The notes beneath the pieces were generated by a model. The model had not been told where the DNA came from, searched no databases, and saw nothing but the letters and a program-made list of their open reading frames with translations. From positions 649,698 to 713,697 of the forward strand of contig CAWKMU010000004.1 in NCBI GenBank assembly GCA_963850905.1: a DNA stretch of 64,000 nucleotides. The letters run 5' to 3'. Source of the stretch: an uncultured Gemmatimonadales bacterium. Its GTDB lineage: Bacteria > Gemmatimonadota > Gemmatimonadetes > Gemmatimonadales > Gemmatimonadaceae. Position 1 is the stretch's first letter, and each line of letters begins with the position of its first letter. Made by a program: the position numbers and the translations under genes. Positions 1-64,000 of the stretch are shown one piece after another.

Positions 1-116
1 CAAACGTCCGCGAGACGTGATCCTGCCAGAGGCGCACGCGTGAAGGGCGCCGCGCCCGGCGGCGAAACGTGCCACTTCGCCGATTTGCGGCCCGCGTGGC
101 CAGCGACGATTGGCGC

Positions 117-2057
117 TCAAGGCGCACCCGCGCCTTCCATCTGTCGGACCACCGCCTGCAGGGCGCTGACACGTTGCGCATCGCTCGCGGTGCTCGCGTC
201 GTTGCCCAGCTGCGTTGCCAGTCGCTTCAACTCGCTCACGCGCTGAGGGCCGCTCGCCTGCTCCGCCCGATCGAGGGCGCCGGAGATGGCCGACGTCTGG
301 TCGGCACTCAAGCCATGGTCGCGCACCAACTGGTCGACGTAAGCGCGTGCGACGGGGAACGCGGCGGGCCAGACGATCTTGGGCTGCGTCTGGACATTGA
401 GCTGGGCGAAGTGCACGAGGTTCGCCGCGTCGATCTCGTTCTGCGTGAGGTCAGCAGTCGGCGTCAGCTTGAAGATGTCGAACCCCCGCGCCTTGTCCGA
501 TCCGTACAGGTAGCCGTTGTAGTAGTACGCCGCCCAGTAGCCGCCCCGGACCAACTTCGTAGAATCGATCGGGCCACGGTCGAAGTAGGCAATCTCCTTG
601 GGGTGCGCGGGATCGGTGAAGTCGAAGATCGAGATGCCACCCTGATACCACGCCTGTGCCATGATGTCGCGGCCCGGTACCGGGATCAGCGACCCGTTGT
701 GCGCGACGCAGTTTTCCTGCGCGGTCTGGGCCGCCGGCAGCTTGAAGTAGCCCACATGTGTCAAGCTGCTCTGATGCAGCCTGAAGATCGCGTCCGCACC
801 CCAGTCGATGGGGTCCGTCGGGAGGCACTTGGCCGCGCCACCGCCGCCCCACTCGTCGGTGAAGAGCAGCGTTGTCGCAGTGTTGTTGAACGTCGCCGAG
901 TGCCAGAAGGCGAAGTTCGAGTCGGCCACCGCCTGCAACCTCACCGGATGCATCGGATCCTTGATGTTGAGCAGCAAGCCGTAGCCGGAGCACGCACCAG
1001 CAGCCAGTCCCATCGCCGGATAGGCGGTCATGTCATGGCACTGCGACGGGCCGCCGGGACTGGAGAATTGCGCTAGAAACGAAGGTGGCGTCACGCCCAT
1101 CTGCCGCAGCGAATCGGTGAGCACTCGGACCATGGCGGCGTCGTCCAGGTCGAGAAGCAGCAGCGAAAACGTCCGGATGATGCGCGCGGAGTCCGCCGCG
1201 GATGTGTTGGGCGGCATCTGAGGCATGGACTGGCGCGGCAGGTGCAGCAACGCCCCGCTGGCAGTGTCCCCCAGGGCCAGCCCGTGATGCGGCGGTGCTA
1301 GGAGGCCGTTGAAAAGACGGGCCGAGCTGACGATCCGGGCTTGCTCCGGATGCGCCAGCGGGACTCGAATGATCTCGATGCGGAACAGCGCGCTGTTCGG
1401 ATCGCTGACATCACCCGTGCGGCATCCAGGCATCTCCGTGCTCGAGCGCACTGGTGCGAGGCCAGACACGTAGATGTAGACGACACCCTTGTCGACCGGG
1501 TCCGGCACCATCGTATTGGTATGCGAGCCTCGGCAGGTCTGCACATCGGCGACCTCCTTCGGTTGAGCCGGATTGGACACGTCGAAGATGCGAACCCCGA
1601 TCATGCGCTCCTTGCTGACACTGTCCTGCACACCCTGCGTCCCGCAGTCCAGACGGCTCCCCCTGTTCTCCGCAGAGACAAACAGCAGGTGGCCGGCAAT
1701 GGAGACATCGCCCTGCTCGGTGAAGCAGGCGAGGGCGGTGACCAGCTTCGGATCTTGGGGATTCCCGATATCCCAGATTTGCAAGCCGCTGAAGTTCCCC
1801 TGATACACGTAGTTGCCGCCGAACGCGAGATCCGAATTGGAGTACGTCTGCACGGGTTCATTGGGCTTCAAAACGTCAGCCCTGTTGCGGTGGGCGACCA
1901 GATCGAGCCCTTTTGCGGCAACACCGGCGTCGTACAGCCCGGCCTTGAGGTGGTAGCGCACGTCCGTGGTGTCCTGGCCCTGGACCAGCACCGGGAAGGT
2001 CAGAGGGGCGGCGGCGAGGAGCAGGAACCAACGGGCGACGCGTCGCGTGACGGACAT
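117..2057 (-). CDS. Secreted LVIVD-repeat (beta-propeller) protein
   Basis: Signal peptide; NSDLAF, QGDVS, QTCRGSHT, QCHD, FWHSATFNN, ENCVAHNGS motifs; GAGGTG RBS before ATG 2057 (ORF track start 2072); coupled to DUF305 gene. Confidence 0.85.
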   Translation of the reverse strand: MSVTRRVARWFLLLAAAPLTFPVLVQGQDTTDVRYHLKAGLYDAGVAAKGLDLVAHRNRADVLKPNEPVQTYSNSDLAFGGNYVYQGNFSGLQIWDIGNPQDPKLVTALACFTEQGDVSIAGHLLFVSAENRGSRLDCGTQGVQDSVSKERMIGVRIFDVSNPAQPKEVADVQTCRGSHTNTMVPDPVDKGVVYIYVSGLAPVRSSTEMPGCRTGDVSDPNSALFRIEIIRVPLAHPEQARIVSSARLFNGLLAPPHHGLALGDTASGALLHLPRQSMPQMPPNTSAADSARIIRTFSLLLLDLDDAAMVRVLTDSLRQMGVTPPSFLAQFSSPGGPSQCHDMTAYPAMGLAAGACSGYGLLLNIKDPMHPVRLQAVADSNFAFWHSATFNNTATTLLFTDEWGGGGAAKCLPTDPIDWGADAIFRLHQSSLTHVGYFKLPAAQTAQENCVAHNGSLIPVPGRDIMAQAWYQGGISIFDFTDPAHPKEIAYFDRGPIDSTKLVRGGYWAAYYYNGYLYGSDKARGFDIFKLTPTADLTQNEIDAANLVHFAQLNVQTQPKIVWPAAFPVARAYVDQLVRDHGLSADQTSAISGALDRAEQASGPQRVSELKRLATQLGNDASTASDAQRVSALQAVVRQMEGAGAP

Positions 2058-2071
2058 GGCGTGACACCTCA

Positions 2072-2767
2072 TCAGGATTTACTCGCGGTGAGTGTGTTCA
2101 ACAGCGCTTGCATGCGCGCGATCTCGGCGCGTTGACCCGCGTCGATATCGTTGGCGAACCCGGAGATGTCCGGTTGTTGGCCGCCGGCCGGGCTTGCGTA
2201 GAGATGCGCAACCATCGTGAGGGCTCCCTCGTGATGTGGGATCATCCCACTCAGGTAGAGACGGTCGAATTCCGCACCGTGAGCGGCGTCGAGCTGTCGC
2301 ATCTGTTCGGATGTCAGCATCCCAGACATAATCATCGGGTGTGGACCCATGTCCATGCCAGGCATGTTCAGTGGGCTCGTGTCGTGCACCGGACCGGCCT
2401 GCTTCGCGAGCATGCGGAGGGGATCGGGCACCGCGAGGTGGCGGTCCAGGAGCCAGTCCTGCATCAACCGGATCTCGTCCCGCTGTGACAGCGCGATGCG
2501 CTTGGCGAGGATGAGTAGCGTCTGGCTCGCGCCGTGGGTCGGCGCCCACTCGGACATGACGACCGCTTGCGCGTGATGAAAGATCATGTCCTGCATGAAG
2601 CTGGCGTCCGCCGCGGTGTAGTCGGGCCGAGCTGGCCCGGGCGCCTGGGCCAGGAGGCGCGGCGCAAGGAGGACGAGGCTAGCCAGGAGGATGCGTCCGG
2701 ACGAAGGTGCTGGCCCGCGTCGGAACGCGAGGGCGCGCCGTTTACGCGCCGTCGTGAGAGGCCGCAT
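2072..2767 (-). CDS. DUF305 domain protein
   Basis: ADASFMQDMIFHHAQAVVMS and FDRLYLSGMIPHHEGALTM double-HH helices; usual LVIVD partner; true start uncertain. Confidence 0.85.
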   Translation of the reverse strand: MRPLTTARKRRALAFRRGPAPSSGRILLASLVLLAPRLLAQAPGPARPDYTAADASFMQDMIFHHAQAVVMSEWAPTHGASQTLLILAKRIALSQRDEIRLMQDWLLDRHLAVPDPLRMLAKQAGPVHDTSPLNMPGMDMGPHPMIMSGMLTSEQMRQLDAAHGAEFDRLYLSGMIPHHEGALTMVAHLYASPAGGQQPDISGFANDIDAGQRAEIARMQALLNTLTASKS

Positions 2768-2892
2768 GGGGCCGCGTACTGCAACGACTGCGGGCGTTAA
2801 GATGATCCGGGCTCCTGCTTGGAGGCGCTACGTTGTTGGAACGGCACCTGGGCGCGCCCCGTGTGAGGCTTGCAGGCTCGGAGGATAACACA

Positions 2893-3627
2893 ATGAGTGA
2901 GGAACTTAAGGGAAGAACGGCCCTCGTCACCGGGGCAAGTCGCGGCATCGGCCGCGCGATCGCTCGTGCGATGGCAGGAGCGGGAGCCGATGTGGCCGTG
3001 AGCTACCGGAGCAACGACAGCGAGGCCGAAAAAGTGTGCGCGGAGGTCCGGGGGTACGGTCGGCGCTGCGTCGTCGTGCGCGCCGACGTTGCCGGGCCGA
3101 GCGACGTGGGACGACTACTGGAGAGTGTACACGGAAGCCTGGGCCAAATCACGATCCTGGTGAACAATGCCGGCGTCGGCCAGGGACGCACGATTGAGAA
3201 CATCACGGAGCAGGACTGGGATCAGATGCTCGCGACCAATCTCAAAGGCGTCTTCCTGCTCACCCAGGCGGTGCTGCCGGACATGCGCGCCGCAGGGTGG
3301 GGCCGGATCATCAATCTGTCGTCCGCGGCCGCACAAATCGGCGGTGTGGTCGGGCCACACTACGCGGCCTCCAAAGCGGGCGTGCTCGGCCTCACGCACT
3401 ACTACGCCGCGCACCTGGCCAGAGAGGGAATTACCGTCAACGCCATCGCCCCGGGGCCCATCAGTACTGACATGGCCAGCGCGCTGCCGCAACTGACGCC
3501 TGAAAGCTTGCCCGTAGGGCGCTTCGGCACGGTCGAGGAGGTCGCTCAAGTGGCGTTGATGCTGGCGACCAACGGATTCATCACCGGGCAGACGATAAAC
3601 GTGAACGGAGGCCGCTACCTCGCCTGA
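2893..3627 (+). CDS. SDR family oxidoreductase (FabG-like)
   Basis: TGASRGIG, NNAG, YAASK motifs; GGAGG RBS before ATG 2893. Confidence 0.9.
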   Translation: MSEELKGRTALVTGASRGIGRAIARAMAGAGADVAVSYRSNDSEAEKVCAEVRGYGRRCVVVRADVAGPSDVGRLLESVHGSLGQITILVNNAGVGQGRTIENITEQDWDQMLATNLKGVFLLTQAVLPDMRAAGWGRIINLSSAAAQIGGVVGPHYAASKAGVLGLTHYYAAHLAREGITVNAIAPGPISTDMASALPQLTPESLPVGRFGTVEEVAQVALMLATNGFITGQTINVNGGRYLA

Positions 3628-4901
3628 GTCAGCTCTCCGGCATATTGATCCACGGACGCTCGAACCATGGCGTCGCCGCCCGGTCGGACTCCAAGCCAGA
3701 ACATGGCTCCCGCGAAGGCGACCGCTGCGCCTACGCCCATCGACCAGGTCCATCCAAAATGAGTACCGACCCATGGGGTGACGATTGGCGCGAGTACGCC
3801 GCCCAACTGGCCGCCGGTGTTGAGCAGTCCGGCCGCCGTGGTGCCGTGTGCTCCTCCAAGCTCCACCGCAGTCATCCAGGAGGCAGCCTCGGCCGCGACC
3901 GCGGCGGCAAGGGCCACGCTGAACCAAACAACAACCCACCGCGGATCCTTGGCGAGCACCCCGACGATGAGCAGCACAGCACCAGCGGATAGACCGAGCA
4001 CGGGCACCAATGCCCGGCCCTTCCGCAGTCCCATACGTCGAACACACAGATCGGTTAGCCAACCTCCTGCCAGCACGCCCCCCGCCATCGCCAACGTCAC
4101 AATCGTCGAGTACAGCCGGCTAGTGTCCGTGCCAAGCTTCAGTACATCGCCGAAGTAGTACTGCATCCAGTAGAAAAACAAATACTCGAAGTAGTCGAGC
4201 GCCGCATAGGCGGCCGTGACCCGCAGGAGATTGCGGTTCTTGAGCAGCTGCATCCAGGACGCCTTACTGGCTGGCTTGTATGCGGGAGCTCTGGCGCGCC
4301 GATTCGTGGGCGTGTCGCCGGCCAGGAGCCACCACAGGGCGGCGACACAGAGGGTGACAGCCCCGGACACAATGAAGGCCACAGGCCATCCTACATCGTC
4401 ACTGAGCCGGCCGAAGATGATATAGGTCGATGCGATGCCCAGAAGCGCGGCGCCCAACGCGAACCCGTTGGCGAGTCCTTGAGACCGCTGTGGAATCCAG
4501 CTCGAGACCGCGCGGGCGCTGGAAGGGTGGAGCGGCCCGTTGCTCGCCCCGATGAGACTTCGCACCACCAAGAGGCCAACCCACAGTGGCCCAGCAGATG
4601 CCACGGCGAGCCCCAGCGTGCCGGTAAGCGCGGTGAGTACGGCGCTAGCCGTTACCATGATCCCCAAGGTGATCCAGATCCCGAATCGATCCGCAAACAT
4701 GCCTGCCGGCGTCTGCAACAGGGTGTACCCGACGAGGAAGGCGGAATACACAATACCCATGCGCTCAGCGCTGATCCCCAAATCGGGAATCAGGTGTTCG
4801 GTGCCCGCGACCGCTATGCTCACCCGATTGAAGTGGCCGAAGAAGCTAATGGCCATGAGGAGGGGTACGATGCGCCACGAACTGCGGGAGGTCTCGGTCA
4901 T
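3615..4901 (-). CDS. MFS transporter (anion:cation symporter-like)
   Basis: About 12 hydrophobic segments, GMFADRFG motif A. Confidence 0.85.
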   Translation of the reverse strand: MTETSRSSWRIVPLLMAISFFGHFNRVSIAVAGTEHLIPDLGISAERMGIVYSAFLVGYTLLQTPAGMFADRFGIWITLGIMVTASAVLTALTGTLGLAVASAGPLWVGLLVVRSLIGASNGPLHPSSARAVSSWIPQRSQGLANGFALGAALLGIASTYIIFGRLSDDVGWPVAFIVSGAVTLCVAALWWLLAGDTPTNRRARAPAYKPASKASWMQLLKNRNLLRVTAAYAALDYFEYLFFYWMQYYFGDVLKLGTDTSRLYSTIVTLAMAGGVLAGGWLTDLCVRRMGLRKGRALVPVLGLSAGAVLLIVGVLAKDPRWVVVWFSVALAAAVAAEAASWMTAVELGGAHGTTAAGLLNTGGQLGGVLAPIVTPWVGTHFGWTWSMGVGAAVAFAGAMFWLGVRPGGDAMVRASVDQYAGELTQAR

Positions 4902-5017
4902 CGGTCGGCGAGGAGGTGAAGGCGCCAATCATGTACGGCCGTCTGATATATCGGAAGTGCGAATTGACCGCCAAAGGGACTGGCCTGTTCCCGCCCCCGC
5001 GCCGACATTTCCCGGCC

Positions 5018-6337
5018 ATGAGTGAGGCGGCGGCCCTTCCGTCTAGCGGCGCGGCCCGCACGTCGGCAGCCACGCGATGGTGCCAGCTCGCCCTCGGCGT
5101 CATCTGCATGTCGATGATCGCCAACCTGCAGTACGGCTGGACGCTCTTCGTGAATCCCATCCACGACCGCCACGGGTGGGGACTCCCCTCGATCCAGTTC
5201 GCGTTCGCGGTGTTCGTCTTCTTCGAGACGTGGCTCGTCCCGCTCGAGGGGTACATCGTCGATCGGATCGGCCCCCAGTTCGTCGGCGTGATCGCCGGCG
5301 TGCTCGTCGCGATCGCCTGGGTGATCAACGGCGCGGCGAGTTCGCTCGCGATGCTCTATGTGGGCGCTGCGGTTGGCGGGGTGGGCGCGGGCGCCGTGTA
5401 CGGCGCAACCGTCGGTAACGCGCTCAAGTGGTTCCCCGACCGGCGCGGGCTCGCCGCGGGACTCACGGCGATGGGGTTCGGCGCTGGCTCCGCGCTCACC
5501 GTGTTCCCGATCGCCAACATGATCAGGTCGCAGGGCTACGAGGCGACGTTTGTGAAGTTCGGCCTGGCCCAGGGCGCGGTCGTATTCGTGGTCAGCTGGT
5601 TCCTCCGCGCGCCCGATGCGTCCTTCGCCGCCGCCAGGTCGGCGCCGAAACGCCTCACGTCGTCCACCGCGCGCGAACACACGCCGATCGAGATGCTGCG
5701 CACGCCGGCATTCTGGGTGATGTACGTCATGTTCGTGCTCACGGCGACGGGCGGACTGATTGCGACTGCACAGCTTGCGCCGATCGCGAAAGACTTCGGG
5801 ATTGCCGACATCCCGGTGTCGCTCCTCGGCCTCACCGGCGCGGCGCTCCCGTTCGCGCTCTCGCTTAACCGCGTTTTGAACGGCGTGAGCCGTCCCGCGT
5901 TCGGCTGGGTGTCGGATCACGTCGGCCGTGAGAACACGATGTTCCTCGCCTTCGGGCTCGAGGGGATCGCGATCCTGCTCCTGGGCAGCTTCGGGCACGA
6001 CCCACTGGCATTCGTGCTGCTCACTAGCCTGTTGTTCTTCGCGTACGGCGAGATCTACTCGCTTTTCCCGGCGACCGTCGGCGACGAGTACGGCCGCAAG
6101 TTCGCCGCGGCGAACGCCGGGCTACTGTACACCGGCAAGGGGATGGCATCGATCCTCGTCTGGGTGAGCAGCGTGATCGGCGGCTCGACACGCGGGGGAT
6201 GGCATACGGTGTTCATCGTCGCGGCGGCGATGAGTCTGGTCGCGTCGGCGCTGGCGCTCGTGGTGCTCAAGCCGGCGCGGCGCGCCGCTGCGGCGGCGAC
6301 AGCCAGATCGACGACGGCGCCCGCACCGGCGGATTGA
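5018..6337 (+). CDS. oxlT: Oxalate/formate antiporter family MFS transporter
   Basis: MIANLQYGWTLFVNPI, GNALKWFPDRRGLAAGLTAMGFGAGSALT, GEIYSLFPA motifs of the OFA family. Confidence 0.85.
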   Translation: MSEAAALPSSGAARTSAATRWCQLALGVICMSMIANLQYGWTLFVNPIHDRHGWGLPSIQFAFAVFVFFETWLVPLEGYIVDRIGPQFVGVIAGVLVAIAWVINGAASSLAMLYVGAAVGGVGAGAVYGATVGNALKWFPDRRGLAAGLTAMGFGAGSALTVFPIANMIRSQGYEATFVKFGLAQGAVVFVVSWFLRAPDASFAAARSAPKRLTSSTAREHTPIEMLRTPAFWVMYVMFVLTATGGLIATAQLAPIAKDFGIADIPVSLLGLTGAALPFALSLNRVLNGVSRPAFGWVSDHVGRENTMFLAFGLEGIAILLLGSFGHDPLAFVLLTSLLFFAYGEIYSLFPATVGDEYGRKFAAANAGLLYTGKGMASILVWVSSVIGGSTRGGWHTVFIVAAAMSLVASALALVVLKPARRAAAAATARSTTAPAPAD

Positions 6338-6344
6338 TCGCACG

Positions 6345-7361
6345 GTGAAGATCGCCGTCGTCGGCGCGGGCTCCATCGGCGGGTTCGTGGGCGGCTGGCT
6401 CGCCGCCGCCGGCGAGGACGTCACGTTCATCGCCCGCGGCGCGAACCTCGCCGCGATCCGCGCAAGCGGCATGCGCGTGATCGGCGAGCACGGCAAGGAG
6501 ACTGTCGCGAGAAACGCGCGCGCAGTCGAGTCTGCGGCCGACGCGGGCGCTCAGGATGTGGTGGTGCTCGCGGTGAAGGCGCATCAGGTGGGCGCCGTTG
6601 TCGGCACCGTCCAGCACCTCTGCGACGCGGACACGCCGATCATCACGATGCAGAACGGCGTGCCGTGGTGGTACTTCCAGCGATACGGCGGCCAGTACGA
6701 AGGCACGCCTATCCAGGCTGCGGACCCTGACGGCGCCATCGCCCACGCGATCGACCCCGCCCGCATCATCGGGAGCGTCGTCTATCCGGCAGCGGTGCTC
6801 GAGGCACCCGGTGTCGTACGCGTCCTCGAGGGACGACGCATCACCCTCGGCGAGCTCGACGGCTCGACGACGCCCCGCATCGAGCGCATCGCCGCGGCGT
6901 TCACACGCGCAGGGTTCAAGGCGCCGATCACCGACGACATCCGCGGTGAGATCTGGCTCAAGATGTGGGGCAATCTCAGCTTCAACCCGATCAGCGCGCT
7001 CACGCATGCGACGCTCGTCGATCTCCTCGAGTTCCCGCTCACGCGGGAGTTGTCCGCCGAGATGATGCGCGAGGCGGAGGCAATTGCGGCCAAGCTGGGC
7101 GTTACGTTTCGGATCGGCATCGACAAGCGGCTCGCCGGCGCCGAGAGGGTCGGCGCGCACAAGACGTCGATGCTGCAGGACGTCGAAGCCGGCCGGCCGA
7201 TGGAGATCGAGGCTTTGGTCGGCGCAGTCGTGGAGTTGGGACGTCTCACGAGCACGCCGACGCCGCACGTCGACGCCGTGTACGCCTGCGCACGCCTGCT
7301 CGCGCAAACGCTCGCTGTCACCGGCGGGTCGTTGACCGTTGCGCCAGCGAAGGCGCGCTGA
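6345..7361 (+). CDS. Ketopantoate reductase family protein (PanE2/oxalyl-CoA reductase-like)
   Basis: GAGSIGG, QNGVPWWYF, WLKMWGNLSFNPISALT, HKTSMLQDVEAGR; lies between oxlT and a CoA ligase. Confidence 0.85.
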   Translation: MKIAVVGAGSIGGFVGGWLAAAGEDVTFIARGANLAAIRASGMRVIGEHGKETVARNARAVESAADAGAQDVVVLAVKAHQVGAVVGTVQHLCDADTPIITMQNGVPWWYFQRYGGQYEGTPIQAADPDGAIAHAIDPARIIGSVVYPAAVLEAPGVVRVLEGRRITLGELDGSTTPRIERIAAAFTRAGFKAPITDDIRGEIWLKMWGNLSFNPISALTHATLVDLLEFPLTRELSAEMMREAEAIAAKLGVTFRIGIDKRLAGAERVGAHKTSMLQDVEAGRPMEIEALVGAVVELGRLTSTPTPHVDAVYACARLLAQTLAVTGGSLTVAPAKAR

Positions 7362-7383
7362 CTCTCTAAGGGGATCGCGCAGC

Positions 7384-8919
7384 ATGACCGACGCAGGACA
7401 GACGATCGTCGAAGTTCTGGAAGCCGGCGCGGAGCATGCGCCCGCGCTGAGCGCACCGGGCGGGAAGCCGCTCACCTACGCCGCGCTCCGCGCGCACGTG
7501 AAGACCATCGTGGCGGCGCTCGCGACGCAGGGAATCGGCCCAAACGATCGCGTCGCAATCGTGCTCGACAACGGCCCCGAAGCCGCGTCGGCGTTCCTGA
7601 GCATCGGCACGGCCGCAACGGCGGCGCCCCTCAATCCAGCCTATCGCGCGGACGAGTTCGAGTTCTACCTCACCGACCTGCGCGCGAAGCTCCTCGTCAT
7701 CGCGCAGGGCAAGGAGTCGGCGGCCGTCGAGGTCGCGACGCGCCTCGGCGTCCCCATCGCGCGGTTGGAGCCGAGACCGGAGCGCGGCGCGGGCAGTTTC
7801 GACCTCGCGTTCGCGACCAGCGCATCGAGGGCACCACGCGCCACGTCGCCGAGCCGTGCGACGAGTGACGACATCGCGCTCGTGCTGCACACGTCGGGGA
7901 CGACGTCGCGACCCAAGATCGTTCCGCTCGCGCACAAGAACGTCTGCGCGTCGGCGGCGCACATCCGCTCCACGCTCGCGCTCACGGCGGACGACTGCGG
8001 CCTCGTAGTCATGCCGCTCTTCCACATCCACGGCCTCGTCGCCGCCCTCCTCGCGCCGCTCTCAGCGGGCGGCGAGGTGTCGTGCACGAGCGGGTTCAAC
8101 GCGCTCAAGTTCTTCGCCTGGATGGGCGAGGTGCGGCCGACGTGGTACACCGGCGTACCGACGATGCACCAGGCGATGCTGCTGCGCGCGCCGCACAACG
8201 CCGATGTCGTGCGGTCGCAGCGGCTTCGATTCATCCGCTCGTCGTCGTCGGCACTCCCGCCGACGGTGACCGCCGAGCTCGAGCGCGTGTTCGGCGTGCC
8301 GGTGATCGAAGCGTACGGGATGACCGAGGCAGCTCACCAAATGGCGAGCAATCCTTTGCCGCCCGGGAAGCGCAAGCCAGGGACAGTGGGGCGCGCCGCC
8401 GGCCCCGAAGTGCGCGTGGTCGACTCGCTCGGGAAATCGGTTCCCGCAGGCACGCCGGGCGAGATCGTGATCCGCGGCCCGAATGTAATGAAGGAGTACG
8501 AGAGCAATCCGAGGGCGAACGCCGAGGCATTCTACGACGGATGGTTTCGCACCGGCGATCAGGGGATGATGGATGCGGAGGACTACCTGAGCATCACCGG
8601 CCGACTCAAGGAGATCATCAATCGCGGCGGCGAGAAGATTTCACCGCGCGAAGTCGACGAGATCATCATGCTCCACCCGGCCGTGCATCAGTGCGTGACA
8701 TTCGCACTCCCGCACAAGATGCTCGGCGAAGACGTCGCGGCCGCAGTCGTGCTTCGGCAAGGCGTCTCGGCCGACGACAGGGAGCTGCGCGCCTTCGCGT
8801 CGACGCGCCTCGCACCGTTCAAGGTGCCGTGCAAGATCGTCATTCTCCCCGAGATTCCGGTGGGCGCGACGGGGAAGTTGCAGCGCATCGGCCTCGCCAA
8901 GAAACTGGGACTCGCATGA
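7384..8919 (+). CDS. Acyl-CoA synthetase, oxalate-CoA ligase-like
   Basis: LHTSGTTSRPK AMP-binding motif, PLFHIHGL, EAYGMTEAAHQMASNPLP, NRGGEKISP typical of the AAE3/Pcs60 subfamily. Confidence 0.85.
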   Translation: MTDAGQTIVEVLEAGAEHAPALSAPGGKPLTYAALRAHVKTIVAALATQGIGPNDRVAIVLDNGPEAASAFLSIGTAATAAPLNPAYRADEFEFYLTDLRAKLLVIAQGKESAAVEVATRLGVPIARLEPRPERGAGSFDLAFATSASRAPRATSPSRATSDDIALVLHTSGTTSRPKIVPLAHKNVCASAAHIRSTLALTADDCGLVVMPLFHIHGLVAALLAPLSAGGEVSCTSGFNALKFFAWMGEVRPTWYTGVPTMHQAMLLRAPHNADVVRSQRLRFIRSSSSALPPTVTAELERVFGVPVIEAYGMTEAAHQMASNPLPPGKRKPGTVGRAAGPEVRVVDSLGKSVPAGTPGEIVIRGPNVMKEYESNPRANAEAFYDGWFRTGDQGMMDAEDYLSITGRLKEIINRGGEKISPREVDEIIMLHPAVHQCVTFALPHKMLGEDVAAAVVLRQGVSADDRELRAFASTRLAPFKVPCKIVILPEIPVGATGKLQRIGLAKKLGLA

Positions 8920-10214
8920 CGCAGCTAATCCGTTGGATTCAAACCGCAAGACCCTTCTCGGGATGGATGAAGGGCATGCCCGATGGGATCGACCAGGCTA
9001 ATTCCGACGACATCGCGGCACTAAGCCTGAACGTTCTTGCGGAGGATATCGCCCTGCCGTGTGCGATTCTCAAGGAGAATGCACTGCGTGGGAATGAGGA
9101 GTGGATGCGTGAATTCTGCAGCCGGGCGGGCGTGCAGCTCTGCCCTCACGGGAAAACCACAATGAGCCCGGAGTTGTTCGCCCGTCAGCTCCTCAATGGC
9201 GCTTGGGGAATCACAGCCGCGACTCCCCACCAGGTGCGGATCCTGCGTTCATTTGGGATCGATCGAATCTTCTATGCCAACCAGTTGATGGGCGGACCCG
9301 CTGTCCGTTTCGTCGTCGGCGAACTGCAGTCTAATCCGCAGTTTGAGTTCTATTGCCTCGTAGATTCGGTAGCGAATGTGCAGGCTCTGGGCGCCGCAAC
9401 GGACGGTTGCAAGCGCCCCTTGCACGTATTGCTCGAGGTCGGGCAGCAGGGTGGTCGGACAGGAGTACGGTCACGGGACCAGGCAATGCAGGTTGCTGAG
9501 GCAGTGCAGCGGTGTCGGGGGCTCGCCCTGGCAGGTATCGAGACCTTTGAGTTCGTTGTTCCAGCACACGACGATGATGAGCGCGAACGCAATATCACCA
9601 CGCTGTTTGAGGACATTGCGACCCTTGCCCATGAGCTGGATCGTGCCGGCTTGTTCCACGGTCCTCAGGTGATATTGTCGGCGGGCGGCTCGACGTACTT
9701 CGATGTGGCTGCGAAGTCGCTCACTTCGATTCAGCTCAGTCTACCGACCTTGTCGTTGATCCGAGCTGGTTGTTATTTGACGCAGGACTCTGGCTGGATG
9801 CCCGGTTATGTCGACCGAATGCGTGAACGGTCGCCCCTAGTCGCGAGCATCCCGGGACGACCTGAGGATGCCCTGGAAGTATGGGGTTACGTGCAGTCGC
9901 GCCCCGAGCCCCAGCTGGCCCTGATCAATGTCGGAAAGCGGGACGTTTCGTACGACATCCGCCTGCCACAGCCGAAATTCTGGTTCCGGCCCCGAGTGCA
10001 TTCGCGTCCACAGATAATCCCTGATGGAACCCAGATCGTTGCACTGAATGATCAGCATGGTTACTTGAGATTGCCCGACGACTCACCCCTGAGCGTTGGA
10101 GATCTCATTGGGCTCGGCATATCCCATCCCTGTACCACAATGGACAAATGGAGGGCCGTGCTGATCGTCGATGGCGAGTACAGTGTCAAAGGTGCGATCT
10201 CCACCTGGTTCTAA
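8916..10214 (+). CDS. PLP-dependent D-amino acid deaminase/dehydratase (DSD1 family)
   Basis: CPHGKTTMSPELF (PLP lysine), SAGGS, LNDQH, GISHPCTTMDKW; ATGA overlap with the ligase stop. Confidence 0.85.
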   Translation: MTQLIRWIQTARPFSGWMKGMPDGIDQANSDDIAALSLNVLAEDIALPCAILKENALRGNEEWMREFCSRAGVQLCPHGKTTMSPELFARQLLNGAWGITAATPHQVRILRSFGIDRIFYANQLMGGPAVRFVVGELQSNPQFEFYCLVDSVANVQALGAATDGCKRPLHVLLEVGQQGGRTGVRSRDQAMQVAEAVQRCRGLALAGIETFEFVVPAHDDDERERNITTLFEDIATLAHELDRAGLFHGPQVILSAGGSTYFDVAAKSLTSIQLSLPTLSLIRAGCYLTQDSGWMPGYVDRMRERSPLVASIPGRPEDALEVWGYVQSRPEPQLALINVGKRDVSYDIRLPQPKFWFRPRVHSRPQIIPDGTQIVALNDQHGYLRLPDDSPLSVGDLIGLGISHPCTTMDKWRAVLIVDGEYSVKGAISTWF

Positions 10215-10241
10215 CTACGCTCGCGCAGCGGCGCGAAGAAC

Positions 10242-10310
10242 CCGTGTTTCGCGCACCGTGATCGAGGCGTAGGGTGACCGAGGCAGCGCACCAGAGAGCA
10301 ATCCTTTGCC
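10242..10310 (+). pseudogene. Decayed internal fragment of an oxalate-CoA ligase-like gene
   Basis: gtgatcgaggcgtagggtgaccgaggcagcgcaccagagagcaatcctttgcc aligns with 8284-8360 (VIEAYGMTEAAHQMASNPL) with small deletions. Confidence 0.75.
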
Positions 10311-10318
10311 TTTTCTAT

Positions 10319-10380
10319 TCGGGGCTGCGTTGTTCGTTGTCGCTCCTCTCTATTGTGGCCCGCTGTGCGGGCCACAATCG
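10319..10380 (-). repeat. Copy A of the tRNA-Ile 3'-flank hairpin element
   Basis: 12-bp perfect stem attgtggcccgc-tgt-gcgggccacaat (10352-10378) with flank tcggggc..cgttgtt..tcgctcctctct matching 63135-63217. Confidence 0.75.
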
Positions 10381-11337
10381 TCACGCGCCGACAGCTAGAA
10401 GAGGATCACTCTTGTTGATCGCTAACGACGAGACGATAAAAAGAACCACGCCATCGCCCGGACTGACTGCTGTCTGGAGCACGCCCCCTTCGCAGTCCTT
10501 CACGCAGCCGAGGTTCTGACCGGTCTTTACGGCTTCATTCACCGCAACCGCCGGATACCAAAAGCCCGCATGGTCGCTGCGCAACCACATAAACCGTTCG
10601 AGCAGGGTGAACGGCACGGGCTCTGGAGCGCCGCCTGGAATCATCTTGAGGTAGCGCATGAGACGGTTGAGACCATTCGCATGCCATCGCACATCCTCGG
10701 GTGTCCAAATTCCCTGTCCGCCGGATTCCGTCAGGATGGATGGAATGCCTGCGACCGAAGCGGCGCGCACCGTCGACCCCAGCACCTCGCTGCCTACTAG
10801 AAAATGAATGCCGAAGATCTTGGCCATTTCCAGCGACATTTCATCGACATGGTTGTCGCCGGTGCGGGAGAAGATCGTGAACGGAACCAGCGCTTCGATC
10901 AAATCGCCGCCGTGCAAGTCCACATAACAAGTGGCCTGCCTGATGACGTTGCTGAACAGCCAATCGGCAATTTGTTCAGAGGCAGTGCCGTGCGGATTGC
11001 CCGGAAACACGCGATTCGGATTCTTGCCGTCGAGCGGACAGACGTAAATGGAACGCGCGGGAAACGCAGGCATATCCACGACCGGCACCACAATCACGCG
11101 CCCGCAAAGGCTTGCCGGATCGAGAGAGCGTCCTAGGTCGAGCGCCGCGGCGATACTGGCGTACTCCGCCGCGTGGACGCCGGCTGTCACCACGAGCGTC
11201 GGCCCTTCCCCGGCTCCATTGATGAGCCACATCGGAAGCCGGTACGGCCCGTCCTGCACCACAAATTCGTTGACGCCGTAACGTTTTTCCCCATGTCCGG
11301 CTGAAAGCGTACCGACGGTTAACACGTTCTTTGACAT
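10381..11337 (-). CDS. Succinylglutamate desuccinylase/aspartoacylase (M14-like) family protein
   Basis: AGVHAAEY, NPNRVFPG, DLHGGD zinc motifs; C-terminal hairpin domain; GAGGA RBS. Confidence 0.85.
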   Translation of the reverse strand: MSKNVLTVGTLSAGHGEKRYGVNEFVVQDGPYRLPMWLINGAGEGPTLVVTAGVHAAEYASIAAALDLGRSLDPASLCGRVIVVPVVDMPAFPARSIYVCPLDGKNPNRVFPGNPHGTASEQIADWLFSNVIRQATCYVDLHGGDLIEALVPFTIFSRTGDNHVDEMSLEMAKIFGIHFLVGSEVLGSTVRAASVAGIPSILTESGGQGIWTPEDVRWHANGLNRLMRYLKMIPGGAPEPVPFTLLERFMWLRSDHAGFWYPAVAVNEAVKTGQNLGCVKDCEGGVLQTAVSPGDGVVLFIVSSLAINKSDPLLAVGA

Positions 11338-11348
11338 CGTCGTGTTCC

Positions 11349-12701
11349 TCACCGTGCTCGATCAACGGCTAAGCTTCGTGAAGGAGTTGATGGCTCCGGC
11401 AATCGGCTGCGCTCAATCGTTATCGTTTCGAGCCCGTGCGGCGACGGCCCCGTTTCGACACGCCACAACACGTAGGCGACGAACACGGCGAGCACCGCTA
11501 TCCCGGTGAATGTGTACATGCTGGTATCGTAGCCTGCTGCGTTTGCGGCACTTGCCAGCCAGTGGTCGTTGGTCCAGCCGATCAGCAAGTTGATAATGAC
11601 CAGACCGAGCTGCTGCACCGAGTCCAACATTCCGTTGGCCAACCCCAGCCGCGGCCTGTCGACAACATACACAAGCGCCGGCCACATGACCGCCGGCACC
11701 AGCGCGAACGCCACACCCATCATGGCCATGGGGATGATAGGCTGGATGTTCGTGAACCCCAGTATGGGAAACGCCGGTACGAGTAGCAACGACCCAAACA
11801 TCATGAGCAGTGACCGGTGTCCGTACCGGTCGGCGAGTAGGCCGAAGACCGGCATGCCGATCAGCGAGAAAAAAGGTTCCATGCCCACCAGTAGAGATGC
11901 GGTTTGCGGTGAGACATGCCGAGCCTCGATCAGGAATTTCTGCCCGAAGGTTTCAAACGGGAAAATGCAACCGTAGAAGGTGAAACACAGCGCCGCAATC
12001 AGCCAGAATGAGCGATTAAAGCGGAACACTTCGCTCAAGGGGACCTTCGTCGTTCGGGCGCGATGTCCCAAAGTGAACCGCCGTTCACCGCGGGCATCGA
12101 GAATCCAGTAGACCGCAGCGCCGAGCAGGCAGAGTCCGCCAAAGGCCACGCCAAGAAGAAGAGGCCAGCGCCAATGAGTGTATGCGCGCGGCAACCAAGC
12201 CGGAGAGACTTGCGCGGTCAGCGAGCCCAATCGCCCAGCTGACGCGCGGACACCGAAGGCCAGACTCATTTCACTTGCGTAAAACCACCGCGCCACGGCG
12301 ACATTCGCCGCGATTGCGAGGGCCTCACCCCCCGAGCCGACGAGCAGACGGCCAACGGCCATGACAGCCAAACGAGGGCTCAGGGCCGTGATAACCAACC
12401 CAATGAACGTGAAGATGCCGAAAATCGACAGCGACTTCCGCGTTCCAATCCGGTCAACGATGACACCGCAGGCCAGCGCCATGACGATGTTGGGGAAGCT
12501 GTAGATGGCCTGCAGCAGGCCAATATCCGCGTTCGAAAAGTGGAGTTGGCGACTGAGCAGCGGCGCGAGCGGCCCGATGTAATCGAACGCGTAATAGCCG
12601 CCGTAACAGGCAATGCCAATCGCCACGAGGACAACCCAGCGCGAGGCACGCGATGGCTCGGGCTTCTGACGCACTTCCGCTTCGATCAAGGCGGCGCTCA
12701 T
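11349..12701 (-). CDS. MFS transporter (MFSD1-like)
   Basis: About 12 TM segments, GVIVDRIG and GLLADRYG motifs; overlaps the downstream deacylase ORF. Confidence 0.8.
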   Translation of the reverse strand: MSAALIEAEVRQKPEPSRASRWVVLVAIGIACYGGYYAFDYIGPLAPLLSRQLHFSNADIGLLQAIYSFPNIVMALACGVIVDRIGTRKSLSIFGIFTFIGLVITALSPRLAVMAVGRLLVGSGGEALAIAANVAVARWFYASEMSLAFGVRASAGRLGSLTAQVSPAWLPRAYTHWRWPLLLGVAFGGLCLLGAAVYWILDARGERRFTLGHRARTTKVPLSEVFRFNRSFWLIAALCFTFYGCIFPFETFGQKFLIEARHVSPQTASLLVGMEPFFSLIGMPVFGLLADRYGHRSLLMMFGSLLLVPAFPILGFTNIQPIIPMAMMGVAFALVPAVMWPALVYVVDRPRLGLANGMLDSVQQLGLVIINLLIGWTNDHWLASAANAAGYDTSMYTFTGIAVLAVFVAYVLWRVETGPSPHGLETITIERSRLPEPSTPSRSLAVDRAR

Positions 12702-12874
12702 TCTGAGGCGCGTATCGAGATGAGCGTCTCCACGCCTAGAGCATGACTATTTTGCTACCGCTCCGCAATGCTGACAGGGGGTGCGTGCTTGATCAACCCC
12801 TTTGCGCGCGCGCGACATCCGCGGCGGAGATGCCTTCCAATGCAAGGCCGTAGCCGACGCTTTCGTCGACGCCC

Positions 12875-13275
12875 TCAACCCTTGTTGATCTGGCGCACCT
12901 CTGGCAAGCGCCGCACGTCAGCCACGAAGCGCGCGAGCAACGGAGACCTGTTGTCCGTTCTCCAGGCGAGAGCCAGCAACTCCGGCGCGTTCAAATCAGC
13001 AACGGACATGATGACAACACTCGTTGGACGCCGCCAACGTGCCGTTCCAAGGACCCATCCAACCCCCAAGCCGGTCGCAACCAGACTGAGGATTGTGGCC
13101 TCGTCTAGTCCCTCCTGAACGACATGGGGGGACTTCAAGCCACCGCGAAGGCATGCCTGCGCTAGGCGGTCGTATAGCGCCGGCACTGCCCGTCTAGGAA
13201 AAGCGACAAACGGTGCGCCGACGAGGTCACGTAGGCGGAGTTCCTTGAGCTTGGTTAGAGGATGTCCTCTCGGGT
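12875..13275 (-). pseudogene. LysR substrate-binding domain C-terminal fragment
   Basis: PRGHPLTKLKELRLRDLVGAPFVAFPR...ILSLVATGLGVGWV...LALAWR; no HTH and no proper start. Confidence 0.75.
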
Positions 13276-13474
13276 CATCGGCGGGAAGCCGATCGCATTG
13301 GCCGAATTAGAACGCGATGACCGCAGCAAGCGGAGCGGCTGGGCACACTACTGCGTCAGCACGGCATAAGCTGTGCTGACGCCATCGTGTCTTCACTCGG
13401 CCTGACCGGTAAGCACCCATCTCAACGGTCGACCATCATGAGGCAAGCATCCGCGTACCTGACTCGCAACTAAA

Positions 13475-14446
13475 ATGACGATGCGCTCGTTCGCCGTCGA
13501 GCATTTTGGCGAAGCACCGGCGATCCACGCCCTACCGATCCCCGCCGCCGACGGCGCGTTCCTGATACGGGTGACGTACGCTGGGGTAAATCCGGTCGAC
13601 TACAAGAATCTCGACCACTTGACCGCCGCGTCGAGGTATCCATACGTCATGGGCGTCGACTTCGCCGGTGTCGTCGAACGCGTGCCGGTAGGAGCAGGGG
13701 ACGTCCACATCGGGGACCGTGTCCTCGGTCTGGCCCGCACACGCGGCTCGTACGCCGAGTACACCGCCGTCGCACCGGGTGTGAAGATAGAACCACTGGC
13801 CGGTATCCCCGACGGCGTCACTGACGAACAGGCGGCCGCGCTCCCGATGGCAGGAATAACTGCGCTGGGGTCGCTCGAACTATTGGGTATTGGTGCCGGA
13901 CAGCGCCTCGTCGTGATGGGCGCGACGGGCGGCGTCGGCGGCTACGCCGTGCAGATCGCACGCTCCCGCAAGGCGCACGTCATCGCGACTGTTCGTGGCG
14001 ACGTGGACGAAGCACGCCGGCTCGGCGCCGACGAAGTCTACGATACCAAAGTGGTCGACGTCATCGACGCGCTGCGGTCGACGCATCCCGAAGGCGTGGA
14101 CGCGGTCCTCGATCTCGTCAACGACTCGGACGCAATCCGCCGGGACGCTGAGATTCTCAAGTCCGGTGGAACCCTCGTCTCGGCCGTGATGGCGGCGGAC
14201 AGAGACTGGTTCGCCGGGCGTCACATTACGGCGCACAACATTGGCTCGAGCTCGCCGACCGATACCTCATTGGTCACGGCGAATCCCGCATCATCTCCGC
14301 AAGGGCTGACCCAGCTTGCGCGCATGGTCCACGACGGGACGATCACTGCGCGCATTGGCTCCGTGGTTGCATTGGAAGCCGCGGGTCAACTGCTCGCACA
14401 GCTTCGCACAGGCGGCATCCGCGGCAAGGCCATCATCCGCCTCTAA
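13475..14446 (+). CDS. NADP-dependent oxidoreductase (MDR/quinone reductase-like)
   Basis: AGVNPVD, GVDFAGVV, GATGGVG motifs. Confidence 0.9.
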   Translation: MTMRSFAVEHFGEAPAIHALPIPAADGAFLIRVTYAGVNPVDYKNLDHLTAASRYPYVMGVDFAGVVERVPVGAGDVHIGDRVLGLARTRGSYAEYTAVAPGVKIEPLAGIPDGVTDEQAAALPMAGITALGSLELLGIGAGQRLVVMGATGGVGGYAVQIARSRKAHVIATVRGDVDEARRLGADEVYDTKVVDVIDALRSTHPEGVDAVLDLVNDSDAIRRDAEILKSGGTLVSAVMAADRDWFAGRHITAHNIGSSSPTDTSLVTANPASSPQGLTQLARMVHDGTITARIGSVVALEAAGQLLAQLRTGGIRGKAIIRL

Positions 14447-14496
14447 GGCAGGCTAGCCACCACGATCGGACTCCGTGGCGAGGTCCACGGGCACCC

Positions 14497-14558
14497 TTGA
14501 CAAGGGCGTGGCGATTGCTGTATATAACTAACAGGTTGTAGAATCTATGGGTTATATA
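14497..14558 (+). promoter_or_regulatory. Sigma70-like promoter with probable ArsR operator
   Basis: TTGACA (14497-14502), 18 nt, TATATA; inverted repeat TATATAAC (14521-14528) ... GTTATATA (14551-14558) abutting the ArsR start. Confidence 0.6.
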
Positions 14559-14914
14559 TGACATTGTCTGACCGTTTGGATATCACATTCGCGGCGCTGG
14601 CCGATCCGACTCGGCGGGCGATTCTGGCGAAGCTAGCCTCTGGCGAGGCGTCCGTCAGCGAGCTGGCTCGACCGTTCGCGATGAGCCAGCCCGCGATCTC
14701 GAAGCATCTCAAGGTCCTCGAGCGTGCCGGGCTCGTCTCTGGTGCGCGCGACGCGCAACGCCGGCCGCGGCGCCTCGAAGGCGGTCGACTTGCAGAAGCT
14801 GCGCAATGGCTCGAGGGATATAGAAAGTTCTGGGAAGGTCGATTCCGCGAGTTGGACCTGGTTCTTGAGGAGCTCAAGGCCGCCGAGAAACGGCGGAAGC
14901 GTACGAAGCCCTAG
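14558..14914 (+). CDS. ArsR/SmtB family transcriptional regulator
   Basis: FAALADPTRRAIL...SQPAISKHLKVLERAGL. Confidence 0.92.
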   Translation: MTLSDRLDITFAALADPTRRAILAKLASGEASVSELARPFAMSQPAISKHLKVLERAGLVSGARDAQRRPRRLEGGRLAEAAQWLEGYRKFWEGRFRELDLVLEELKAAEKRRKRTKP

Positions 14915-14926
14915 CGAGGAGAAACG

Positions 14927-15484
14927 ATGGCGACGATTGGCAAGCTTACGGTGACAACGCAAGGCGAGCGGGAGGTCGCGATCACACGAGAGTTCGACGC
15001 GCCCCGTCACCTGGTGTTCGAGGCGCTGACCACGCCTGAATTGCTCAGGCGATGGCTGATTGGACCACCCGGTTGGGCCATGACCGAGTGCGAGGTCAAT
15101 GCAAGGGTAGGAGGTGCCTACCGGTACGCATGGCGCCACACGGACGGTTCGGCTATGGGGATGCGCGGCATCTGCACAGAGGTGGTTCCACCCGAGTTGC
15201 TCGTTGCGAAAGAGCGTTTCGATGAGGCGTGGTTCGAGCGTGCGCGTGGGGTGCAAGACGCAAAGCTCCTCGACAGTCTCCGCCCGGGTCTTGAACGCTT
15301 CGATCCCGGGGAAACAGTCGTGTCCCAAAGGCTTGCCGAGCGCGGCGGCAAGACCACGCTCAACATGACGATCCGGTACGACTCGCCGGAGACGCGCGAC
15401 ATGGCCTTGAAGACGCCGATGGCGAGGGGGATGGAAGCCGGGTATGGGAAGTTGGATGAGCTGCTTGCAGGGGTCAAAGTGTGA
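14927..15484 (+). CDS. SRPBCC/AHA1-like domain protein
   Basis: ITREFDAPRHLVFEALTTPELLRRW, VGGAYRYAW; usual partner of this ArsR type. Confidence 0.88.
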   Translation: MATIGKLTVTTQGEREVAITREFDAPRHLVFEALTTPELLRRWLIGPPGWAMTECEVNARVGGAYRYAWRHTDGSAMGMRGICTEVVPPELLVAKERFDEAWFERARGVQDAKLLDSLRPGLERFDPGETVVSQRLAERGGKTTLNMTIRYDSPETRDMALKTPMARGMEAGYGKLDELLAGVKV

Positions 15485-15606
15485 TGCTCGACGTTGGACG
15501 TTAGATGTTGAACATTGGACGTTGAATGTTTACCCGGTCCGAGGGTCAGCCACATCGACAGTGGTTGGCCCTCGAGCTTGCTCTCCAACGTCTAGCGTCA
15601 AACGTG
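15483..15606. repeat. Heptamer-armed long hairpin (GACGTTG-like x7, inner stem, inverted x3)
   Basis: Units gatgctc gacgttg gacgtta gatgttg aacattg gacgttg aatgttt; stem cgagggtcagccac/gtggttggccctcg; inverted units caacgtc tagcgtc aaacgtg. Confidence 0.8.
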
Positions 15607-15692
15607 TCAGAATCGGTTCCGGGCAACGCGGTGCGCCTCTCAGGCAGCGTGGCGGCCGCCGGCGCAAACCATCTAGTAGAGAGAGACTCGCC

Positions 15693-16301
15693 ATGAGAAA
15701 GATCAGGATCTGCGAACACATCTCGCTGGACGGCGTGATCTCGCCCGGCGGACGGGGCGAAGACAGCGACTTCGCGCATGGCGGATGGTCGGCACCGTAT
15801 CGAACTGCGGCCGGGGCAGAGGCCCTCGCCGAGGCACAGGGCAGGAGCTTCGATCTGCTGCTTGGCCGCCGCACCTACGATCTCTGGGCCGGCTTCTGGC
15901 CGAAGGTCAAGAGCGGTCCGTTCGCGGACGGTCTGAACGCCGCGACGAAATACGTCGCGACCCACAGGCCGGACAGCCTCGGATGGGGTCCGGTCGGGGA
16001 CCTGGGCGCGGACATCATGGAGGGTGTTCGCGGCGTCAAGTCAAAGGACGGCCCCGACCTGATCGTCTGGGGAAGTTCGACGCTGACGTCCGTGCTGCTC
16101 GAGCAGGGACTGGTCGACGAGGTTGTGCTGATCGTCTACCCGGTCTTGCTGGGCCGGGGCAAACGCTTCTTTTCGGACAGTGCCGACCCGCGCGAACTCG
16201 CTCTCGTCAGCACGAAGGCCACGCCCACGGGCGTGCTCATCAACACGTATCGACACGTTGGATCGCTGCGAAGCGAACCTGTCGCCGACGCGAGGCGTTG
16301 A
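15693..16301 (+). CDS. Dihydrofolate reductase-like (RibD C-terminal domain) protein
   Basis: ISLDGVI, LLLGRRTY, WGSSTL, LVDEVVLIVYPVLLGRGKRFF. Confidence 0.9.
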   Translation: MRKIRICEHISLDGVISPGGRGEDSDFAHGGWSAPYRTAAGAEALAEAQGRSFDLLLGRRTYDLWAGFWPKVKSGPFADGLNAATKYVATHRPDSLGWGPVGDLGADIMEGVRGVKSKDGPDLIVWGSSTLTSVLLEQGLVDEVVLIVYPVLLGRGKRFFSDSADPRELALVSTKATPTGVLINTYRHVGSLRSEPVADARR

Positions 16302-16356
16302 GCGGGCGCCCAAGTCGCGTAGGTTTGTTCGTCGATCGAGTCGGCGGTGCGCGAAC

Positions 16357-17619
16357 TCAGTCTCGCAATGCCCGCGCGCGGTCGAGGAGAAGGGTGCGTT
16401 CGCGCGCGTTCCGCGTCAGTGACGCTGCGCGCAGAAACTCCTGCTGGGCCTCTTCGCGGCGCCCCAACTTGGCGAGTAGGTCGCCGCGGACGCTGGGCAG
16501 CAGATGATAGTTGGCGAGTGAGGGCTCGGTGCTGAGGGCGTCGACCAGCTCCAGTCCCGTGGCCGGTCCAAACGCCATCCCAGCCGCGACCGCACGGTTG
16601 AGCTCCACTACCGGATTGGGCGTCACCTGTGCCAGCACATCGTAGAGTGCGACGATCCGGGGCCAGTCCGTTTCGCCGGGTGTCCCTGCCCTGGCGTGGC
16701 AGGCAGCGATCTCCGCCTGCAGCACGTACGGTCCACGTGGACGGTCGAGAGCCGATGCGCGCGCGAGCGCCGCCAACCCGCGGCGGATGAGCATCTGATC
16801 CCATCGACCGCGATCCTGGTCGAGCAGGAGAATCGGCTCCCCTTTCGGTCCGACTCGGGCCGCCGCGCGCGACGCCTGGATCTCCATCAACGCGACCAGT
16901 CCGTGCACCTCTGGCTCGCGCGGCAGAAGCTCCGCCAGCACGCGCCCTACCCGCAGCGCATCCTCGCACAGCGCTGGACGCATCCAGTCATCGCCCATGG
17001 TGGCCGAGTAGCCCTCGTTGAAGATGAGGTAGATCACCTCCAGCACGGATGAGAGCCGCATCGCCATCTCGTCGCCCCGCGGTACCTCGAACGACACGCG
17101 CGCCTCGCGCAGCGCACGTTTGGCCCGCACGATCCGTTGGGCGATCGTCGCCTCGGACGTGAGATACGCCCGCGCGATTTCCTCGGTCGTGAGTCCGCCC
17201 AGAAGACGGAGTGTGAGCGCTACGCGCGCCTCGCTCGATAACACGGGATGACAGGCGGTGAAGATGAGACGCAAAAGGTCATCCCCAATGTGATCGTCCA
17301 ATCGTTCATCGAGGTCCGGCGACGCGCCTTCGAGCTGCGATTCGAGCGTCGCATCGAGCGCGTCGTGTGTCCGATCGATTCGGGATGTCCGCCGCAGGGA
17401 GTCGATCGCGCGGTGCTTCGCCGTGGCCATGAGCCAGGCCCCGGGACTGTCCGGGATGCCGACCTCCGGCCAGCGCTCGAGCGCGGCGACGAGAGCATCC
17501 TGCGCGAGATCCTCAGCGATCCCGACGTCGCGCACGATCCTGGCGAGCCCGGCAATCAGTCGCGCCGACTCGATCCGCCAGACCGCCTCGATCGTGCGCC
17601 GAACGTCGGGTGTCGTCAC
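16357..17619 (-). CDS. ECF42-type RNA polymerase sigma factor with C-terminal TPR-like extension
   Basis: AEDLAQDALVAALERWP, DDLLRLIFTACHP, YLIFNEGY, TDWPRIVALY; GTGA overlap with YciI. Confidence 0.88.
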   Translation of the reverse strand: MTTPDVRRTIEAVWRIESARLIAGLARIVRDVGIAEDLAQDALVAALERWPEVGIPDSPGAWLMATAKHRAIDSLRRTSRIDRTHDALDATLESQLEGASPDLDERLDDHIGDDLLRLIFTACHPVLSSEARVALTLRLLGGLTTEEIARAYLTSEATIAQRIVRAKRALREARVSFEVPRGDEMAMRLSSVLEVIYLIFNEGYSATMGDDWMRPALCEDALRVGRVLAELLPREPEVHGLVALMEIQASRAAARVGPKGEPILLLDQDRGRWDQMLIRRGLAALARASALDRPRGPYVLQAEIAACHARAGTPGETDWPRIVALYDVLAQVTPNPVVELNRAVAAGMAFGPATGLELVDALSTEPSLANYHLLPSVRGDLLAKLGRREEAQQEFLRAASLTRNARERTLLLDRARALRD

Positions 17620-18047
17620 ACTCCCCGAGCGGCAGGTCTCTGAGCCTCCAGCCCTTCTACCTGCGCTACCAGCTCGGGCGTCATATCGGCTCCGAAGTCC
17701 TCGGGCCCGATTACCTGCCGGATCTCGATCTCGATGTCCTCCGCCCACACATTGGGAACGCGCTTGAACCACTCGATCGCCTCCTCCTTCGACTTGGCCT
17801 GAATCAGCCAAAATCCGGCGACGAGCTCCTTCGTCTCGGTGAACGGCCCATCGATGACCGTCCGCTTCTTCCCCGAGATCCGAATACGCGCACCCTTCGA
17901 GCTCGGGTGCAGCCCCTGGGCGTCCAGCAGCACTCCGGCCTTCACCAGCTCTTCGTGGAAGTTGACCATTGTCGTTATCTGGTCGGTCGTCGGCGGCACG
18001 CCGGCCTCGCTGTCCTTCGTGGCTTTCTGAATTATCATGAATTGCAT
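17616..18047 (-). CDS. YciI/DGPF family protein
   Basis: GLHPSSKGARI, DGPFTETKELVAGFW. Confidence 0.92.
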   Translation of the reverse strand: MQFMIIQKATKDSEAGVPPTTDQITTMVNFHEELVKAGVLLDAQGLHPSSKGARIRISGKKRTVIDGPFTETKELVAGFWLIQAKSKEEAIEWFKRVPNVWAEDIEIEIRQVIGPEDFGADMTPELVAQVEGLEAQRPAARGV

Positions 18048-18106
18048 GGTCCGAATCCTCAGCTAGGGTCAGAGATCGGGGATCGGAAGCGCCCCCGTAT
18101 AGTGGC

Positions 18107-18134
18107 GTCGAACGAGGGGGGCGGGAATCGACGG
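18107..18134 (-). promoter_or_regulatory. Putative ECF42 promoter
   Basis: Minus strand cGTCGAtt...cgttCGAC; conserved with 63307-63333. Confidence 0.6.
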
Positions 18135-18486
18135 GCGAACAGCAACTGGGCTTGCGGCGGACAGCTGATGTCGCTAACCGTAGCCGTGATCGACATTTAC
18201 CCCGCACGTGACTCAACAATGCCGCAGGCCGACGCCTCTAGCTCTGAAACTGAAGCCCGCGCGGCCGCCCACCCACAACACGAAGAGATACGTCGCCCTT
18301 ATCGAGCCTTCCGAGTTCGATTGGAGCCAAGCCAAGGTGAGTTGCGAGGGCCGCGACAGTCGCGCTGGCATCCGCGTCGTTATTCGATACCGTGGGCGCC
18401 CATCGGTTGTGTCCCATCTCATCCCGCTTTCGCGATCGCGATGGTCGAACGACGAGTTTGTCACTAGCTCAACACTCGCGACGGCC

Positions 18487-19692
18487 TCACTCGGAGTAGT
18501 CCACCGGGAACTCGTGCGTCGCGTCGTTGTAGAGGATACCGATCAACGGAATGCCAGGCTCGGCCGTCGCGTCTGAGCGACGAGCCATGACCTCGCCGGC
18601 CACCCCGCTCGTGTATTCCGCCACCACTTCGCCAAACGTATTGCGCTGGATGGCAACCTTCTGCCCAACGTTGACCTTGTCCTTCAGCTTGACCAGAAGC
18701 TCCACGAATCCGCCATGCGTTGCCAGGATGGTGTGCCCGCTGTTGGCGATGAAGATGTCCGTGTCCTTCCCGGTGCGGCCGATCTGACCGGAGATAATCC
18801 CGTGGTGCTTGAGCACATTCATCGTGCCTTCCACGAACAACGGGATCATGTTGAGGTCCAGGATGCGCGAAGCGCCAATCTCGGGCGTGAGTGCCGGGAT
18901 GCCCACTTTGATGAATGCGTTCGCGAGCAGCGTGGGATAGGCGGCATTGTCGAAGATCTGGTCGATGGGAAAGAGCTCCGCCATCGCCCGCACCTCAGGC
19001 AACTCCATCCGGGCGAGATTGAACGCGGTCACATCCATACCCGTCGTCCCGGTATGAAAATCCAGGGCGTAATCGGCGTTCGGTCGGAAGAGTTTGTTGA
19101 ACAGGATCCCAGCGTGCCGGCTGGCAGCGCTGGCACCATTCTCATTTCCGGGCCATTCGCGGTTGATGTCGATGAGGTCGATTCCTCTTCCTGAATTCGG
19201 CCATCTGCGCGCCATGCCTTCCAGCGCCGGACGGGATACGTCAGGGACCGCCAGTACCGTACCCGACATCTGGGCCGGATCGAGCTGGCTCATGACGGTT
19301 TGTATCGTGTGCACCGGACTGATCTCATCGCCGTGCACACCACTGGTGAGAGCGATGCGCTTACCCGGCTTCGTCCCCACGGCGACGATCACCGATACAT
19401 ACCAGTGCTGCCCCGTGGGCATTTGCACACCCTCGAAGTAGAACGCGTGCTTCTTGCCACGTTCCAGATCATTCACGTCAAGCACGCTGATGACTTTCTT
19501 TCCCTGAATCACATCGCCGGTATAGACCGTTCGTTGTGGTGCAGCCGGTGCCGGGCCAACAGGCGGCGCTTTCGCGTCCTGGGTATTCGCGGTGCCGGCA
19601 CTATTCGCAAAAATGGCCGACGTGCCAACCAGGCCGATAGCTGCAATCATGAAGTCGCGGCGATCGAGGCCCTCCTTTTGTTCGTTCGGCAT
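18487..19692 (-). CDS. Tat-exported succinylglutamate desuccinylase/aspartoacylase family protein
   Basis: DRRDF Tat motif; SGVHGDE, DINREWPG, DFHTG. Confidence 0.85.
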   Translation of the reverse strand: MPNEQKEGLDRRDFMIAAIGLVGTSAIFANSAGTANTQDAKAPPVGPAPAAPQRTVYTGDVIQGKKVISVLDVNDLERGKKHAFYFEGVQMPTGQHWYVSVIVAVGTKPGKRIALTSGVHGDEISPVHTIQTVMSQLDPAQMSGTVLAVPDVSRPALEGMARRWPNSGRGIDLIDINREWPGNENGASAASRHAGILFNKLFRPNADYALDFHTGTTGMDVTAFNLARMELPEVRAMAELFPIDQIFDNAAYPTLLANAFIKVGIPALTPEIGASRILDLNMIPLFVEGTMNVLKHHGIISGQIGRTGKDTDIFIANSGHTILATHGGFVELLVKLKDKVNVGQKVAIQRNTFGEVVAEYTSGVAGEVMARRSDATAEPGIPLIGILYNDATHEFPVDYSE

Positions 19693-20395
19693 GGCGCAGG
19701 CTCCGTACGTTACGTACGAGTCAGGGATCTGGTCCCTGCCGTCGCGAAGTCAAAGAACGTCGCCTGGTGACGCAGCACGGCTCACGGCTATTCCTCCCGA
19801 TCACGTCACCCGGAAGCACTACTCGATCAAAGCAGCCGGGCCATTTAGGTGCCATTCGACCTAAGTCGCCACTAACCGGAACGCTGTGAATGGCCACGCA
19901 GAAGTGACGAGACGATGGCCGCGCCTTCTGGGCGCCAGCTCGCACGTGGTGCAGGGACTCTTGGGCCCCGCGGAAGAACCGCCTCTGACGCAGCTCTTGC
20001 TCTACAGATTGCCCAATCACGGAAGGACCCGGCAGCCACCATCGAGGTAGGGAGCGTCGCCTTCTTCTCCACACGTGCCGTGAAGTCGTCGGGCACTGTA
20101 TGGCGACAGGTCGCAGCATTCGAGAATGGCGCTCAGGTCGTGGGAAACAAGTTCCATGCAACGAGTGGAAGGTCTCTCCGTTCAGAACGGGCTTGCCCGT
20201 ACCCATCGACACTGCATAGCCGACGGCTATCGACTCCAGCGAAACGAAATATTGGAACAGATGATGCGAGCACCGTACGATCGGTTTTCCCACGCGCGAT
20301 GGCACGCGCCCCGCGCGCGAGAACTACCATCGCGACCGCGATGAATGCCGTCGCGTAGGCCTTTCAGACACATCCTCCAGAGCAAGGAGCCGCAG

Positions 20396-21460
20396 ATGTC
20401 AAATCCACCTAGTGGCAGCGGGGGTACCGTTAAGATTCCCGTCCCATCGCCAGCGCCCTCTCCGAAGCCAGGCTCAGGTGTGCCCGTAGCACCGCCCTCA
20501 CCCTTCGAGAACATCGACATCGTGACCGCGCTCTCGTGGGTAGGAGCGGGATCAAACCCGGCAGCGTACGCGCCAAATCCCCAAATGCCAGTCGCGTATC
20601 CGGATCCCACCAAGGGCAATGTCGCGGCCGTTGCGGGTTATGTCGGTCCGGTGCTTCAGTCCCTCTTACAGACCAGTACGCCTCCCATGACATGCGCCGT
20701 TTTGGGCCAAGGCAACCTGAGCTGCCCGGGAGTTGTTGGTATAAACGGCCGGCTAGAAGATGAGAACGGCCACCCGGTGAGCGATCCAGACGCGAGTGGC
20801 GACGGGATCTTCGGGTTCGGGAGCATTAATGGTGTGCACGGAGTTGGCACCAGCGGTACGGGCGTGGGCGGAACTAGTACAAGCGGCTCCGGCGTTTTTG
20901 GCAAGACGACGACTGGCGTTGGAGTCCGTGGTCAGAGCCTCGGTTCTGGACTGGCCGGGCAATTCGACGGAAACGTGAAGATCAGTGGCGACCTCACCGC
21001 GACGGACGTCGATGCGACCGGCAACATCACCGCGAAGGACGTGATTCTCTCAGGCGCGGATTGCGCAGAGGAGTTCGACCTGCTGCACCCGAGCGTCGAG
21101 TCGGGGACAGTCGTGGTGATCGATGAGGAGGGAAAGTTGCGGGAGAGTCGGACCGCGTATGACAAGCGAGTAGCGGGTGTCGTATCCGGCGCCGGCGACT
21201 ACAGACCTGGCGTCCTGCTCGATCGTCGGGTGTCATCGGTGGGCCGCGCAGCCGTCGCGCTTGTTGGCAAGGTCTATTGCAAGGTGGACGCCGATCCTGC
21301 ACCAATCACTGTGGGCGATCTGCTGACCACCTCAGAGCGTCCGGGGTTCGGTATGAAAGCGACGGACGCTGCGCAGGCCTTCGGCGCTGTCATCGGAAAG
21401 GCGCTCAAACCGCTTCCGGCGGGTCAAGCCGTGATCCCGATCTTGGTTGGACTGCACTAA
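20396..21460 (+). CDS. Fibre-like protein with GVxG repeats and C-terminal intramolecular-chaperone (peptidase G2-like) domain
   Basis: GVHG/GVGG/GVFG/GVRG repeats, then ADCAEEFD...AYDKRVAGVVSGAG...ALVGKVYCKVDA...GDLLTTS...GAVIGKAL; AAGGAG RBS. Confidence 0.65.
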   Translation: MSNPPSGSGGTVKIPVPSPAPSPKPGSGVPVAPPSPFENIDIVTALSWVGAGSNPAAYAPNPQMPVAYPDPTKGNVAAVAGYVGPVLQSLLQTSTPPMTCAVLGQGNLSCPGVVGINGRLEDENGHPVSDPDASGDGIFGFGSINGVHGVGTSGTGVGGTSTSGSGVFGKTTTGVGVRGQSLGSGLAGQFDGNVKISGDLTATDVDATGNITAKDVILSGADCAEEFDLLHPSVESGTVVVIDEEGKLRESRTAYDKRVAGVVSGAGDYRPGVLLDRRVSSVGRAAVALVGKVYCKVDADPAPITVGDLLTTSERPGFGMKATDAAQAFGAVIGKALKPLPAGQAVIPILVGLH

Positions 21461-21552
21461 GGGTTGACCGACTCAACGGTTCCGCTAGCGATCCTGAACT
21501 CTACGTCCACCCGCGATCAGCGCCGCCAGTCTTGCGTCTGGAGGGCCGGCCC

Positions 21553-23421
21553 ATGTGGAGCTTGAAACAGGGCTTGATGTACTTAGGGCCCCATCTCCCT
21601 TCGGGGTTTGACGCCCGTCACGGCGTAAAATCCTTGTTTCCCCACGGCTACAAAGGGAGCATCTCTCCTCTGAAGGGTTACGTCTTTTCGGCTTACGCCC
21701 GCCTCGGGACCTACTTCAATTTCGGTGGAACCGACACGGGCGACGGGTCGGCTGCAAATACGTACGTTATGGCCGACGGTACAGGGCGCTGGTTCTTCTC
21801 CTGGCTCTGGTGGCCGGTGGACTTCAGCGCGGTCTACATACGGCAGAGCGGTTTCGTCTTTCACTACTCGAATGATGGGCGCGCTCATGGCTTTGTAGAC
21901 ACGAGCCAACCGTCGCAGAACGTAAAAAGCTGTATCTCGGGGACCGACGCCTGGATTGCCAACAATTGGCCACAGGTTCTTCAGGCCGGCCGGCACATCA
22001 TGTTGCAGGACGGCTCGGAACCGCCCGATGAATCTGCCGTCTGGACAGGGGCTGGTTTCGGCTCATCAGATTTCGTCCAATTGGATGGCTCGAGCACCAC
22101 TTGCGCGCCGACCGTGAGCGGATCCGTGCTCTTTCCATTTCCTACCTACCCTACCAGGCTGCTGTCGCCGGTGGGCGTGCTCCTCGGCTATTGTCTTGGA
22201 ACTGCTGCACAGTTGCTCGCCCGATGCCTCTCAACGATTCCCAAGACGTTCGTGTCCAAGAACGGTTTGACGTTCACGGCAACCATCCCACCGGGGCTGA
22301 ATCCTGGCAAATCAGGGGATGTGGCCGTCAGCTTTTCCAGCACGGACAAAAAGACGAAGGGCACGTACAACTGGAGCTTCCCGTGGGGCAAGCTCACGGC
22401 CACTGGCGAGATGGCCATCCGCCACGCCGACGGCAACTGCACGATCAGCTACACGTACTCCAGTGACATCGCGAACGCGCAATATTCGCTGGGTCAGCTC
22501 GACTACACGGTTTCCCTCAGCGGGACGGACAACAGCACGAGCACCTTCACGCAGACTGCCGTGAACGGATTGGTGACGTCTCAGACCTCGTCGATCGGTG
22601 GACCGAGCGGCACCACGACAAAACTCACGGTCAATCCCGACGGAACCATTGATGTGTCCAGCTCCAACCCAAATGCCGCCACTACCATGAGTGTTCCGGC
22701 GTCCGCGGCCCAGCGCATTTCGTTAGTGGACCAGATCCTCGCCCCAACCGGTGGCCTGGTGGCGAAGCTCCTCGATCTGACAGCTCCCACGACGGACAGG
22801 CTGGTGTTCACCGTGGATTCCCCTGTTGGTCCCATTACCTATACGATCAACGTACAGACGGCACCGGATGGAGCCGTACAATCGTATACCGCCACAGCTT
22901 CGAGTCAGGCCGGCGCTGACACCAGCGTAGTCGGCGCGATGACCCTGGACGCAACGACCGGGTTGGTTGGTTCCACGATGAGTTTCCAGGGCACCGCCGA
23001 GGGCGACACGACCTGGAGCGTGAACTATAGCGTGTCCAGCGGAGCGACTGGCCTCGAGACGCAAACCGCCACAATCGAATACGCGGACGCGGCCGGAGAT
23101 AGTCGTCTCAGCGAGACTGCTGTCAATGGCGCTGTCGCGGGCCTCACCTCCTCATCTACCGACCCCGATAACAACTCGAGCACCGCCCAGGTCACGGTCA
23201 ATGCCGACGGCACCTCTACCCTCGTGATCACTACGGTCGACAGCACCGGCAGTGGCACCGCTGAGACGATAGAGGTTGATGCTGCGGGCAACACGACGAG
23301 TGACACGACGGCATCGGTTGGCAACGGGGAGGGAGGGGGTGGGAGCGAAGGTGAAAGCGAGAGTGAGAGCGAAAGCGAGAGTGAGAGTGAGAGTGAAGGC
23401 GAAGGCGAGGGCGGGGGGTGA
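21553..23421 (+). CDS. Hypothetical Thr/Ser-rich beta protein with acidic (ES/EG)n tail
   Basis: Long ORF with coding-like composition; no family recognised; start assigned at MWSLKQ after GGAGG. Confidence 0.7.
   Translation: MWSLKQGLMYLGPHLPSGFDARHGVKSLFPHGYKGSISPLKGYVFSAYARLGTYFNFGGTDTGDGSAANTYVMADGTGRWFFSWLWWPVDFSAVYIRQSGFVFHYSNDGRAHGFVDTSQPSQNVKSCISGTDAWIANNWPQVLQAGRHIMLQDGSEPPDESAVWTGAGFGSSDFVQLDGSSTTCAPTVSGSVLFPFPTYPTRLLSPVGVLLGYCLGTAAQLLARCLSTIPKTFVSKNGLTFTATIPPGLNPGKSGDVAVSFSSTDKKTKGTYNWSFPWGKLTATGEMAIRHADGNCTISYTYSSDIANAQYSLGQLDYTVSLSGTDNSTSTFTQTAVNGLVTSQTSSIGGPSGTTTKLTVNPDGTIDVSSSNPNAATTMSVPASAAQRISLVDQILAPTGGLVAKLLDLTAPTTDRLVFTVDSPVGPITYTINVQTAPDGAVQSYTATASSQAGADTSVVGAMTLDATTGLVGSTMSFQGTAEGDTTWSVNYSVSSGATGLETQTATIEYADAAGDSRLSETAVNGAVAGLTSSSTDPDNNSSTAQVTVNADGTSTLVITTVDSTGSGTAETIEVDAAGNTTSDTTASVGNGEGGGGSEGESESESESESESESEGEGEGGG
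23344..23412 (+). repeat. In-frame hexamer repeat encoding an SE/GE tract
   Basis: agcgaaggtgaaagcgagagtgagagcgaaagcgagagtgagagtgagagtgaaggcgaaggcgag. Confidence 0.85.
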
Positions 23422-23538
23422 CAGGTCGAGTCGCTGACTGTCTAAGCAGTCGATGACGACCACGACTCGACGGCAGCCGCCAGACGTCCTGCATCCCCAA
23501 TGCGTGCAGCTCGTGCCGGCAGGTCCATTGGGTTGACC

Positions 23539-24582
23539 ATGCCATTGATAAACGTTCATGAGCATCTGCAGTCGAGGCGGGAGCTGCCGGTGTTGTTGCG
23601 CGCGATGGACGAGACCGGTATCGAGCGTGCGGTGATACTGGGCAGCTCAGCCTTCACCCTGACATCGAATCATCGTCTCGGATTCACGAGATACGACGAG
23701 AATAACCTGGCCATCATCGGTGCAGCGCTGGCACATCGCGATCGCATTGAGGCTTGGCCAACGCTCGATCCCCTCGACCCTTACAAGGTCGAGAAGCTTC
23801 GTTCGTATCACGACGTGGGCGCCAGTGGCGTGAAGCTGTATCTGGGCCACGGGTTCGTCGCGCCGGGCTCCGCCCAATATCTCTTCAGCCCAGTGGCAAT
23901 GGATCATCCGAGCATGGACGCGGTGTACGAGTACTGCGGCGCCCATCGTCTCCCGATCTGCCTCCACGTAAATCCCGGCCCCAAGACACCGGGCTTCGCC
24001 AATGAATTCGTCGCGACCCTAGAGCGGCATCCTCAGCTCCTGGTCAACGCCCCGCACTGGATTCTATCGACTGCAAGACCGTCCCGGCTCGCCGAGCTAC
24101 TCGACGTATTTCCGAATCTGGTCACCGACGTCAGCTTCGGAGTCGACGCGTTCCTCATTGCCGGGTTGCGGCGCATCTCGCAAAACCCTCTCGCCATACG
24201 GCAGGTCGTCGTCGAGCATTCTGACCGGTTCCTCTTCGGCACCGATTTGGTTGTGACCAGGACGCGGCACAAGACCGCGGAATGGATTCGCGTGCGCGTC
24301 GAAGCATATCTCTCGATGTTGTCTTCAAAACAGTACGAGACTCCTCTCCTCCCGTCTGCGGTGCTCAACGGGCTGGATTTGCCGGCCACCGTATTAGAAC
24401 AGATCGGATGCCGGAACTACGCGGAGTTGCGCGCGCCAAACCGCCGATCAATGCCCCCTGATCGCTCGGTCGACTGGACCCGAATGGGGGTGCCGCTTCT
24501 CGATCGCAGTCCGGGCGAGCGCCTGCGCGTCGGCCTCGACACCCGTTCTCGCGCCGGCCAGCAGATGATCGTTGGCGAGTGA
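23539..24582 (+). CDS. Amidohydrolase family protein
   Basis: INVHEH (HxH), GVKLY, LPICLHV, DRFLFGTD. Confidence 0.85.
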   Translation: MPLINVHEHLQSRRELPVLLRAMDETGIERAVILGSSAFTLTSNHRLGFTRYDENNLAIIGAALAHRDRIEAWPTLDPLDPYKVEKLRSYHDVGASGVKLYLGHGFVAPGSAQYLFSPVAMDHPSMDAVYEYCGAHRLPICLHVNPGPKTPGFANEFVATLERHPQLLVNAPHWILSTARPSRLAELLDVFPNLVTDVSFGVDAFLIAGLRRISQNPLAIRQVVVEHSDRFLFGTDLVVTRTRHKTAEWIRVRVEAYLSMLSSKQYETPLLPSAVLNGLDLPATVLEQIGCRNYAELRAPNRRSMPPDRSVDWTRMGVPLLDRSPGERLRVGLDTRSRAGQQMIVGE

Positions 24583-24674
24583 GGGCTCGGCGCTCGCATC
24601 CAGCGTCTCGCATCTAGCCACCCACGATCGCCCACCGTGGCGAGGTCCTCGGGCCCTTGACTGGAGGTCGCTGT

Positions 24675-24780
24675 TCGTGCGACCCGATGGCGTGAAGGTA
24701 TTGTGCCAGGTGAGATTCCACCCGCCCACCCCAACGATCTCGGCGTCGTAGACCTGAATCTCATCAGTCTGCGCGACCAC
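24675..24780 (-). pseudogene. N-terminal stub of a DEIQVY-type outer-membrane/hypothetical protein
   Basis: VVAQTDEIQVYDAEIVGVGGWNLTWHNTFTPSGR, after which similarity ends. Confidence 0.55.
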
Positions 24781-24994
24781 AGGTCGCGTCACACATGTTC
24801 CCGTAAATCCCCCGGCGGTTGCCGCCGCCGTCCCCTGTGGACTTTGTACAGACGCGTTTCACGTGCATTGCGACAGTGCGTGGCGCGCATCCTGCGCCTG
24901 GGACGAGTCTGTCAGCGCGGTTGGTAATCGCGTGCGCGCGGTGGTAGGAGAACGCGCGCGCACAATCGAGGGAGGCAAGGAAGGAGATACGCAC

Positions 24995-25771
24995 ATGCCA
25001 TCCGATGCACCACATGACTCGACTCAACGGGCCCGTTTAGCCGCGCGCGAGTTGCGCGGGAGCGACCGACGGGAGTTCCTCCGCATGGTTGGCCTCGGCG
25101 CCGCAGCGGCCTGTCTACCGGGCCTGCTCAGCGCCTGCAGCACTGAACCGGCCACGTCGCCGGTCAGTTCCACGCCGCCTGTGGACACCACGACCAAGTC
25201 CTCGGGCCCCCCGAAGATTACGCTCGATTTCAGCACCGACTACGGCGTGCTGAACCTCGCCTACCTGCTCGAGCAGGTGGCGTCTGCGTTCTACGCAGAG
25301 GTGAACACGGCGCCGCCGCCGAACATGGATAGCCACGAGCTGTATGTGCTGCAGCAGATCGCGGTTCACGAGGCCATCCACGTGAGCTTCTTCAAGACGG
25401 CCCTCGGCAGCCATGGCATCCCGCAGGCCACCCTCAACTTTGCGACCGTGAACTTCAAAGACCGGGACAGTGTGCTCATTGCCGCGAAGACTCTCGAGGA
25501 TTTGGACGTTGGAGCATACAATGGGGCGGCGCAGTTTCTGCAGAGCGCAACCAACCTCACGCTTGCGGCGAAGATCGTCTCCGTCGAGGCGCGGCACGCT
25601 GCGGCGGTGCGGGACCTCCTGGCGCCTCGGACGAGCGCCTTCGCAGGAAGTGATGTCATCAACGCCGAAGGCTTCGACCAGGCTTTGCTCCCGTCCAATG
25701 TGCTGACGTCGGTCGCACCGTACGTCAAGAATCAAATCGTGCTCACCAACGTCCCCTCGACTACGGCGTAA
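24995..25771 (+). CDS. Tat-exported ferritin-like domain lipoprotein
   Basis: DRREFL Tat motif, LSAC lipobox, VLNLAYLLEQ, HEAIH, IVSVEARHAA. Confidence 0.88.
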   Translation: MPSDAPHDSTQRARLAARELRGSDRREFLRMVGLGAAAACLPGLLSACSTEPATSPVSSTPPVDTTTKSSGPPKITLDFSTDYGVLNLAYLLEQVASAFYAEVNTAPPPNMDSHELYVLQQIAVHEAIHVSFFKTALGSHGIPQATLNFATVNFKDRDSVLIAAKTLEDLDVGAYNGAAQFLQSATNLTLAAKIVSVEARHAAAVRDLLAPRTSAFAGSDVINAEGFDQALLPSNVLTSVAPYVKNQIVLTNVPSTTA

Positions 25772-25781
25772 GGAGCGACGA

Positions 25782-26630
25782 ATGGATCCGTACACCAGTT
25801 CCTCCGAACCCGTTCTCGAGACGCTGGACCCGGAGATTCGCGCCCGTCTGGCGCAGCGGGAGGCAGAGATCGCGCACGGCGCGAGCGTTGCGCGCGTGAC
25901 GGCGGCCGGTTTGGCCATGGCATCCGTGCCCGTCGCGCTCGCGGCATTGGCGCGCGACGTGTTCGCGCAGGGAGGTCTCCCAGCCAACATCGTGTCCATT
26001 CTCAACTTTGCGCTGATGCACGAGTACATGGAGTCGACGTTGTATAACTACGGCCTCTCCGCGCACTTTCAGGTCGTTCCGGGCGAGGACATCCCGCTCT
26101 TCCAGACCATCCAGGCGCACGAGAACCTGCACAAGCAGTATCTCCTTGCCACACTGGGCTCGGAGGCCGTTCGCGAGCCGTTTTTCGATTGGTCGGGCGG
26201 AGGCGGCACGTACAACGGCCCGTACCATGCGGCGTTCTACGAGTACGAGGAGTTCAAGGCGCTATCGCAGTCCTTCGAGGACCTCGGCGTGCGGATGTAT
26301 AAGGGGCTAGCGCCGGCTCTGATGGGGGAGCAACCCCTCCTGCTCGCCGCGCTACAGATCCATTCGGTCGAGGCGCGGCACGCATGCGAGGTGCGGCGGC
26401 TCCGTGGCAACTTCCTCGACAATGTGCCCAACCGGGGGTGGATCACGGGTGACCAGACGGACATCTCCCTCACCAGCGCGTTCTACGCCGGGGAGGAAAA
26501 CACCGTCCAGGACGGCATCGACCTCGTGACGCTGCAATTCAGCGCGGCGGACGCGAGCGAGGCGTTCGACGAACCAATGACCATGCAAGAGGTGCAGGCG
26601 GCACTCGTCCCATTCATAATCCCGCCGTAA
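25782..26630 (+). CDS. Ferritin-like domain protein (desiccation-related type)
   Basis: ILNFALMHEYME, HENLH, FEDLGVRMYKG, IHSVEARHA, SEAFDEP. Confidence 0.88.
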   Translation: MDPYTSSSEPVLETLDPEIRARLAQREAEIAHGASVARVTAAGLAMASVPVALAALARDVFAQGGLPANIVSILNFALMHEYMESTLYNYGLSAHFQVVPGEDIPLFQTIQAHENLHKQYLLATLGSEAVREPFFDWSGGGGTYNGPYHAAFYEYEEFKALSQSFEDLGVRMYKGLAPALMGEQPLLLAALQIHSVEARHACEVRRLRGNFLDNVPNRGWITGDQTDISLTSAFYAGEENTVQDGIDLVTLQFSAADASEAFDEPMTMQEVQAALVPFIIPP

Positions 26631-26668
26631 TGGCCCCTTGAGCGGCGCTCAGCCAGCCGTCCTCCCTC

Positions 26669-26721
26669 TTTTCTGCTTCGCTCCTTTCTATTGTGGCCCG
26701 CACAGCGGGCCACAATAGGCC
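26669..26721 (-). repeat. Copy B of the tRNA-Ile 3'-flank hairpin element
   Basis: 14-bp stem ctattgtggcccgc-aca-gcgggccacaatag followed by gcc; the taggcc end matches the tRNA acceptor end at 63212-63217. Confidence 0.75.
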
Positions 26722-26722
26722 G

Positions 26723-28687
26723 TCACTGGCTGCGGGATTGGACGTCGGCTGGTGGCTTGGCCGTGTTGCCTTGCCACGATGCGAGGATCTCGGCCTGCAG
26801 CCGGTCGGGGTGGTCAATCGGCGTCATGTGGTAGCTCTCGTCCATGCGGTGCGCCAGCGTCACGTCGATCGTCCGGTCCTGGCCGCCCCTGGAGATCCCG
26901 ACCTTGACCACATCGCCGGGCTTTCTGGTCACGATATAGCCGCGCAGCGTCGCGCCCGGGGTCGTGGCGCCATCGATCGATTCGACTACGTCTCCCACGC
27001 GGAGGCCGGCGAGCTCCGCGGGCGACTTCTCCATGACCGCCGTGATCGCCACCTTGCCGTCCACGTCCTCGTCGATCGCGCCGAGGAAGGGATCGTTCGT
27101 CTCGACCGGCGGATCGAGTCGCAGTCCAGCGTAGGCGAGATACTTGGGATAGTCGATCTCCTTGGTCGTGTTGGCGTACTGGAACGCGTCGCCCAGCGGC
27201 GCGCCGGCCACGGCCTCGCATGCCTTCTGGAATTCCTCGTCAGTCCAGCCACGCTTCAGCTGCTTGTAGTACTTCTGGTAGAGATTGCGCATCACGTTGT
27301 CGAGCGACTTCTGGTTCTTCGTGTCGTGGCGGATTGCGAAGTCGAGGACGAGACCCAACAACGGCCCAGTGTTGTAGTAGGAGACCGTCTTGGAGACCGG
27401 GCCGGTCGGTGGGATGCCGGGTTGCGCGGGGCCACCAGGCGTCCCAGCACGGGCGCGCGCGCCAGCGGCTCCGCTGCCGCCGGCGCCTCCCTGCCCCCGT
27501 CTCGCAAAGCTGTACTGTGTCCAAGTGTTCCAACTGTCCATGGTGGGCGACTCATAGAGATGGCCGGTGCCGTCTTCCACCGTCTTCATGTCTTTCGTGA
27601 AGCTGCCCAACAGATCATCCAGCGTCATGAGCCCGGCACGCGCCACCAGCATGTACTCGTAATAGACCGTGAAGCCCTCCGAGACCCAGAGCATGTGCGT
27701 GCGGTTTTCGTGGTCGTAGTCGAAGGGCCCGAGCGCGATGGGGCGGATGCGCTTCACGTTGTACGTGTGGAAGTACTCGTGCGCCAGGAAGCCAAGCTCG
27801 CGATTCCGCACCGGTCCCGGGGTGTCGTATGCGGGGTTCGCATGGAAGGGAACGGCCGCAGAGTTCAGGTGCTCGACGCCGCCGGCGCCGGCGCCGTAGC
27901 CCAGGAATACATAGTGCGAGTATGGGATATCGCCCATCATCTGCGTGGCGACCTGCACGATGGCCTTCAGCTGGCCCATGAACTCGGCGCCGTCGAAGGC
28001 CTGTGCGTCCATGTTGTAGGCGACGAACTCGTGGCGCACACCACCTACCTCGAAGGCCGGCAGTGAATCCAGATTCCCGATGAGAATTGGGCTGTCGTAG
28101 AGCGCGTCGTAATTGGGCGCCTCGTAGACGTGGCGCGCGCCTGGCGAGGCAGGATCGAGACCGGTGGCCACGTCTCGCCACCCCGCCGGCGGCTCGATGT
28201 CCACGGTCACGCGATGATTGATGAGGCCCGCGGGATACATGAAGACGCCGGTGCCGATCAGGAAGCCGTGCGAGGCGTCGAGAAAGGGGCTGGCCACGAA
28301 CGACGTGGTGGCCAGTACGTCGTACGTCAGCGTCACCCTCGGGGCATTGGCCGTCCGCACGCGCCAGTCGTTGGGCGATACCTTGTCGTTGACCGATACG
28401 AGGTCCCACCCAAGGTCATGCCCCACGCCATCCACGGCTTTGAACTCTTTCACGTTGCGCGCGAAATCCATGATGCCGTAATAGCCCGGCGACCACACCG
28501 GTAGCTTGAAATCGATCGACGGTCCCGTCAGGCTGTCGCACTGCATGACGACGTGATAGACCTGCGAGGCCGCATCCGGCATCGTCACCGTGAAGGCGAT
28601 CGTCCCGCGCGCCTGTTGCGCCGAGGCCAGCGATGCCGACAACAGCACGCCGACGCCGAACAGCATGCTGCGACCCATGTTCTTCAT
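26723..28687 (-). CDS. M61 family metallopeptidase with PDZ domain
   Basis: Signal peptide, PVWSPGYY, GGVEHLNS, AHEYFHTYNVKRIRP, LWVSEGFTVYY, C-terminal PDZ. Confidence 0.92.
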   Translation of the reverse strand: MKNMGRSMLFGVGVLLSASLASAQQARGTIAFTVTMPDAASQVYHVVMQCDSLTGPSIDFKLPVWSPGYYGIMDFARNVKEFKAVDGVGHDLGWDLVSVNDKVSPNDWRVRTANAPRVTLTYDVLATTSFVASPFLDASHGFLIGTGVFMYPAGLINHRVTVDIEPPAGWRDVATGLDPASPGARHVYEAPNYDALYDSPILIGNLDSLPAFEVGGVRHEFVAYNMDAQAFDGAEFMGQLKAIVQVATQMMGDIPYSHYVFLGYGAGAGGVEHLNSAAVPFHANPAYDTPGPVRNRELGFLAHEYFHTYNVKRIRPIALGPFDYDHENRTHMLWVSEGFTVYYEYMLVARAGLMTLDDLLGSFTKDMKTVEDGTGHLYESPTMDSWNTWTQYSFARRGQGGAGGSGAAGARARAGTPGGPAQPGIPPTGPVSKTVSYYNTGPLLGLVLDFAIRHDTKNQKSLDNVMRNLYQKYYKQLKRGWTDEEFQKACEAVAGAPLGDAFQYANTTKEIDYPKYLAYAGLRLDPPVETNDPFLGAIDEDVDGKVAITAVMEKSPAELAGLRVGDVVESIDGATTPGATLRGYIVTRKPGDVVKVGISRGGQDRTIDVTLAHRMDESYHMTPIDHPDRLQAEILASWQGNTAKPPADVQSRSQ

Positions 28688-28762
28688 GCGACGTTTCCTC
28701 TTGAGCGTTACGGAGCGTTAGATCCTACGAAGGCACCTGGCGGCGGCGAGTGAGCCGGCGGT

Positions 28763-29200
28763 TCAACTTGAGGGCAACCGCTTATCGAACACGTGGCTCG
28801 TCTTCTTCCGCGTGTAGCCCAAATCCTCATAGAAGTGATGAGTGCGGTCCCGCACGACGTTCGAGCGGACCCGGACAACGTTGTAGCCCTGGGCCACCGC
28901 CCAGTGCTCGGCCGCGGCCACGAGCGCTCGTCCCACACCGGATCCGCGGAGCGCCTCGTCTACGACAAGGCCGGCGATGAGCGCATAGGGGTCGTCCGCG
29001 ACCGTGCGGTATCCGTGGATATGAATCCAGCCGATGAGTCGTCCGTCATCCGCCGCCGCGCCCAGCAGGCCATGGTCCGAGGAACCCACCAGCTCGCGCA
29101 CGCGCGGCTCGATCTGCCCAGCGGTGGCTGGGTGCCCGAGCTGCGTACACAACGGTGCGAGCGCCGCGGCATCCGACGGAGCGAGGGGTCGAACGTGCAT
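28763..29200 (-). CDS. GNAT family acetyltransferase
   Basis: LVVDEALRGSGVGRAL, HHFYEDLGY. Confidence 0.9.
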   Translation of the reverse strand: MHVRPLAPSDAAALAPLCTQLGHPATAGQIEPRVRELVGSSDHGLLGAAADDGRLIGWIHIHGYRTVADDPYALIAGLVVDEALRGSGVGRALVAAAEHWAVAQGYNVVRVRSNVVRDRTHHFYEDLGYTRKKTSHVFDKRLPSS

Positions 29201-29260
29201 GTTGCAGCAAATGTGGCAAGGTGGCGACCAGACTGCCAGGCGGTTGCCCACTCCGCGGGC

Positions 29261-30413
29261 TCAGTTCGTTTCTAGTGCCTCCTTCCCCGGCAATTTCGGG
29301 AACGGCGCGTGCGGCTCCTCCTGATACCAATACGCCACCGAGGCAATGTCATCCCTCAGCGGCAGATATCCCCCTGTGTCCCGCCAACCGAGTGCCTGTA
29401 TGGTGACGCGCAGATCCGAATTGAAGCGAACGGGGTCGGCAATGTGCCAACGGTACAACCCAAACCGCTGCTGCGATTGATATAAACCGTCCGGCTTGAT
29501 GACTTGCACGAGACCCGAGTACGGGCTCGTAAACTCCTCGTACTGCTTCGTCTCACTGTTCTCGAAGTCGTACGAACCGTTGAAGTAGTCCTCGGTGCCG
29601 GTCCCGTTGATCGTTGGGTAGGTCTGGTCCCCGTCAATGTAGAACTTGATCTCACCCTCGCCCCACCACCCATTGTTGTGCACGCCCCACGCCATGTAAG
29701 TGCCGACGTAGTGACCCTTGCCTTTGACTCCATCGAGGATCGTGTAGACCTGCTTGTACGGCAGCGGATTCACTCGGCGAAACTGCGCGTGGAAGTAGGC
29801 AGCGTCGGTGGGCACAGGCGCGAGTGCGTAGTCGATCTGATAGTACAGCTCCATGGGTTTACCATCGAGATTCTCGATCGTGATTCTCGCCTTACGCCTG
29901 AACGGCAGGGGCCAATACGAGTTGAACGCGCTCCCCGGATTCACACACACAGCCAGCGACGACACCCGCGCGTACTTACCCCAGCCCATCGCGAAGAAGT
30001 CACCCACCGGGACCTCCACCGAGGGCTCGCGCTCGTCGTCCCAATACATCCGCAGAATCGAGAGGCGCCAATTCCCGGTTGGAGTCATCCGAGATGTGTT
30101 GGATCGCCCCAGAGCCAGTGATCTCCGCGAGCGTGTACGTCGTGCCCGCCCCGATCTTGACGGACGGGCTGATCTTCCACCCCGGACCCAAGTCACGAGC
30201 CATGCTTGCGCCCGTCCCCTCGGTCGCCATGCCACCCTTGCCCTTCTCACCAGTCGGATTCTCCGGGCTGATGGAAAGTGTCCGCGCAGTCGATAGGCGA
30301 TACAGATTGCCAAGATGCGTATCGAGGCCGTCATACGACCCGTTCTGAGCCAAAGCGGCGCGCGGCGCGCACACCAGGAACGCGGCGGCTACAAGTCTAA
30401 TGGTTGACCGCAC
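29261..30413 (-). pseudogene. Glycoside hydrolase family 172 (DUF2961), split by a +1 frameshift at ~30091
   Basis: Signal peptide and SISPENPTGEKGKGG..GAIQHI in one frame, MTPTGNWRLSILRMYWDDE..WWGEGEIKFY..GTGTEDYF in the next; atc t(c)gg atg restores IWM. Confidence 0.85.
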
Positions 30414-30623
30414 TGCGGCTCTCTCAATGTTTGGGTGCACCGAATCGACTGAGAACCATGGCGCATCGCAAGGGCGGGTGGCGTGAATGCCGCCCGGTGC
30501 GGCGCCTGACCGTGCTCCCCGTTCTGCATCCCGGGCCGACGGGTAGGCCCGGCACATGCTCCCCGGAATGCCGCAATGATCTCAGCCTTTGCGTCCGCCC
30601 GATCGAGCGATAACGTATACGCC

Positions 30624-31871
30624 ATGCGAACGCTTGTGGCAGTGGGATGCTTCGTGCTCATCGCGTGGAGGGTGACGCACATCGACCGCCCGGCCAATGC
30701 GCACGCATCGACGGCAGATTCGACGTTCGCGGACGATATCCGCTTCCTGCGGCAGTACACGACGATCCTGGTGCTCTCCGATCGAGCGGGAACAGGCCAG
30801 GTCGCCGTAGCGCCGGCGTGGCAGGGTCGGGTCATGACGAGCTCCGCTCGAGGCGTCGATGGCCACAGCTTCGGCTGGATCAATCGCGAGCTGATCGCAT
30901 CCGGCAAAGTTTTGCCGCATTTCAACCCGCTGGGTGGTGAGGATCGGCTGTGGCTAGGACCCGAGGGCGGACAGTTCTCGATTTACTTTGCCCCACACGC
31001 GCCGTTCGATCTCGCGCACTGGTTCGTGCCGAGTCCTTTTGATACCAAGCCGTTCCGCAGCGCCGATACGGCGGCGCGAGACCGCGTTTCGTTCGCGTCC
31101 GATTTTGTGCTGCGCAACTATTCGGAGACTGTCTTCACGGTTCGGCTGCAGCGAACGATTCGCGTGCTCGAGCCCGACCTCGCATGGCAGGATTTGTCCC
31201 TGCCGCCGGCCAAAGACGTCGCGCTCGTTGCGTACGAGTCGCAGAATTCCCTGACCAATGCGGGTGCGGTGGACTGGCGCAAGGAAACGGGTCTGCTCTC
31301 TCTCTGGGTTCTTGGCATGTTCAAGCCCTCACCGGCGACGACGATCGTGATACCGATCCGAGACGGGCCCGAGAGCACACTTGGCAAGGCCGTGACTACG
31401 GATTACTTCGGCGCGATCCCGGCAGATCGGCTCAAAGTGACAGACCGCGCGATCTTCCTACGCGGCGATGGGAAGTACCGCAGCAAGATCGGCATTAATC
31501 CACGGCGGAGCCTGGCGACGCTCGGGAGCTACGATGCCCGTGATCACGTGCTCACGATCGTGCAGTTCGATCAACCGCGTGAGACCACTGATTACGTGAA
31601 TTCCCTCTGGCACATCCAGACTGACCCTTACGGCGGCAATGTCGCGAACGCCTATAACGATGGCCCGCCTGCACCGGGCGTTGCGCCGCTGGGACCGTTT
31701 GTCGAGCTGGAATCGTCATCTCCCGCCGTCGCGCTGGCCGCAGGTCAAAGCGTATCCCACGTGCATCGCACGATCCATCTCATGGGTCCACCCGATGAGT
31801 TGGATCGCGTATCGCGATCGGTGCTCGGCGTGTCACTGCTCGAAGTGGAATCCGCGTTCGCGCCGCACTAG
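30624..31871 (+). CDS. DUF6786-like exported protein
   Basis: AWQGRVMTSS, GGEDRLWLGPEGGQFSIYF, NAYNDGPP, FVELESSSPA. Confidence 0.75.
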   Translation: MRTLVAVGCFVLIAWRVTHIDRPANAHASTADSTFADDIRFLRQYTTILVLSDRAGTGQVAVAPAWQGRVMTSSARGVDGHSFGWINRELIASGKVLPHFNPLGGEDRLWLGPEGGQFSIYFAPHAPFDLAHWFVPSPFDTKPFRSADTAARDRVSFASDFVLRNYSETVFTVRLQRTIRVLEPDLAWQDLSLPPAKDVALVAYESQNSLTNAGAVDWRKETGLLSLWVLGMFKPSPATTIVIPIRDGPESTLGKAVTTDYFGAIPADRLKVTDRAIFLRGDGKYRSKIGINPRRSLATLGSYDARDHVLTIVQFDQPRETTDYVNSLWHIQTDPYGGNVANAYNDGPPAPGVAPLGPFVELESSSPAVALAAGQSVSHVHRTIHLMGPPDELDRVSRSVLGVSLLEVESAFAPH

Positions 31872-31882
31872 CCGCGTCCCGC

Positions 31883-33289
31883 ATGCCGAGTATCGAGAAA
31901 CAACGGAGAAGCGGGGCAGCGCTTTGGTTCGGCGCGGCGGATGGCCGCACGCACACGGCCACCTTCTTTCTCGTCGCATCGCTCTTTTTGCTGTGGGGCT
32001 GCTGTAACGGCATGATCAATGTGATGGACAAGCACTTTCAGGATCTGCTGCATCTGTCGAAAGCGCAATCCGCGTGGGTCCAGACCGCTCATTACATGGG
32101 CTACGCGCTCATGGCCTTTCCCGCGGGCCTCATCGCGCGTGCCATCGGCTACAAGGGTGGAATCATTTCGGGCCTGGTGCTCGTCGCCGTCGGAGGATTC
32201 TGGTTCGTCGCGGCGACCCATATCGCGGCATTCTGGGCGTTTCTGCTGGGGGTCTGCTTGATCGCAATGGGGCTGACCGTGCTCGAAACAGTGGCCAACC
32301 CCTATACGACTGTGCTCGGCCCCCCGCGGTTCGCCGCCTTTCGCATCAACCTGGCACAAAGCTTCAACGGAGTGGGCTGGATGACCGGCCCAATCATCGG
32401 GGGTGCGTTTTTCTACGCGGCGGGGGGCGCGGAGGTCGCGCAGGGTCGACTCTATATCCCGTACGCGGCGATCGCCATCGTGGCGCTCGTGTTAGGAGGC
32501 ATCTTTTTTTTGTCGGACGTACCCGATCTCGTGGCCCACACGCACCAGAGTGATGATCCGAGGGAATCCCCAGTTGACCCGGCAGCGTCCTCGCCAGATC
32601 GATCGATCTGGACCCACCCGCATTTCGTGGGGGGCGTACTGGCGCAATTTCTCTACGTCGCCGCGCAAGCCGGGATATTCAGCTTCTTCATTAATTACAT
32701 GGTCGCCGAGGCACCGTCGTTCAGCACTGGCTGGGGTGTCGCCTGGCTCGCGCAACATGGCATGGTCACGCACGCTGCGCACGGTTGGTCGATCAACGAA
32801 CAAGGTGCTGCGCGTCTGCAGGGCCTGGTCGGCTTTGGCCTATTTACCATTGGGCGGTTGAGCGGCTCCGCGCTCTTGGGGAAAGCACGACCCGATCGGG
32901 TCCTGGGCGCATACTCGTTCGCCAACGTAATCCTCTGTGCGCTCGTCGTCGCCAAGCTCGGGTGGTTATCGGTCGCCGCGGTCTTCGGGAGCTTTTTTTT
33001 CATGTCGATCAGTTTCCCGACGATCTTTGCGCTCGGAATCGACGGCTTGGGACCGAAGACGAAGAAAGCGTCGGCCTTTCTGGTCATGGCGATCCTGGGC
33101 GGCGCGCTGATGCCAAAGGTCATGGGCCACGTGGGGGACGTCTACAACATGTCGGTCGCGTTCTGGGTGCCACTGGCCTGCTTTGCACTCATCGCGCTCT
33201 ATGGCTACGCGTGGCGTGTGCTGAGCGTCGGAGCGGTCGCCTCGTCGTTTATGAGGAGCCCCGTGGAAGAAACGGGCGCAACCCTATGA
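31883..33289 (+). CDS. fucP: L-fucose:H+ symporter family MFS permease
   Basis: LFLLWG, LETVANPY, RINLAQSFNG, AQFLYVAAQ, MSISFPTIFALG. Confidence 0.85.
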   Translation: MPSIEKQRRSGAALWFGAADGRTHTATFFLVASLFLLWGCCNGMINVMDKHFQDLLHLSKAQSAWVQTAHYMGYALMAFPAGLIARAIGYKGGIISGLVLVAVGGFWFVAATHIAAFWAFLLGVCLIAMGLTVLETVANPYTTVLGPPRFAAFRINLAQSFNGVGWMTGPIIGGAFFYAAGGAEVAQGRLYIPYAAIAIVALVLGGIFFLSDVPDLVAHTHQSDDPRESPVDPAASSPDRSIWTHPHFVGGVLAQFLYVAAQAGIFSFFINYMVAEAPSFSTGWGVAWLAQHGMVTHAAHGWSINEQGAARLQGLVGFGLFTIGRLSGSALLGKARPDRVLGAYSFANVILCALVVAKLGWLSVAAVFGSFFFMSISFPTIFALGIDGLGPKTKKASAFLVMAILGGALMPKVMGHVGDVYNMSVAFWVPLACFALIALYGYAWRVLSVGAVASSFMRSPVEETGATL

Positions 33290-34911
33290 GCGAGCCAATT
33301 CTCGCGGTTGCGAACGGCGATCTGCGTTTGTCGGCCAACCGAGCCTGCTGGGCGGCGCAAGAGCAAGTCGAGAAGGCCGTCACCGCCGCGATCCGGTTGC
33401 TAGGGCACGACCTACAGCGTGCGCATGCCTATGACCCGGTGAAACAACACGGATTCATCGACAGCCAAAAGCGCGGTATTGAAGTATTCCGCGCGATCGC
33501 GCCTGATCGCCCACTCATCGTGATCGAAGCCGTCTGGCAGTACAGCCAGCAGATCCTGCCGGGACTGCTCGGCCATCGTGGCCCCATTCTCACCATTGCG
33601 AACTGGAGCGGCCAGTGGCCTGGGCTCGTGGGACTCCTCAATCTCAACGCGTCGCTTCGAAAGGCCGGCCGCCCGTTTAGCACGCTCTGGAGCAGCGACT
33701 TCACCGATCAGTTTTTTGTGAACGGCCTGAAACAATGGCTCGACGGCAAACCAATCGTCCACGATCAATCTCACGTTCGGGACTGGTCGGCAGTCAATGT
33801 GCCTGCCGAGGCTCGGCGGCTGGGTGCGAATCTCGCCGAGACCCTGCAGCGCGAGAAGGCCATTCTCGGCGTGTTCGATGAAGGCTGCATGGGCATGTAC
33901 AACGCCATCATCCCGGACGAGCTGCTGCAGCCCTTGGGTGTGTTCAAGGAGCGCCTGAGCCAATCCGCGCTGTACGCCGAGATGCTACGCACGTCAGACG
34001 CGGACGCGCGTGCGGTGTACCGCTGGCTTCTCGATAAGGGCATGCAGTTCCGATTCGGGCCCGATCCCGAGACGGATCTGACGGAGAAACAGGTCCTCGA
34101 CCAGTGCAGAATGTACATCGCGGCGGTACGCTTGGCGGACGAATTTGGTTGTGCCGCGGTTGGCATTCAGTACCAGCAAGGGCTGAAGGATCTCGTTCCA
34201 GCCTCGGACCTTGCTGAGGGGCTTCTCAACAACGTCGATCGGCCCCCAGTCTGCGACCGCGCCGGGCGACCACTGTTCCCGGGTCAAGCGCTGCCGCACT
34301 TCAACGAAGTCGATGAGTGCGTGGGGCTCGACGCCCTGATTACGAATCGAGTGTGGACGGCGCTTGGACTGCCGCCGGAGACCACGCTTCATGATCTACG
34401 GTACGGCGAGCACTATGGCGAGACGACCGATGCAGCCTTTGTCTGGACGCTCGAGTGCTCTGGGTCGGCGCCGCCCGCACACTTCGGGCGTGGCTACCGA
34501 GATGCAGTGAGCGAGCGCCAGCCGCCAATGTATTTCCGTCTTGGTGGCGGCACGATCAAGGGTATCAGTAAGCCCGGCCACGTTGTGTGGAGCCGCATTT
34601 ATGTCGAGCCTGCAGGGTTGAAGGCCAATGTCGGCCTGGCGCGCGCAATCGAGCTCCCCGACGCGGAAACCGACCGCCGCTGGCGGATGACGACATCACA
34701 GTGGCCGATGATGCATACCGTGTTTCCGGGCATTACGCGCGATCAATTCATGGCGCGGCACTGTTCGAATCACATTCAGGTCGCGTATGCACCTGATGAG
34801 GCACTGGCGACCCACGCGCTCTGTGTGAAGGCTGCAACGTTTCACGCGCTGGGCATCGACACCCATTTCTGCGGGACCACGCCACTTGCAAGCGCCGCGC
34901 CGGCGACCTGA
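33286..34911 (+). CDS. Fucose/arabinose isomerase-like protein
   Basis: VANGDLRLSAN, NWSGQWPGLVG, FDEGCMGM, GIQYQQGL, HFNEVDEC, TLHDLRYG, SNHIQVAY; ATGA overlap with the permease. Confidence 0.8.
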   Translation: MSEPILAVANGDLRLSANRACWAAQEQVEKAVTAAIRLLGHDLQRAHAYDPVKQHGFIDSQKRGIEVFRAIAPDRPLIVIEAVWQYSQQILPGLLGHRGPILTIANWSGQWPGLVGLLNLNASLRKAGRPFSTLWSSDFTDQFFVNGLKQWLDGKPIVHDQSHVRDWSAVNVPAEARRLGANLAETLQREKAILGVFDEGCMGMYNAIIPDELLQPLGVFKERLSQSALYAEMLRTSDADARAVYRWLLDKGMQFRFGPDPETDLTEKQVLDQCRMYIAAVRLADEFGCAAVGIQYQQGLKDLVPASDLAEGLLNNVDRPPVCDRAGRPLFPGQALPHFNEVDECVGLDALITNRVWTALGLPPETTLHDLRYGEHYGETTDAAFVWTLECSGSAPPAHFGRGYRDAVSERQPPMYFRLGGGTIKGISKPGHVVWSRIYVEPAGLKANVGLARAIELPDAETDRRWRMTTSQWPMMHTVFPGITRDQFMARHCSNHIQVAYAPDEALATHALCVKAATFHALGIDTHFCGTTPLASAAPAT

Positions 34912-34969
34912 CGTCGCGATGGGTCTCATCGCAACCCATGCGCGTACGTAGCGCATTGGTCACGTCGCC

Positions 34970-36493
34970 ATGACGATCGTTGCGGGAGTCGATTTCGGAA
35001 CCGGCAACGTGCGAGTCTCGATCGTCGACAGCGAACGGGGTCGGCTTGCCCAGGGCATTGGTGAGTATCCTGTCTTGCGCGACCCTGCTGATCCCAATTG
35101 GGCTACACAGCGTCACGCCGATCATCTGCGAGCGTTGGAGCACGCGTGTCACGCTGCGCTGTCGCGCGCGCGTGTCAGTGGCAAGGTCATCGAAGCTCTC
35201 GCACTCGACACCACTGGGTCGACGGTCGTCATGCTCGATGAGCGCCTCCAGCCACTCGATGACTATTACCTGTGGTGCGACCATCGGGCATGGCGTGAGG
35301 CACAGGAGATTACTCGCGCTGGCTGCGCCCAGCAGCTCACTGCACTCGATTGGTGCGGCGGCAGCTACTCGTCCGAGTGGGGGTTTGCCAAGGTTCTGCA
35401 CTGGCTGCGATCCCATCCTGCGGCGCGTGCACGATTTTGCACGGCGGCCGAGCACTGTGATTACATCGTCGCGACGCTCTGCGGCATCAGCACCCTCGAC
35501 GAGTTGCCACGCTCAGCCTGTGCCATGGGCCACAAGTGGATGTGGCACCAGGAGCTCGGAGGTCTGCCGTCGGGCGAGTTCCTCGAATCCGTCGATCCAT
35601 TGCTCGCCGGCGTTCGAGACCGCCTGGCGGGTCGGTACCTGACCTCAGACCAGACCGCAGGCGAACTGTCCGGCGAGTGGGCCGACCGACTGACGCTCGG
35701 GGCCGGCATCCCGATTGCTGTCGGTGCGCTCGACGCGCATTGGGATGCCCTCGGCGCAGGCTGTCGGCTCGGCGATGTTGTCAACGTCATCGGTACCTCG
35801 ACCTGCATCATGGCGCTGGCCGATACCCCGCGCCTCATTCCCGGCGTGTCTGGTTTGGCCCAGGGCTCCATTCATCCGAAGAAGCTTGGTATTGAGGCCG
35901 GGTTGTCCGCAGTTGGTGACCTGTTCGAGGCGATCGCGAAACGAGCGAGTACGCCGCTGTCAGCGCTGTCGGACAGGATTCAGCACTACGGTGCCGGCCA
36001 AACTGGACTAATGCGATTGGCTTGGGACAATGGCGACCGGTCGATTCTCGTCAATCCGCAGTTGAGGGGAATTACGCTCGGCTGGCGCCTCAATCACACA
36101 GCCGCGGACGAGCTCTTTGCGGCAATCGAAGGCACGGCATTTCACACCCGGATCATTCTCGAACGCTTGCAGGAATACGGCGTGCCGATCGATCGCGTGA
36201 TCAACGCCGGAGGGATACCCCAGCGCAATGAGGCGCTGAACCGCGTGTATGCCAGCGTGCTGGGCAAGCCGATCCTGGTGCCCGAAACCGACACGACGAG
36301 TTTGGGCTCTGCGATCTTCGCCTTCGTGTGTGCCGGAGCATTCAAGTCGGTGGAGGAGGCGCAGCAGGCGATTGCGCCGCGTCACCGAGTCTGCGAGCCC
36401 ATCGCACGGGACGTTCAGACATATCAGGATCTGTTTGGTCAGTTTCGCGAATTGTACTTCGCATTCGGGAAGGCACGATGGGCGGCGCCGTGA
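34970..36493 (+). CDS. Ribulokinase-like FGGY carbohydrate kinase
   Basis: GVDFGT, DTTGST, LWCDHRA, YSSEWGFAK, CAMGHKW, GTSTC, WDNGDRS. Confidence 0.88.
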   Translation: MTIVAGVDFGTGNVRVSIVDSERGRLAQGIGEYPVLRDPADPNWATQRHADHLRALEHACHAALSRARVSGKVIEALALDTTGSTVVMLDERLQPLDDYYLWCDHRAWREAQEITRAGCAQQLTALDWCGGSYSSEWGFAKVLHWLRSHPAARARFCTAAEHCDYIVATLCGISTLDELPRSACAMGHKWMWHQELGGLPSGEFLESVDPLLAGVRDRLAGRYLTSDQTAGELSGEWADRLTLGAGIPIAVGALDAHWDALGAGCRLGDVVNVIGTSTCIMALADTPRLIPGVSGLAQGSIHPKKLGIEAGLSAVGDLFEAIAKRASTPLSALSDRIQHYGAGQTGLMRLAWDNGDRSILVNPQLRGITLGWRLNHTAADELFAAIEGTAFHTRIILERLQEYGVPIDRVINAGGIPQRNEALNRVYASVLGKPILVPETDTTSLGSAIFAFVCAGAFKSVEEAQQAIAPRHRVCEPIARDVQTYQDLFGQFRELYFAFGKARWAAP

Positions 36494-36564
36494 CTATAAC
36501 GACTCCGTGACGGGCGTGTGCGCAAAAAACCCCGCCGGAAGTCAGGTGTCGGTAGCCGTCCCCA

Positions 36565-39441
36565 TTATCCGCGGCGGTCTGTCGTGATGCCCAGCTCGAC
36601 GCTGATCTCAGTCCGTGCCGCAAGCGCCACGGGGCGCCCGAAATCCACATGCACATCGGTGCCGTTGACCACAGCGGTGTGACCGGTGATCGGCTGTCCA
36701 TTTGGGCCGGTCACTCGCGTCGTGGCGACGGCCGAGCCCTGCGCGACGTTGACGATCAGGTGGCGGATGGGAACCTCGCCGCGTCGCGCGGCGACGCGGA
36801 ACGTGACTGACCGGTCGTCCGCCGTTCGGCTCAGGGTGCCCCAACCTGATCCGGCGGCAAAAAAGCAGCGGAAGTTGCTGGCATTGACCTGCGGGGCAAA
36901 GGTCAGCGTCTGGTCGATCGCCGAGTACCGGTACCCGGCGAGCGCGGACAGGACGGACCAGCTGGCAAGCGCGCGGGCGTAATGGTGGCCGCACTCGACC
37001 TCGTTCCACGGATTCCGGCGCGCGCCGTCGTACCGATCCACCACACCTTTGACGATGGCCAGTCCTTCCTCGACGAGACCCTCGTAGATCATGTGGCCGG
37101 CGACCTGGAATTCGACGCCGGTCCACACTTCATCGGAGTACGGGAACGGCAGCGCGGGGCGACCGCCCTTTGGCCACGTGCAAAGGAGCAGGCCCTTTTC
37201 GTCGTTGAGGGCGAAGATGCGCTGCGTGTTGGGGTGATCGTAGAAGCTGGTGCGGAAGTTGTGGTGGTAGATCGCCTGTAGCGCCTGGCGGATGCGTTCG
37301 TGCGACCACCCTGGATCCAGCCCCACGACTGTCGCCATCCACGCGCCAAGCAGTTGGTCGGAGAGACAGCCATCGCCAAACTGATAGCGAACCTGCCCGT
37401 TCTGGATAGCGGACGCGTGCCAGCTGGCGTCGGCGTACTTCGTCATGGGATGGATCTGGTCGGCCGCTGGCACCTTTTGGATGTAGAACTCGCCGTTCCA
37501 CAGCTGCTCGAGATTGGCGACCCCGCGCTCCCGCACCCGCCGATACGTGGCGGCAGCATCGGCATCGCCCACTGCGGTCCCCATGAGCTCCGCCGCCCGT
37601 AGCGCGCCCTGATACAGCGTACTCATCATCGAGTTCGGGCCGTAGAACTCGACGTCGTACGTGTTGTGTTGCTCCCCCTCGAAGAGGCCGTCCCGGTCGG
37701 CGTCCCAGTGTGTCCAGGCGAATTCGAGGGCGCGTTTCGCGGCGGGCCAGAGCTGCTTCAGGAGTTCGTCGTCGCCCGAGAGCTGCCATTCGCGATAGAG
37801 CTTGATAATCGTACCCATCTGGCCGTCAGCGGCGGGGCGGAAGTCCCACTGCGCCCGCCCGACTGGGATCAGTGTGCGGAAGGCCATGCTGTCGTCGGCG
37901 CGCATGTTGGATAGGAAGTCGGTGCGGCGCATCGAGCGCTCGAGCTCCGGGTAGAGGGCGGCGAGCGCTTGCTCGTAGTTCCAGACATGGGTGCAGTTCA
38001 TCGGGCAGCACCCGGCGTTGTCGTCGCACCCCTCGAAGGCGTAGAACTGCTTGCCCTCGAGCAGCATGCAGGTGTTGGTGCGGATGATGGCGGCCTGACT
38101 GGACACGGCTTCCAGCACGTACCCGGGGAGCGTCGCGGAGTAGAACCCGTCGCTGAAATCTCGCGTCTTCCTTTCGAGCTCCGGCAGACGTGCGACGGTG
38201 TGACGCGCGACCTCCCACGCGCTCTGGAATCGCGTGCCATAGTAGTTGCGAAGATGCTGGCCTTTGACCTCCTTCTGGTCGTTCCAGTAGTTCTGGCGGA
38301 CCGGGAAGTACCAGGCGAGGATGAACGTCACCGACTGTGATTCTCCTGGCGCGAGCTGCAGTCGCGGCGCGAGCGTCGCATACGTCGAGCGGCCGTCGGC
38401 CGACGCTGACGGGGGCACGACGTCGTGCAGCGTCCCGCTCTGGGCGAACTCGTCGTACCATGTCTGGTATGCGTCCCACCAATCACCCACATCCGCCCAC
38501 GCGGTCGTCGCGGTCACGTCTGGGCTCGTCGTGATGAGCGCCATCGAGCCGCCGCCCACGTCCTCGGGTCCGTACTTGGCTGACGTCATTTCCAGCCCTT
38601 GTACCCGCACACCTCCGGCGTTTTCCGTTCGGAAGGTGTTCAGGTTCTTACCGAATCCGGGGTGCTGCGGGCCTGCGAGGTCGGCCTTCCCGTCGTAGCC
38701 GACTGCGTTGAGCGACGAAAACGCCAGTGCCAGTTCGACCGGCTTCGAGCTGCGCGAGCGCACGTGGTAGCGAAGGATCGCCACCGGCAGGCTCGAATCA
38801 TCGACATCGAGTGGGACCAAGGGATTGAACGCGTCGAGTGAGAGCTCGACCGGTAGCGACTCGTCCTCGAACGCGATCGTCGCAAAGGGATAGGCACCGG
38901 TGAAGCGCGCCGCGCGGAACCGCGGCAACCCTTCGGCGGACTCTCGGTGTAAGCCCTCTTGGCCGCGGAAGGGAGCGGCGAGCGGGCCTTCGACCACTCG
39001 CACGGCGGACTGCGCCCCTTCGCTGCGCACCCAGAGCGCGACGAAGCTGAACGGGAGGATCTTTCCCTTGCCAGGTCGGTTGAAGATCTCCCAATCCCTG
39101 AGCTGACCGCGGCCGCCGAGCGACACGGTACCCGTGCCGATGCCACCCAGGGGGAAGGCAACCTCGTTCAGGTGGTCGCCGGTGAGAACGCGCGGCTTCC
39201 GCGCCTGGTACAGATCCTGAGGCGAGTAGGGGATGATGGATCCGGCCGCCGAACGAAACGCGTTCGGCTCCCGGGGCGCCTGCGCCTCGAGCGCTTGCGC
39301 GAGGGTCGACGCGCCAATGGCGGCCGAGGACGTGGAGACGAGAAAGTCTCGACGATTGATGGGCTTGTCAGCGGGGCTATCGGAATCGTGCGGCGTCGTG
39401 GCTCCCTGTTGGATCGCCGGTGTCGGCGCGGCCGCGGTCAA
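36565..39441 (-). CDS. Tat-exported glycoside hydrolase family 116
   Basis: NRRDFL Tat motif; FPLGGIGTG, NCTHVWNYEQ, AADGQMG, EGEQHNTYD, SDEVWTG, NPWNEVECGHHYAR. Confidence 0.88.
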   Translation of the reverse strand: MTAAAPTPAIQQGATTPHDSDSPADKPINRRDFLVSTSSAAIGASTLAQALEAQAPREPNAFRSAAGSIIPYSPQDLYQARKPRVLTGDHLNEVAFPLGGIGTGTVSLGGRGQLRDWEIFNRPGKGKILPFSFVALWVRSEGAQSAVRVVEGPLAAPFRGQEGLHRESAEGLPRFRAARFTGAYPFATIAFEDESLPVELSLDAFNPLVPLDVDDSSLPVAILRYHVRSRSSKPVELALAFSSLNAVGYDGKADLAGPQHPGFGKNLNTFRTENAGGVRVQGLEMTSAKYGPEDVGGGSMALITTSPDVTATTAWADVGDWWDAYQTWYDEFAQSGTLHDVVPPSASADGRSTYATLAPRLQLAPGESQSVTFILAWYFPVRQNYWNDQKEVKGQHLRNYYGTRFQSAWEVARHTVARLPELERKTRDFSDGFYSATLPGYVLEAVSSQAAIIRTNTCMLLEGKQFYAFEGCDDNAGCCPMNCTHVWNYEQALAALYPELERSMRRTDFLSNMRADDSMAFRTLIPVGRAQWDFRPAADGQMGTIIKLYREWQLSGDDELLKQLWPAAKRALEFAWTHWDADRDGLFEGEQHNTYDVEFYGPNSMMSTLYQGALRAAELMGTAVGDADAAATYRRVRERGVANLEQLWNGEFYIQKVPAADQIHPMTKYADASWHASAIQNGQVRYQFGDGCLSDQLLGAWMATVVGLDPGWSHERIRQALQAIYHHNFRTSFYDHPNTQRIFALNDEKGLLLCTWPKGGRPALPFPYSDEVWTGVEFQVAGHMIYEGLVEEGLAIVKGVVDRYDGARRNPWNEVECGHHYARALASWSVLSALAGYRYSAIDQTLTFAPQVNASNFRCFFAAGSGWGTLSRTADDRSVTFRVAARRGEVPIRHLIVNVAQGSAVATTRVTGPNGQPITGHTAVVNGTDVHVDFGRPVALAARTEISVELGITTDRRG

Positions 39442-40556
39442 TCATCGGCGGTCAAAGAAAGAGGGTCCGTCGTCGCGCCGTAAGCGGGTCGCTTGGGGGG
39501 CGCGGGCGCAAACGACTCCAAGTCAAGCATCTTGGCGCGCACGCCCAAGTCGTGAGTCGCCGAGTGCAGAGCGTGCTCCACGATTCGTCGAAGTGTGTCC
39601 GGCGCCGTAGCGACCCGCGCATTGATGATGGCGGACGCTTCGCGAACCGGGGCGAGCGAGGCGCCACGATCCCATCGCGGGCGCGCATCGTTGGTCGTGA
39701 GGCCGATTCGATCGTTGCCGTGCGCAGTGGCCAGCAGGATCTTCACGTGAGCGATGGCGGCGTCGACCTCCGCGCACCCGGCCCGGACCGCCTCGATCAC
39801 CGTTTCGCCCAGCCCCGTAGGAGAAAATTCCTTCGTCGAGACGAGATCCACGATGGCGTTGAGCCATCCGAGCGAGGCCTCGGCGCGGCCGTAGGTGTCG
39901 TAGTCGATATCGAGCGCGCGGTCATTGCGAGAGGATGTGTTGAGGAGGTGGCTCACCCACTCGTCCACCCCCGCGCCGGTCATGGCGCTCATGGCTATGA
40001 CTGGGACATCGCCAATCCATTCCCGGAGGTGCGACGTGAGGCGGTTGGATTCTGGTGCGTCGAGCAGGTCGCTCTTGCTCAGGATGATGAGCTCCGCTTC
40101 TCGGACTTGTTGTTCGAAGAGGTAGCGGACGCTGTCGTCGAACGGTCCGACGGGGCGGAGAAGCTGGCGCAGGCGTGCTGGCTCGACGAAGATGGAGAGA
40201 GGTGCGAGGGAGAAGGCCGCCGCATGGAAGCGTTGTATCGGCGTGTAGACCGTGGCCGCCAGGTCGGTGCAGCTGCCGACGGCTTCGGCGAGGATCACGC
40301 CCGGCCGGTGCTGCTCCACTAGTTGTGATGCGCTGGCGATGAACTCCGCGAACCGGCAGCAGAAGCATCCGTGGGTGATCTCGGTCACGTCGAGACCGAA
40401 GTCGCGTACGACAGTGGTGTCGACGAGGTGAGAGCCCTGGTCATTGGTGATGGCGCCAACGCGAGTACCTCGCGCGATCAGCTCGCGCGTCGCGGCGATT
40501 AGTGCCGTCGTCTTTCCGGCGCCAAGGAAGCCGCCGATACACGCGAGTCGCACCAT
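39438..40556 (-). CDS. CobW/COG0523-like GTP-binding protein
   Basis: GGFLGAGKTT, ITNDQG, GCFCC metal motif, EAVGSCTD, SKSD. Confidence 0.85.
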   Translation of the reverse strand: MVRLACIGGFLGAGKTTALIAATRELIARGTRVGAITNDQGSHLVDTTVVRDFGLDVTEITHGCFCCRFAEFIASASQLVEQHRPGVILAEAVGSCTDLAATVYTPIQRFHAAAFSLAPLSIFVEPARLRQLLRPVGPFDDSVRYLFEQQVREAELIILSKSDLLDAPESNRLTSHLREWIGDVPVIAMSAMTGAGVDEWVSHLLNTSSRNDRALDIDYDTYGRAEASLGWLNAIVDLVSTKEFSPTGLGETVIEAVRAGCAEVDAAIAHVKILLATAHGNDRIGLTTNDARPRWDRGASLAPVREASAIINARVATAPDTLRRIVEHALHSATHDLGVRAKMLDLESFAPAPPKRPAYGATTDPLSLTADD

Positions 40557-40914
40557 GGGATGTCGAATTTGCCGCGTCGGCTCAGTTCTGCAAGGCGGGA
40601 CCGCCATGTGTTCGCCATCGTGAGGCGGATCGACCTGATGGTGGCCAGTTGGCCGAGTAGCGGACGGTTTCCGACGGACCTTCCGGAACACCGCGCACGC
40701 CCGCAGAATTGCGGCGGCCGATGCTGAGTGGCGGCGCATTTGCGGTACGGCGCGCGCGCCGCGTCGCGGAGCGCGGGCGTCCTCTCGCCAGAGCTGGAGC
40801 ACATTTGCCGATCCTGGTTGCACGGACGCTGGTAGGGGCCGAAGGGGGCATGGGTGTCATCCAGTTGTTGACGCGAACGTGACAGTACCAGATGAGGCCA
40901 CGGTGCCAATACAT

Positions 40915-42033
40915 ATGAGCGTGCGCGTTCGCTGGTCGAGCGCGCGAAGACTTCTCGCCAGTGCGTCCGCGCTGATCGGCGCCGCCGGCGGTGCGGCGTG
41001 TGAGTACGACCAATACAGCAATCCGATTACAGCGCTGCCGGTGTTCACGATCCAGCAACTCGGCGTGTTCAATGGCGGGAACGCAAGCGAAGCCACTTCG
41101 GGCTCGGCCACGATGCTCGTCGGATGGGCGGCGGACGCGGACAACCAGCGCCATGCCGTGACATTTGCCGGTGGCCGGGCCTTGCGTCTTCCTGAGCCCG
41201 CTGGGGCATCGGCCAGCGTGGCAAATGCGGTGAACGCGGCTGGCGTGATCGTCGGTGCGGCGACCATCGCCGGAATCCAGCGCGCCATCGTTTGGTCATC
41301 ACCGACGACGACGCCAACGTTCCTGCCGACCCTGGGCGGCTCTTTTTGCGTTGCGCAAAGCGTCAACGGCCAGAACATCATCGCCGGTGTGTCGCAAACC
41401 GCAGCGGGCGACACCGTGATCGTGCTTTGGCAAACGGGCAATTCTCAGTACGTCGTTGCGCCGTTCGATTCGGGTGGCGGCGTCGGCTGGCAGGCTGTGG
41501 ACGTCGACGACATCATGGACGTCGCTGGCAACTTGGGACCCGCCATGAGTGGTGCCGACGCGTTCTACGCGAACCCCGATGTCGGGGTCGACACCATCAC
41601 GCCACCTGGCGCGGGGGCCACCGTCGCCCACGGCATGAACCAACACGGAATCGTGGTCGGCGCCATCATCGCGGGTTCGGGCCCGCCGCAAGCGTTCGCG
41701 TTCACCGATGCGGCCGGGACCGACGTGCTGGGGATCCCGCCTGCCGGTTACACCGGCGTTGCGGCCAATGCGGTCACCGACAATGGCATCATCGCCGGGA
41801 CAGCGTCGACGGCCGACGCTGCCGGCAATACGTTGACCAGCATCGCCGCGATCGTGTCCGTCACCAACCTCGCAGCCACGTTCAGACCTCTCCCTACCCT
41901 CGGCGGCGGCATGACACGCGTAACTGACAATGGCGTGACGCCCTGTGGCGCGATCCTCGGCCAAGCGATGGCCACCACGACGTCGGCCGCTGTTGCAGTC
42001 GCGTGGGTCCCAGCCGGATGCACGGTGCCATGA
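40915..42033 (+). CDS. Extracellular HAF-repeat-like lipoprotein
   Basis: GAAC lipobox-like site; repeats of A-x-A-V-N-x-x-G-x-I-V-G and LPTLGG. Confidence 0.65.
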   Translation: MSVRVRWSSARRLLASASALIGAAGGAACEYDQYSNPITALPVFTIQQLGVFNGGNASEATSGSATMLVGWAADADNQRHAVTFAGGRALRLPEPAGASASVANAVNAAGVIVGAATIAGIQRAIVWSSPTTTPTFLPTLGGSFCVAQSVNGQNIIAGVSQTAAGDTVIVLWQTGNSQYVVAPFDSGGGVGWQAVDVDDIMDVAGNLGPAMSGADAFYANPDVGVDTITPPGAGATVAHGMNQHGIVVGAIIAGSGPPQAFAFTDAAGTDVLGIPPAGYTGVAANAVTDNGIIAGTASTADAAGNTLTSIAAIVSVTNLAATFRPLPTLGGGMTRVTDNGVTPCGAILGQAMATTTSAAVAVAWVPAGCTVP

Positions 42034-44253
42034 TACGACGCGAGCACATTCTGGATGGCGTGATCAGAGCGACGGTCGTGCGCGGCTGGCGCGCTCTCAT
42101 CTCGGGAGTTGGCTCGACGATCGCCATCGTATCCTTCGTCGGTGCGCAGCAGCCAGCTCCCCCGCACGATTCCACGACTCGGACCGACACCACGCGACGC
42201 GGCCAACTGCCTTCTGTCGTCGTCAGCGGCACCCGGCTCTCCGACGTCAATCCACACGTGCCCTCAACCATTGAGTCTCTCGATCTGCACACGGCACCTA
42301 TCGCGAGCCCTGGGGCGCTCAGCGACGCGATGCTCGAACTTCCGGGCGTAAGCATGTACGACGACCAAGGGGCGCGTCTCCAACCCGAGATCGAGGTGCG
42401 CGGCTTCACCTCGTCATCGGTCGTCGGCACGCCACAGGGGATCGGGGTGTTCCTGAACGGCATCCGGGTCAATGAACCCGACGCTCAGGAGGTTGACTAC
42501 GACCTTCTTCCCTCGGCCGCCATCGATCACGCGACTCTCGATCGCGGATCCAACGTGCTCTTCGGGCGGAACTCGCTCGGCGGCACCTTGCTCATGACCA
42601 CGAAGCGGGGCGATGAAACGCCCGAGGCCACTGCCGAGCTCGGGATCGGATCGTGGGGCGATCAGTTGGCGACGGTGACTGCGAGTGGCAGGCAAAGCGG
42701 CCTCGATGCCTTCGTCGCAGCGACGGGAGAGAACGAGGTCGGTTGGAAGGGCGTATCCTCAGCAAACACCCGCAATGTGTTCGCCACCATTGGATACCAG
42801 TGGGGCCCATCGCACGAGAGTGGCGACATTGCATTGGATGTCCTCTACGGCCACGATAAGATCTTTCAGGTCGGCTCGCTCCCCGTGGTGTACGCTGGCA
42901 TCAACCCGCGGTACGACTTCGGACCAGGCGACGACTTCAGCCCGGAGGCCCTGGATCTTGACCTGCGTGGCAACTCCGTTGCGCTCGGCGGCATCCTACG
43001 CGCGACGCTGTTCGCTCGACGCAACGTCATCGGGCAGTTCAACAGCATCATTCCGCCGCCGGACATCGACGACAACACACAGAACCTGAGTGGTGGCACG
43101 ACGGTGGAGTGGACGCGACCACTGTTGATCAAGTCTGTGCCGATCGGTTTCACGGTTGGCACCGAGTACTCGCGCGAGTCCTCGGCGATCCGCGTGCTCA
43201 ATGTGCTTGCCGGCCCATTGGTCGTCACGACCCTGGCGACGATCCACCAAGACAATGCCGCCGCGTACTCCCAGGCGGTGGCGTCCATCACGCGTCGCGT
43301 CGACATCACGGCTGGCCTGCGGTACGACTACGTGCACATCCCATATCGCGACGGACTCGACGCTGCGAACAATGGCACCAGCTCGTACAACCGCGTCTCA
43401 CCAGAGATTGGGGTGACGGACCGATTCACTGATTTTCTCACCGGGTACGTGGCCTACAAGGGCGGGTTCCGTGCGCCGGCCCCGTTGGAATTGGCGTGTG
43501 CGGATCCCACAGCCCCGTGCAGTCTCCCGTCCGCGCTTGGGACCGACCCCACGCTCAAACCGGTCACGACGCGGGATTACGAAGGTGGGGTCACGCTCCA
43601 GGCCAACGGTCGCACGAGCCTCCAAGCGGATGCGTTCTGGACCGACGTGTTCAACGACATCGTATTTGCCTCGCCGAATCGTATCCAGACCTTTTACCTC
43701 AATGCGCCCGAGACGCGCCGCGCGGGAGTCGAAACATCCGCGATCGTCGGCCTGCCCCAAGGCGCCTATCTGACAGCGTCCTATAGCTACATCGCGGCGA
43801 CGTTCCAGAGCGTGGTCGCCATTCTCGTCTGCCAACCCCAATGAGCAGCCGACGAAACCCGGCGACTTCTTGCCCTCCTCGCCGCTCAATCGCGGCCGCA
43901 TCGGCATTGGCCTACTCCGCCCGCTCAAGTTCCTGCTCGTGAACGCCGAGTTCGCCATCCACGGATTTTCGTCGCAGTACCTCCGAGGAGACGAGGCGAA
44001 CCAACTGCCTCAGCTTCCAGGTTACACAATCGCGGAGATCCGCGGACACATTGACTACAAGCGCTTCGGGGCAAAGTTCGAGATCGAGAACCTGTTCAAC
44101 AGGCAATATGACACGTTCGGCGTCGTCGCCCAGAACAACCTGATCCCGATCTACTCGCAACTGCCACTGGCTGACCCCGACGCGCCGATCGTGCCGTTTG
44201 TCACAACCGGCTTTCCGCGCCGCGTCGTCGTGACATTCAGCGTGCGTTACTGA
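42030..44253 (+). pseudogene. TonB-dependent receptor, frameshifted at ~43825
   Basis: LPSVVVSGTR box, plug QGIGVFLNGIRVNEP/FGRNSLGG; C-terminal ENLFNRQYDTFG...FSVRY lies in another frame (43870-44253). Confidence 0.85.
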
Positions 44254-44325
44254 GCAATCAAGCGCGGCTAGAAGGGTCCGTTCGAGTTCCTCCATTGATC
44301 ACGGCGCACAGCTCGCGTCGACAGC

Positions 44326-44376
44326 GAGGAACATGATGAAGCAGCGCAATTCAGCCGGTTCGGAGGTCCCGAGGTC
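44326..44376 (+). pseudogene. 5' stub of an MDR/NADP oxidoreductase gene
   Basis: GAGGA RBS, ATG, then (one base missing) AAQFSRFGGPEV. Confidence 0.55.
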
Positions 44377-44397
44377 GCGTCGCCGCGCGATGCTCAC

Positions 44398-46278
44398 CTA
44401 CTTGATGCTCAGCACCGCGCGATAAATCTCGCTTTGTGATGGCGAGCGGGTAGCCATTGGCACGAGTGTATACCCAGGGTGCGGGTCGAGGGCCAGGGTG
44501 ACCGGCACTGGGCGGAGGACCTCGTGGTGAACCACCGTGAAGACGACCCGGTCGCCTGGGTGATGAGCGCTCAGCGTATGCTCGATGCCAGACCGGTCGA
44601 GAGCGTGGTCGTCCAGCGCGACCACGATGTCGCCGCGATCGAGACCGTCTCGCTCCGCTGGACTCCCAGGGATGATGTTGCTGACGACCGTCTGCCCATC
44701 GCGCGTCGTTGCCAGCACAAGCCCGGACCAGCCCCCTGACGAGGAGAGCCGGTTCACGTTGATCCCTGCGTACCCGAAATCGCGCTCGTACGGCAGGGGA
44801 TCCTTGCCGAAGAGGTAGCGGCGGAAAAAGTCGCTCATGTCCGTACCAGCGACCTCGGACGCGACGCGGACCACGTCCTTCTCCTCGAACCCGGGCTTGG
44901 GCAGCGCGTAGCCCTCGTACATCGCGCGCATCCAAGCGTCCAGGGACTTCTGGTTGTTGGTGTGCTGGCGAATCTCGAGGTCCAGCAGCACACCCAGCGC
45001 CTCGCCTGCGTCGTAGTACGAATAGTTGGTATTGATGATGTTGGTGGGGGTGAGGTTGGTCACCCCTTGGAGCGCACTGCCGCCGATGTACCCGAACCAC
45101 GTATCCCAGCTGGCGTCGGCGATGCTGCGTTCGGCGCGCCCGGGCATCGCATCCACTGTGCTGATCAGTCGACTCACATGGCCCAGGTATCGCTGCGGCG
45201 TCCAAAAGCCGGCGCGGAGCGCCGCGACCGAGGTGTAGTACTGCGTCAAACCTTCGGCGATCCACAGCGATGGTGTATGGACCATCTGGGTGTAGTCGAA
45301 CGGGCCCAGGGACCGGGGCCGGAGTCGTTTCACGTTCCAGGCATGGAACAGCTCGTGCACCGCCGTGAGCACCTTGCCGTCGTACACGTTGATCATGTCA
45401 CCGCGCGTCGTCGGCGTGCTGTCTCCCCAGTCGCTCGTGTAGTTGAGCTTCGTGGAGTTCAGGTGCTCGGTGCCGCCGGCGAGACCGGTTTCATGCACGA
45501 CGTGGATGAGGAACCAGTACTCGGCAAACGGAGCGGGGCGCGGGCCTCCGACCGCCGGCGCCAAGATGGGCACGAGTCCATCTTCGACAATGTGCTGCAC
45601 GTCCCGGGTGAACTGCGTGTAGTCTTGCTTGTCCATCTCGTCATGGACGACGAAGTGGTACGTCGTGCCGAGGACGGTGACGTCCTTCTCCGTGAACGGC
45701 GCGATCTCGATCGGACAGTCGGCAAACCAGTCGTAATCGGCGGCGCGGAATCCCGTCGGCCCGGTCTTCTCGAGTCCCGTGGCTATCTTCCAGTCCGCGG
45801 GGAGCCGTGAGGTATCGATCGTGAGGGTGATCGGCCGCTCCTTGGCACCGACTTGATACATCCAGAGGTCCGGGCCGTTTATGGCTACGTGGCGATCGTC
45901 GTATTGGACCGTGGCGAGCCAATTCGCATACACCTGATATCGAATGATCGCCGCGGTCGCGCCGTTGAGGTCTATTTCCCAGCTTTGGGCATCGGTCTTG
46001 TGCCAGGAAAGCGCGCGGCCCGCGCTGTCGGTGGCGCGAAAGTCCTGGACTTCCGCGGCGAAGTTGCGCACCACGTAGGAGCCGGGAGACCAGACGGCCA
46101 TCGAGAAGAGCACCACGCTCCCGACGAGTCCGCTGGTGTGAATGGTCACGTCCAAGAGGTGTGTGTTCCATCGCTCGAAACCGAGCTCGTAGCGGAGCGG
46201 CGTCGCCGCGGAGCAGATAGCGGCCGTAAAGGGGATGAGCGTGACACCCCGGACGATCCTAGCGACATAGCGCATCAT
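44398..46278 (-). CDS. M61 family metallopeptidase with PDZ domain (second paralog)
   Basis: VWSPGSY, GGTEHLNS, VHELFHAWNVKRLRP, LWIAEGLTQYY, PDZ. Confidence 0.92.
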   Translation of the reverse strand: MMRYVARIVRGVTLIPFTAAICSAATPLRYELGFERWNTHLLDVTIHTSGLVGSVVLFSMAVWSPGSYVVRNFAAEVQDFRATDSAGRALSWHKTDAQSWEIDLNGATAAIIRYQVYANWLATVQYDDRHVAINGPDLWMYQVGAKERPITLTIDTSRLPADWKIATGLEKTGPTGFRAADYDWFADCPIEIAPFTEKDVTVLGTTYHFVVHDEMDKQDYTQFTRDVQHIVEDGLVPILAPAVGGPRPAPFAEYWFLIHVVHETGLAGGTEHLNSTKLNYTSDWGDSTPTTRGDMINVYDGKVLTAVHELFHAWNVKRLRPRSLGPFDYTQMVHTPSLWIAEGLTQYYTSVAALRAGFWTPQRYLGHVSRLISTVDAMPGRAERSIADASWDTWFGYIGGSALQGVTNLTPTNIINTNYSYYDAGEALGVLLDLEIRQHTNNQKSLDAWMRAMYEGYALPKPGFEEKDVVRVASEVAGTDMSDFFRRYLFGKDPLPYERDFGYAGINVNRLSSSGGWSGLVLATTRDGQTVVSNIIPGSPAERDGLDRGDIVVALDDHALDRSGIEHTLSAHHPGDRVVFTVVHHEVLRPVPVTLALDPHPGYTLVPMATRSPSQSEIYRAVLSIK

Positions 46279-46404
46279 CCCTCCAGCCATTCTGGTCGAG
46301 CGAAACGCACAACAATGGATCCCCATCCTTGAATCCACAAGCCAGTGCGGCTTCGGCTACACAGCGACCATCAAGCAGACCAGGTCACACGTTCCCGTGG
46401 CGAT

Positions 46405-47241
46405 TTATTGCACTGCCTGCACCATCGCCACAATTTCGCTGACGACGAGGTCGGGTCTGTCGCGCATGATGTAGTGACCGCTGCCGGTGGCGAACACGCC
46501 TCGGCGCCCCGCAGCAGCTTTGTCGAACAGCTTGTGCGCGGCAATCCACTCGGTGTCGTCCGGCGGTGGCATCGGGGGCTTCTCAGCCACGATATCCGTG
46601 ATGCGGAGACCAGCCGGCCAATTCACGCCGCGCATGGTGCGTACTGTCTCCGGGAAGCCATTCAGCACTTTCTCCATCGTGGTAAATGTTTCCGGATCCT
46701 CCTTCCTGAGCTGCTCGCGCTGCGCTGCCCGCCCTCCCATCAACCGGTCGACGACACTATCCGTAAAGAATGATGCGAGGTTCGGGTCGATCAGCACGGC
46801 GCCCCTTACGACGGTGGGATTGCGCGCCGCAAACAGGGCTGCGAGAAAGCCCCCGTACGAGTGCGCGACGAGGATCACGTCGCCATCGATCCCCAATTGC
46901 TTCAACCCTCGTTCAAGAGCCTTGACCTCCTGGGTAATGCTGTACGGCCCCGGGTCGGCGTCGCTCTGTCCGAGCCCTGCCCGGTCGTATGTGATCATGC
47001 GCGCTCCGGTTCTGCGTCTCACGTCGCGCGCGGTATTGCTCCATACCGAAGAGTTGTCTCCGCCGCCGGCCTCGAATACGATCGTCGGCGGTTTGCCGGT
47101 CGCGACATGGAACTGGAGGCGATACCCGCCAACGTCGACTTTCTGGTCTTGGAATGCGACCGAGTCTTGTCCCTGCGCAACGCGCACCAACAAAAGCAGC
47201 AACGACACGCCTGCAACACGACCGATTCTTTTCATGCCCAT
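46405..47241 (-). CDS. Secreted alpha/beta hydrolase
   Basis: Signal peptide, YDRAGLGQS, AHSYGG, SGHYI. Confidence 0.88.
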   Translation of the reverse strand: MGMKRIGRVAGVSLLLLLVRVAQGQDSVAFQDQKVDVGGYRLQFHVATGKPPTIVFEAGGGDNSSVWSNTARDVRRRTGARMITYDRAGLGQSDADPGPYSITQEVKALERGLKQLGIDGDVILVAHSYGGFLAALFAARNPTVVRGAVLIDPNLASFFTDSVVDRLMGGRAAQREQLRKEDPETFTTMEKVLNGFPETVRTMRGVNWPAGLRITDIVAEKPPMPPPDDTEWIAAHKLFDKAAAGRRGVFATGSGHYIMRDRPDLVVSEIVAMVQAVQ

Positions 47242-47659
47242 GCTGATCTCTGGTCAGGGTGACGGGGACGGGAGCGCGGGGTCGCCGTGGTGAACGGCTA
47301 CACAGCGCGGGATACGGGCGCAAGAGCCGCCCGCGATCTCAGGCCAGAAGTACATCAACGTTGCAGTGATCGCCGTTCCCAACGCACGCGACGAGCAACG
47401 CGCGCGCTTCAGTGGCAGAGAGTGGACTCTCTCGACAGACGACATTGGTGCGAGATGGAGTAAGGTGCCGATGAGTCGCACCCGACCCCCAACAACACGC
47501 GAGTGTACGCAGTAGATGATGGTAGCACTCCGCGAATCGGGACGTCCCCGCGGAGGCTGCAGCCGAACACTCGCCACCATGACAACACGGCGTGAGTTCC
47601 GCGCACTCATTCTGCCAATGAACAACAGCGCCGTGACGGGTATGGTCACGATGGCGCCG

Positions 47660-48058
47660 GCCGGCGTCTGTGCGCACGACCTGCTGCGTGATGGCCGCGA
47701 CGCCAAGCACAACTCCCGATGCTCTGGGTACCGCCCCGGGTGCGACGATCACAAGAGTGGACGTCGCCACGACGTGATCGGCGTCATCACTCGCCGCTAG
47801 CATGGCATTGAGGGTGAGATGTACGGACGCGGGCCCCTCGCGGGCCCAGATGGGCCCGACCGATTCAACGATTGCCGCCTGCCCGTCATGGCGCCCTTGT
47901 GCGCCGTCGAGAACCGCGTCGGGGACAAAAAGATTCGCGTACGCGGCCACGTCCCGCTGACTGGCGGCAGAGTCGGCTTTGGCGAGGAGTTCGAGGATGT
48001 CGAGGCGGTCTGACGCTGAAAGCTCAGCCGTACGGTGGTGGTGGAGGCGCTTCGGCAT
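47660..48058 (-). pseudogene. SnoaL/NTF2-like protein, apparently 3'-truncated
   Basis: SASDRLDILELLA..YANLFVPDAVL..HLTLN..VRTDAG; the expected GW-x-I-x-x-R end is missing and the frame runs into unrelated sequence to 47339. Confidence 0.6.
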
Positions 48059-48270
48059 GCAGGAGAACCGGCTCGGTGGATATACCGCAACTGCCCGATA
48101 CCGCGCAATGTGTCGCGATCTGCGCGTCTGGAACAGAGTGCTGGCGCTGACGCGTCGGAGCGATGAACTTGACCGGAATGGTCGCTCGGTCGCGGCACAG
48201 ACTGCAAGAGGCATTTTCGCGGCCGACGCCGTAACAGTGCGACTCCCAGGCTAAGACGGAGCATTCGTCA

Positions 48271-49296
48271 ATGAAACAGGGCACAGAGCTTGGTGCGACT
48301 TCGCAAGTACACGAGCTCCCGTCGACCGCGGACACAGTTCGTGTGGGTGCGATGGATCCTGCTGCGCGTCCCGTTCTCGAGATCGAATCGGGCGACGTCG
48401 TGCACTATTCCAACACGTGGCTCAATTGGGGCAACGAGCCGAAGTACGGCATGTCTTTCGCCGAGCGCGAACCGATCCGCAAGCGCTATCCCCAGGGACC
48501 GTTCTCACTCGTGGGGCCCGTCGCAGTCCGGGGCGCTCAACCGGGCGATGCCATCGAATGTCGAATGCTGCGCATCAGGCCCATCGATTGGGGCTGGAAT
48601 TCGGCGCCACTCGGCGTGGGCGCTCTGCCCTCGGATTTCACGACCTCGTACCTGCAATACTTCCGCTTCGATGCCGACCGTCGTTACGCAGATTTCGGCA
48701 AAGGGGTGCGCATCCCCTTGTCCCCCGTGCAAAGCGTGCTGGCCACACAGCCCTCCGGCAACGCGCCGGTCAGTGCGTTGCTGGTTGGGCGGTACGGAGG
48801 AATGGTCGCTCTCCGGGAGCTCACTGTGGCAAGCGCGTTGTTCTTGCCAGTCGAGGTAGAGGGTGCGCGCATTTGGACTGGCGGCTCATGGGCGGCGGTT
48901 GGCGACGGGGTGGTCGACAACACGGCCATTGAAACCGCGATGGAGGACCTCCGCATCCAGTATGTCCTGCACAAGCGGGCGTCGCTCGACGGTCCGGTTG
49001 CTGAAACGGACACACACTGGATCGTGCTTGGATTCGATGCGACCCTCGACGGTGCGCTCACCGCGGCCCTCAGGAGGACCATCGCGTGGTTGAGCTCCGC
49101 TACATTGCTGTCCGAACAGGAGGTCTATGCGCTTTGCAGCATCGTTGGCGATTTCCGCGTCTCGCAATACTCGCATCAAGTGAACACGATCTACGCGTCG
49201 AAGCAGCCGCAGGCGATGTACGCAGCCATTCCCAAAAGAGTATTTGACGCTGACACCGCGGAGCGCATCGCTGCCTCGTTGGGCGCAGTGGTTTGA
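48271..49296 (+). CDS. Acetamidase/formamidase family protein
   Basis: PVLEIESGD, LVGPVAVRGAQPGD, LFLPVEVEGA, GDGVVDNTAIE. Confidence 0.85.
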   Translation: MKQGTELGATSQVHELPSTADTVRVGAMDPAARPVLEIESGDVVHYSNTWLNWGNEPKYGMSFAEREPIRKRYPQGPFSLVGPVAVRGAQPGDAIECRMLRIRPIDWGWNSAPLGVGALPSDFTTSYLQYFRFDADRRYADFGKGVRIPLSPVQSVLATQPSGNAPVSALLVGRYGGMVALRELTVASALFLPVEVEGARIWTGGSWAAVGDGVVDNTAIETAMEDLRIQYVLHKRASLDGPVAETDTHWIVLGFDATLDGALTAALRRTIAWLSSATLLSEQEVYALCSIVGDFRVSQYSHQVNTIYASKQPQAMYAAIPKRVFDADTAERIAASLGAVV

Positions 49297-49309
49297 TCGA
49301 CGAGGCAGA

Positions 49310-49465
49310 TCGCTGTATGTCGATCTGTGCGGTGCGAGCGCCGCCCTGCTTGGCGACTTCGGCGACTGCCCGAGCCGCGCCTATCTGCGCGTCGTCGTAG
49401 GCTTGCTTCGAGATTGCGTTGATCTCGACCAACTCCCCGTAGCGGCGCGCAAGCGCTGCGCTCGA
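49310..49465 (-). pseudogene. Internal fragment of an AcrA-like RND membrane-fusion protein
   Basis: ARRYGELVEINAISKQAYDDAQ...ARTAQID matches the alpha-hairpin signature. Confidence 0.6.
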
Positions 49466-49477
49466 GGCAATTGCGGC

Positions 49478-50299
49478 TTACTGCGCCGTATGGACCAAGG
49501 TGTACCCGGCAGGCATCGCGAAGACGCTAGCTGGTGGGTCGCCTCGCGAGATGTTGGTAGCCCGCATGATCATGGCCATCGACATCGGCTTCCCTTGGTT
49601 CACCTGGATCTGCGTCTGCGTCCGCATCAGGAGTGGCACCCCTGGCATTGCCTGCGTGAAAGCGGCGCTGCGCTTCGCGCCGTACGCCGAGTCACCCGTG
49701 ACTTGCGCAAACGTGCTCGGGCTGAATTGGCCGGCGGCTAGGCTTGTGCCGAATTCCGGTGCGCTGTAGACGTCGTACGTGCTCTTGGAGGAGGTTGTCC
49801 CACCAATCACAACGTTGTCGACCACTCGCCAATGTTGAACTGGGATCCCCTCGATGCTGCTGTCAGGCTGCACGCGCTGAGCCGAAACCTCCACGTTCGT
49901 GTACTGCACGTGCCCGATCGCCTTGTGAGCGGTGGGGGCGACCACGATCCAATACCTTTTCTGGCTGGGATCCAGTAGGAGAGTCGTATCGCTTCCCTTC
50001 TTGCTCAGCGAGTACGTGCCGGGAACAAGCATTGGCGGCTTGTCACCCGTCGGGGCAGTGCGCGGGGTCGGTGACCCGTTTGGCAGGACGTCGCCTCGCA
50101 GCAAGCCAGTGCTATTCATTTGCAACTTCACCACCATCATGACACTGGGAGTGGGCTCGTCCGCCGATGTCGACGACGTCGTCATTGTCAGCGTCAGGCC
50201 CTTGCCGCTCTGCAGGCCGCGAGCGGACGACGCGGGCGCCGCCAGACCGAGGAGGAGCAGGGCCGCCGCAGGCGCCACGCGGCGCAATCGATACTTCAT
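49478..50299 (-). CDS. Secreted DUF4412-like protein
   Basis: Signal peptide, LLDPSQKRY, GVPL, PPASVFAMPAGY C-terminus. Confidence 0.7.
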   Translation of the reverse strand: MKYRLRRVAPAAALLLLGLAAPASSARGLQSGKGLTLTMTTSSTSADEPTPSVMMVVKLQMNSTGLLRGDVLPNGSPTPRTAPTGDKPPMLVPGTYSLSKKGSDTTLLLDPSQKRYWIVVAPTAHKAIGHVQYTNVEVSAQRVQPDSSIEGIPVQHWRVVDNVVIGGTTSSKSTYDVYSAPEFGTSLAAGQFSPSTFAQVTGDSAYGAKRSAAFTQAMPGVPLLMRTQTQIQVNQGKPMSMAMIMRATNISRGDPPASVFAMPAGYTLVHTAQ

Positions 50300-50589
50300 T
50301 GTGTGTCTCTCCGGTTGGTTACAGGATCTGAGTCACGGTCGCCCTGAGCACCGCCGCGGCCGCGCGACGGTTGCGCGTCTCGGTTTGTCGGAGATCGCTG
50401 TGCTCGTTGCGCTCTTGGGCGGCTGAACTATACAGAAACGTACACAGCCCGTACGTAGAACGGTGGGCCGACCAGCATCGTGCCAGCGAATCGTGCAGGG
50501 ATCTGGCGCCATCACTTGGTGACCACGCCTCGCGAAGGGTTGTGGTGGCCGTTGAGCCGCACGCGGTTGTGGCCCGGGTGGGGGCGGGA

Positions 50590-51198
50590 CTAAGCAACCG
50601 TCTCCGCGGGGGCCAGAATCATTACAGCGGCAAGTGCCGCATTCTTGTGATCCTTGGTCCAGGGTGGGCCGAGAGAGCGTCCCAGGCTCGAGATCGCGCG
50701 CTGCACTCGGCTCGCCGCCTTCCCGAACGCCGCCTTAGCCAGTTCATCGAGTTCTCGCTCTCGCATTGGCGTAACGGCAATGTTCAAACGTTCACACGCC
50801 TTCGTGACAGCCTGGCGGAAGGATATGCCTTCCGCCGTATGACGCAGCGGGTGCGACCCGAGAATGTGCGGAAGAGGCGGCAGAGGCCGACCTGAGGCCA
50901 TGAGTACCGCAGAGCCTACGACTCGATAGTGGCGCCCGCGCAATTCCCGGAGAACTTCCCCGATAGCCGTTAAAGCCAAGCGCTCCGAGACGGCTGCACA
51001 CTTCACGAGGTATTCCTCCGCCTCTGGGAATGCGAGTCTCGCTGCATGATGATAGGGCTGGTTGGCCCCGGGGATTCTCGGATCGCTGGTGACGATGCGT
51101 CTCCGGTCCACTAGCTCCACCGAGTGGGCCTCTCCCGAAATAACCACCAGCACTCCCCAGCCGGAATGCATCCGAAGACCGATTGTTGCGGGTTTCAT
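50590..51198 (-). CDS. Conserved hypothetical protein
   Basis: GLRMHSGWG, DRRRI, QPYHHA, SHPLRHTAEG, GPPWTKDHKNAALAA. Confidence 0.75.
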   Translation of the reverse strand: MKPATIGLRMHSGWGVLVVISGEAHSVELVDRRRIVTSDPRIPGANQPYHHAARLAFPEAEEYLVKCAAVSERLALTAIGEVLRELRGRHYRVVGSAVLMASGRPLPPLPHILGSHPLRHTAEGISFRQAVTKACERLNIAVTPMRERELDELAKAAFGKAASRVQRAISSLGRSLGPPWTKDHKNAALAAVMILAPAETVA

Positions 51199-51565
51199 GC
51201 GTGACCTGTGCCGGAGAGGCTACGCGCGAGTTGACAGAACTCGGGGCCGATAGGCGGTACTGTTCACTATGAAGATGTGCGATTCACAGGACAGTGGACA
51301 GCGGAACTCACAGGCTCTCCTCGACCAGCGGCCTTCTATCTATATGATGGTGACGGATGCTGGGATTCGCGATGGGCTTGGTCGCCGGCTTAAGCGACGC
51401 GTAGGCCTCTCGCGGATCCATGACAGGCGGAAGGAGGATTTGGCCACTTCAAGTCGCGCAAGGGGAGGTCAAGCACCGCGGAGGTTCAAGCATCTACGAC
51501 AGTGATCGCCTATTAGTTGACGTGCTCGTTAGCGCACCCTAAACAATCAACGAAGGGAGCACTGC

Positions 51566-52001
51566 ATGGCCGCTGCTGATCGGGCCACTCTCGCGAACAG
51601 CGTCGTCGCCATTGGCGAAAATGCTGTTGCGAAGAGTAAACGCGCTGCTCGATAATTACTTCGCCGATAATTACCGTCTGCATAGCCCAGCAGGTGACTT
51701 CAACCGCGCCGAGATCAAGGCCTACTTCTCTGCGTTGCGCAACAGCTTCACTGGCTTCACGATCAGCCGAGCGCAGATCTTCGTGGATGGCAACTTCGTC
51801 ATCGCCCGCACAGTGATGGCAGGCCGCTTCGACAAGGAGTTCGCCTACAGGCCTGTCGGCACCGTCCAACCCAACGGTAAACAGGTGCGGTGGGAGCTAA
51901 TCAACATTTTCCGCTACACCGACGAGGGCCGTCTCGTCGAGGAGTGGGTGCAAACAGATACCTACGAGTTCCTCCGACAGCTGGGCGCAGTCGGGCGGTG
52001 A
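51566..52001 (+). CDS. Ester cyclase/SnoaL-like protein, probable frameshift near 51635
   Basis: RBS GAAGGGAG and ATG 51566 are out of frame with LLDNYFA...PNGKQVRWELINIFRY..GRLVEEW. Confidence 0.7.
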
Positions 52002-52114
52002 ATCGTCAACGAGTGCCGCGCCAGACCCTCGCCCCACTCTCTCTCCGGTCGCGACCTAGCCGTCGTCACCGTCGCCAGAAAGGCGGCGCTGTTATTCGGC
52101 CTGGACAGACCCAG

Positions 52115-52564
52115 TCAGGCCGGTGGCCCGACGAGGGACGCGTCGCCCACCTCGACCGGTGACCCGGCGTACGTGATCGCGATGGGCGCCGTCTCACGGA
52201 GCGTGTTGACAACCTGACAGCCACGCCCGGCAATCGTGACCATCTTTCGGCCGAGTTCGAGATCGGGACTGTCGGCGAACACGTCGAGCGTAAATGCGAC
52301 GAACCGCTCGGGCGTGCCGTCCATCGTCCCGCTCACTTCGACCCGGACGTTGCTCATTGCCGCGCTACGGGCATCGATCGCCGCGAGCAGATGGCTCGTG
52401 AAACAGCCGCCGAGCGCGACGAGCAGATACTCGCCGCCAGCCGGTCCGCGATCCAGTCCCCCTCTCCCGACGCTGCGGTCCACCAGGACGGAGTGCGTGC
52501 GAACTGTAGCCTGTGACGTGATCTGCTCCACGCGCCGGAGCGTTGCCCTAAGTGTCGTGCTCAT
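52115..52564 (-). CDS. OsmC family protein
   Basis: GGLDRGP..EYLLVALGGCF and GCQVVNTL cysteine pair. Confidence 0.85.
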   Translation of the reverse strand: MSTTLRATLRRVEQITSQATVRTHSVLVDRSVGRGGLDRGPAGGEYLLVALGGCFTSHLLAAIDARSAAMSNVRVEVSGTMDGTPERFVAFTLDVFADSPDLELGRKMVTIAGRGCQVVNTLRETAPIAITYAGSPVEVGDASLVGPPA

Positions 52565-52901
52565 CGGATTCTCCCGGTGGATAAAGAATGAGTGTATCGA
52601 GAGGTCAGCCCTCTCCGACCGCCCGTCAAGGCTAACGGCCTGATTTTCCGACCGGCACACACGCCGAACGGAGCCCTGTCAAATATGGGACACCCTCGGT
52701 AGGCAGACGGGCTGGATCCAGTCGACCTAATCAGAGTTGTTGACGGCATGCAAGGCGGCATCCCCCAGCTTCTGAAGGCGTACGTGCTACCACAAACTCG
52801 GATGCGGGCCACTAGTTCCCTCGTGTCGCGAGGCACAGTGGTCGTCATCTGGAGCACTCCGTGGGCGGAGGAAGGTTGGAGAGACCGGCGCGCCGGTTGC
52901 G

Positions 52902-53633
52902 TTAGACCGCGACGCGGCCGCCGTCGACGGGAACGACGGCACCGTTGAGGTAGCTGGCGCGGTCGGAGGCGAGGAAGAGAATTGTCTCCGCGATCTCCTC
53001 CGGCTGCGCAGCGCGGCCGAGTGGGATGGTGGAGACGATGGCCGCGAAGCCGTCGCCCATGGCCTCGGTCCCGCGCGTCAACGTCGGTCCGGGGGAAACG
53101 GCGTTGACCCGAACGCCGTGCGGCCCGTACTCGGCCGCCCACGCCTTGGTCAGGAGCGCCGTCGCGGCCTTCGAGGCGCCATACGCCGACAGCCCGGGCA
53201 TGCCGAACTCGGCGACCATCGTGGTGACATTGATGATCGCGCCGCGTCCACGTGCTGCCATCCGAGGCGCGATCGCCGCCGTCAAAAAGAACGGCGCTTT
53301 AACGTTCACCGCGAACGTCTCGTCGAACGCGGACTCTGGCAACTCGTGCGTGGGGCCGGCGGGGAAGACGCCCGCGTTGTTGACGAGGATGTCGACCTCG
53401 GACACACGCGCGGCGAGCGCCCGCACGTCCTCGGGCGAGGAGAGATCGGCGCGGATGAATTCCGCCTCGCCACCCTCGGCCGTGATCGAGTCGACCACCT
53501 CGGCCCCGCGCTCCGCACTGCGGCCGCTGATCAGCACGTGTGCACCCTCACGGGCCAGCGCCGCCGCCGTCGCTCGCCCGATCCCAGACGTTCCGCCCGT
53601 GACGAGCGCTGTCTTACCTGTCAGTTCGCCCAT
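52902..53633 (-). CDS. SDR family oxidoreductase
   Basis: TGGTSGIG, NNAG, YGASK. Confidence 0.92.
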   Translation of the reverse strand: MGELTGKTALVTGGTSGIGRATAAALAREGAHVLISGRSAERGAEVVDSITAEGGEAEFIRADLSSPEDVRALAARVSEVDILVNNAGVFPAGPTHELPESAFDETFAVNVKAPFFLTAAIAPRMAARGRGAIINVTTMVAEFGMPGLSAYGASKAATALLTKAWAAEYGPHGVRVNAVSPGPTLTRGTEAMGDGFAAIVSTIPLGRAAQPEEIAETILFLASDRASYLNGAVVPVDGGRVAV

Positions 53634-53656
53634 GGTGATTCTCCGCTGATCATGAT

Positions 53657-53707
53657 TGGACTGTGTAGTCCAGAATACGGTGTGACCACTGGACTGTCAA
53701 GTCCAGT
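53657..53707. promoter_or_regulatory. Twin palindromic TetR operators
   Basis: TGGACT-gtgt-AGTCCA (53657-53672) and ACTGGACT-gtca-AGTCCAGT (53688-53707) between divergent SDR and TetR genes. Confidence 0.8.
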
Positions 53708-53718
53708 CGCGCTACTTT

Positions 53719-54366
53719 GTGCTCATGCGCGACACCAAGGCGCCGGCGACCGACAGGGGACGGGCGACCCGGGAGAGGATCCTGCAAGCCGCGGCCGAGC
53801 TGGTGGCAGCGAAGGGCGCCGCCGCCATGAGCCTTGACGATGTCTGCGCGCGCGCGGGCGCCAGCCGCAGCCAGCTGTACCACTACTTCGAGGATCGCGA
53901 CGATCTCGTGCGGACCGTCATCGACGCCACGACCAACATGGTCATCGACATCCAGGGCGACCTGCTCAGCGACCTCGACTCCTGGACCGGAATCGGCCGG
54001 TGGTTCGACGCCCTCGTCGAGCTGCAGGTCCACCGCCAAGCCCGCGGCGGCTGCCCGATCGGCTCGCTCGTCGGCCAGCTCGCGGAACGGGACCCCGGCG
54101 CCCGGGCGGCAATCGCCGCCGGCCTTGATCGCTGGGAGGCCCATCTCCGGGATGGGCTTGTCCGGATGAAAGCGCTCGGGAAGCTACGTCACGACGCCGA
54201 TCCGTCAGCGCTCGCCACGGCGACGATGGCCAGCATCCAGGGCGGCCTGCTGCTCACCCAGGTGCGCCGCGACGCGGGCCAGCTCCGCATCGCTCTCGAC
54301 GCAGCGCGTGCGAACCTTCGCCTCAGTGCCAGCACCCGGCCGAATAAGAAAGGAGACGCCAGATGA
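53719..54366 (+). CDS. TetR/AcrR family transcriptional regulator
   Basis: TRERILQAAAEL..SRSQLYHYF HTH; GGCPIGSL. Confidence 0.92.
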   Translation: MLMRDTKAPATDRGRATRERILQAAAELVAAKGAAAMSLDDVCARAGASRSQLYHYFEDRDDLVRTVIDATTNMVIDIQGDLLSDLDSWTGIGRWFDALVELQVHRQARGGCPIGSLVGQLAERDPGARAAIAAGLDRWEAHLRDGLVRMKALGKLRHDADPSALATATMASIQGGLLLTQVRRDAGQLRIALDAARANLRLSASTRPNKKGDAR

Positions 54367-54421
54367 GCCTACGATTCGGACTGCTCGCCATCGCTGTCTG
54401 CGCGCATCCGCATTCGACCGG

Positions 54422-55198
54422 CTAGCCTTGCTGTCCTGCGGCTTGGAGGATCAGCCGCGTGATTTCGTCGGGGTGGGAGATCAGCGAGAGGTGGCTCGAC
54501 TTCACTTCGATGGTCGTGGCTCCCATCCGTTTGGCCATGAAGCGCTCGAGATCTGGGTTGATCACTCGATCTTCTGTCGATACCGCATACCAGCTCGGCT
54601 TCGACCGCCACGCCGCATGCGTGGTTTTGCCGGTAAGCAGTTCCTTCTGGAAGGGCCACTGGACCGCGTAGAGGACTTTGGCCTTTGCCTCCGGCAGGTC
54701 AGCAGCGAAATCGCGCAGGAACGCCTCCTCGGTGAGACGTCCTTCGTCGCCATCGAACACGATGCCGGCCGTCGCCGGCGGCGGCGGATAGGTCTTGGCG
54801 AGAGCTGCGTAGTCCTCGCCCGCATCCGGCGCTCGCGCCGCCACATAGACGAGGGCCGAGACGTTTGGATGTACGCCGGCCTCGGTCACTATCATGCCAG
54901 AAAAGGAATGACCCACGAAAACCGTCGGGCCATCCTGCCGCGCCAGCACTCGCTGGGCCGAAGCGACCGCGTCGGGGAGCGTCGTCAGCGGGTTTTGTAC
55001 CGCCGTGACGTTGAGACCAGCCGGCTGCAATCGCGCAATCACTTCGGACCAGCTTGATCCATCGGCGAACAGCCCGTGCACGAGCACGACGTTGCGCGCT
55101 TTTGTCGGAGCGAGGTGTGCGGCCCAGGCAAACCTGGAGGTGATCGAACCCGCCGCGGCGGCAAAAAGCGTGGCCGAGAAATCGCGTCTATTCATCAT
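54422..55198 (-). CDS. Tat-signal alpha/beta hydrolase
   Basis: MNRRDF, VLVHGLFADGSSW, GHSFSG, SSHLSLISHP. Confidence 0.88.
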   Translation of the reverse strand: MMNRRDFSATLFAAAAGSITSRFAWAAHLAPTKARNVVLVHGLFADGSSWSEVIARLQPAGLNVTAVQNPLTTLPDAVASAQRVLARQDGPTVFVGHSFSGMIVTEAGVHPNVSALVYVAARAPDAGEDYAALAKTYPPPPATAGIVFDGDEGRLTEEAFLRDFAADLPEAKAKVLYAVQWPFQKELLTGKTTHAAWRSKPSWYAVSTEDRVINPDLERFMAKRMGATTIEVKSSHLSLISHPDEITRLILQAAGQQG

Positions 55199-55295
55199 CG
55201 TGATTACCTCTTCTTTCGTCAAAGGGCTTATCAGAAGAAGGCAGTCCGGGAGCGTGCGGGCCGCGCGTCATCCCCCATGCTCCGCATCCATGCCG

Positions 55296-56798
55296 TCAGA
55301 GACCGGGGCGGATTTCACTAGGCTTTGCGCCCACCCGAGGAGAACGGCTCGCAACGTTCGCAACCCTTTCGTCAGTCCACTCCTGCTTCACTTCGCCGAG
55401 CAATTTCGTCAGATCCTTGATCTGAGCATCCTCGAGTGAGCGCACGGCATCCTTGATTTCCTGGAGCAGTTGCTCGTCGGCGTGGCCGGCCGCCAGCTTG
55501 TCGAGCTTCGCGTCAATGTCCTTCCACGTAAACGGCTGGGTCGCGAACCCGGGGTAATCCGACACCTCATGGCTAAACGACTTACCGCTCTTCAGCCGTA
55601 CCGTCACCCGGCTTGGAAAGCGGCTCGGATAGACGGCCGTGAAGGAATCGTCCGGTCTCACTGTGACCTTGCGGAGCAGGTTTTGCACGTCCGGCTTGTC
55701 AATCCGCCGCGGGTCGAGCTGCCCGGGCTGCACATCGCCATCAAGGAAGGCGACGGCAAGCAGGTAGGGCAGGCTGTGGTCAGCATCTTCCTTCGTCTGA
55801 ACGTTCGTCTTTGGACCGAAGCGTCCGCCACCGGTGAAGTCGTACGTGTCCTGGACAACGTCAGCCTCGATGCTCACGATCTGGCTCGGATCGAATGCCT
55901 GAGTCTTGCGCAACTCGAGCGCGCAGAAGATGGCGGATTGAGTAGGGACTGCGCTGTTGTAGCTCTTCAATGAGAGCCGGTCGAAACAATCCAGTTTCAC
56001 ACCGTCCCAGTCGACCTCGATCGACTGGCCGAGCGCGTACGCAATCCCGTCTGTCCCTTCGATCACATACTTTGGCCCGGTCACGCCGCGGGACGCCAGG
56101 AAGACAGCGTTGACGCACCCCAGCGCGATCTCGGCCGACGAGAGACCCTTCCATTGCGAGATCGGGGTTGTCCGCACAACCGTCAGAGGAATGCCATTGT
56201 CGCCGCAGATTTCGATTGCTGCCGCGCACTTTGTCTCGTCGAGCCCCAGTGCCTTCGACACACCCGCCCCTATTGAGAAGGCGAGCGGGGTTGTAAGGTC
56301 GAACCCGTGGGCCATCCATGGGGCGGCGTCAGTCAGTGTCGCATCGACCTGGTACGCGACCGCCAGCGCGATCAGGAAATCCTTACCCGAACCTCCGACA
56401 TGTTCGCAGGTGGCAAGGACCGCCCCCATGTTGTCCGACGGATGACAGAGCGTGCCATGCGAGAGGTAGCTGTCCATGAAATCGACGTAGCGAACCAGTG
56501 CCGTATTACCCAACGCGGCATACACGACATTGGCTTCCCCACCGCCGATCAGCGTGCAACGGGCGTCCGAATCGCCAAACTCCTTTGCCTGGGCTATGCA
56601 CGCTTCCGTCGGTCCTGCTCCCAAGGCGTTGATCGCGCACGCCAGGGAATCCAGGACGCTCACCTTGAGCCGCTCCCGCCGCTCAGGAGTGAGGTCCTCA
56701 TACGTCGCTCGACAGGCGAATTTCGCGATGCCCTCGGCCTGGCTCGGACCGCTGATGATGGCCTTGGGTTTCTGGGTGTCGCTCTCGGTCGAGGCCAT
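55296..56798 (-). CDS. MmgE/PrpD family protein
   Basis: VRYVDFMDSYL, CHPSDN, SQWKG, KEDADHSLPYLLA. Confidence 0.9.
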   Translation of the reverse strand: MASTESDTQKPKAIISGPSQAEGIAKFACRATYEDLTPERRERLKVSVLDSLACAINALGAGPTEACIAQAKEFGDSDARCTLIGGGEANVVYAALGNTALVRYVDFMDSYLSHGTLCHPSDNMGAVLATCEHVGGSGKDFLIALAVAYQVDATLTDAAPWMAHGFDLTTPLAFSIGAGVSKALGLDETKCAAAIEICGDNGIPLTVVRTTPISQWKGLSSAEIALGCVNAVFLASRGVTGPKYVIEGTDGIAYALGQSIEVDWDGVKLDCFDRLSLKSYNSAVPTQSAIFCALELRKTQAFDPSQIVSIEADVVQDTYDFTGGGRFGPKTNVQTKEDADHSLPYLLAVAFLDGDVQPGQLDPRRIDKPDVQNLLRKVTVRPDDSFTAVYPSRFPSRVTVRLKSGKSFSHEVSDYPGFATQPFTWKDIDAKLDKLAAGHADEQLLQEIKDAVRSLEDAQIKDLTKLLGEVKQEWTDERVANVASRSPRVGAKPSEIRPGL

Positions 56799-56983
56799 GG
56801 GTAATCCCTCGCTATTTGTAATCCGCTGGAAGATCCCGCGAACTGCCGACAGAATGTGCAGCAGGCATTGTCATCTCATTCAAATATCCCGATCGGCAGC
56901 ACAAAGGGCACCGCCGAAAGGATTCCCGCAAAATGCAATCCGTCATCCACCGCGAACATTGGTAACGGTTGCGAGTCCGAGAA

Positions 56984-57760
56984 ATGTCCCGCGTTTTTAT
57001 TACAGGGTCTACTGACGGAATCGGCCTCATGAGCGCCCGGCTTCTTCTCGAGCAGGGCCACCAGGTCGTGCTGCACGCACGCAGCGCGGCTCGTGCGGCC
57101 GATGCCCAGCGCAGCCTACCCTCTGCCGAAGCTGTGGTCGTGGGCGACCTTTCCAGCGTCGCTCAGGCGCGCGCCGTCGCCGAGCAAACGAACCGCCTGG
57201 GCCGTTTCGATTCAGTCATCCACAATGCCGGCGTGGGTTATCGGGAGCCACGCCGTATCCAGACAGAGGACGGTCTGCCGCACGTCTTCGCCGTAAACGT
57301 GCTCGCGCCCTACGTGCTGACAGCCCTGATCGAAAGGCCAAAGCGCATGGTATATCTGAGCTCTGGTATGCACCGAGGGGCCAACGCAAGTCTGGAGGAC
57401 GTCGAGTGGACGCAAAGACGTTGGCAGGGGGCGGAGGCCTACGCCGAAAGCAAACTGTGCGACGTGCTGCTGGCGTTTGCTGTGGCTCGGCGCTGGCCCG
57501 ATGTCCTTTCCAACGCACTGGAGCCAGGCTGGGTGCCAACTAAGATGGGTGGCCCCGGTGCCCCTGACGACATCGACCAGAGTCATCGAACCCAAGTGTG
57601 GCTTGCCGTGAGTAATGATCCTCAGGCATTGGTATCTGGGCGGTATTTCTATCACATGCATCAACGGGCGGCTGATCCTGCCGTTTACGACACAGCGCGA
57701 CAGAATCGATTGCTTGATATCTGCCGGCGGCTTTCAGACGTAGCTCTGCCAAACGGCTAA
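56984..57760 (+). CDS. SDR family oxidoreductase
   Basis: TGSTDGIG, HNAG, YAESK, PGWVPTKMGG. Confidence 0.9.
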   Translation: MSRVFITGSTDGIGLMSARLLLEQGHQVVLHARSAARAADAQRSLPSAEAVVVGDLSSVAQARAVAEQTNRLGRFDSVIHNAGVGYREPRRIQTEDGLPHVFAVNVLAPYVLTALIERPKRMVYLSSGMHRGANASLEDVEWTQRRWQGAEAYAESKLCDVLLAFAVARRWPDVLSNALEPGWVPTKMGGPGAPDDIDQSHRTQVWLAVSNDPQALVSGRYFYHMHQRAADPAVYDTARQNRLLDICRRLSDVALPNG

Positions 57761-58136
57761 AGGAAATTCGCGACAGAGCTCTCGTACCCACCCTGTCAAC
57801 ACACCGCGCTTGGACAGGCGGTAAGCGGCAAGCCGGTTGCGCTATGCGTTCGTCCTGTCGTCTGGACGACTCGCCGCACCGCGCGTGGTGGTGGTTCTTA
57901 TTTGCGGGAAGACGCCACGCTGGCCATCATAGCCCATGCTTGACACACTCGTTTGGGCAGGGGCTGCACTATCGGCTGGGGTCATCGGGATGTTCGTGTT
58001 CAAGGCTCCATTAACGAGACTGATCGATCGGACCAAGAGGGTAAACGACTCGGGTGGGAGGGAGGTGACGCGTGCGACGCGTCTGAGCCTGGGCCAGTGG
58101 GCGATGTCGACGCGGACGCGCGTTTGTTTGCAGGAG

Positions 58137-59159
58137 CTACCTGCTCTCGTCGTAGACCTCGTGGATCACGCTCACCAATGTATCGGGCTGATCAAACTCG
58201 ATATACTCCGAACTATTCGCCAAGAATATCTGTTTGGCGTTTGAGGACAGGTCCAACCAGCGCGCCTGCGCCAGGGCGATCTGGTGTTGGTACTCGAGCT
58301 CCTTCGGATCCGGGGTGTGGCTGCCCGGCAAGAAGTGAACACCGTGATTGCCCGTCGTCACCACTCGCACCGGACGCGAGCCGAGTGATCGGCGATGCTG
58401 CTGGAGCCATGCCTCATCCCACGGCACTTGCTCCATCTCGGAGATGTATGCGTCATACATCGCGACCTTGGTCTGCGCTATCCGCAGCAGCGTCGCGTTT
58501 AATTCTGAGGACCACTCGGACTCCGGTAGGCCGCGGAAGAATTGCTGGGCGCACGTGCGATCGGGCTGGCCGGGACGCGAGGGCAGCAGCGGTAGCGGCT
58601 TGCCCGCGGCGACCGCCTCACGGCAGTCGCGCAACCGAGCGGCGATCCTCGCGTCTCCCAGGTCGTCGGCATTCTGCATCGCCTGTGGTTCGACGTCGCT
58701 GGCGTCGGCTTCGGCGAGCACGAGCCCCGCGACATCCGGCGTGAAGAGATCGGCAAACGTGCGGGCAGGGTCACCCCCGAAGGCGTTGCCGACGAGGATG
58801 TACGGGCCTGCAATACCCGCATTCCGCAGCGCGCTGTGCAGCTCGGCGGCGATACGCACGCTCGTCCGCGGCATTGGACCTGCCCCGCTGAACCCCGCGC
58901 CAGCGCGGTCGTAAGCGCAGGCCCGCGTCCACTTCGCGACTCGTGGCTGCACGACCGCCCACGCGGGCGCCCAATCCTCCCACCCCGATTCGAAGATGAC
59001 GGTGGGCGAACCACTCCCCATGCAGTAGAGGCTCAGTCGCGCTCCGTCCGCCGCGACGGCAATTCGCCCGGGGCGGGTGTAGACCTCATCGCCGGGAGCT
59101 TCTCTCATCTGCATGCTGAGGAACAAGCAGGCGGTCAGTGCAGGCACGTGCAATCTCAT
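58137..59159 (-). CDS. Secreted alpha/beta hydrolase-fold protein
   Basis: CMGSGSPTVIFESG, CAYDRAGAGFS, GNAFGG in place of GHSxGG. Confidence 0.85.
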   Translation of the reverse strand: MRLHVPALTACLFLSMQMREAPGDEVYTRPGRIAVAADGARLSLYCMGSGSPTVIFESGWEDWAPAWAVVQPRVAKWTRACAYDRAGAGFSGAGPMPRTSVRIAAELHSALRNAGIAGPYILVGNAFGGDPARTFADLFTPDVAGLVLAEADASDVEPQAMQNADDLGDARIAARLRDCREAVAAGKPLPLLPSRPGQPDRTCAQQFFRGLPESEWSSELNATLLRIAQTKVAMYDAYISEMEQVPWDEAWLQQHRRSLGSRPVRVVTTGNHGVHFLPGSHTPDPKELEYQHQIALAQARWLDLSSNAKQIFLANSSEYIEFDQPDTLVSVIHEVYDESR

Positions 59160-59200
59160 GTTGGAACCTCCAGAACGTGGACCACAGGGGCAGCTCGCAT

Positions 59201-60136
59201 TCACGGCAGCGTCCGGGCGACGCGGAAGCCCATGATGGCGTCCCGAAACTCTGCAGGATTGCGTTCTCGGGTGGCCGGTCGCAGCAGCCACGCCGGAAAC
59301 ATCCACGAGCTGCCGCGATCAACGCGGAGGCAATTGCCGTGGCCGTCCTTCGCCTTGGGGTCGCTCGAAGGGGTCTCGTTCGCGCGCCCGTCGGCGGGAA
59401 TGCCGGCGTAGCTGTTGTCGTAACAGTCCTCGGTCCACTGCCACACGTTCCCTGCCATGTCGTACAGGCCGAACGCATTCGGCGGCTTCGCGCCCACCGG
59501 ATGTGTCTGGCCATGGTCGCAAAAAAGACCTTCCACTTTTTCGCAGCCGGAGTTGGCATTGAACGAGGCGTGGACCGGCGCGGCAGCGTCGTCATCGCCC
59601 CAGTAGAACTTGGTTGTCGTTCCGGCGCGTGCGGCATATTCCCACTCCGCTTCGCTGGGCAGCCGATAAGGCCCGTCTGCTGAGGCCGCGCCGCCACAAT
59701 GCGCCTTGCGGTTCAACCACGTGATGTAGGCTCCTGCATCGTGCCAGCTCACGCATACGACTGGATCACGGTCAGTCTGCGCATGGCCAGGATTTTCCCA
59801 AGTCATCTTCGGATCCTTCTCCCATTTGAAGATGGCGCGGCCGCTGCCGCAACCATCACCGGCCGGGTAGCCCGTCTCCCGAGCAAATGCCGCGTACTCG
59901 CCACGAGTGACGTCATACTTGCCCAGGGCAAATGAAGGCAATGAGACCTGATGTTGCGGGGCTTCATCAGCAACCGCGCCCATACTGCCACCGTGACTCG
60001 CGGCCCAGGATTTCTCCTCGGCTGATGAGCCCATGGTGAAGCTGCCACCGGGGAGAACGACCATCTCCAAAATGTCCCCGCTCAATGGCGCCAATCTCGT
60101 CTTGCCATCCCAGCATTTCTGCGACTCAGGTGACAC
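59201..60136 (-). CDS. Formylglycine-generating enzyme (SUMF1/FGE-sulfatase) domain protein
   Basis: FTMGS, PVVCVSW, RLPSEAEWEYAARAG, NAFGLYDMAGNVWQW, GFRVA; start uncertain. Confidence 0.88.
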   Translation of the reverse strand: MSPESQKCWDGKTRLAPLSGDILEMVVLPGGSFTMGSSAEEKSWAASHGGSMGAVADEAPQHQVSLPSFALGKYDVTRGEYAAFARETGYPAGDGCGSGRAIFKWEKDPKMTWENPGHAQTDRDPVVCVSWHDAGAYITWLNRKAHCGGAASADGPYRLPSEAEWEYAARAGTTTKFYWGDDDAAAPVHASFNANSGCEKVEGLFCDHGQTHPVGAKPPNAFGLYDMAGNVWQWTEDCYDNSYAGIPADGRANETPSSDPKAKDGHGNCLRVDRGSSWMFPAWLLRPATRERNPAEFRDAIMGFRVARTLP

Positions 60137-60220
60137 GTTTGGGCACGGTCGCGAAGCGACTGCACGCTATCGGCGGTCTCGTCAACGCGCCATACACGCG
60201 GGATGTGGCGCCCGAGCGGC

Positions 60221-60253
60221 GTGATTTCCTGCCCTTCTCGTGTGATTTCCTGC
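60221..60253 (-). promoter_or_regulatory. Direct repeat GCAGGAAATCAC x2, 21-bp period (putative LytTR site)
   Basis: gtgatttcctgc at 60221-60232 and 60242-60253, upstream of the FGE gene. Confidence 0.7.
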
Positions 60254-60266
60254 GGCCCTGCGGCCG

Positions 60267-61043
60267 CTATCGCTCGGCTCGGAGCAACCGACGAAGGGCG
60301 GGTTGATAGAAGCGGCTCGAGACGATCTTCGTCCCACTGCGGAGCTGCACGAGGAACGTCGTCTTTCCATAGCGTTCCAAGGTTCCAACCGCGCAGATGT
60401 TCACGATGGCGGAGCGGCGGACTCGGACGAAGGTGTCGCGTCCGCTGAGCCGCTGGGCAACGCGATCCATCGTTGTGCGCATGAGGTATGTGCGACCTCC
60501 CGAGTGGACTCGCACGTGGTTGCCGGCACTTTCGAACCAGTCGATCTGTCCGACGTCGAGCAGCGCGAGCCGATCCCTGTCGCGAACCACAAAGCGCTCG
60601 GCGGGCGGTGGGGCGACAGGCTCCGTCGCTGGACGCTGCGCGAGCACACCTTCCAGTCGGTCCGCGAGCGAGGCTCCCCGTTTCAAGGCAAGCAGCGATC
60701 CGGCCCGTTCGATCGCCTCCTGAAGCCGGACGGGGTCGACGGGCTTGAGTACGTAATCGAGCGCGTGCACTTCAAACGCCTTCACGGCGTGCCGGTCGTA
60801 CGCGGTCACGAACACAACGAGTGGCATCGCATCGAGCCCGATCTCCTCGATGATCGCGAACGCGGTTCCTCGTCCTAGCTGGATGTCGAGGAGTACGAGA
60901 TCCGGCCGCTGCTCGACGATCGCGACGACGGCGTCGGCGAGGCCCCCGCATTCTCCGACGCAGGCCACGCCGGGCAGCTGCGCTAGCTGTCGCCGCAGCC
61001 CTCGGCGTGCCACCAGCTCATCGTCGACAATGAGCACCCTCAC
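60267..61043 (-). CDS. LytTR family response regulator
   Basis: LIVDDE, LLDIQL, FVTAYD, DYVLKP receiver; SAGNHV, FVRVRRSAIVN LytTR domain. Confidence 0.93.
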   Translation of the reverse strand: MRVLIVDDELVARRGLRRQLAQLPGVACVGECGGLADAVVAIVEQRPDLVLLDIQLGRGTAFAIIEEIGLDAMPLVVFVTAYDRHAVKAFEVHALDYVLKPVDPVRLQEAIERAGSLLALKRGASLADRLEGVLAQRPATEPVAPPPAERFVVRDRDRLALLDVGQIDWFESAGNHVRVHSGGRTYLMRTTMDRVAQRLSGRDTFVRVRRSAIVNICAVGTLERYGKTTFLVQLRSGTKIVSSRFYQPALRRLLRAER

Positions 61044-62200
61044 GCCGACATCTCTTGGAACGGAAGGCGAACGTCGACCCTGGTCCCCGGCGCATCGGCT
61101 GAGTCCCCCAGTGGGGCGAGCGCCACCGTGGCCCCAGCTCCGTACAGGTGCCGCAGTCGGGCGCGCGTGTTGCGCAGTCCCACGCCCTCTCGCGCGGGCG
61201 CGCCACCCTCGATCCCGGAACCGTCATCCTCGACGGCGATATGCAAAACGTCCAGCTCCCGACGGGCACGCAGGCCGATCGTGGTACGCCGATCGCCTGA
61301 GGTGCCGTGCTCAAAAGCGTTTTCCAGGAGAGGTTGCAGCAGGAACACCGGGACACGCGCATTCATGACCCGTGGGTCCACCGCAAGGGTGACCGTCAGC
61401 TGCTCGCCGAAACGCCCTCGCTGGATGTCGAGATAGTCGCTCGCGAACGCCAACTCCTGTCGGAACGAGATCTCGTGCGCTTCTTCGTCCAGACTGCGGC
61501 GGAGCAGCGTCGAGAGCCTCAGGAGCATCTGCTGCGCCTTCGCGGCATCCTCGGTCATGAAAACCGAAATGGTATTCAACGTGTTGAAGAGGAAGTGCGG
61601 CCTGAGCTGCGATCGCAGCGTGTCGAGCTTCGACTGAGTGAGCTCCGTTTCGAGCGCCGACGCACTGCTGCGATAACGGAGCGCCGTGGAAACCATGACG
61701 ATTACGGCGTACAGGACCAGCCCGGCAAACAGTCCCCACACGAAAGCGGCGAGCCGGGAGCACGGTGCGGACCATACGGTGTGGAAACCACCGCTCAGGC
61801 CCGGAAGTTGGACCTCGCAACGGACGGGCGCGACTGCAGCCCGCGGCGCTGCGGCCTCACGGAGGACGCCGCCCGTGCTCCAAAGAGATAGCGCCACGGC
61901 TTGCAAACCTGTTGTGATCAGGTTGTGGACCGTCGCCAGGGTGATAGCGATGGTCGCGTGCGCGAAGAGAGGACGGTACGCCGGCTTCGCCTCGAGCGGC
62001 CAGCGACGCGCAGCCACAAGCACGACGGGCGTGAGAACGCCCCAAACCGCCCAGAACTCCAGCCCATTCCAAATGTCCCGGAGCGTGTCGACCGAGTGTC
62101 CTCGAGCGAGATCCATGCTGACCTCTTGCGCCGTGAAGAAGATCCCCACGACGAGTACCAGCGCGACAACGCGGGAGGTTCGCATGGCGTCAGACACCAT
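61040..62200 (-). CDS. LytS/YehU-type sensor histidine kinase
   Basis: TM helices, LRSQLRPHFLFNTLN, LQPLLENA, GVGLRN. Confidence 0.92.
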   Translation of the reverse strand: MVSDAMRTSRVVALVLVVGIFFTAQEVSMDLARGHSVDTLRDIWNGLEFWAVWGVLTPVVLVAARRWPLEAKPAYRPLFAHATIAITLATVHNLITTGLQAVALSLWSTGGVLREAAAPRAAVAPVRCEVQLPGLSGGFHTVWSAPCSRLAAFVWGLFAGLVLYAVIVMVSTALRYRSSASALETELTQSKLDTLRSQLRPHFLFNTLNTISVFMTEDAAKAQQMLLRLSTLLRRSLDEEAHEISFRQELAFASDYLDIQRGRFGEQLTVTLAVDPRVMNARVPVFLLQPLLENAFEHGTSGDRRTTIGLRARRELDVLHIAVEDDGSGIEGGAPAREGVGLRNTRARLRHLYGAGATVALAPLGDSADAPGTRVDVRLPFQEMSA

Positions 62201-62239
62201 GCGTAATCATGGATCCCGCCGTTCGGAGCGGCAATGGGT

Positions 62240-62272
62240 GCAACAAATCACCGAAAGGGGGCAGGAAATCAC
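62240..62272 (+). promoter_or_regulatory. Direct repeat GCAACAAATCAC/GCAGGAAATCAC, 21-bp period (putative LytTR site)
   Basis: Units at 62240-62251 and 62261-62272; same motif and spacing as 60221-60253. Confidence 0.7.
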
Positions 62273-62469
62273 GACGACATGTCCGAGGATGTGCGCCGCT
62301 GAGGCTGCGAAGCCTCTTCCGTTCTCTCATCGTTAGAATCGCGTCAGTCCTATCCACGCGCTCCCTGATCCTCCGTGGCTTAGCGGCCGCCGGTGATTAT
62401 CATCGGGGTACTACCGTGTCGATCCATAGAGCTGAGGACGGACACTCGCCCCCGACTTGACCGGAAAAC

Positions 62470-62880
62470 ATGCTCAAGAAGCGGAGCCACATGACAGCGG
62501 TCGCACCTGAAGAGCTCGGCCAAAGCGCCAATGACGCGGAACTGTCGCGCCTCAATCGTGACTACGTTCGCGCTGTTGAAGAACGGGACCCGCACTGGTT
62601 CAATGAACACCTGGCAGAGGACTTCACGAACACGTATGTGGATGGCACCTTCGCTGATCGCGCTGAGTTCATTGAGCGAGTCGCGCGTGATTCAGGTCTC
62701 TCGAACCGTCGACTGCTAGAAGTCGCGATCCGACGGATGGGTGACTTTGCAATCATTCACGCACGTACGATTTCCAATACGTCCTCCGGAGCGGAAGTAC
62801 TCACGCGTTATACCGACATCTGGGCGCGCCGTGACGGTCGGTGGGTCTGCGTGAGCGCACAACTGACGCGTAGCACCTGA
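62470..62880 (+). CDS. NTF2-like/DUF4440 protein
   Basis: LNRDYVRA, LAEDF, GDFAIIHART, RYTDIWARRDGRWVCVSAQ. Confidence 0.88.
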   Translation: MLKKRSHMTAVAPEELGQSANDAELSRLNRDYVRAVEERDPHWFNEHLAEDFTNTYVDGTFADRAEFIERVARDSGLSNRRLLEVAIRRMGDFAIIHARTISNTSSGAEVLTRYTDIWARRDGRWVCVSAQLTRST

Positions 62881-62979
62881 TTCGATTCACCGCTTCCGCG
62901 TGGACGCCCGGTGGGCTGACGCCTCCCCGGCGCCGGCGCCGCGAATTGCGGTATGTGGCGTTCCGGGCTGCTCTCCCAG

Positions 62980-63036
62980 ATCACCAAACACGACGCTCTT
63001 CTGGTACACCAGGAGCTTCTCGAAGGCGAACGGCAC
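62980..63036 (-). pseudogene. N-terminal stub of a four-helix-bundle (23S rRNA IVP-like) protein
   Basis: GTG-PFAFEKLLVYQKSVVFGD, after which similarity is lost. Confidence 0.6.
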
Positions 63037-63074
63037 GCTCCCATTCTGATTTTCTGCGTCAGCCAAGCGTCAGG

Positions 63075-63176
63075 GCAGAAAGCAGAAAGTAGAAAGTAGA
63101 CCGAGTAGCGCGGCCCCGTGGCGCTTTACCGCCATCGGGGCCCGTTGTTGCTTCTCGTCTACTTTCTACTTTCCGT
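63075..63176. repeat. Heptamer-armed long hairpin (GYAGAAA units, inner stem, inverted TTTCTAC)
   Basis: gcagaaa gcagaaa gtagaaa gtagac ... ggccccgtggcg/cgccatcggggcc ... gtctac tttctac tttcc. Confidence 0.8.
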
Positions 63177-63211
63177 TTCGCTACTCTCTATTTGGCCGCT
63201 CCGCGGACAAA

Positions 63212-63254
63212 TAGGCCTGGGTAGAGTTGAACTACCGACCTCACGCTTATCAGG
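63212..63254 (-). pseudogene. 3' half of tRNA-Ile(GAU); att-like remnant
   Basis: Reverse complement cCTGATAAgcgtgaggtc-ggtag-TTCAACT-ctacc-caggcct-a gives anticodon loop, T arm and acceptor 3' strand; the 5' half is degenerate and cannot pair. Confidence 0.88.
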
Positions 63255-63306
63255 AGGGCGAGCGAACCATCTGTTTATTGAAGGAAGCAGGCGAGTAACG
63301 GTCGTC

Positions 63307-63333
63307 TGTCGATTTCCCCGACCCTCGTTCGAC
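63307..63333 (+). promoter_or_regulatory. Putative ECF42 promoter
   Basis: TGTCGA, 17 nt, CGAC; leader homologous to 18048-18134. Confidence 0.65.
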
Positions 63334-63391
63334 GCCACTATAAGGGGTACTTCCGACCCCCGATTTCCGACCCTAGCTGAGGATCCGGACC

Positions 63392-63826
63392 ATGCGGTTC
63401 ATGGCAATCCATTTTTTCACGCAGGCCGGCGAGGCCGGCCCGATGCCGACGACCGAGCAAATGCAGACAGGGGTGAACTTCCACGAAGAGCAGGTGAAAG
63501 CCCGAGTGCTGTTGCAGGCCGAGGGGCTGCACCCGAGCTCGAAGGGTGCGCGTGTGCGGCTCTCGGGGGAGAAGCGGACGGTCACCGACGGGCCGTTCAC
63601 CGAGGCGAAGGAGCTCATCGGCGGGTTCTGGATTATTGAGGCCAAGTCGATGGAGGAGGCGATCGAGTGGGTCAAGCGCATTCCAAACCCGTGGCCGGAG
63701 GACACCGAGATCGAGGTCCGGCAGGTCGCCGAGCCCGAGGACGTGGAAGAGATGACGCCCGAACTTGTAGCGCAGATAGCGAGGCTGCACGGCGAGGCGC
63801 CGCTCGGTAGGGTGACGACACCCTGA
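63392..63826 (+). CDS. YciI/DGPF family protein (paralog of 17616-18047)
   Basis: GLHPSSKGARV, DGPFTEAKELIGGFW. Confidence 0.92.
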   Translation: MRFMAIHFFTQAGEAGPMPTTEQMQTGVNFHEEQVKARVLLQAEGLHPSSKGARVRLSGEKRTVTDGPFTEAKELIGGFWIIEAKSMEEAIEWVKRIPNPWPEDTEIEVRQVAEPEDVEEMTPELVAQIARLHGEAPLGRVTTP

Positions 63827-63870
63827 GCCTCAGCCAAAAATCACGGGACCAATCTGCGGGGAATCTCTAC

Positions 63871-64000
63871 ACGGCCGGGTACAATCGCGCGTACACGCCG
63901 ACGGAGGATGTTTGGGTGGCGACGTTGCCGGTGGGGCACGCGGATGGATGGCCGAGGGTGGCGGCGAAGGGGGCGAAGGTTCGGATCAACGGGACATTGC
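63871..64000 (+). pseudogene. Alanine racemase C-terminal-domain fragment (runs off the window)
   Basis: TAGYNRAYTPTEDVWVATLPVGHADGWPRVAAKGAKVRING; no start or N-terminal domain after the YciI stop. Confidence 0.65.

Follow-up and report, generated by a model that had tools for sequence, protein, structure and literature searches.

The window lies in a variable region behind tRNA-Ile

The window, the whole stretch of 64,000 nucleotides analysed here, lies on contig C4 of genome G000 and is the middle part of a variable region of about 275 kb behind tRNA-Ile. Nearly all of it is cargo, encoding transporters, hydrolases, dehydrogenases, regulators and a sugar-use cluster. Close to its end lies a 3′ half of tRNA-Ile(GAT), followed on the minus strand by a hairpin, an inverted ladder of heptamers and the stub of a four-helix-bundle gene (copy C); two shorter copies, A and B, lie within the cargo (Table 1). 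We found no integrase, transposase or phage families among 51 window proteins scanned, saw no relaxase or conjugation genes among the proteins scanned, and detected no intact tRNA in the window with ARAGORN. In a self-comparison only the module described below and a few paralogous pieces recur, and we therefore rejected a whole-unit tandem duplication.

The G000 assembly is 82% complete and includes alternative haplotype contigs, and we compared it with relatives labelled G001, G002, G004, G009, G020 and G050, among others. The end of C4 coincides with the site in contig C3 where an IS30-type element begins; G001 reads through this join site without the element, and G004 is colinear over the entire C4–C3 region, in support of the join. 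The junction with C3 lies about 58 kb past the end of the window; C3 carries the intact tRNA-Ile, seven further 3′ halves and a tyrosine-recombinase element. The block with a YCII gene next to C is 92% like C3 13708–14733 and 97% like G001. Contigs of four sequencing runs cover most of positions 61500–64000 and show no joints there, and none of them bridges C with 31 letters on each side.

Table 1. Features of the window and of contig C3 (window positions unless C3 is given).
Feature	Position	Strand	Remarks
Cargo genes	1..62984	.	
Block shared with G004	137..2695	.	82%; other order in G004, where it starts at a 5′-eroded module copy; edge set by hand
Block shared with G004	2824..3627	.	93%; start 2 nt from hairpin edge in G004
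Block shared with G004	4976..10239	.	91%; start 2 nt from hairpin edge in G004
A, hairpin-only, internally deleted module copy	10319..10378	-	hairpin 10352-10378, 12-bp perfect stem
Block shared with G004	10381..12780	.	93%; start 3 nt from hairpin A
Block shared with G004	16356..18240	.	84%; start 4 nt from hairpin edge in G004
B, hairpin-only module copy	26660..26721	-	hairpin 26690-26716, 12-bp perfect stem
Block shared with G004	26719..28748	.	97%; start 3 nt from hairpin B
Four-helix-bundle / 23S_rRNA_IVP gene 5′ stub at C	62985..63036	-	about 16 codons
Inverted heptamer ladder at C	63062..63189	-	AGAAAGT/ACTTTCT type, around inner hairpin
C hairpin	63190..63212	-	10-bp stem, 1 mismatch, GGA loop, directly behind tRNA end
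C tRNA half	63212..63254	-	43-nt 3′ half of tRNA-Ile(GAT) with 1 mismatch, from the anticodon loop to the discriminator base
YCII-gene block	63255..64000	+	fused directly to C's tRNA half; contig end is the IS30-type insertion site
Intact four-helix-bundle gene	C3 37208-37720		89 bits vs 33.8 (PF05635); 88.2 vs 24 (TIGR02436)
Proximal 8.7-kb element	C3 63990-72744		tyrosine recombinase, Rep, same arm word at both ends

Copies A, B and C differ in kind

The initial annotation had noted three same-orientation copies of a tRNA-Ile flank. These are real: a 15-nt flank pattern matches the window exactly three times, at 10340, 26678 and 63178, always on the plus strand, and matched in 0 of 100 shuffles. 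The "tcggggc..cgttgtt" letters that A was said to share match the module's inner part. The copies differ in kind, with C consisting of a tRNA half plus flank and A and B being hairpin-only. The tRNA half at C, the most distal of eight tRNA-Ile 3′ halves, is an att-type scar without integrase arm repeats, none of which appeared beside it in an arm scan, and a 201-nt region at its ladder folds at z = -7.3. A and B are identical at 35 of 39 positions, differing in one flank base and an inverted 3-nt loop. Both score closest to a tRNA-Pro-attached copy rather than an Ile-attached one; the Ile copy of G009, outside this comparison, also has that hairpin.

Measured to the hairpin edge, A comes 2 nt after the stop codon of an AstE/AspA-family gene and B 6 nt after that of an M61 peptidase gene; the 1–2 nt distance from a minus-strand stop reported for both thus holds for A alone. 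Instead of a tRNA portion shrinking gradually from C to B to A, we found a step: this portion measures 43 nt at C, drops to 5 nt at B, where it agrees with the variant tRNA end of C, and is 0 nt, beyond the shared hairpin A, at copy A, which carries no tRNA remnant. Nor do these three sites alone divide the window, since about 290 kb hold 15 copies in the same orientation, these three included, and 15 more HMM matches lie elsewhere in the genome.

A tandem tRNA-Ile array and an integrase element lie on C3

The search beyond position 64000 proposed earlier turned up both of its targets on C3: an intact minus-strand tRNA-Ile(GAT) at 72745–72818, the only one detected in the genome, and an adjacent tyrosine recombinase. 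Stacking behind tRNA-Ile is likewise borne out by a tandem array of eight 3′ halves (seven on C3, plus C), which are 43–47 nt long and all co-oriented with the intact tRNA; the module follows six of them. Two traits of an additive tRNA island are thereby present: the target tRNA stands intact at one end, ahead of 3′ fragments in its own orientation, and an integrase-carrying element bounded by att repeats lies proximally. In this element Rep (PF23343) scores over its cut-off and the integrase match (PF00589, E 1e-4) below it; the G004 integrase passes the PF00589 cut-off (E 1e-12). Arm-type direct repeats of at least 7 nt at one fixed distance accompany 5 of 7 C3 halves, compared with 20 of 5000 random positions, and are absent at C. 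The arm words are of at least three different kinds, which implies several integrase types.

Genome searches with PF00589 and PF07508 found no integrase relics between the halves or in the window. A tblastn search with the genome's four own recombinases found none there either, and was insensitive, as it also missed the G004 integrase. G004 repeats the pattern, with five halves (four with the module) and hairpin-only copies further out. Arrays with no module match exist as well: G050 has six halves within 20 kb, and G020 has several.

The repeated unit is a module with its own distribution

Three parts make up the module: the hairpin, the ladder of inverted heptamers and a gene of the four-helix-bundle family (PF05635). 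A tRNA precedes it in 55 of 80 related loci, and it is found also behind tRNA-Pro, -Leu, -Asn and -Trp and behind stop codons of core genes; it is thus a separate unit and not the tRNA-derived dispersed element that had been suggested. Directly behind the intact tRNA-Ile, it is the native flank in G002 and G009. It also moves on its own: a copy at ychF-rpsF in G000, with the same stop+2 spacing as A, is present in 0 of 5 relatives, and one intergenic site holds the module in opposite orientations in G000 and G004. The initial annotation had allowed for the hairpin being a genome-wide repeat unlinked to tRNA-Ile. A sister hairpin-plus-ladder type is indeed dispersed genome-wide, and 15 of 30 matches to an HMM seeded mostly from Ile-flank copies lie outside the Ile flank; of the strict-motif copies in G000, 11 of 15 lie inside it. 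The dispersed intergenic hairpins near stop codons resemble REP/REPIN elements in this respect, and the one PF01797 match (C3, 875 kb) has no module HMM match nearby.

Six core-linked or neighbouring module copies are only 72–91% alike, as expected if donors differ. The stems vary yet stay paired in 63 of 80 loci, and of 48 three-base loops 21 are GNA, while 9 have the reverse form. Its structure is likely the reason why the hairpin is maintained, and the form that matters is probably single-stranded DNA. The module spans phyla (57–81% protein identity), and some distant loci (L084, L097) have a second hairpin, with a short tRNA-Pro end, downstream of the gene. All four PF05635 matches in G000 fall within the tRNA-Ile array, and most gene copies here are stubs. 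The intact C3 protein exceeds both curated cut-offs of the PF05635/TIGR02436 family (Xcc0516, PDB 2gsc) and matches PDB 2gsc at E 5e-9; we found no catalytic domain in it. Unlike 23S_rRNA_IVP genes, this gene lies behind a tRNA and hairpin-ladder module, not inside 23S rRNA, with both ladder arms upstream.

Several known categories were rejected. None of the three hairpins was called as an intrinsic terminator, and whichever strand is read, the T run comes before the stem. A diversity-generating retroelement (DGR) was set aside, with no reverse transcriptase (PF00078) in the 82%-complete G000. Rfam Gut-1 (RF01706), compared as a related repeat (PMC2864571), gave no covariance-model match at E up to 1 in six module loci, where Rfam returned only tRNAs and sub-threshold microRNA-type matches. 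Among mainly openly accessible main texts, we found no paper that describes this module downstream of tRNAs or that reports arrays of tRNA-Ile in Gemmatimonadota.

Some synteny breaks coincide with hairpin edges

Synteny had been proposed to break at 10380 and 26722. Against G004 the breaks are exact at A and B, both of which are absent at the same joints there. In the closer relative G001, which shares B, synteny runs unbroken through it. Among G000–G004 blocks, 9 of 50 ends lie at most 12 nt from a hairpin edge, one of them with a hand-set edge; none of the 50 opposite ends does (Fisher p 0.003). The intervals between the copies, taken earlier for single islands of about 16 kb and 36 kb, are each a mosaic of several blocks, and we found no integrase remnants in them. 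Positions 8001–28000 gave single-gene matches only in five further genus members. In the pairwise comparison with G004, variability is highest near the tRNA and falls outward, so that the proximal 90 kb shares hardly any blocks, those of the window are shuffled, and the sequence beyond is nearly colinear.

All eight hairpin-only copies on C4 above 495 kb have the orientation of the tRNA, while genes there are split 102 plus to 90 minus (p 0.002); because all of this flank is on a single replichore, insertion could also be strand-biased there. Among 18 hairpin-only copies from Ile flanks, nine match 3–7 nt of the tRNA-Ile end, versus 0 of 9 outside, a count that includes two orthologous pairs and accepted C's variant end, chosen post hoc after C. 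The other nine Ile-flank copies have no tRNA match, and behind tRNA-Pro 0 of 5 match 3 nt of the Pro end.

Discussion

Our analysis suggests that the window region was, on balance, probably built by repeated integrase-driven additions, with the module marking joints as re-imported native tRNA flank. The module would stand at many joints because it is the normal tRNA flank in the genus, likely re-imported with each donor's DNA. In the mechanism that we infer, visiting elements would excise imprecisely, carrying donor flank and cargo, and would integrate at the recipient tRNA; precise excision would then leave flank and cargo behind, and each addition would push the old flank outward. An excision-with-flank model is stated for tRNA islands in 10.1101/2020.12.28.424599. 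C is the scar predicted by this model: a complete 3′ half that lacks arm repeats and is joined to DNA of ordinary chromosomal type. Hairpin-only copies with a 3–7 nt tRNA end, such as B, are likely flanks that were displaced and became joined through short homology with the end of the tRNA, and stop+2 copies without tRNA bases, such as A, may be free module insertions that later became rearrangement joints. We observed no excision circle, whole-unit empty site or imprecisely excised element. An anticodon-loop integrase by itself leaves joints at the tRNA's last bases unexplained.

The layout resembles that of Prochlorococcus tycheposon islands (10.1101/2020.12.28.424599): an island behind a tRNA, a proximal integrase element with partial tRNAs further in, mostly non-element DNA, and variability peaking near the tRNA. 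Unlike in those islands, the donor flank here is a recognisable conserved module, so that joints stay marked after the tRNA half is lost. Tandem accretion of IMEs, ICEs and CIMEs at tRNA 3′ ends (PMC5704250) shares serial site-specific integration, integrase-less att-bounded units and different integrases with one target; most units here differ in starting with a host-type module rather than the element's own left arm. A CIME retains both its attL and its attR arm after losing the integrase; here, right arms are kept in 5 of 7 C3 halves, left ends are mostly host-type module and the window intervals lack arms. In Methylopumilus fGI-2, recurring tRNA 3′-end repeats likewise delimit cassettes of variable size; these are 20-nt tRNA-Lys repeats (PMC10872708), compared with our 43–47-nt tRNA-Ile halves plus hairpin module, and hairpin-only copies. 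Intergenic heptamer repeats of Xanthomonas and Nostoc share heptamer units, inverted pairs and closeness to stop codons, but the unit here is different and free of G-runs, and those repeats go with increased stability while ours sit at breakpoints; PMC4692102, which describes those repeats, gave no match for "tRNA" or "four helix". Compared with an integron, the intervals here are multi-gene (2.6–60 kb) and the sole tyrosine recombinase of the region lies inside its own element.

We weighed these data against the idea that two unrelated processes overlap: the tRNA halves would be an att array of the usual sort, and the hairpin-only copies, A and B among them, would be REP/MITE-like elements that inserted freely behind stops, are tolerated in a variable region and later cause adjacent deletions or recombine with each other. 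The polymorphic ychF-rpsF copy with its A-like spacing, the opposite orientations at one site, the genome-wide sister type and the nearness of A and B to a Pro-attached copy all fit this account, as does the preference of heptamer repeats elsewhere for the 50 bp behind stop codons (PMC4692102). We nevertheless consider it unlikely, since strict-motif copies in G000 concentrate in the Ile flank, with two more behind tRNA-Pro; in G004, 9 of 11 hairpin-including matches lie in Ile and Pro flanks, eight of them co-oriented (40 of 129 candidates scored); the orientation of hairpin-only copies is independent of gene strand; and tRNA-Ile ends of 3–7 nt are confined to Ile-flank copies.

A more active role for the module seems improbable. 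Here the four-helix-bundle protein and hairpin would provide integron-like or one-ended mobility, joining incoming DNA to the 5′ base of hairpins at the ends of tRNAs and genes, without a tyrosine recombinase. This would suit the precise 5′ hairpin edge, with remnants of 0–7 nt or about 40–47 nt and none between, together with the paired stems, the GNA excess, the cross-phylum spread, the confinement of PF05635 matches to the array and the second hairpins at L084 and L097; DGR target hairpins also have GRA loops, and DGRs carry Avd (PMC4372165). The missing catalytic domain, the prevalence of stubs, the absence of a reverse transcriptase, the module-free arrays of G020 and G050 and the multi-gene mosaic intervals, which are not single-gene cassettes, argue against it. 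Comparably doubtful is the broader proposal of a cross-phylum mobility system, in which an Avd-like protein, acting on a DNA hairpin with a GNA loop at the 3′ ends of tRNAs and genes, would capture and reshuffle multi-gene cargo at the hairpin's 5′ base, integron-like without an integrase, with the tRNA-Ile and -Pro flanks of the genus as its cassette arrays. Homology-facilitated illegitimate recombination, in which DNA from relatives would be anchored by homology on the tRNA and the conserved genes and fused by microhomology, at its opposite end, at or just past the recipient tRNA end, predicts what we see in the lack of joints inside the tRNA, short homologies, variable ladder and gene truncation, diverged copies and missing integrases, and is known in three naturally competent species (PMC2884548). 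We regard it as highly unlikely: ComEC (PF03772) was found in 0 of 10 genus genomes, four of them at least 90% complete, versus 10 of 14 controls, so that DNA would need another entry route, and integrases do act in this region, as shown by the arm repeats found at most halves.

An additive tRNA island of the Prochlorococcus/CIME type with re-imported donor flanks is therefore the best reading and one that we hold to be somewhat probable, and the hairpin copies likely record additions even where no tRNA fragment remains. The donor-flank growth model of tRNA islands is hard to test because such DNA is usually unmarked. With a conserved, diverging module as donor flank, each addition would leave a tick mark that can be counted and dated, here in a phylum that has received little study. 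Through the module, a four-helix-bundle family of unknown function, its heptamer ladders and a hairpin conserved in structure stand exactly where rearranged segments meet, and this position sets up a concrete test of whether the module is a passenger or a recombination signal.

Copies A, B and C belong to an array behind tRNA-Ile

A 15-nt flank pattern matched the window three times, always on the plus strand, and never in 100 shuffles, confirming the three co-oriented flank-element copies of the initial annotation. Its claim that A and B lie 1-2 nt from a minus-strand stop codon holds for A (2 nt) but not for B (6 nt), and the tRNA portion said to shrink from C to B to A measures 43, 5 and 0 nt, A retaining nothing beyond its hairpin's own A.

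The final 1 kb of the window is 92% similar to C3 13708-14733 (C3 being the contig with the intact tRNA-Ile), and the window's own contig, C4, stops with the window, where an IS30-type element begins on C3. In the relative G001 this site lacks the IS and continues into the sequence that follows the IS on C3; a contig from run X2 continues likewise, and with the relative G004 colinearity holds from C4 480 kb across the window as far as tRNA-Ile and the genes past it. Together these place the intact minus-strand tRNA-Ile predicted beyond position 64000 ~58 kb past the window, and the tyrosine recombinase also predicted there is in the 8.7-kb element nearest to it. The first 14.7 kb of C3, which contain many broken frames, would then likely be an alternative haplotype. 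Of the IS30-type element there are at least four near-identical copies, two of which lie at contig ends or close to them. The small contigs C1, C2 and C5, in which 80-97% patches of C4 590-710 kb recur, may represent strain variants of the island.

Features of the array and of related loci
Feature	Location	Observation
Copy A	window 10319-10378	perfect 12-bp stem; 35/39 identical to B
Copy B	window 26660-26721	perfect 12-bp stem; tRNA remnant matches C's end
Copy C	window 63190-63254	10-bp stem, one mismatch; then tRNA-Ile(GAT) 3' half, one mismatch to the single tRNA-Ile detected in the genome
YCII genes	near window 17305-18140, 63302-63820	inverted paralogues, upstream DNA in common, 82-83% alike
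SDR/TetR and SDR pieces	window 52902-54392, 56958-57780	90-98% identical copies in array: C3 24441-25931, C3 7043-7865, C1
Fragment, presumably alanine-racemase C-terminus	window 63870-64000; C3 16206 onward	split by IS30-type element
Further 3' halves (seven)	C3 17466, 35207, 37806, 41260, 46624, 52320, 63947	all co-oriented
Intact tRNA-Ile	C3 72745-72818	
Small units between halves	L002:15254-17200; L003:1493-2170	mainly toxin-antitoxin-type pairs (DUF433/DUF5615, HTH pair, nucleotidyltransferase/HepT)
ychF-rpsF spacer	L014:9319-9460; L158, L159, L161	
tRNA-Asn(GTT), 232-nt intron	C3 2004270-2004574; L062:7538-7842 (G004)	weak group I intron match (22 bits, under gathering score); module copy behind
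tRNA-Pro(GGG) string	L015/L016, C3 2045-2064 kb; L059-L060 (G004)	second run of co-oriented hairpin-only copies; one shared block ends at hairpin edge in G004; C6 (L013) resembles alternative haplotype

By its content, the 8.7-kb unit is a typical integrative element: it encodes a 452-aa tyrosine recombinase (PF00589 score below cut-off), a Rep protein (PF23343, above cut-off) and small HTH proteins, and has the same arm word at each end. Direct repeats of at least 7 nt at one fixed distance, such as form integrase arm sites, flank 5/7 C3 halves versus 20 of 5000 random positions. The C3 halves use three different arm words; a fourth, imperfect one also occurs in the proximal integrase element of G004. 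No such repeat was found at C. Elsewhere in the order, tRNA-Ile arrays comprise five halves in G004, six in G050 (within the 20 kb fetched) and several in G020, and our query matched in 53 of 61 genomes, mostly through the tRNA itself.

A hairpin-ladder module lies behind tRNAs and moves by itself

Behind six of the eight halves we found a module of hairpin, heptamer ladder, inner hairpin, inverted ladder and four-helix-bundle gene. The gene is intact in one copy (PF05635 and TIGR02436 over cut-off; PDB 2gsc, E 5e-9) and truncated in the others, to a 16-codon stub at C; all four PF05635 matches of the genome sit in the tRNA-Ile array. Intact tRNA-Ile has the module immediately behind it in G002 and G009, as has tRNA-Pro in the source genome, G002 and G004, and tRNA-Leu in G002. 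In G009, the TetR-SDR piece comes immediately after tRNA-Ile plus a cut module. We compared 80 related gene loci, mostly from Planctomycetota. A tRNA on the same strand ends no more than 400 nt upstream in 55 of them, and 63, not all independent, have a hairpin whose stem varies yet stays paired. In four Planctomycetota loci (L137, L140, L143, L145), conserved arm-like sequence and ~11 nt of the tRNA-Pro end precede the module, a pattern that suggests integrases using the tRNA 3' end.

Among 48 three-base loops from these non-independent loci, 21 are GNA and nine its reverse form. In DNA, GNA triloops have very high stability, a hint that the hairpin may have a role as single-stranded DNA. We dropped a terminator reading, as the hairpins are not terminator-like, and an Rfam search of the module matched no family.

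The module moves by itself: a copy lies behind the ychF stop in the source genome and in 0/5 relatives, two of which carry another heptamer repeat there. Different repeats share the ychF-rpsF spacer as a hotspot: G001 and G004 carry a heptamer ladder of another kind there (in G004 together with an IS), and G003 a REP-like pair. A sister type with hairpin and ladder is dispersed across the genome. Heptamer repeats behind stop codons are already described (PMC4692102), and PMC5524665 only lists the four-helix-bundle gene. In our literature search, no paper described this module as following tRNAs or sitting at the joints of islands.

Hairpin copies occur in and outside the tRNA-Ile flank, some at synteny breaks

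Of the matches to an HMM whose seed was mainly flank copies, 30 extend to the hairpin end; the Ile flank (0.29 Mb) has 15 of them and the remaining 4.2 Mb the other 15. A stricter motif gave 15, of which 11 lie in the Ile flank, two behind tRNA-Pro and two elsewhere. In G004, 9/11 hairpin-containing matches fall in the Ile and tRNA-Pro flanks (40 of 129 candidates scored). On C4 beyond 495 kb, all eight hairpin-only copies (lacking the full half) are co-oriented with the tRNA, versus 102 plus- and 90 minus-strand genes (p 0.002). Accepting C's variant end and counting two orthologous pairs, 9/18 Ile-flank hairpin-only copies share 3-7 nt with the end of tRNA-Ile versus 0/9 outside; the other nine have no match, none retains 8-36 nt, and 0/5 Pro-flank copies match the Pro end.

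Of 50 blocks in common with G004, nine start at most 12 nt from a hairpin edge in one or other genome (one edge set by hand) and none ends there (p 0.003). Six of the seven window blocks belong to these nine, including the blocks that start at A and B, where synteny had been predicted to break. Block order differs in G004, and G001 has B plus an extra module copy within the 36-kb interval, so that the 16- and 36-kb intervals are mosaics rather than the single islands first proposed.

A probable explanation of the array: repeated import of donor flanks

Serial integration at tRNAs is already known. The best fit to these sequences is the published additive-island model (10.1101/2020.12.28.424599) combined with the stacking of decayed units by tandem accretion (PMC5704250). 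An element would excise imprecisely, taking donor flank along, integrate at the recipient tRNA and later excise precisely, leaving that flank behind. As the donor flank here would be the module, each cycle would import a new copy. Such re-import would explain why module copies are merely 72-91% alike, why gene truncation varies, why the cargo is metabolic and without integrases, and why C has a full half without arms. Joints at the last tRNA bases would need a 3'-end-type integrase or short-homology deletion.

Copy A rather resembles a free insertion at stop+2, like the ychF copy; that the module inserted freely throughout, we consider rather unlikely. It is improbable that the module drives accretion: G020 and G050 have arrays without it, which argues that it is a marker, not a requirement. 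Homology-facilitated illegitimate recombination is highly improbable, ComEC occurring in 0/10 genus genomes. We infer every movement step from static sequence. The addition made by this locus is evidence across genomes that copies of the module, whether or not a tRNA remnant is kept, mark the breakpoints of an accretion island.

Follow-up and report, generated by a model that had tools for sequence, protein, structure and literature searches.

The locus at positions 29261-40556 of the window (the whole stretch of 64,000 nucleotides that was analysed) is predicted to be a scavenging unit for D-arabinofuranose (D-Araf). D-Araf would be clipped from glycan ends, imported and converted to D-ribulose-5-phosphate. 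We assign this reading a probability of about 0.8, based on gene content, the nearest solved relatives, conserved catalytic and specificity residues, predicted folds and co-occurrence. D-arabinose is a rare sugar of mycobacterial-type cell walls, and the same pathway from exo-enzymes via an isomerase and a kinase to D-ribulose-5-phosphate was already proposed in 2023 (PMC10509167). As the pathway is known, the added value is the DUF6786 protein and its tie to GH172/GH116 and to the polysaccharide utilization locus PUL42 of Dysgonomonas gadei, a link which was not found in our literature searches. The features are as follows:

29261..30413, minus strand: GH172 (DUF2961), predicted ExoMA1-like exo-alpha-D-arabinofuranosidase (Pfam E 8e-96; 8ic8 E 2e-104)
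30414..30623, no strand: intergenic region between the divergent GH172 and DUF6786 genes (from sequence)
30624 (likely start)..31871, plus strand: DUF6786 protein with hydrophobic N-terminus, ORF from 30576 (Pfam E 1.5e-145)
31883..33289, plus strand: FucP-like MFS sugar:H+ symporter (TIGR00885, 254 bits)
33286..34911, plus strand: divergent 541-aa protein with predicted FucI/D-arabinose-isomerase fold (weak Pfam FucI matches; model pLDDT 91)
34970..36493, plus strand: AraB-like FGGY ribulokinase (PRK04123, 509 bits; 3qdk E 2e-59)
36565..39441, minus strand: GH116, predicted subfamily-4-like exo-beta-D-arabinofuranosidase with twin-arginine motif RRDFL (8ic6 E 3e-163)
39438..40556, minus strand: G3E/CobW-type P-loop GTPase with GCFCC metal motif (PF02492 E 3e-21)

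The DNA comes from a Gemmatimonadaceae bacterium of soil (assembly of 4.49 Mb, 82% complete): its RecA shares 94-98% identity with proteins assigned to Gemmatimonadaceae or Gemmatimonadales, and the best-matching sequencing runs are soil metagenomes. According to the ORF listing and family scans, a tightly packed plus-strand block of four genes (DUF6786, permease, isomerase, kinase) is flanked by two minus-strand units, GH172 on one side and GTPase-GH116 on the other, so the locus comprises more than one operon. The initial annotation had described six clustered sugar genes. All six were confirmed at their place, but they belong to several transcription units and not to a single operon; the GTPase and a frameshift in GH172 had been overlooked, and the significance of DUF6786 had been missed. 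Independent soil contigs cross two of the gene borders, GH172-DUF6786 in X4 and kinase-GH116 in X1 and X6. Hence, the gene arrangement is real. The locus contains no regulator gene, and a promoter and terminator scan of it gave results no better than chance. GNAT and M61 genes lie to its left, and a TonB-dependent receptor gene at 42003 and a 384-aa ORF lie to its right. All four were rejected as members of the unit as none recurs with the sugar genes in genome G004; the receptor gene and the 384-aa ORF are missing at this place in both G001 and G004.

The GH172 protein has ExoMA1 as its closest solved relative, with alphaFFase1 matching at only E 1.5e-40. The catalytic Glu pair E252/E274 and D282, numbered in the intact copy of G001, are the same in the window, and the spacing of 22 residues between the catalytic Glu equals that in D. 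gadei Dg67. Eight residues past the nucleophile, an Asp occupies the position of ExoMA1 Asn253, which blocks fructose (PMC10509167), and of Gly299 at the fructose-permitting position of alphaFFase1 (PMC10941961). A bulky residue here is a feature of the ExoMA1 clade. The exo-alpha release of D-Araf that had been suggested is supported, as the nearest relative is an exo-alpha enzyme and its catalytic and specificity residues are kept. The N-terminus reads like a signal peptide. In this assembly, one extra base near 30091 breaks the frame. The base is missing from G001 and G004, where GH172 is intact, and from contigs of two of four soil runs (X2, X6; X1 and X4 have no depth there). Hence, the frameshift is probably an assembly error.

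The GH116 protein is closest to ExoMA2 among solved enzymes, and beta-glucosidases match at about 1e-27. Its residues E470, H485, R522 and D596 align with E431, H446, R483 and D557 of ExoMA2, that is, four of four are kept. In ExoMA2, Glu431 is the nucleophile and Asp557 the acid/base (PMC10509167). Arg483 and His446 replace His507 and Asp452 of the glucosidases, which is the key difference from these enzymes (PMC10509167, Shimokawa et al.). The far stronger ExoMA2 match and the Arg/His specificity pair agree with the former assignment as an exo-beta-D-arabinofuranosidase type and not a beta-glucosidase. The N-terminus appears export-like from the sequence, and the RRDFL motif is in line with the Tat signal that had been noted. 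GH116 was found in two of nine genomes of the same genus and in no other genus of the host family among 36 searched.

The permease scores below the TIGR00885 cut-off of 280 bits, and this is still its best family. The isomerase gene overlaps the permease stop codon. Its product reaches 21.3 bits against PF02952 (cut-off 29.3) and has no NCBIfam match and no sequence match in the PDB. Its model aligns with the D-arabinose isomerase 3a9r (Z 36.2, rmsd 2.9, 346 residues aligned) and with FucI (Z about 35), as compared to Z values of at most 31.7 for AraA; in its predicted fold, it is nearer to D-arabinose/L-fucose isomerases than to AraA. E341, D370 and H496 are invariant across 34 homologues and, matched by motif, fit the FucI Mn ligands Glu337, Asp361 and His528 (PMC6894278). 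The protein thus shares the fold (Z 35-36) and the Glu/Asp/His metal ligands with 3a9r, 1fui and 6k1f, but it is only 15-17% identical to them and falls below the Pfam cut-offs. No characterised member of its branch was found.

Among 150 genomes of the host phylum, GH172 is present in 13 of 14 isomerase carriers versus 8 of 136 non-carriers, and in 8 of the 13 genomes with both, the genes lie within about 7 kb; as 9 of these 13 come from a single family, they do not count as independent cases. We found 597 isomerase loci, mostly in Acidobacteriota. The best 80 of them, with up to 10 kb on each side, contain GH172 in 7, GH116 in 3, an FGGY kinase in 7 and a FucP-like permease in 4. A downstream Gfo/Idh/MocA oxidoreductase accounts for 9 of the 75 neighbouring ORFs scanned (out of 137 picked). 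With so few close loci carrying GH172 or GH116 and some having the oxidoreductase gene, the isomerase branch serves more than one context.

The kinase passes PRK04123 (cut-off 428) and fails TIGR01234 (321 bits, cut-off 583), and it reaches only 50 bits against the FucK profile (cut-off 471). Its closest solved match, 3qdk, is an L-ribulokinase; E. coli AraB also phosphorylates D-ribulose (PMC12307932). The gene families and the isomerase fold are as the initial annotation had proposed for FucP-type uptake, FucI-type isomerisation and ribulokinase-like phosphorylation. It had also noted that no aldolase is linked, which fits D-ribulose-5-phosphate entering the pentose phosphate pathway. This agrees with the host genome (82% complete), which encodes Rpe and in which no stand-alone class II aldolase was found. 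The sole class II aldolase domain sits in a 682-aa protein whose C-terminal half is short-chain-dehydrogenase-like. AraA, GH29, GalM and FucU/RbsD were likewise not found in this 82% complete genome.

In the proposed pathway, GH172 and GH116 are putatively exported and would act on glycan ends, with GH172 removing alpha-linked and GH116 beta-linked D-arabinofuranose. As retaining glycosidases, they would release it as alpha- and beta-furanose outside the cytoplasm. An exported DUF6786 may speed the conversion to the ring form that is taken up by the FucP-type permease; this is the least certain step, which we hold at slightly below even odds. The FucI-fold isomerase would turn D-arabinose into D-ribulose and the AraB-like kinase would make D-ribulose-5-phosphate, which Rpe would feed into the pentose phosphate pathway. 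Exo-alpha and exo-beta release followed by uptake, isomerisation and phosphorylation had been suggested before, and relatives, residues and folds support it.

DUF6786 is predicted to adopt a beta-sandwich of the galactose-mutarotase type (model pLDDT 83.6). The best Foldseek match of the model is 3nre (E 1.4e-9), VIA-align gave Z 18.5 with an rmsd of 3.5 over 257 residues, and 16 of the top 18 structural matches are mutarotase-like (Z 14-18.5). With GalM, YphB and YeaD of the aldose 1-epimerase/galactose mutarotase family, it would thus share the fold (Z up to 18.5). In contrast, it is larger, putatively exported and without sequence or profile similarity to them: against a profile of 28 GalM sequences, hhalign gave a probability of 0.8, which is not significant. 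Single-sequence and profile searches of the PDB gave no match, and a search of the ESM Atlas returned only DUF6786 clusters. The conserved polar set comprises R124, R193, N228, D298, K304, N361, E377, E379, H395 and H401. Judged by topology and not by superposition, E379 is a conserved Glu on the penultimate strand that may match the catalytic base, and no conserved His is present on the strand that apparently corresponds to the GalM acid. The active site therefore appears to differ from that of GalM.

The family is large, with 1,926 representatives. We scanned 13 members that are longer than usual. DUF6786 is joined to GH172 in two of them, once in each order, and YhcH, GH43-like and SDR fusions occur once each; one DUF6786-GH172 fusion cluster has 69 members. 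YhcH is an anomerase. We then compared carriers in 121 Verrucomicrobiota genomes, where eight shorter proteins that matched weakly (E 1e-23 to 1e-26) were placed in the non-carrier group. With kinship and genome size uncontrolled, GH172 is present in 12 of 13 full-strength carriers versus 40 of 108 others, ExoMA2-like GH116 in 10 of 13 versus 20 of 108, and FucU/RbsD in 7 of 13 versus 41 of 108. As carriers do not exclude FucU/RbsD, a role of DUF6786 as a simple FucU replacement is unsupported. In 28 metagenome loci, many of them short, GH172 occurs in one, GH116 in two and a FucP-like gene in three (two near duplicates), and many neighbours are unrelated. DUF6786 lies directly upstream of a FucP-type permease here, in G004 and in metagenome locus L122. 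The surrounding genes of L122 look like an oxidative route for sugars, and none of those scanned encodes a glycosidase.

In D. gadei, HMPREF9455_02469 (F5IZF2), whose gene adjoins the GH116 gene of PUL42, is a DUF6786 protein; the protein of the window is 37% identical to it over 380 aa. It is listed as uncharacterised and was detected with 34 peptides and an iBAQ of 21 million in D-arabinan-grown D. gadei, along with GH172a (41 million), ribulokinase (12 million), GH183 (3.6 million) and GH116 (2.5 million) (PMC10115798). The comparison column of this proteome is PBS and not another sugar, so the data show that 02469 is abundant, not that it is induced (PMC10115798). A main-text literature search found no paper that mentions DUF6786, PF20583 or the locus tag from D. 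gadei. We lean slightly towards DUF6786 being an undescribed enzyme family of D-arabinan catabolism. Putatively exported and with a mutarotase fold and a non-GalM active site, it would either convert released D-arabinofuranose to a transportable ring form or cleave D-arabinan.

The glycosidase half and the four-gene block are separable. In G001, about 6 kb (window 30450-36410) are deleted; what remains is the 3' end of the kinase gene together with a microhomology of 3 bases, and an 81%-identical block with a partial DUF6786 is kept elsewhere. In G004, the block of DUF6786, permease, isomerase and kinase lies about 170 kb from GH172/GTPase/GH116. Because a kinase remnant is left in G001, the joined form predates this strain. 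DUF6786 was found in 0 of 150 genomes of the phylum, which suggests lateral gain.

The initial annotation had seen no GH183 endo-arabinanase, and this holds for the locus. A genome-wide search for DUF4185 found one divergent gene above the cut-off (78.6 bits), unlinked on another contig and frameshifted in the assembly. Its product has a signal-like N-terminus and GTDLG/FGDT motifs and shows no sequence match to the solved GH183 enzymes in the PDB. No DUF4185 gene was found in G001 (70% complete) or G004 (93% complete), both of which carry the glycosidases. For import, the locus contains the MFS permease only and no oligosaccharide importer (ABC, TonB-dependent or SusC/D). As there is neither a linked endo-enzyme nor such an importer, end-trimming with cross-feeding is likelier than full polymer degradation, and the cell likely lives on ends or fragments of actinobacterial arabinan or of other soil D-Araf glycans. 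D-Araf also occurs on Pseudomonas pili and some LPS (bioRxiv 10.1101/2022.07.22.500997). Hence, the substrate may be any terminal D-Araf. The scavenging of actinobacterial arabinan that had been put forward is supported in its exo-release and catabolic gene set, but the D-Araf may come from other glycans.

Other explanations share parts of this evidence. Within the same pathway, DUF6786 could act on D-arabinan as a new glycosidase, lyase or transglycosylase, for instance in place of the endo-enzyme or in cap removal. It is putatively exported, occurs in two fusions with GH172 and in one with a GH43-like domain, and tracks glycosidases rather than the absence of FucU. The conserved E377/E379, R193, K304 and D298 are unlike the GalM set, and a GH174 endo-fucanase matches its beta-sandwich over 249 residues (Z 11.9), a sandwich which also occurs in lyases. 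We nevertheless consider a glycosidase or lyase unlikely, given the predominance of mutarotase-like structural matches, the YhcH fusion and the position directly before FucP-type permeases, including L122 with no glycosidase among its scanned genes. D. gadei also has DUF6786 besides two proven GH183 endo-enzymes. A putatively exported ring-form isomerase or mutarotase for D-arabinose, as the predicted fold would suggest, comes close to an even chance without reaching it, and a binding or other role takes the remaining probability. That the locus is the core of full D-arabinan polymer degradation, with the unlinked DUF4185 protein as its endo-arabinanase, is improbable. The score, signal-like N-terminus and motifs of this protein would fit such a role, but the gene is unlinked, frameshifted, without a match to solved GH183 and not found in G001 and G004, and the locus lacks a SusC/D or ABC importer.

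The four-gene block could also be a general module for L-fucose, D-arabinose or L-galactose that just happens to lie between the glycosidases. This would fit its separability in G001 and G004, the acceptance of L-fucose as well as D-arabinose by the FucP and FucI families (for FucI-type enzymes, see PMC6894278) and the lack of adjacent GH172/GH116 at most close isomerases (best 80 of 597 loci). On the other hand, the kinase is ribulokinase-like and not FucK, GH29 and a stand-alone aldolase were not found in the 82% complete genome, isomerase and GH172 tend to occur together within the phylum, and the kinase remnant makes the joined form older than strain G001. We regard such a general module as quite unlikely. 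Least probable by far is that the locus serves other sugars, namely beta-glucosides or alpha-fructofuranosides together with L-arabinose catabolism. The majority of characterised GH116 enzymes are beta-glucosidases (PMC10509167), and the best solved match of the kinase is an L-ribulokinase. However, GH116 has the Arg/His pair of ExoMA2 and not His/Asp, GH172 has Asp and not Gly at the fructose-permitting position, and the isomerase has the FucI-type fold and ligands, with AraA not found in the genome (82% complete).

To our knowledge, no description of D-arabinan turnover is older than 2023; those published since then concern an actinobacterium, a species of Bacteroidota from the gut, and mycobacteria along with their predators. 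The D-arabinan PUL of Microbacterium arabinogalactanolyticum comprises EndoMA1/2 (GH183), ExoMA1 (GH172), ExoMA2 (GH116), an ABC importer, an isomerase and a kinase (PMC10509167). In the predicted D-Araf scavenging locus described here, GH172 and GH116 fall into the same clades and keep the key residues, and an isomerase and a kinase would likewise lead to D-ribulose-5-phosphate. The locus differs in having no GH183, and where that PUL has an ABC importer for oligosaccharides, it has an MFS permease for monosaccharides. The exo-enzymes of M. arabinogalactanolyticum are cytoplasmic, whereas here the host is Gram-negative and export signals are read from the sequence. DUF6786 and the GTPase are not named for that PUL as far as the accessible text goes (PMC10509167). 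D. gadei PUL42 shares periplasmic GH172, GH116 (02468), ribulokinase (02482), a fucose isomerase and DUF6786 (02469) with the present locus (PMC10115798; bioRxiv 10.64898/2026.08.13.744632), and FucI, ribulokinase, GH116 and DUF6786 were detected in D-arabinan-grown cells (PMC10115798). PUL42 encodes three GH172 and two GH183 enzymes as well as a canonical FucI of 591 aa. In the locus of the window, in contrast, there is a single GH172, neither a GH183 nor a TonB-dependent importer is linked, the isomerase is the divergent 541-aa protein, and the G3E GTPase is present.

A literature search for GH172 together with Gemmatimonad* found no paper. With this locus, the exo-enzyme route would reach into the Gemmatimonadota of soil, which may thus scavenge what is left of actinobacterial cell walls. 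The locus names three candidate parts: DUF6786, the divergent isomerase branch tied to GH172 and the metallochaperone-type GTPase coupled to GH116. If our reading of DUF6786 is correct, 02469 has been overlooked although it is an abundant product, in a cultured organism, of the D-arabinan locus that has been studied best, and the family lends itself to the discovery of enzymes for mycobacterial glycans.

The GTPase gene overlaps the GH116 start by 4 bases. It adjoins a subfamily-4-like GH116 gene in G000, G001, G004 and metagenome locus L144. In 251 Acidobacteriota genomes, this was the case for 4 of 13 matches (3 of 12 genomes, one being the seed genome), and 3 of 13 GH116 carriers have the GTPase in their 1.5-kb flanks; it is thus an optional partner of GH116. 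No paper was found in a literature search for GH116 together with CobW. When the GTPase was modelled in complex with the catalytic domain of GH116, the score was 0.00, which bears neither way. A link between the Cys cluster of GH116 and the GTPase was rejected, as the GCC motif is also present in subfamily-4-like enzymes without a GTPase in the flank examined and the main text of the ExoMA2 paper mentions no metal cofactor (PMC10509167). One of the locus enzymes probably receives metal from the GTPase. The latter shares the P-loop and the CxCC motif, whose three Cys are invariant in 65 sequences, with the COG0523/G3E metallochaperone GTPases such as CobW and ZigA, but it differs from them in scoring below all NCBIfam cut-offs and in its coupling to a glycosidase gene.

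In the related genome G001, the DUF6786-permease-isomerase-kinase block is cleanly deleted at G001:C2:47690-47820 (locus L094), which corresponds to window positions of about 30450-36410. What remains of the kinase gene there is its final 25 codons, and the joint carries a microhomology of 3 bases. The ferritin-like genes and M61 peptidase paralogues around the locus are kept in the same order in G001. Genes of the window on either side of the locus include the following:

21277-23421: ORF of 714 aa whose C-terminal half is repeat-like and rich in Thr/Ser, and which has an acidic tail of ES repeats
24863-26630, 26723-28687, and 44398-46338: ferritin-like (Ferritin_2) genes in tandem, and a pair of paralogous M61 peptidase-PDZ genes
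40879-42033: putative secreted repeat protein of 384 aa, preceding the TonB-dependent receptor
42003-44253: TonB-dependent receptor, broken into ORFs of 613 and 127 aa

The split of the receptor is probably another single-base assembly error. Neither the 714-aa ORF nor the 384-aa repeat protein gave a Pfam match.

Isomerases of the same branch as the one in the locus appear to have a second pathway context. In many Acidobacteriota (L007, L010, L012, L017, L031, L035, L043, L046, and L075), a Gfo/Idh/MocA oxidoreductase gene lies downstream. A GHMP kinase gene is close by in L007 and L082.

DUF6786 also varies in form and surroundings. One subfamily (L172-L179) comprises shorter proteins of about 340 aa that lack an obvious signal peptide, and a conserved 291-292-aa protein comes next in six of the eight loci. 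In L122 (3173-10518), DUF6786 has an enolase-superfamily gene on one side and a FucP-like permease on the other, with aldo-keto reductase, SDR, and amidohydrolase genes alongside, a set which we take to resemble an oxidative L-fucose/D-arabinose pathway.

A second group of the same G3E/CobW-type GTPase (L211-L218) belongs to a different conserved Acidobacteriota gene set, which shares a small upstream protein and downstream Cys-containing ORFs and has no relation to sugars.

Elsewhere in the window's own genome (G000), a divergent, putative secreted DUF4185 (GH183-like) gene with a shifted reading frame is located at G000:C3:2589631-2590876 (L085 9632-10877). Its neighbourhood is non-sugar, and the protein had no sequence match to solved GH183 enzymes. 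On the same contig, a transposase-like ORF (G000:C3:3346999-3348123; L210) adjoins the aldolase-dehydrogenase fusion gene.
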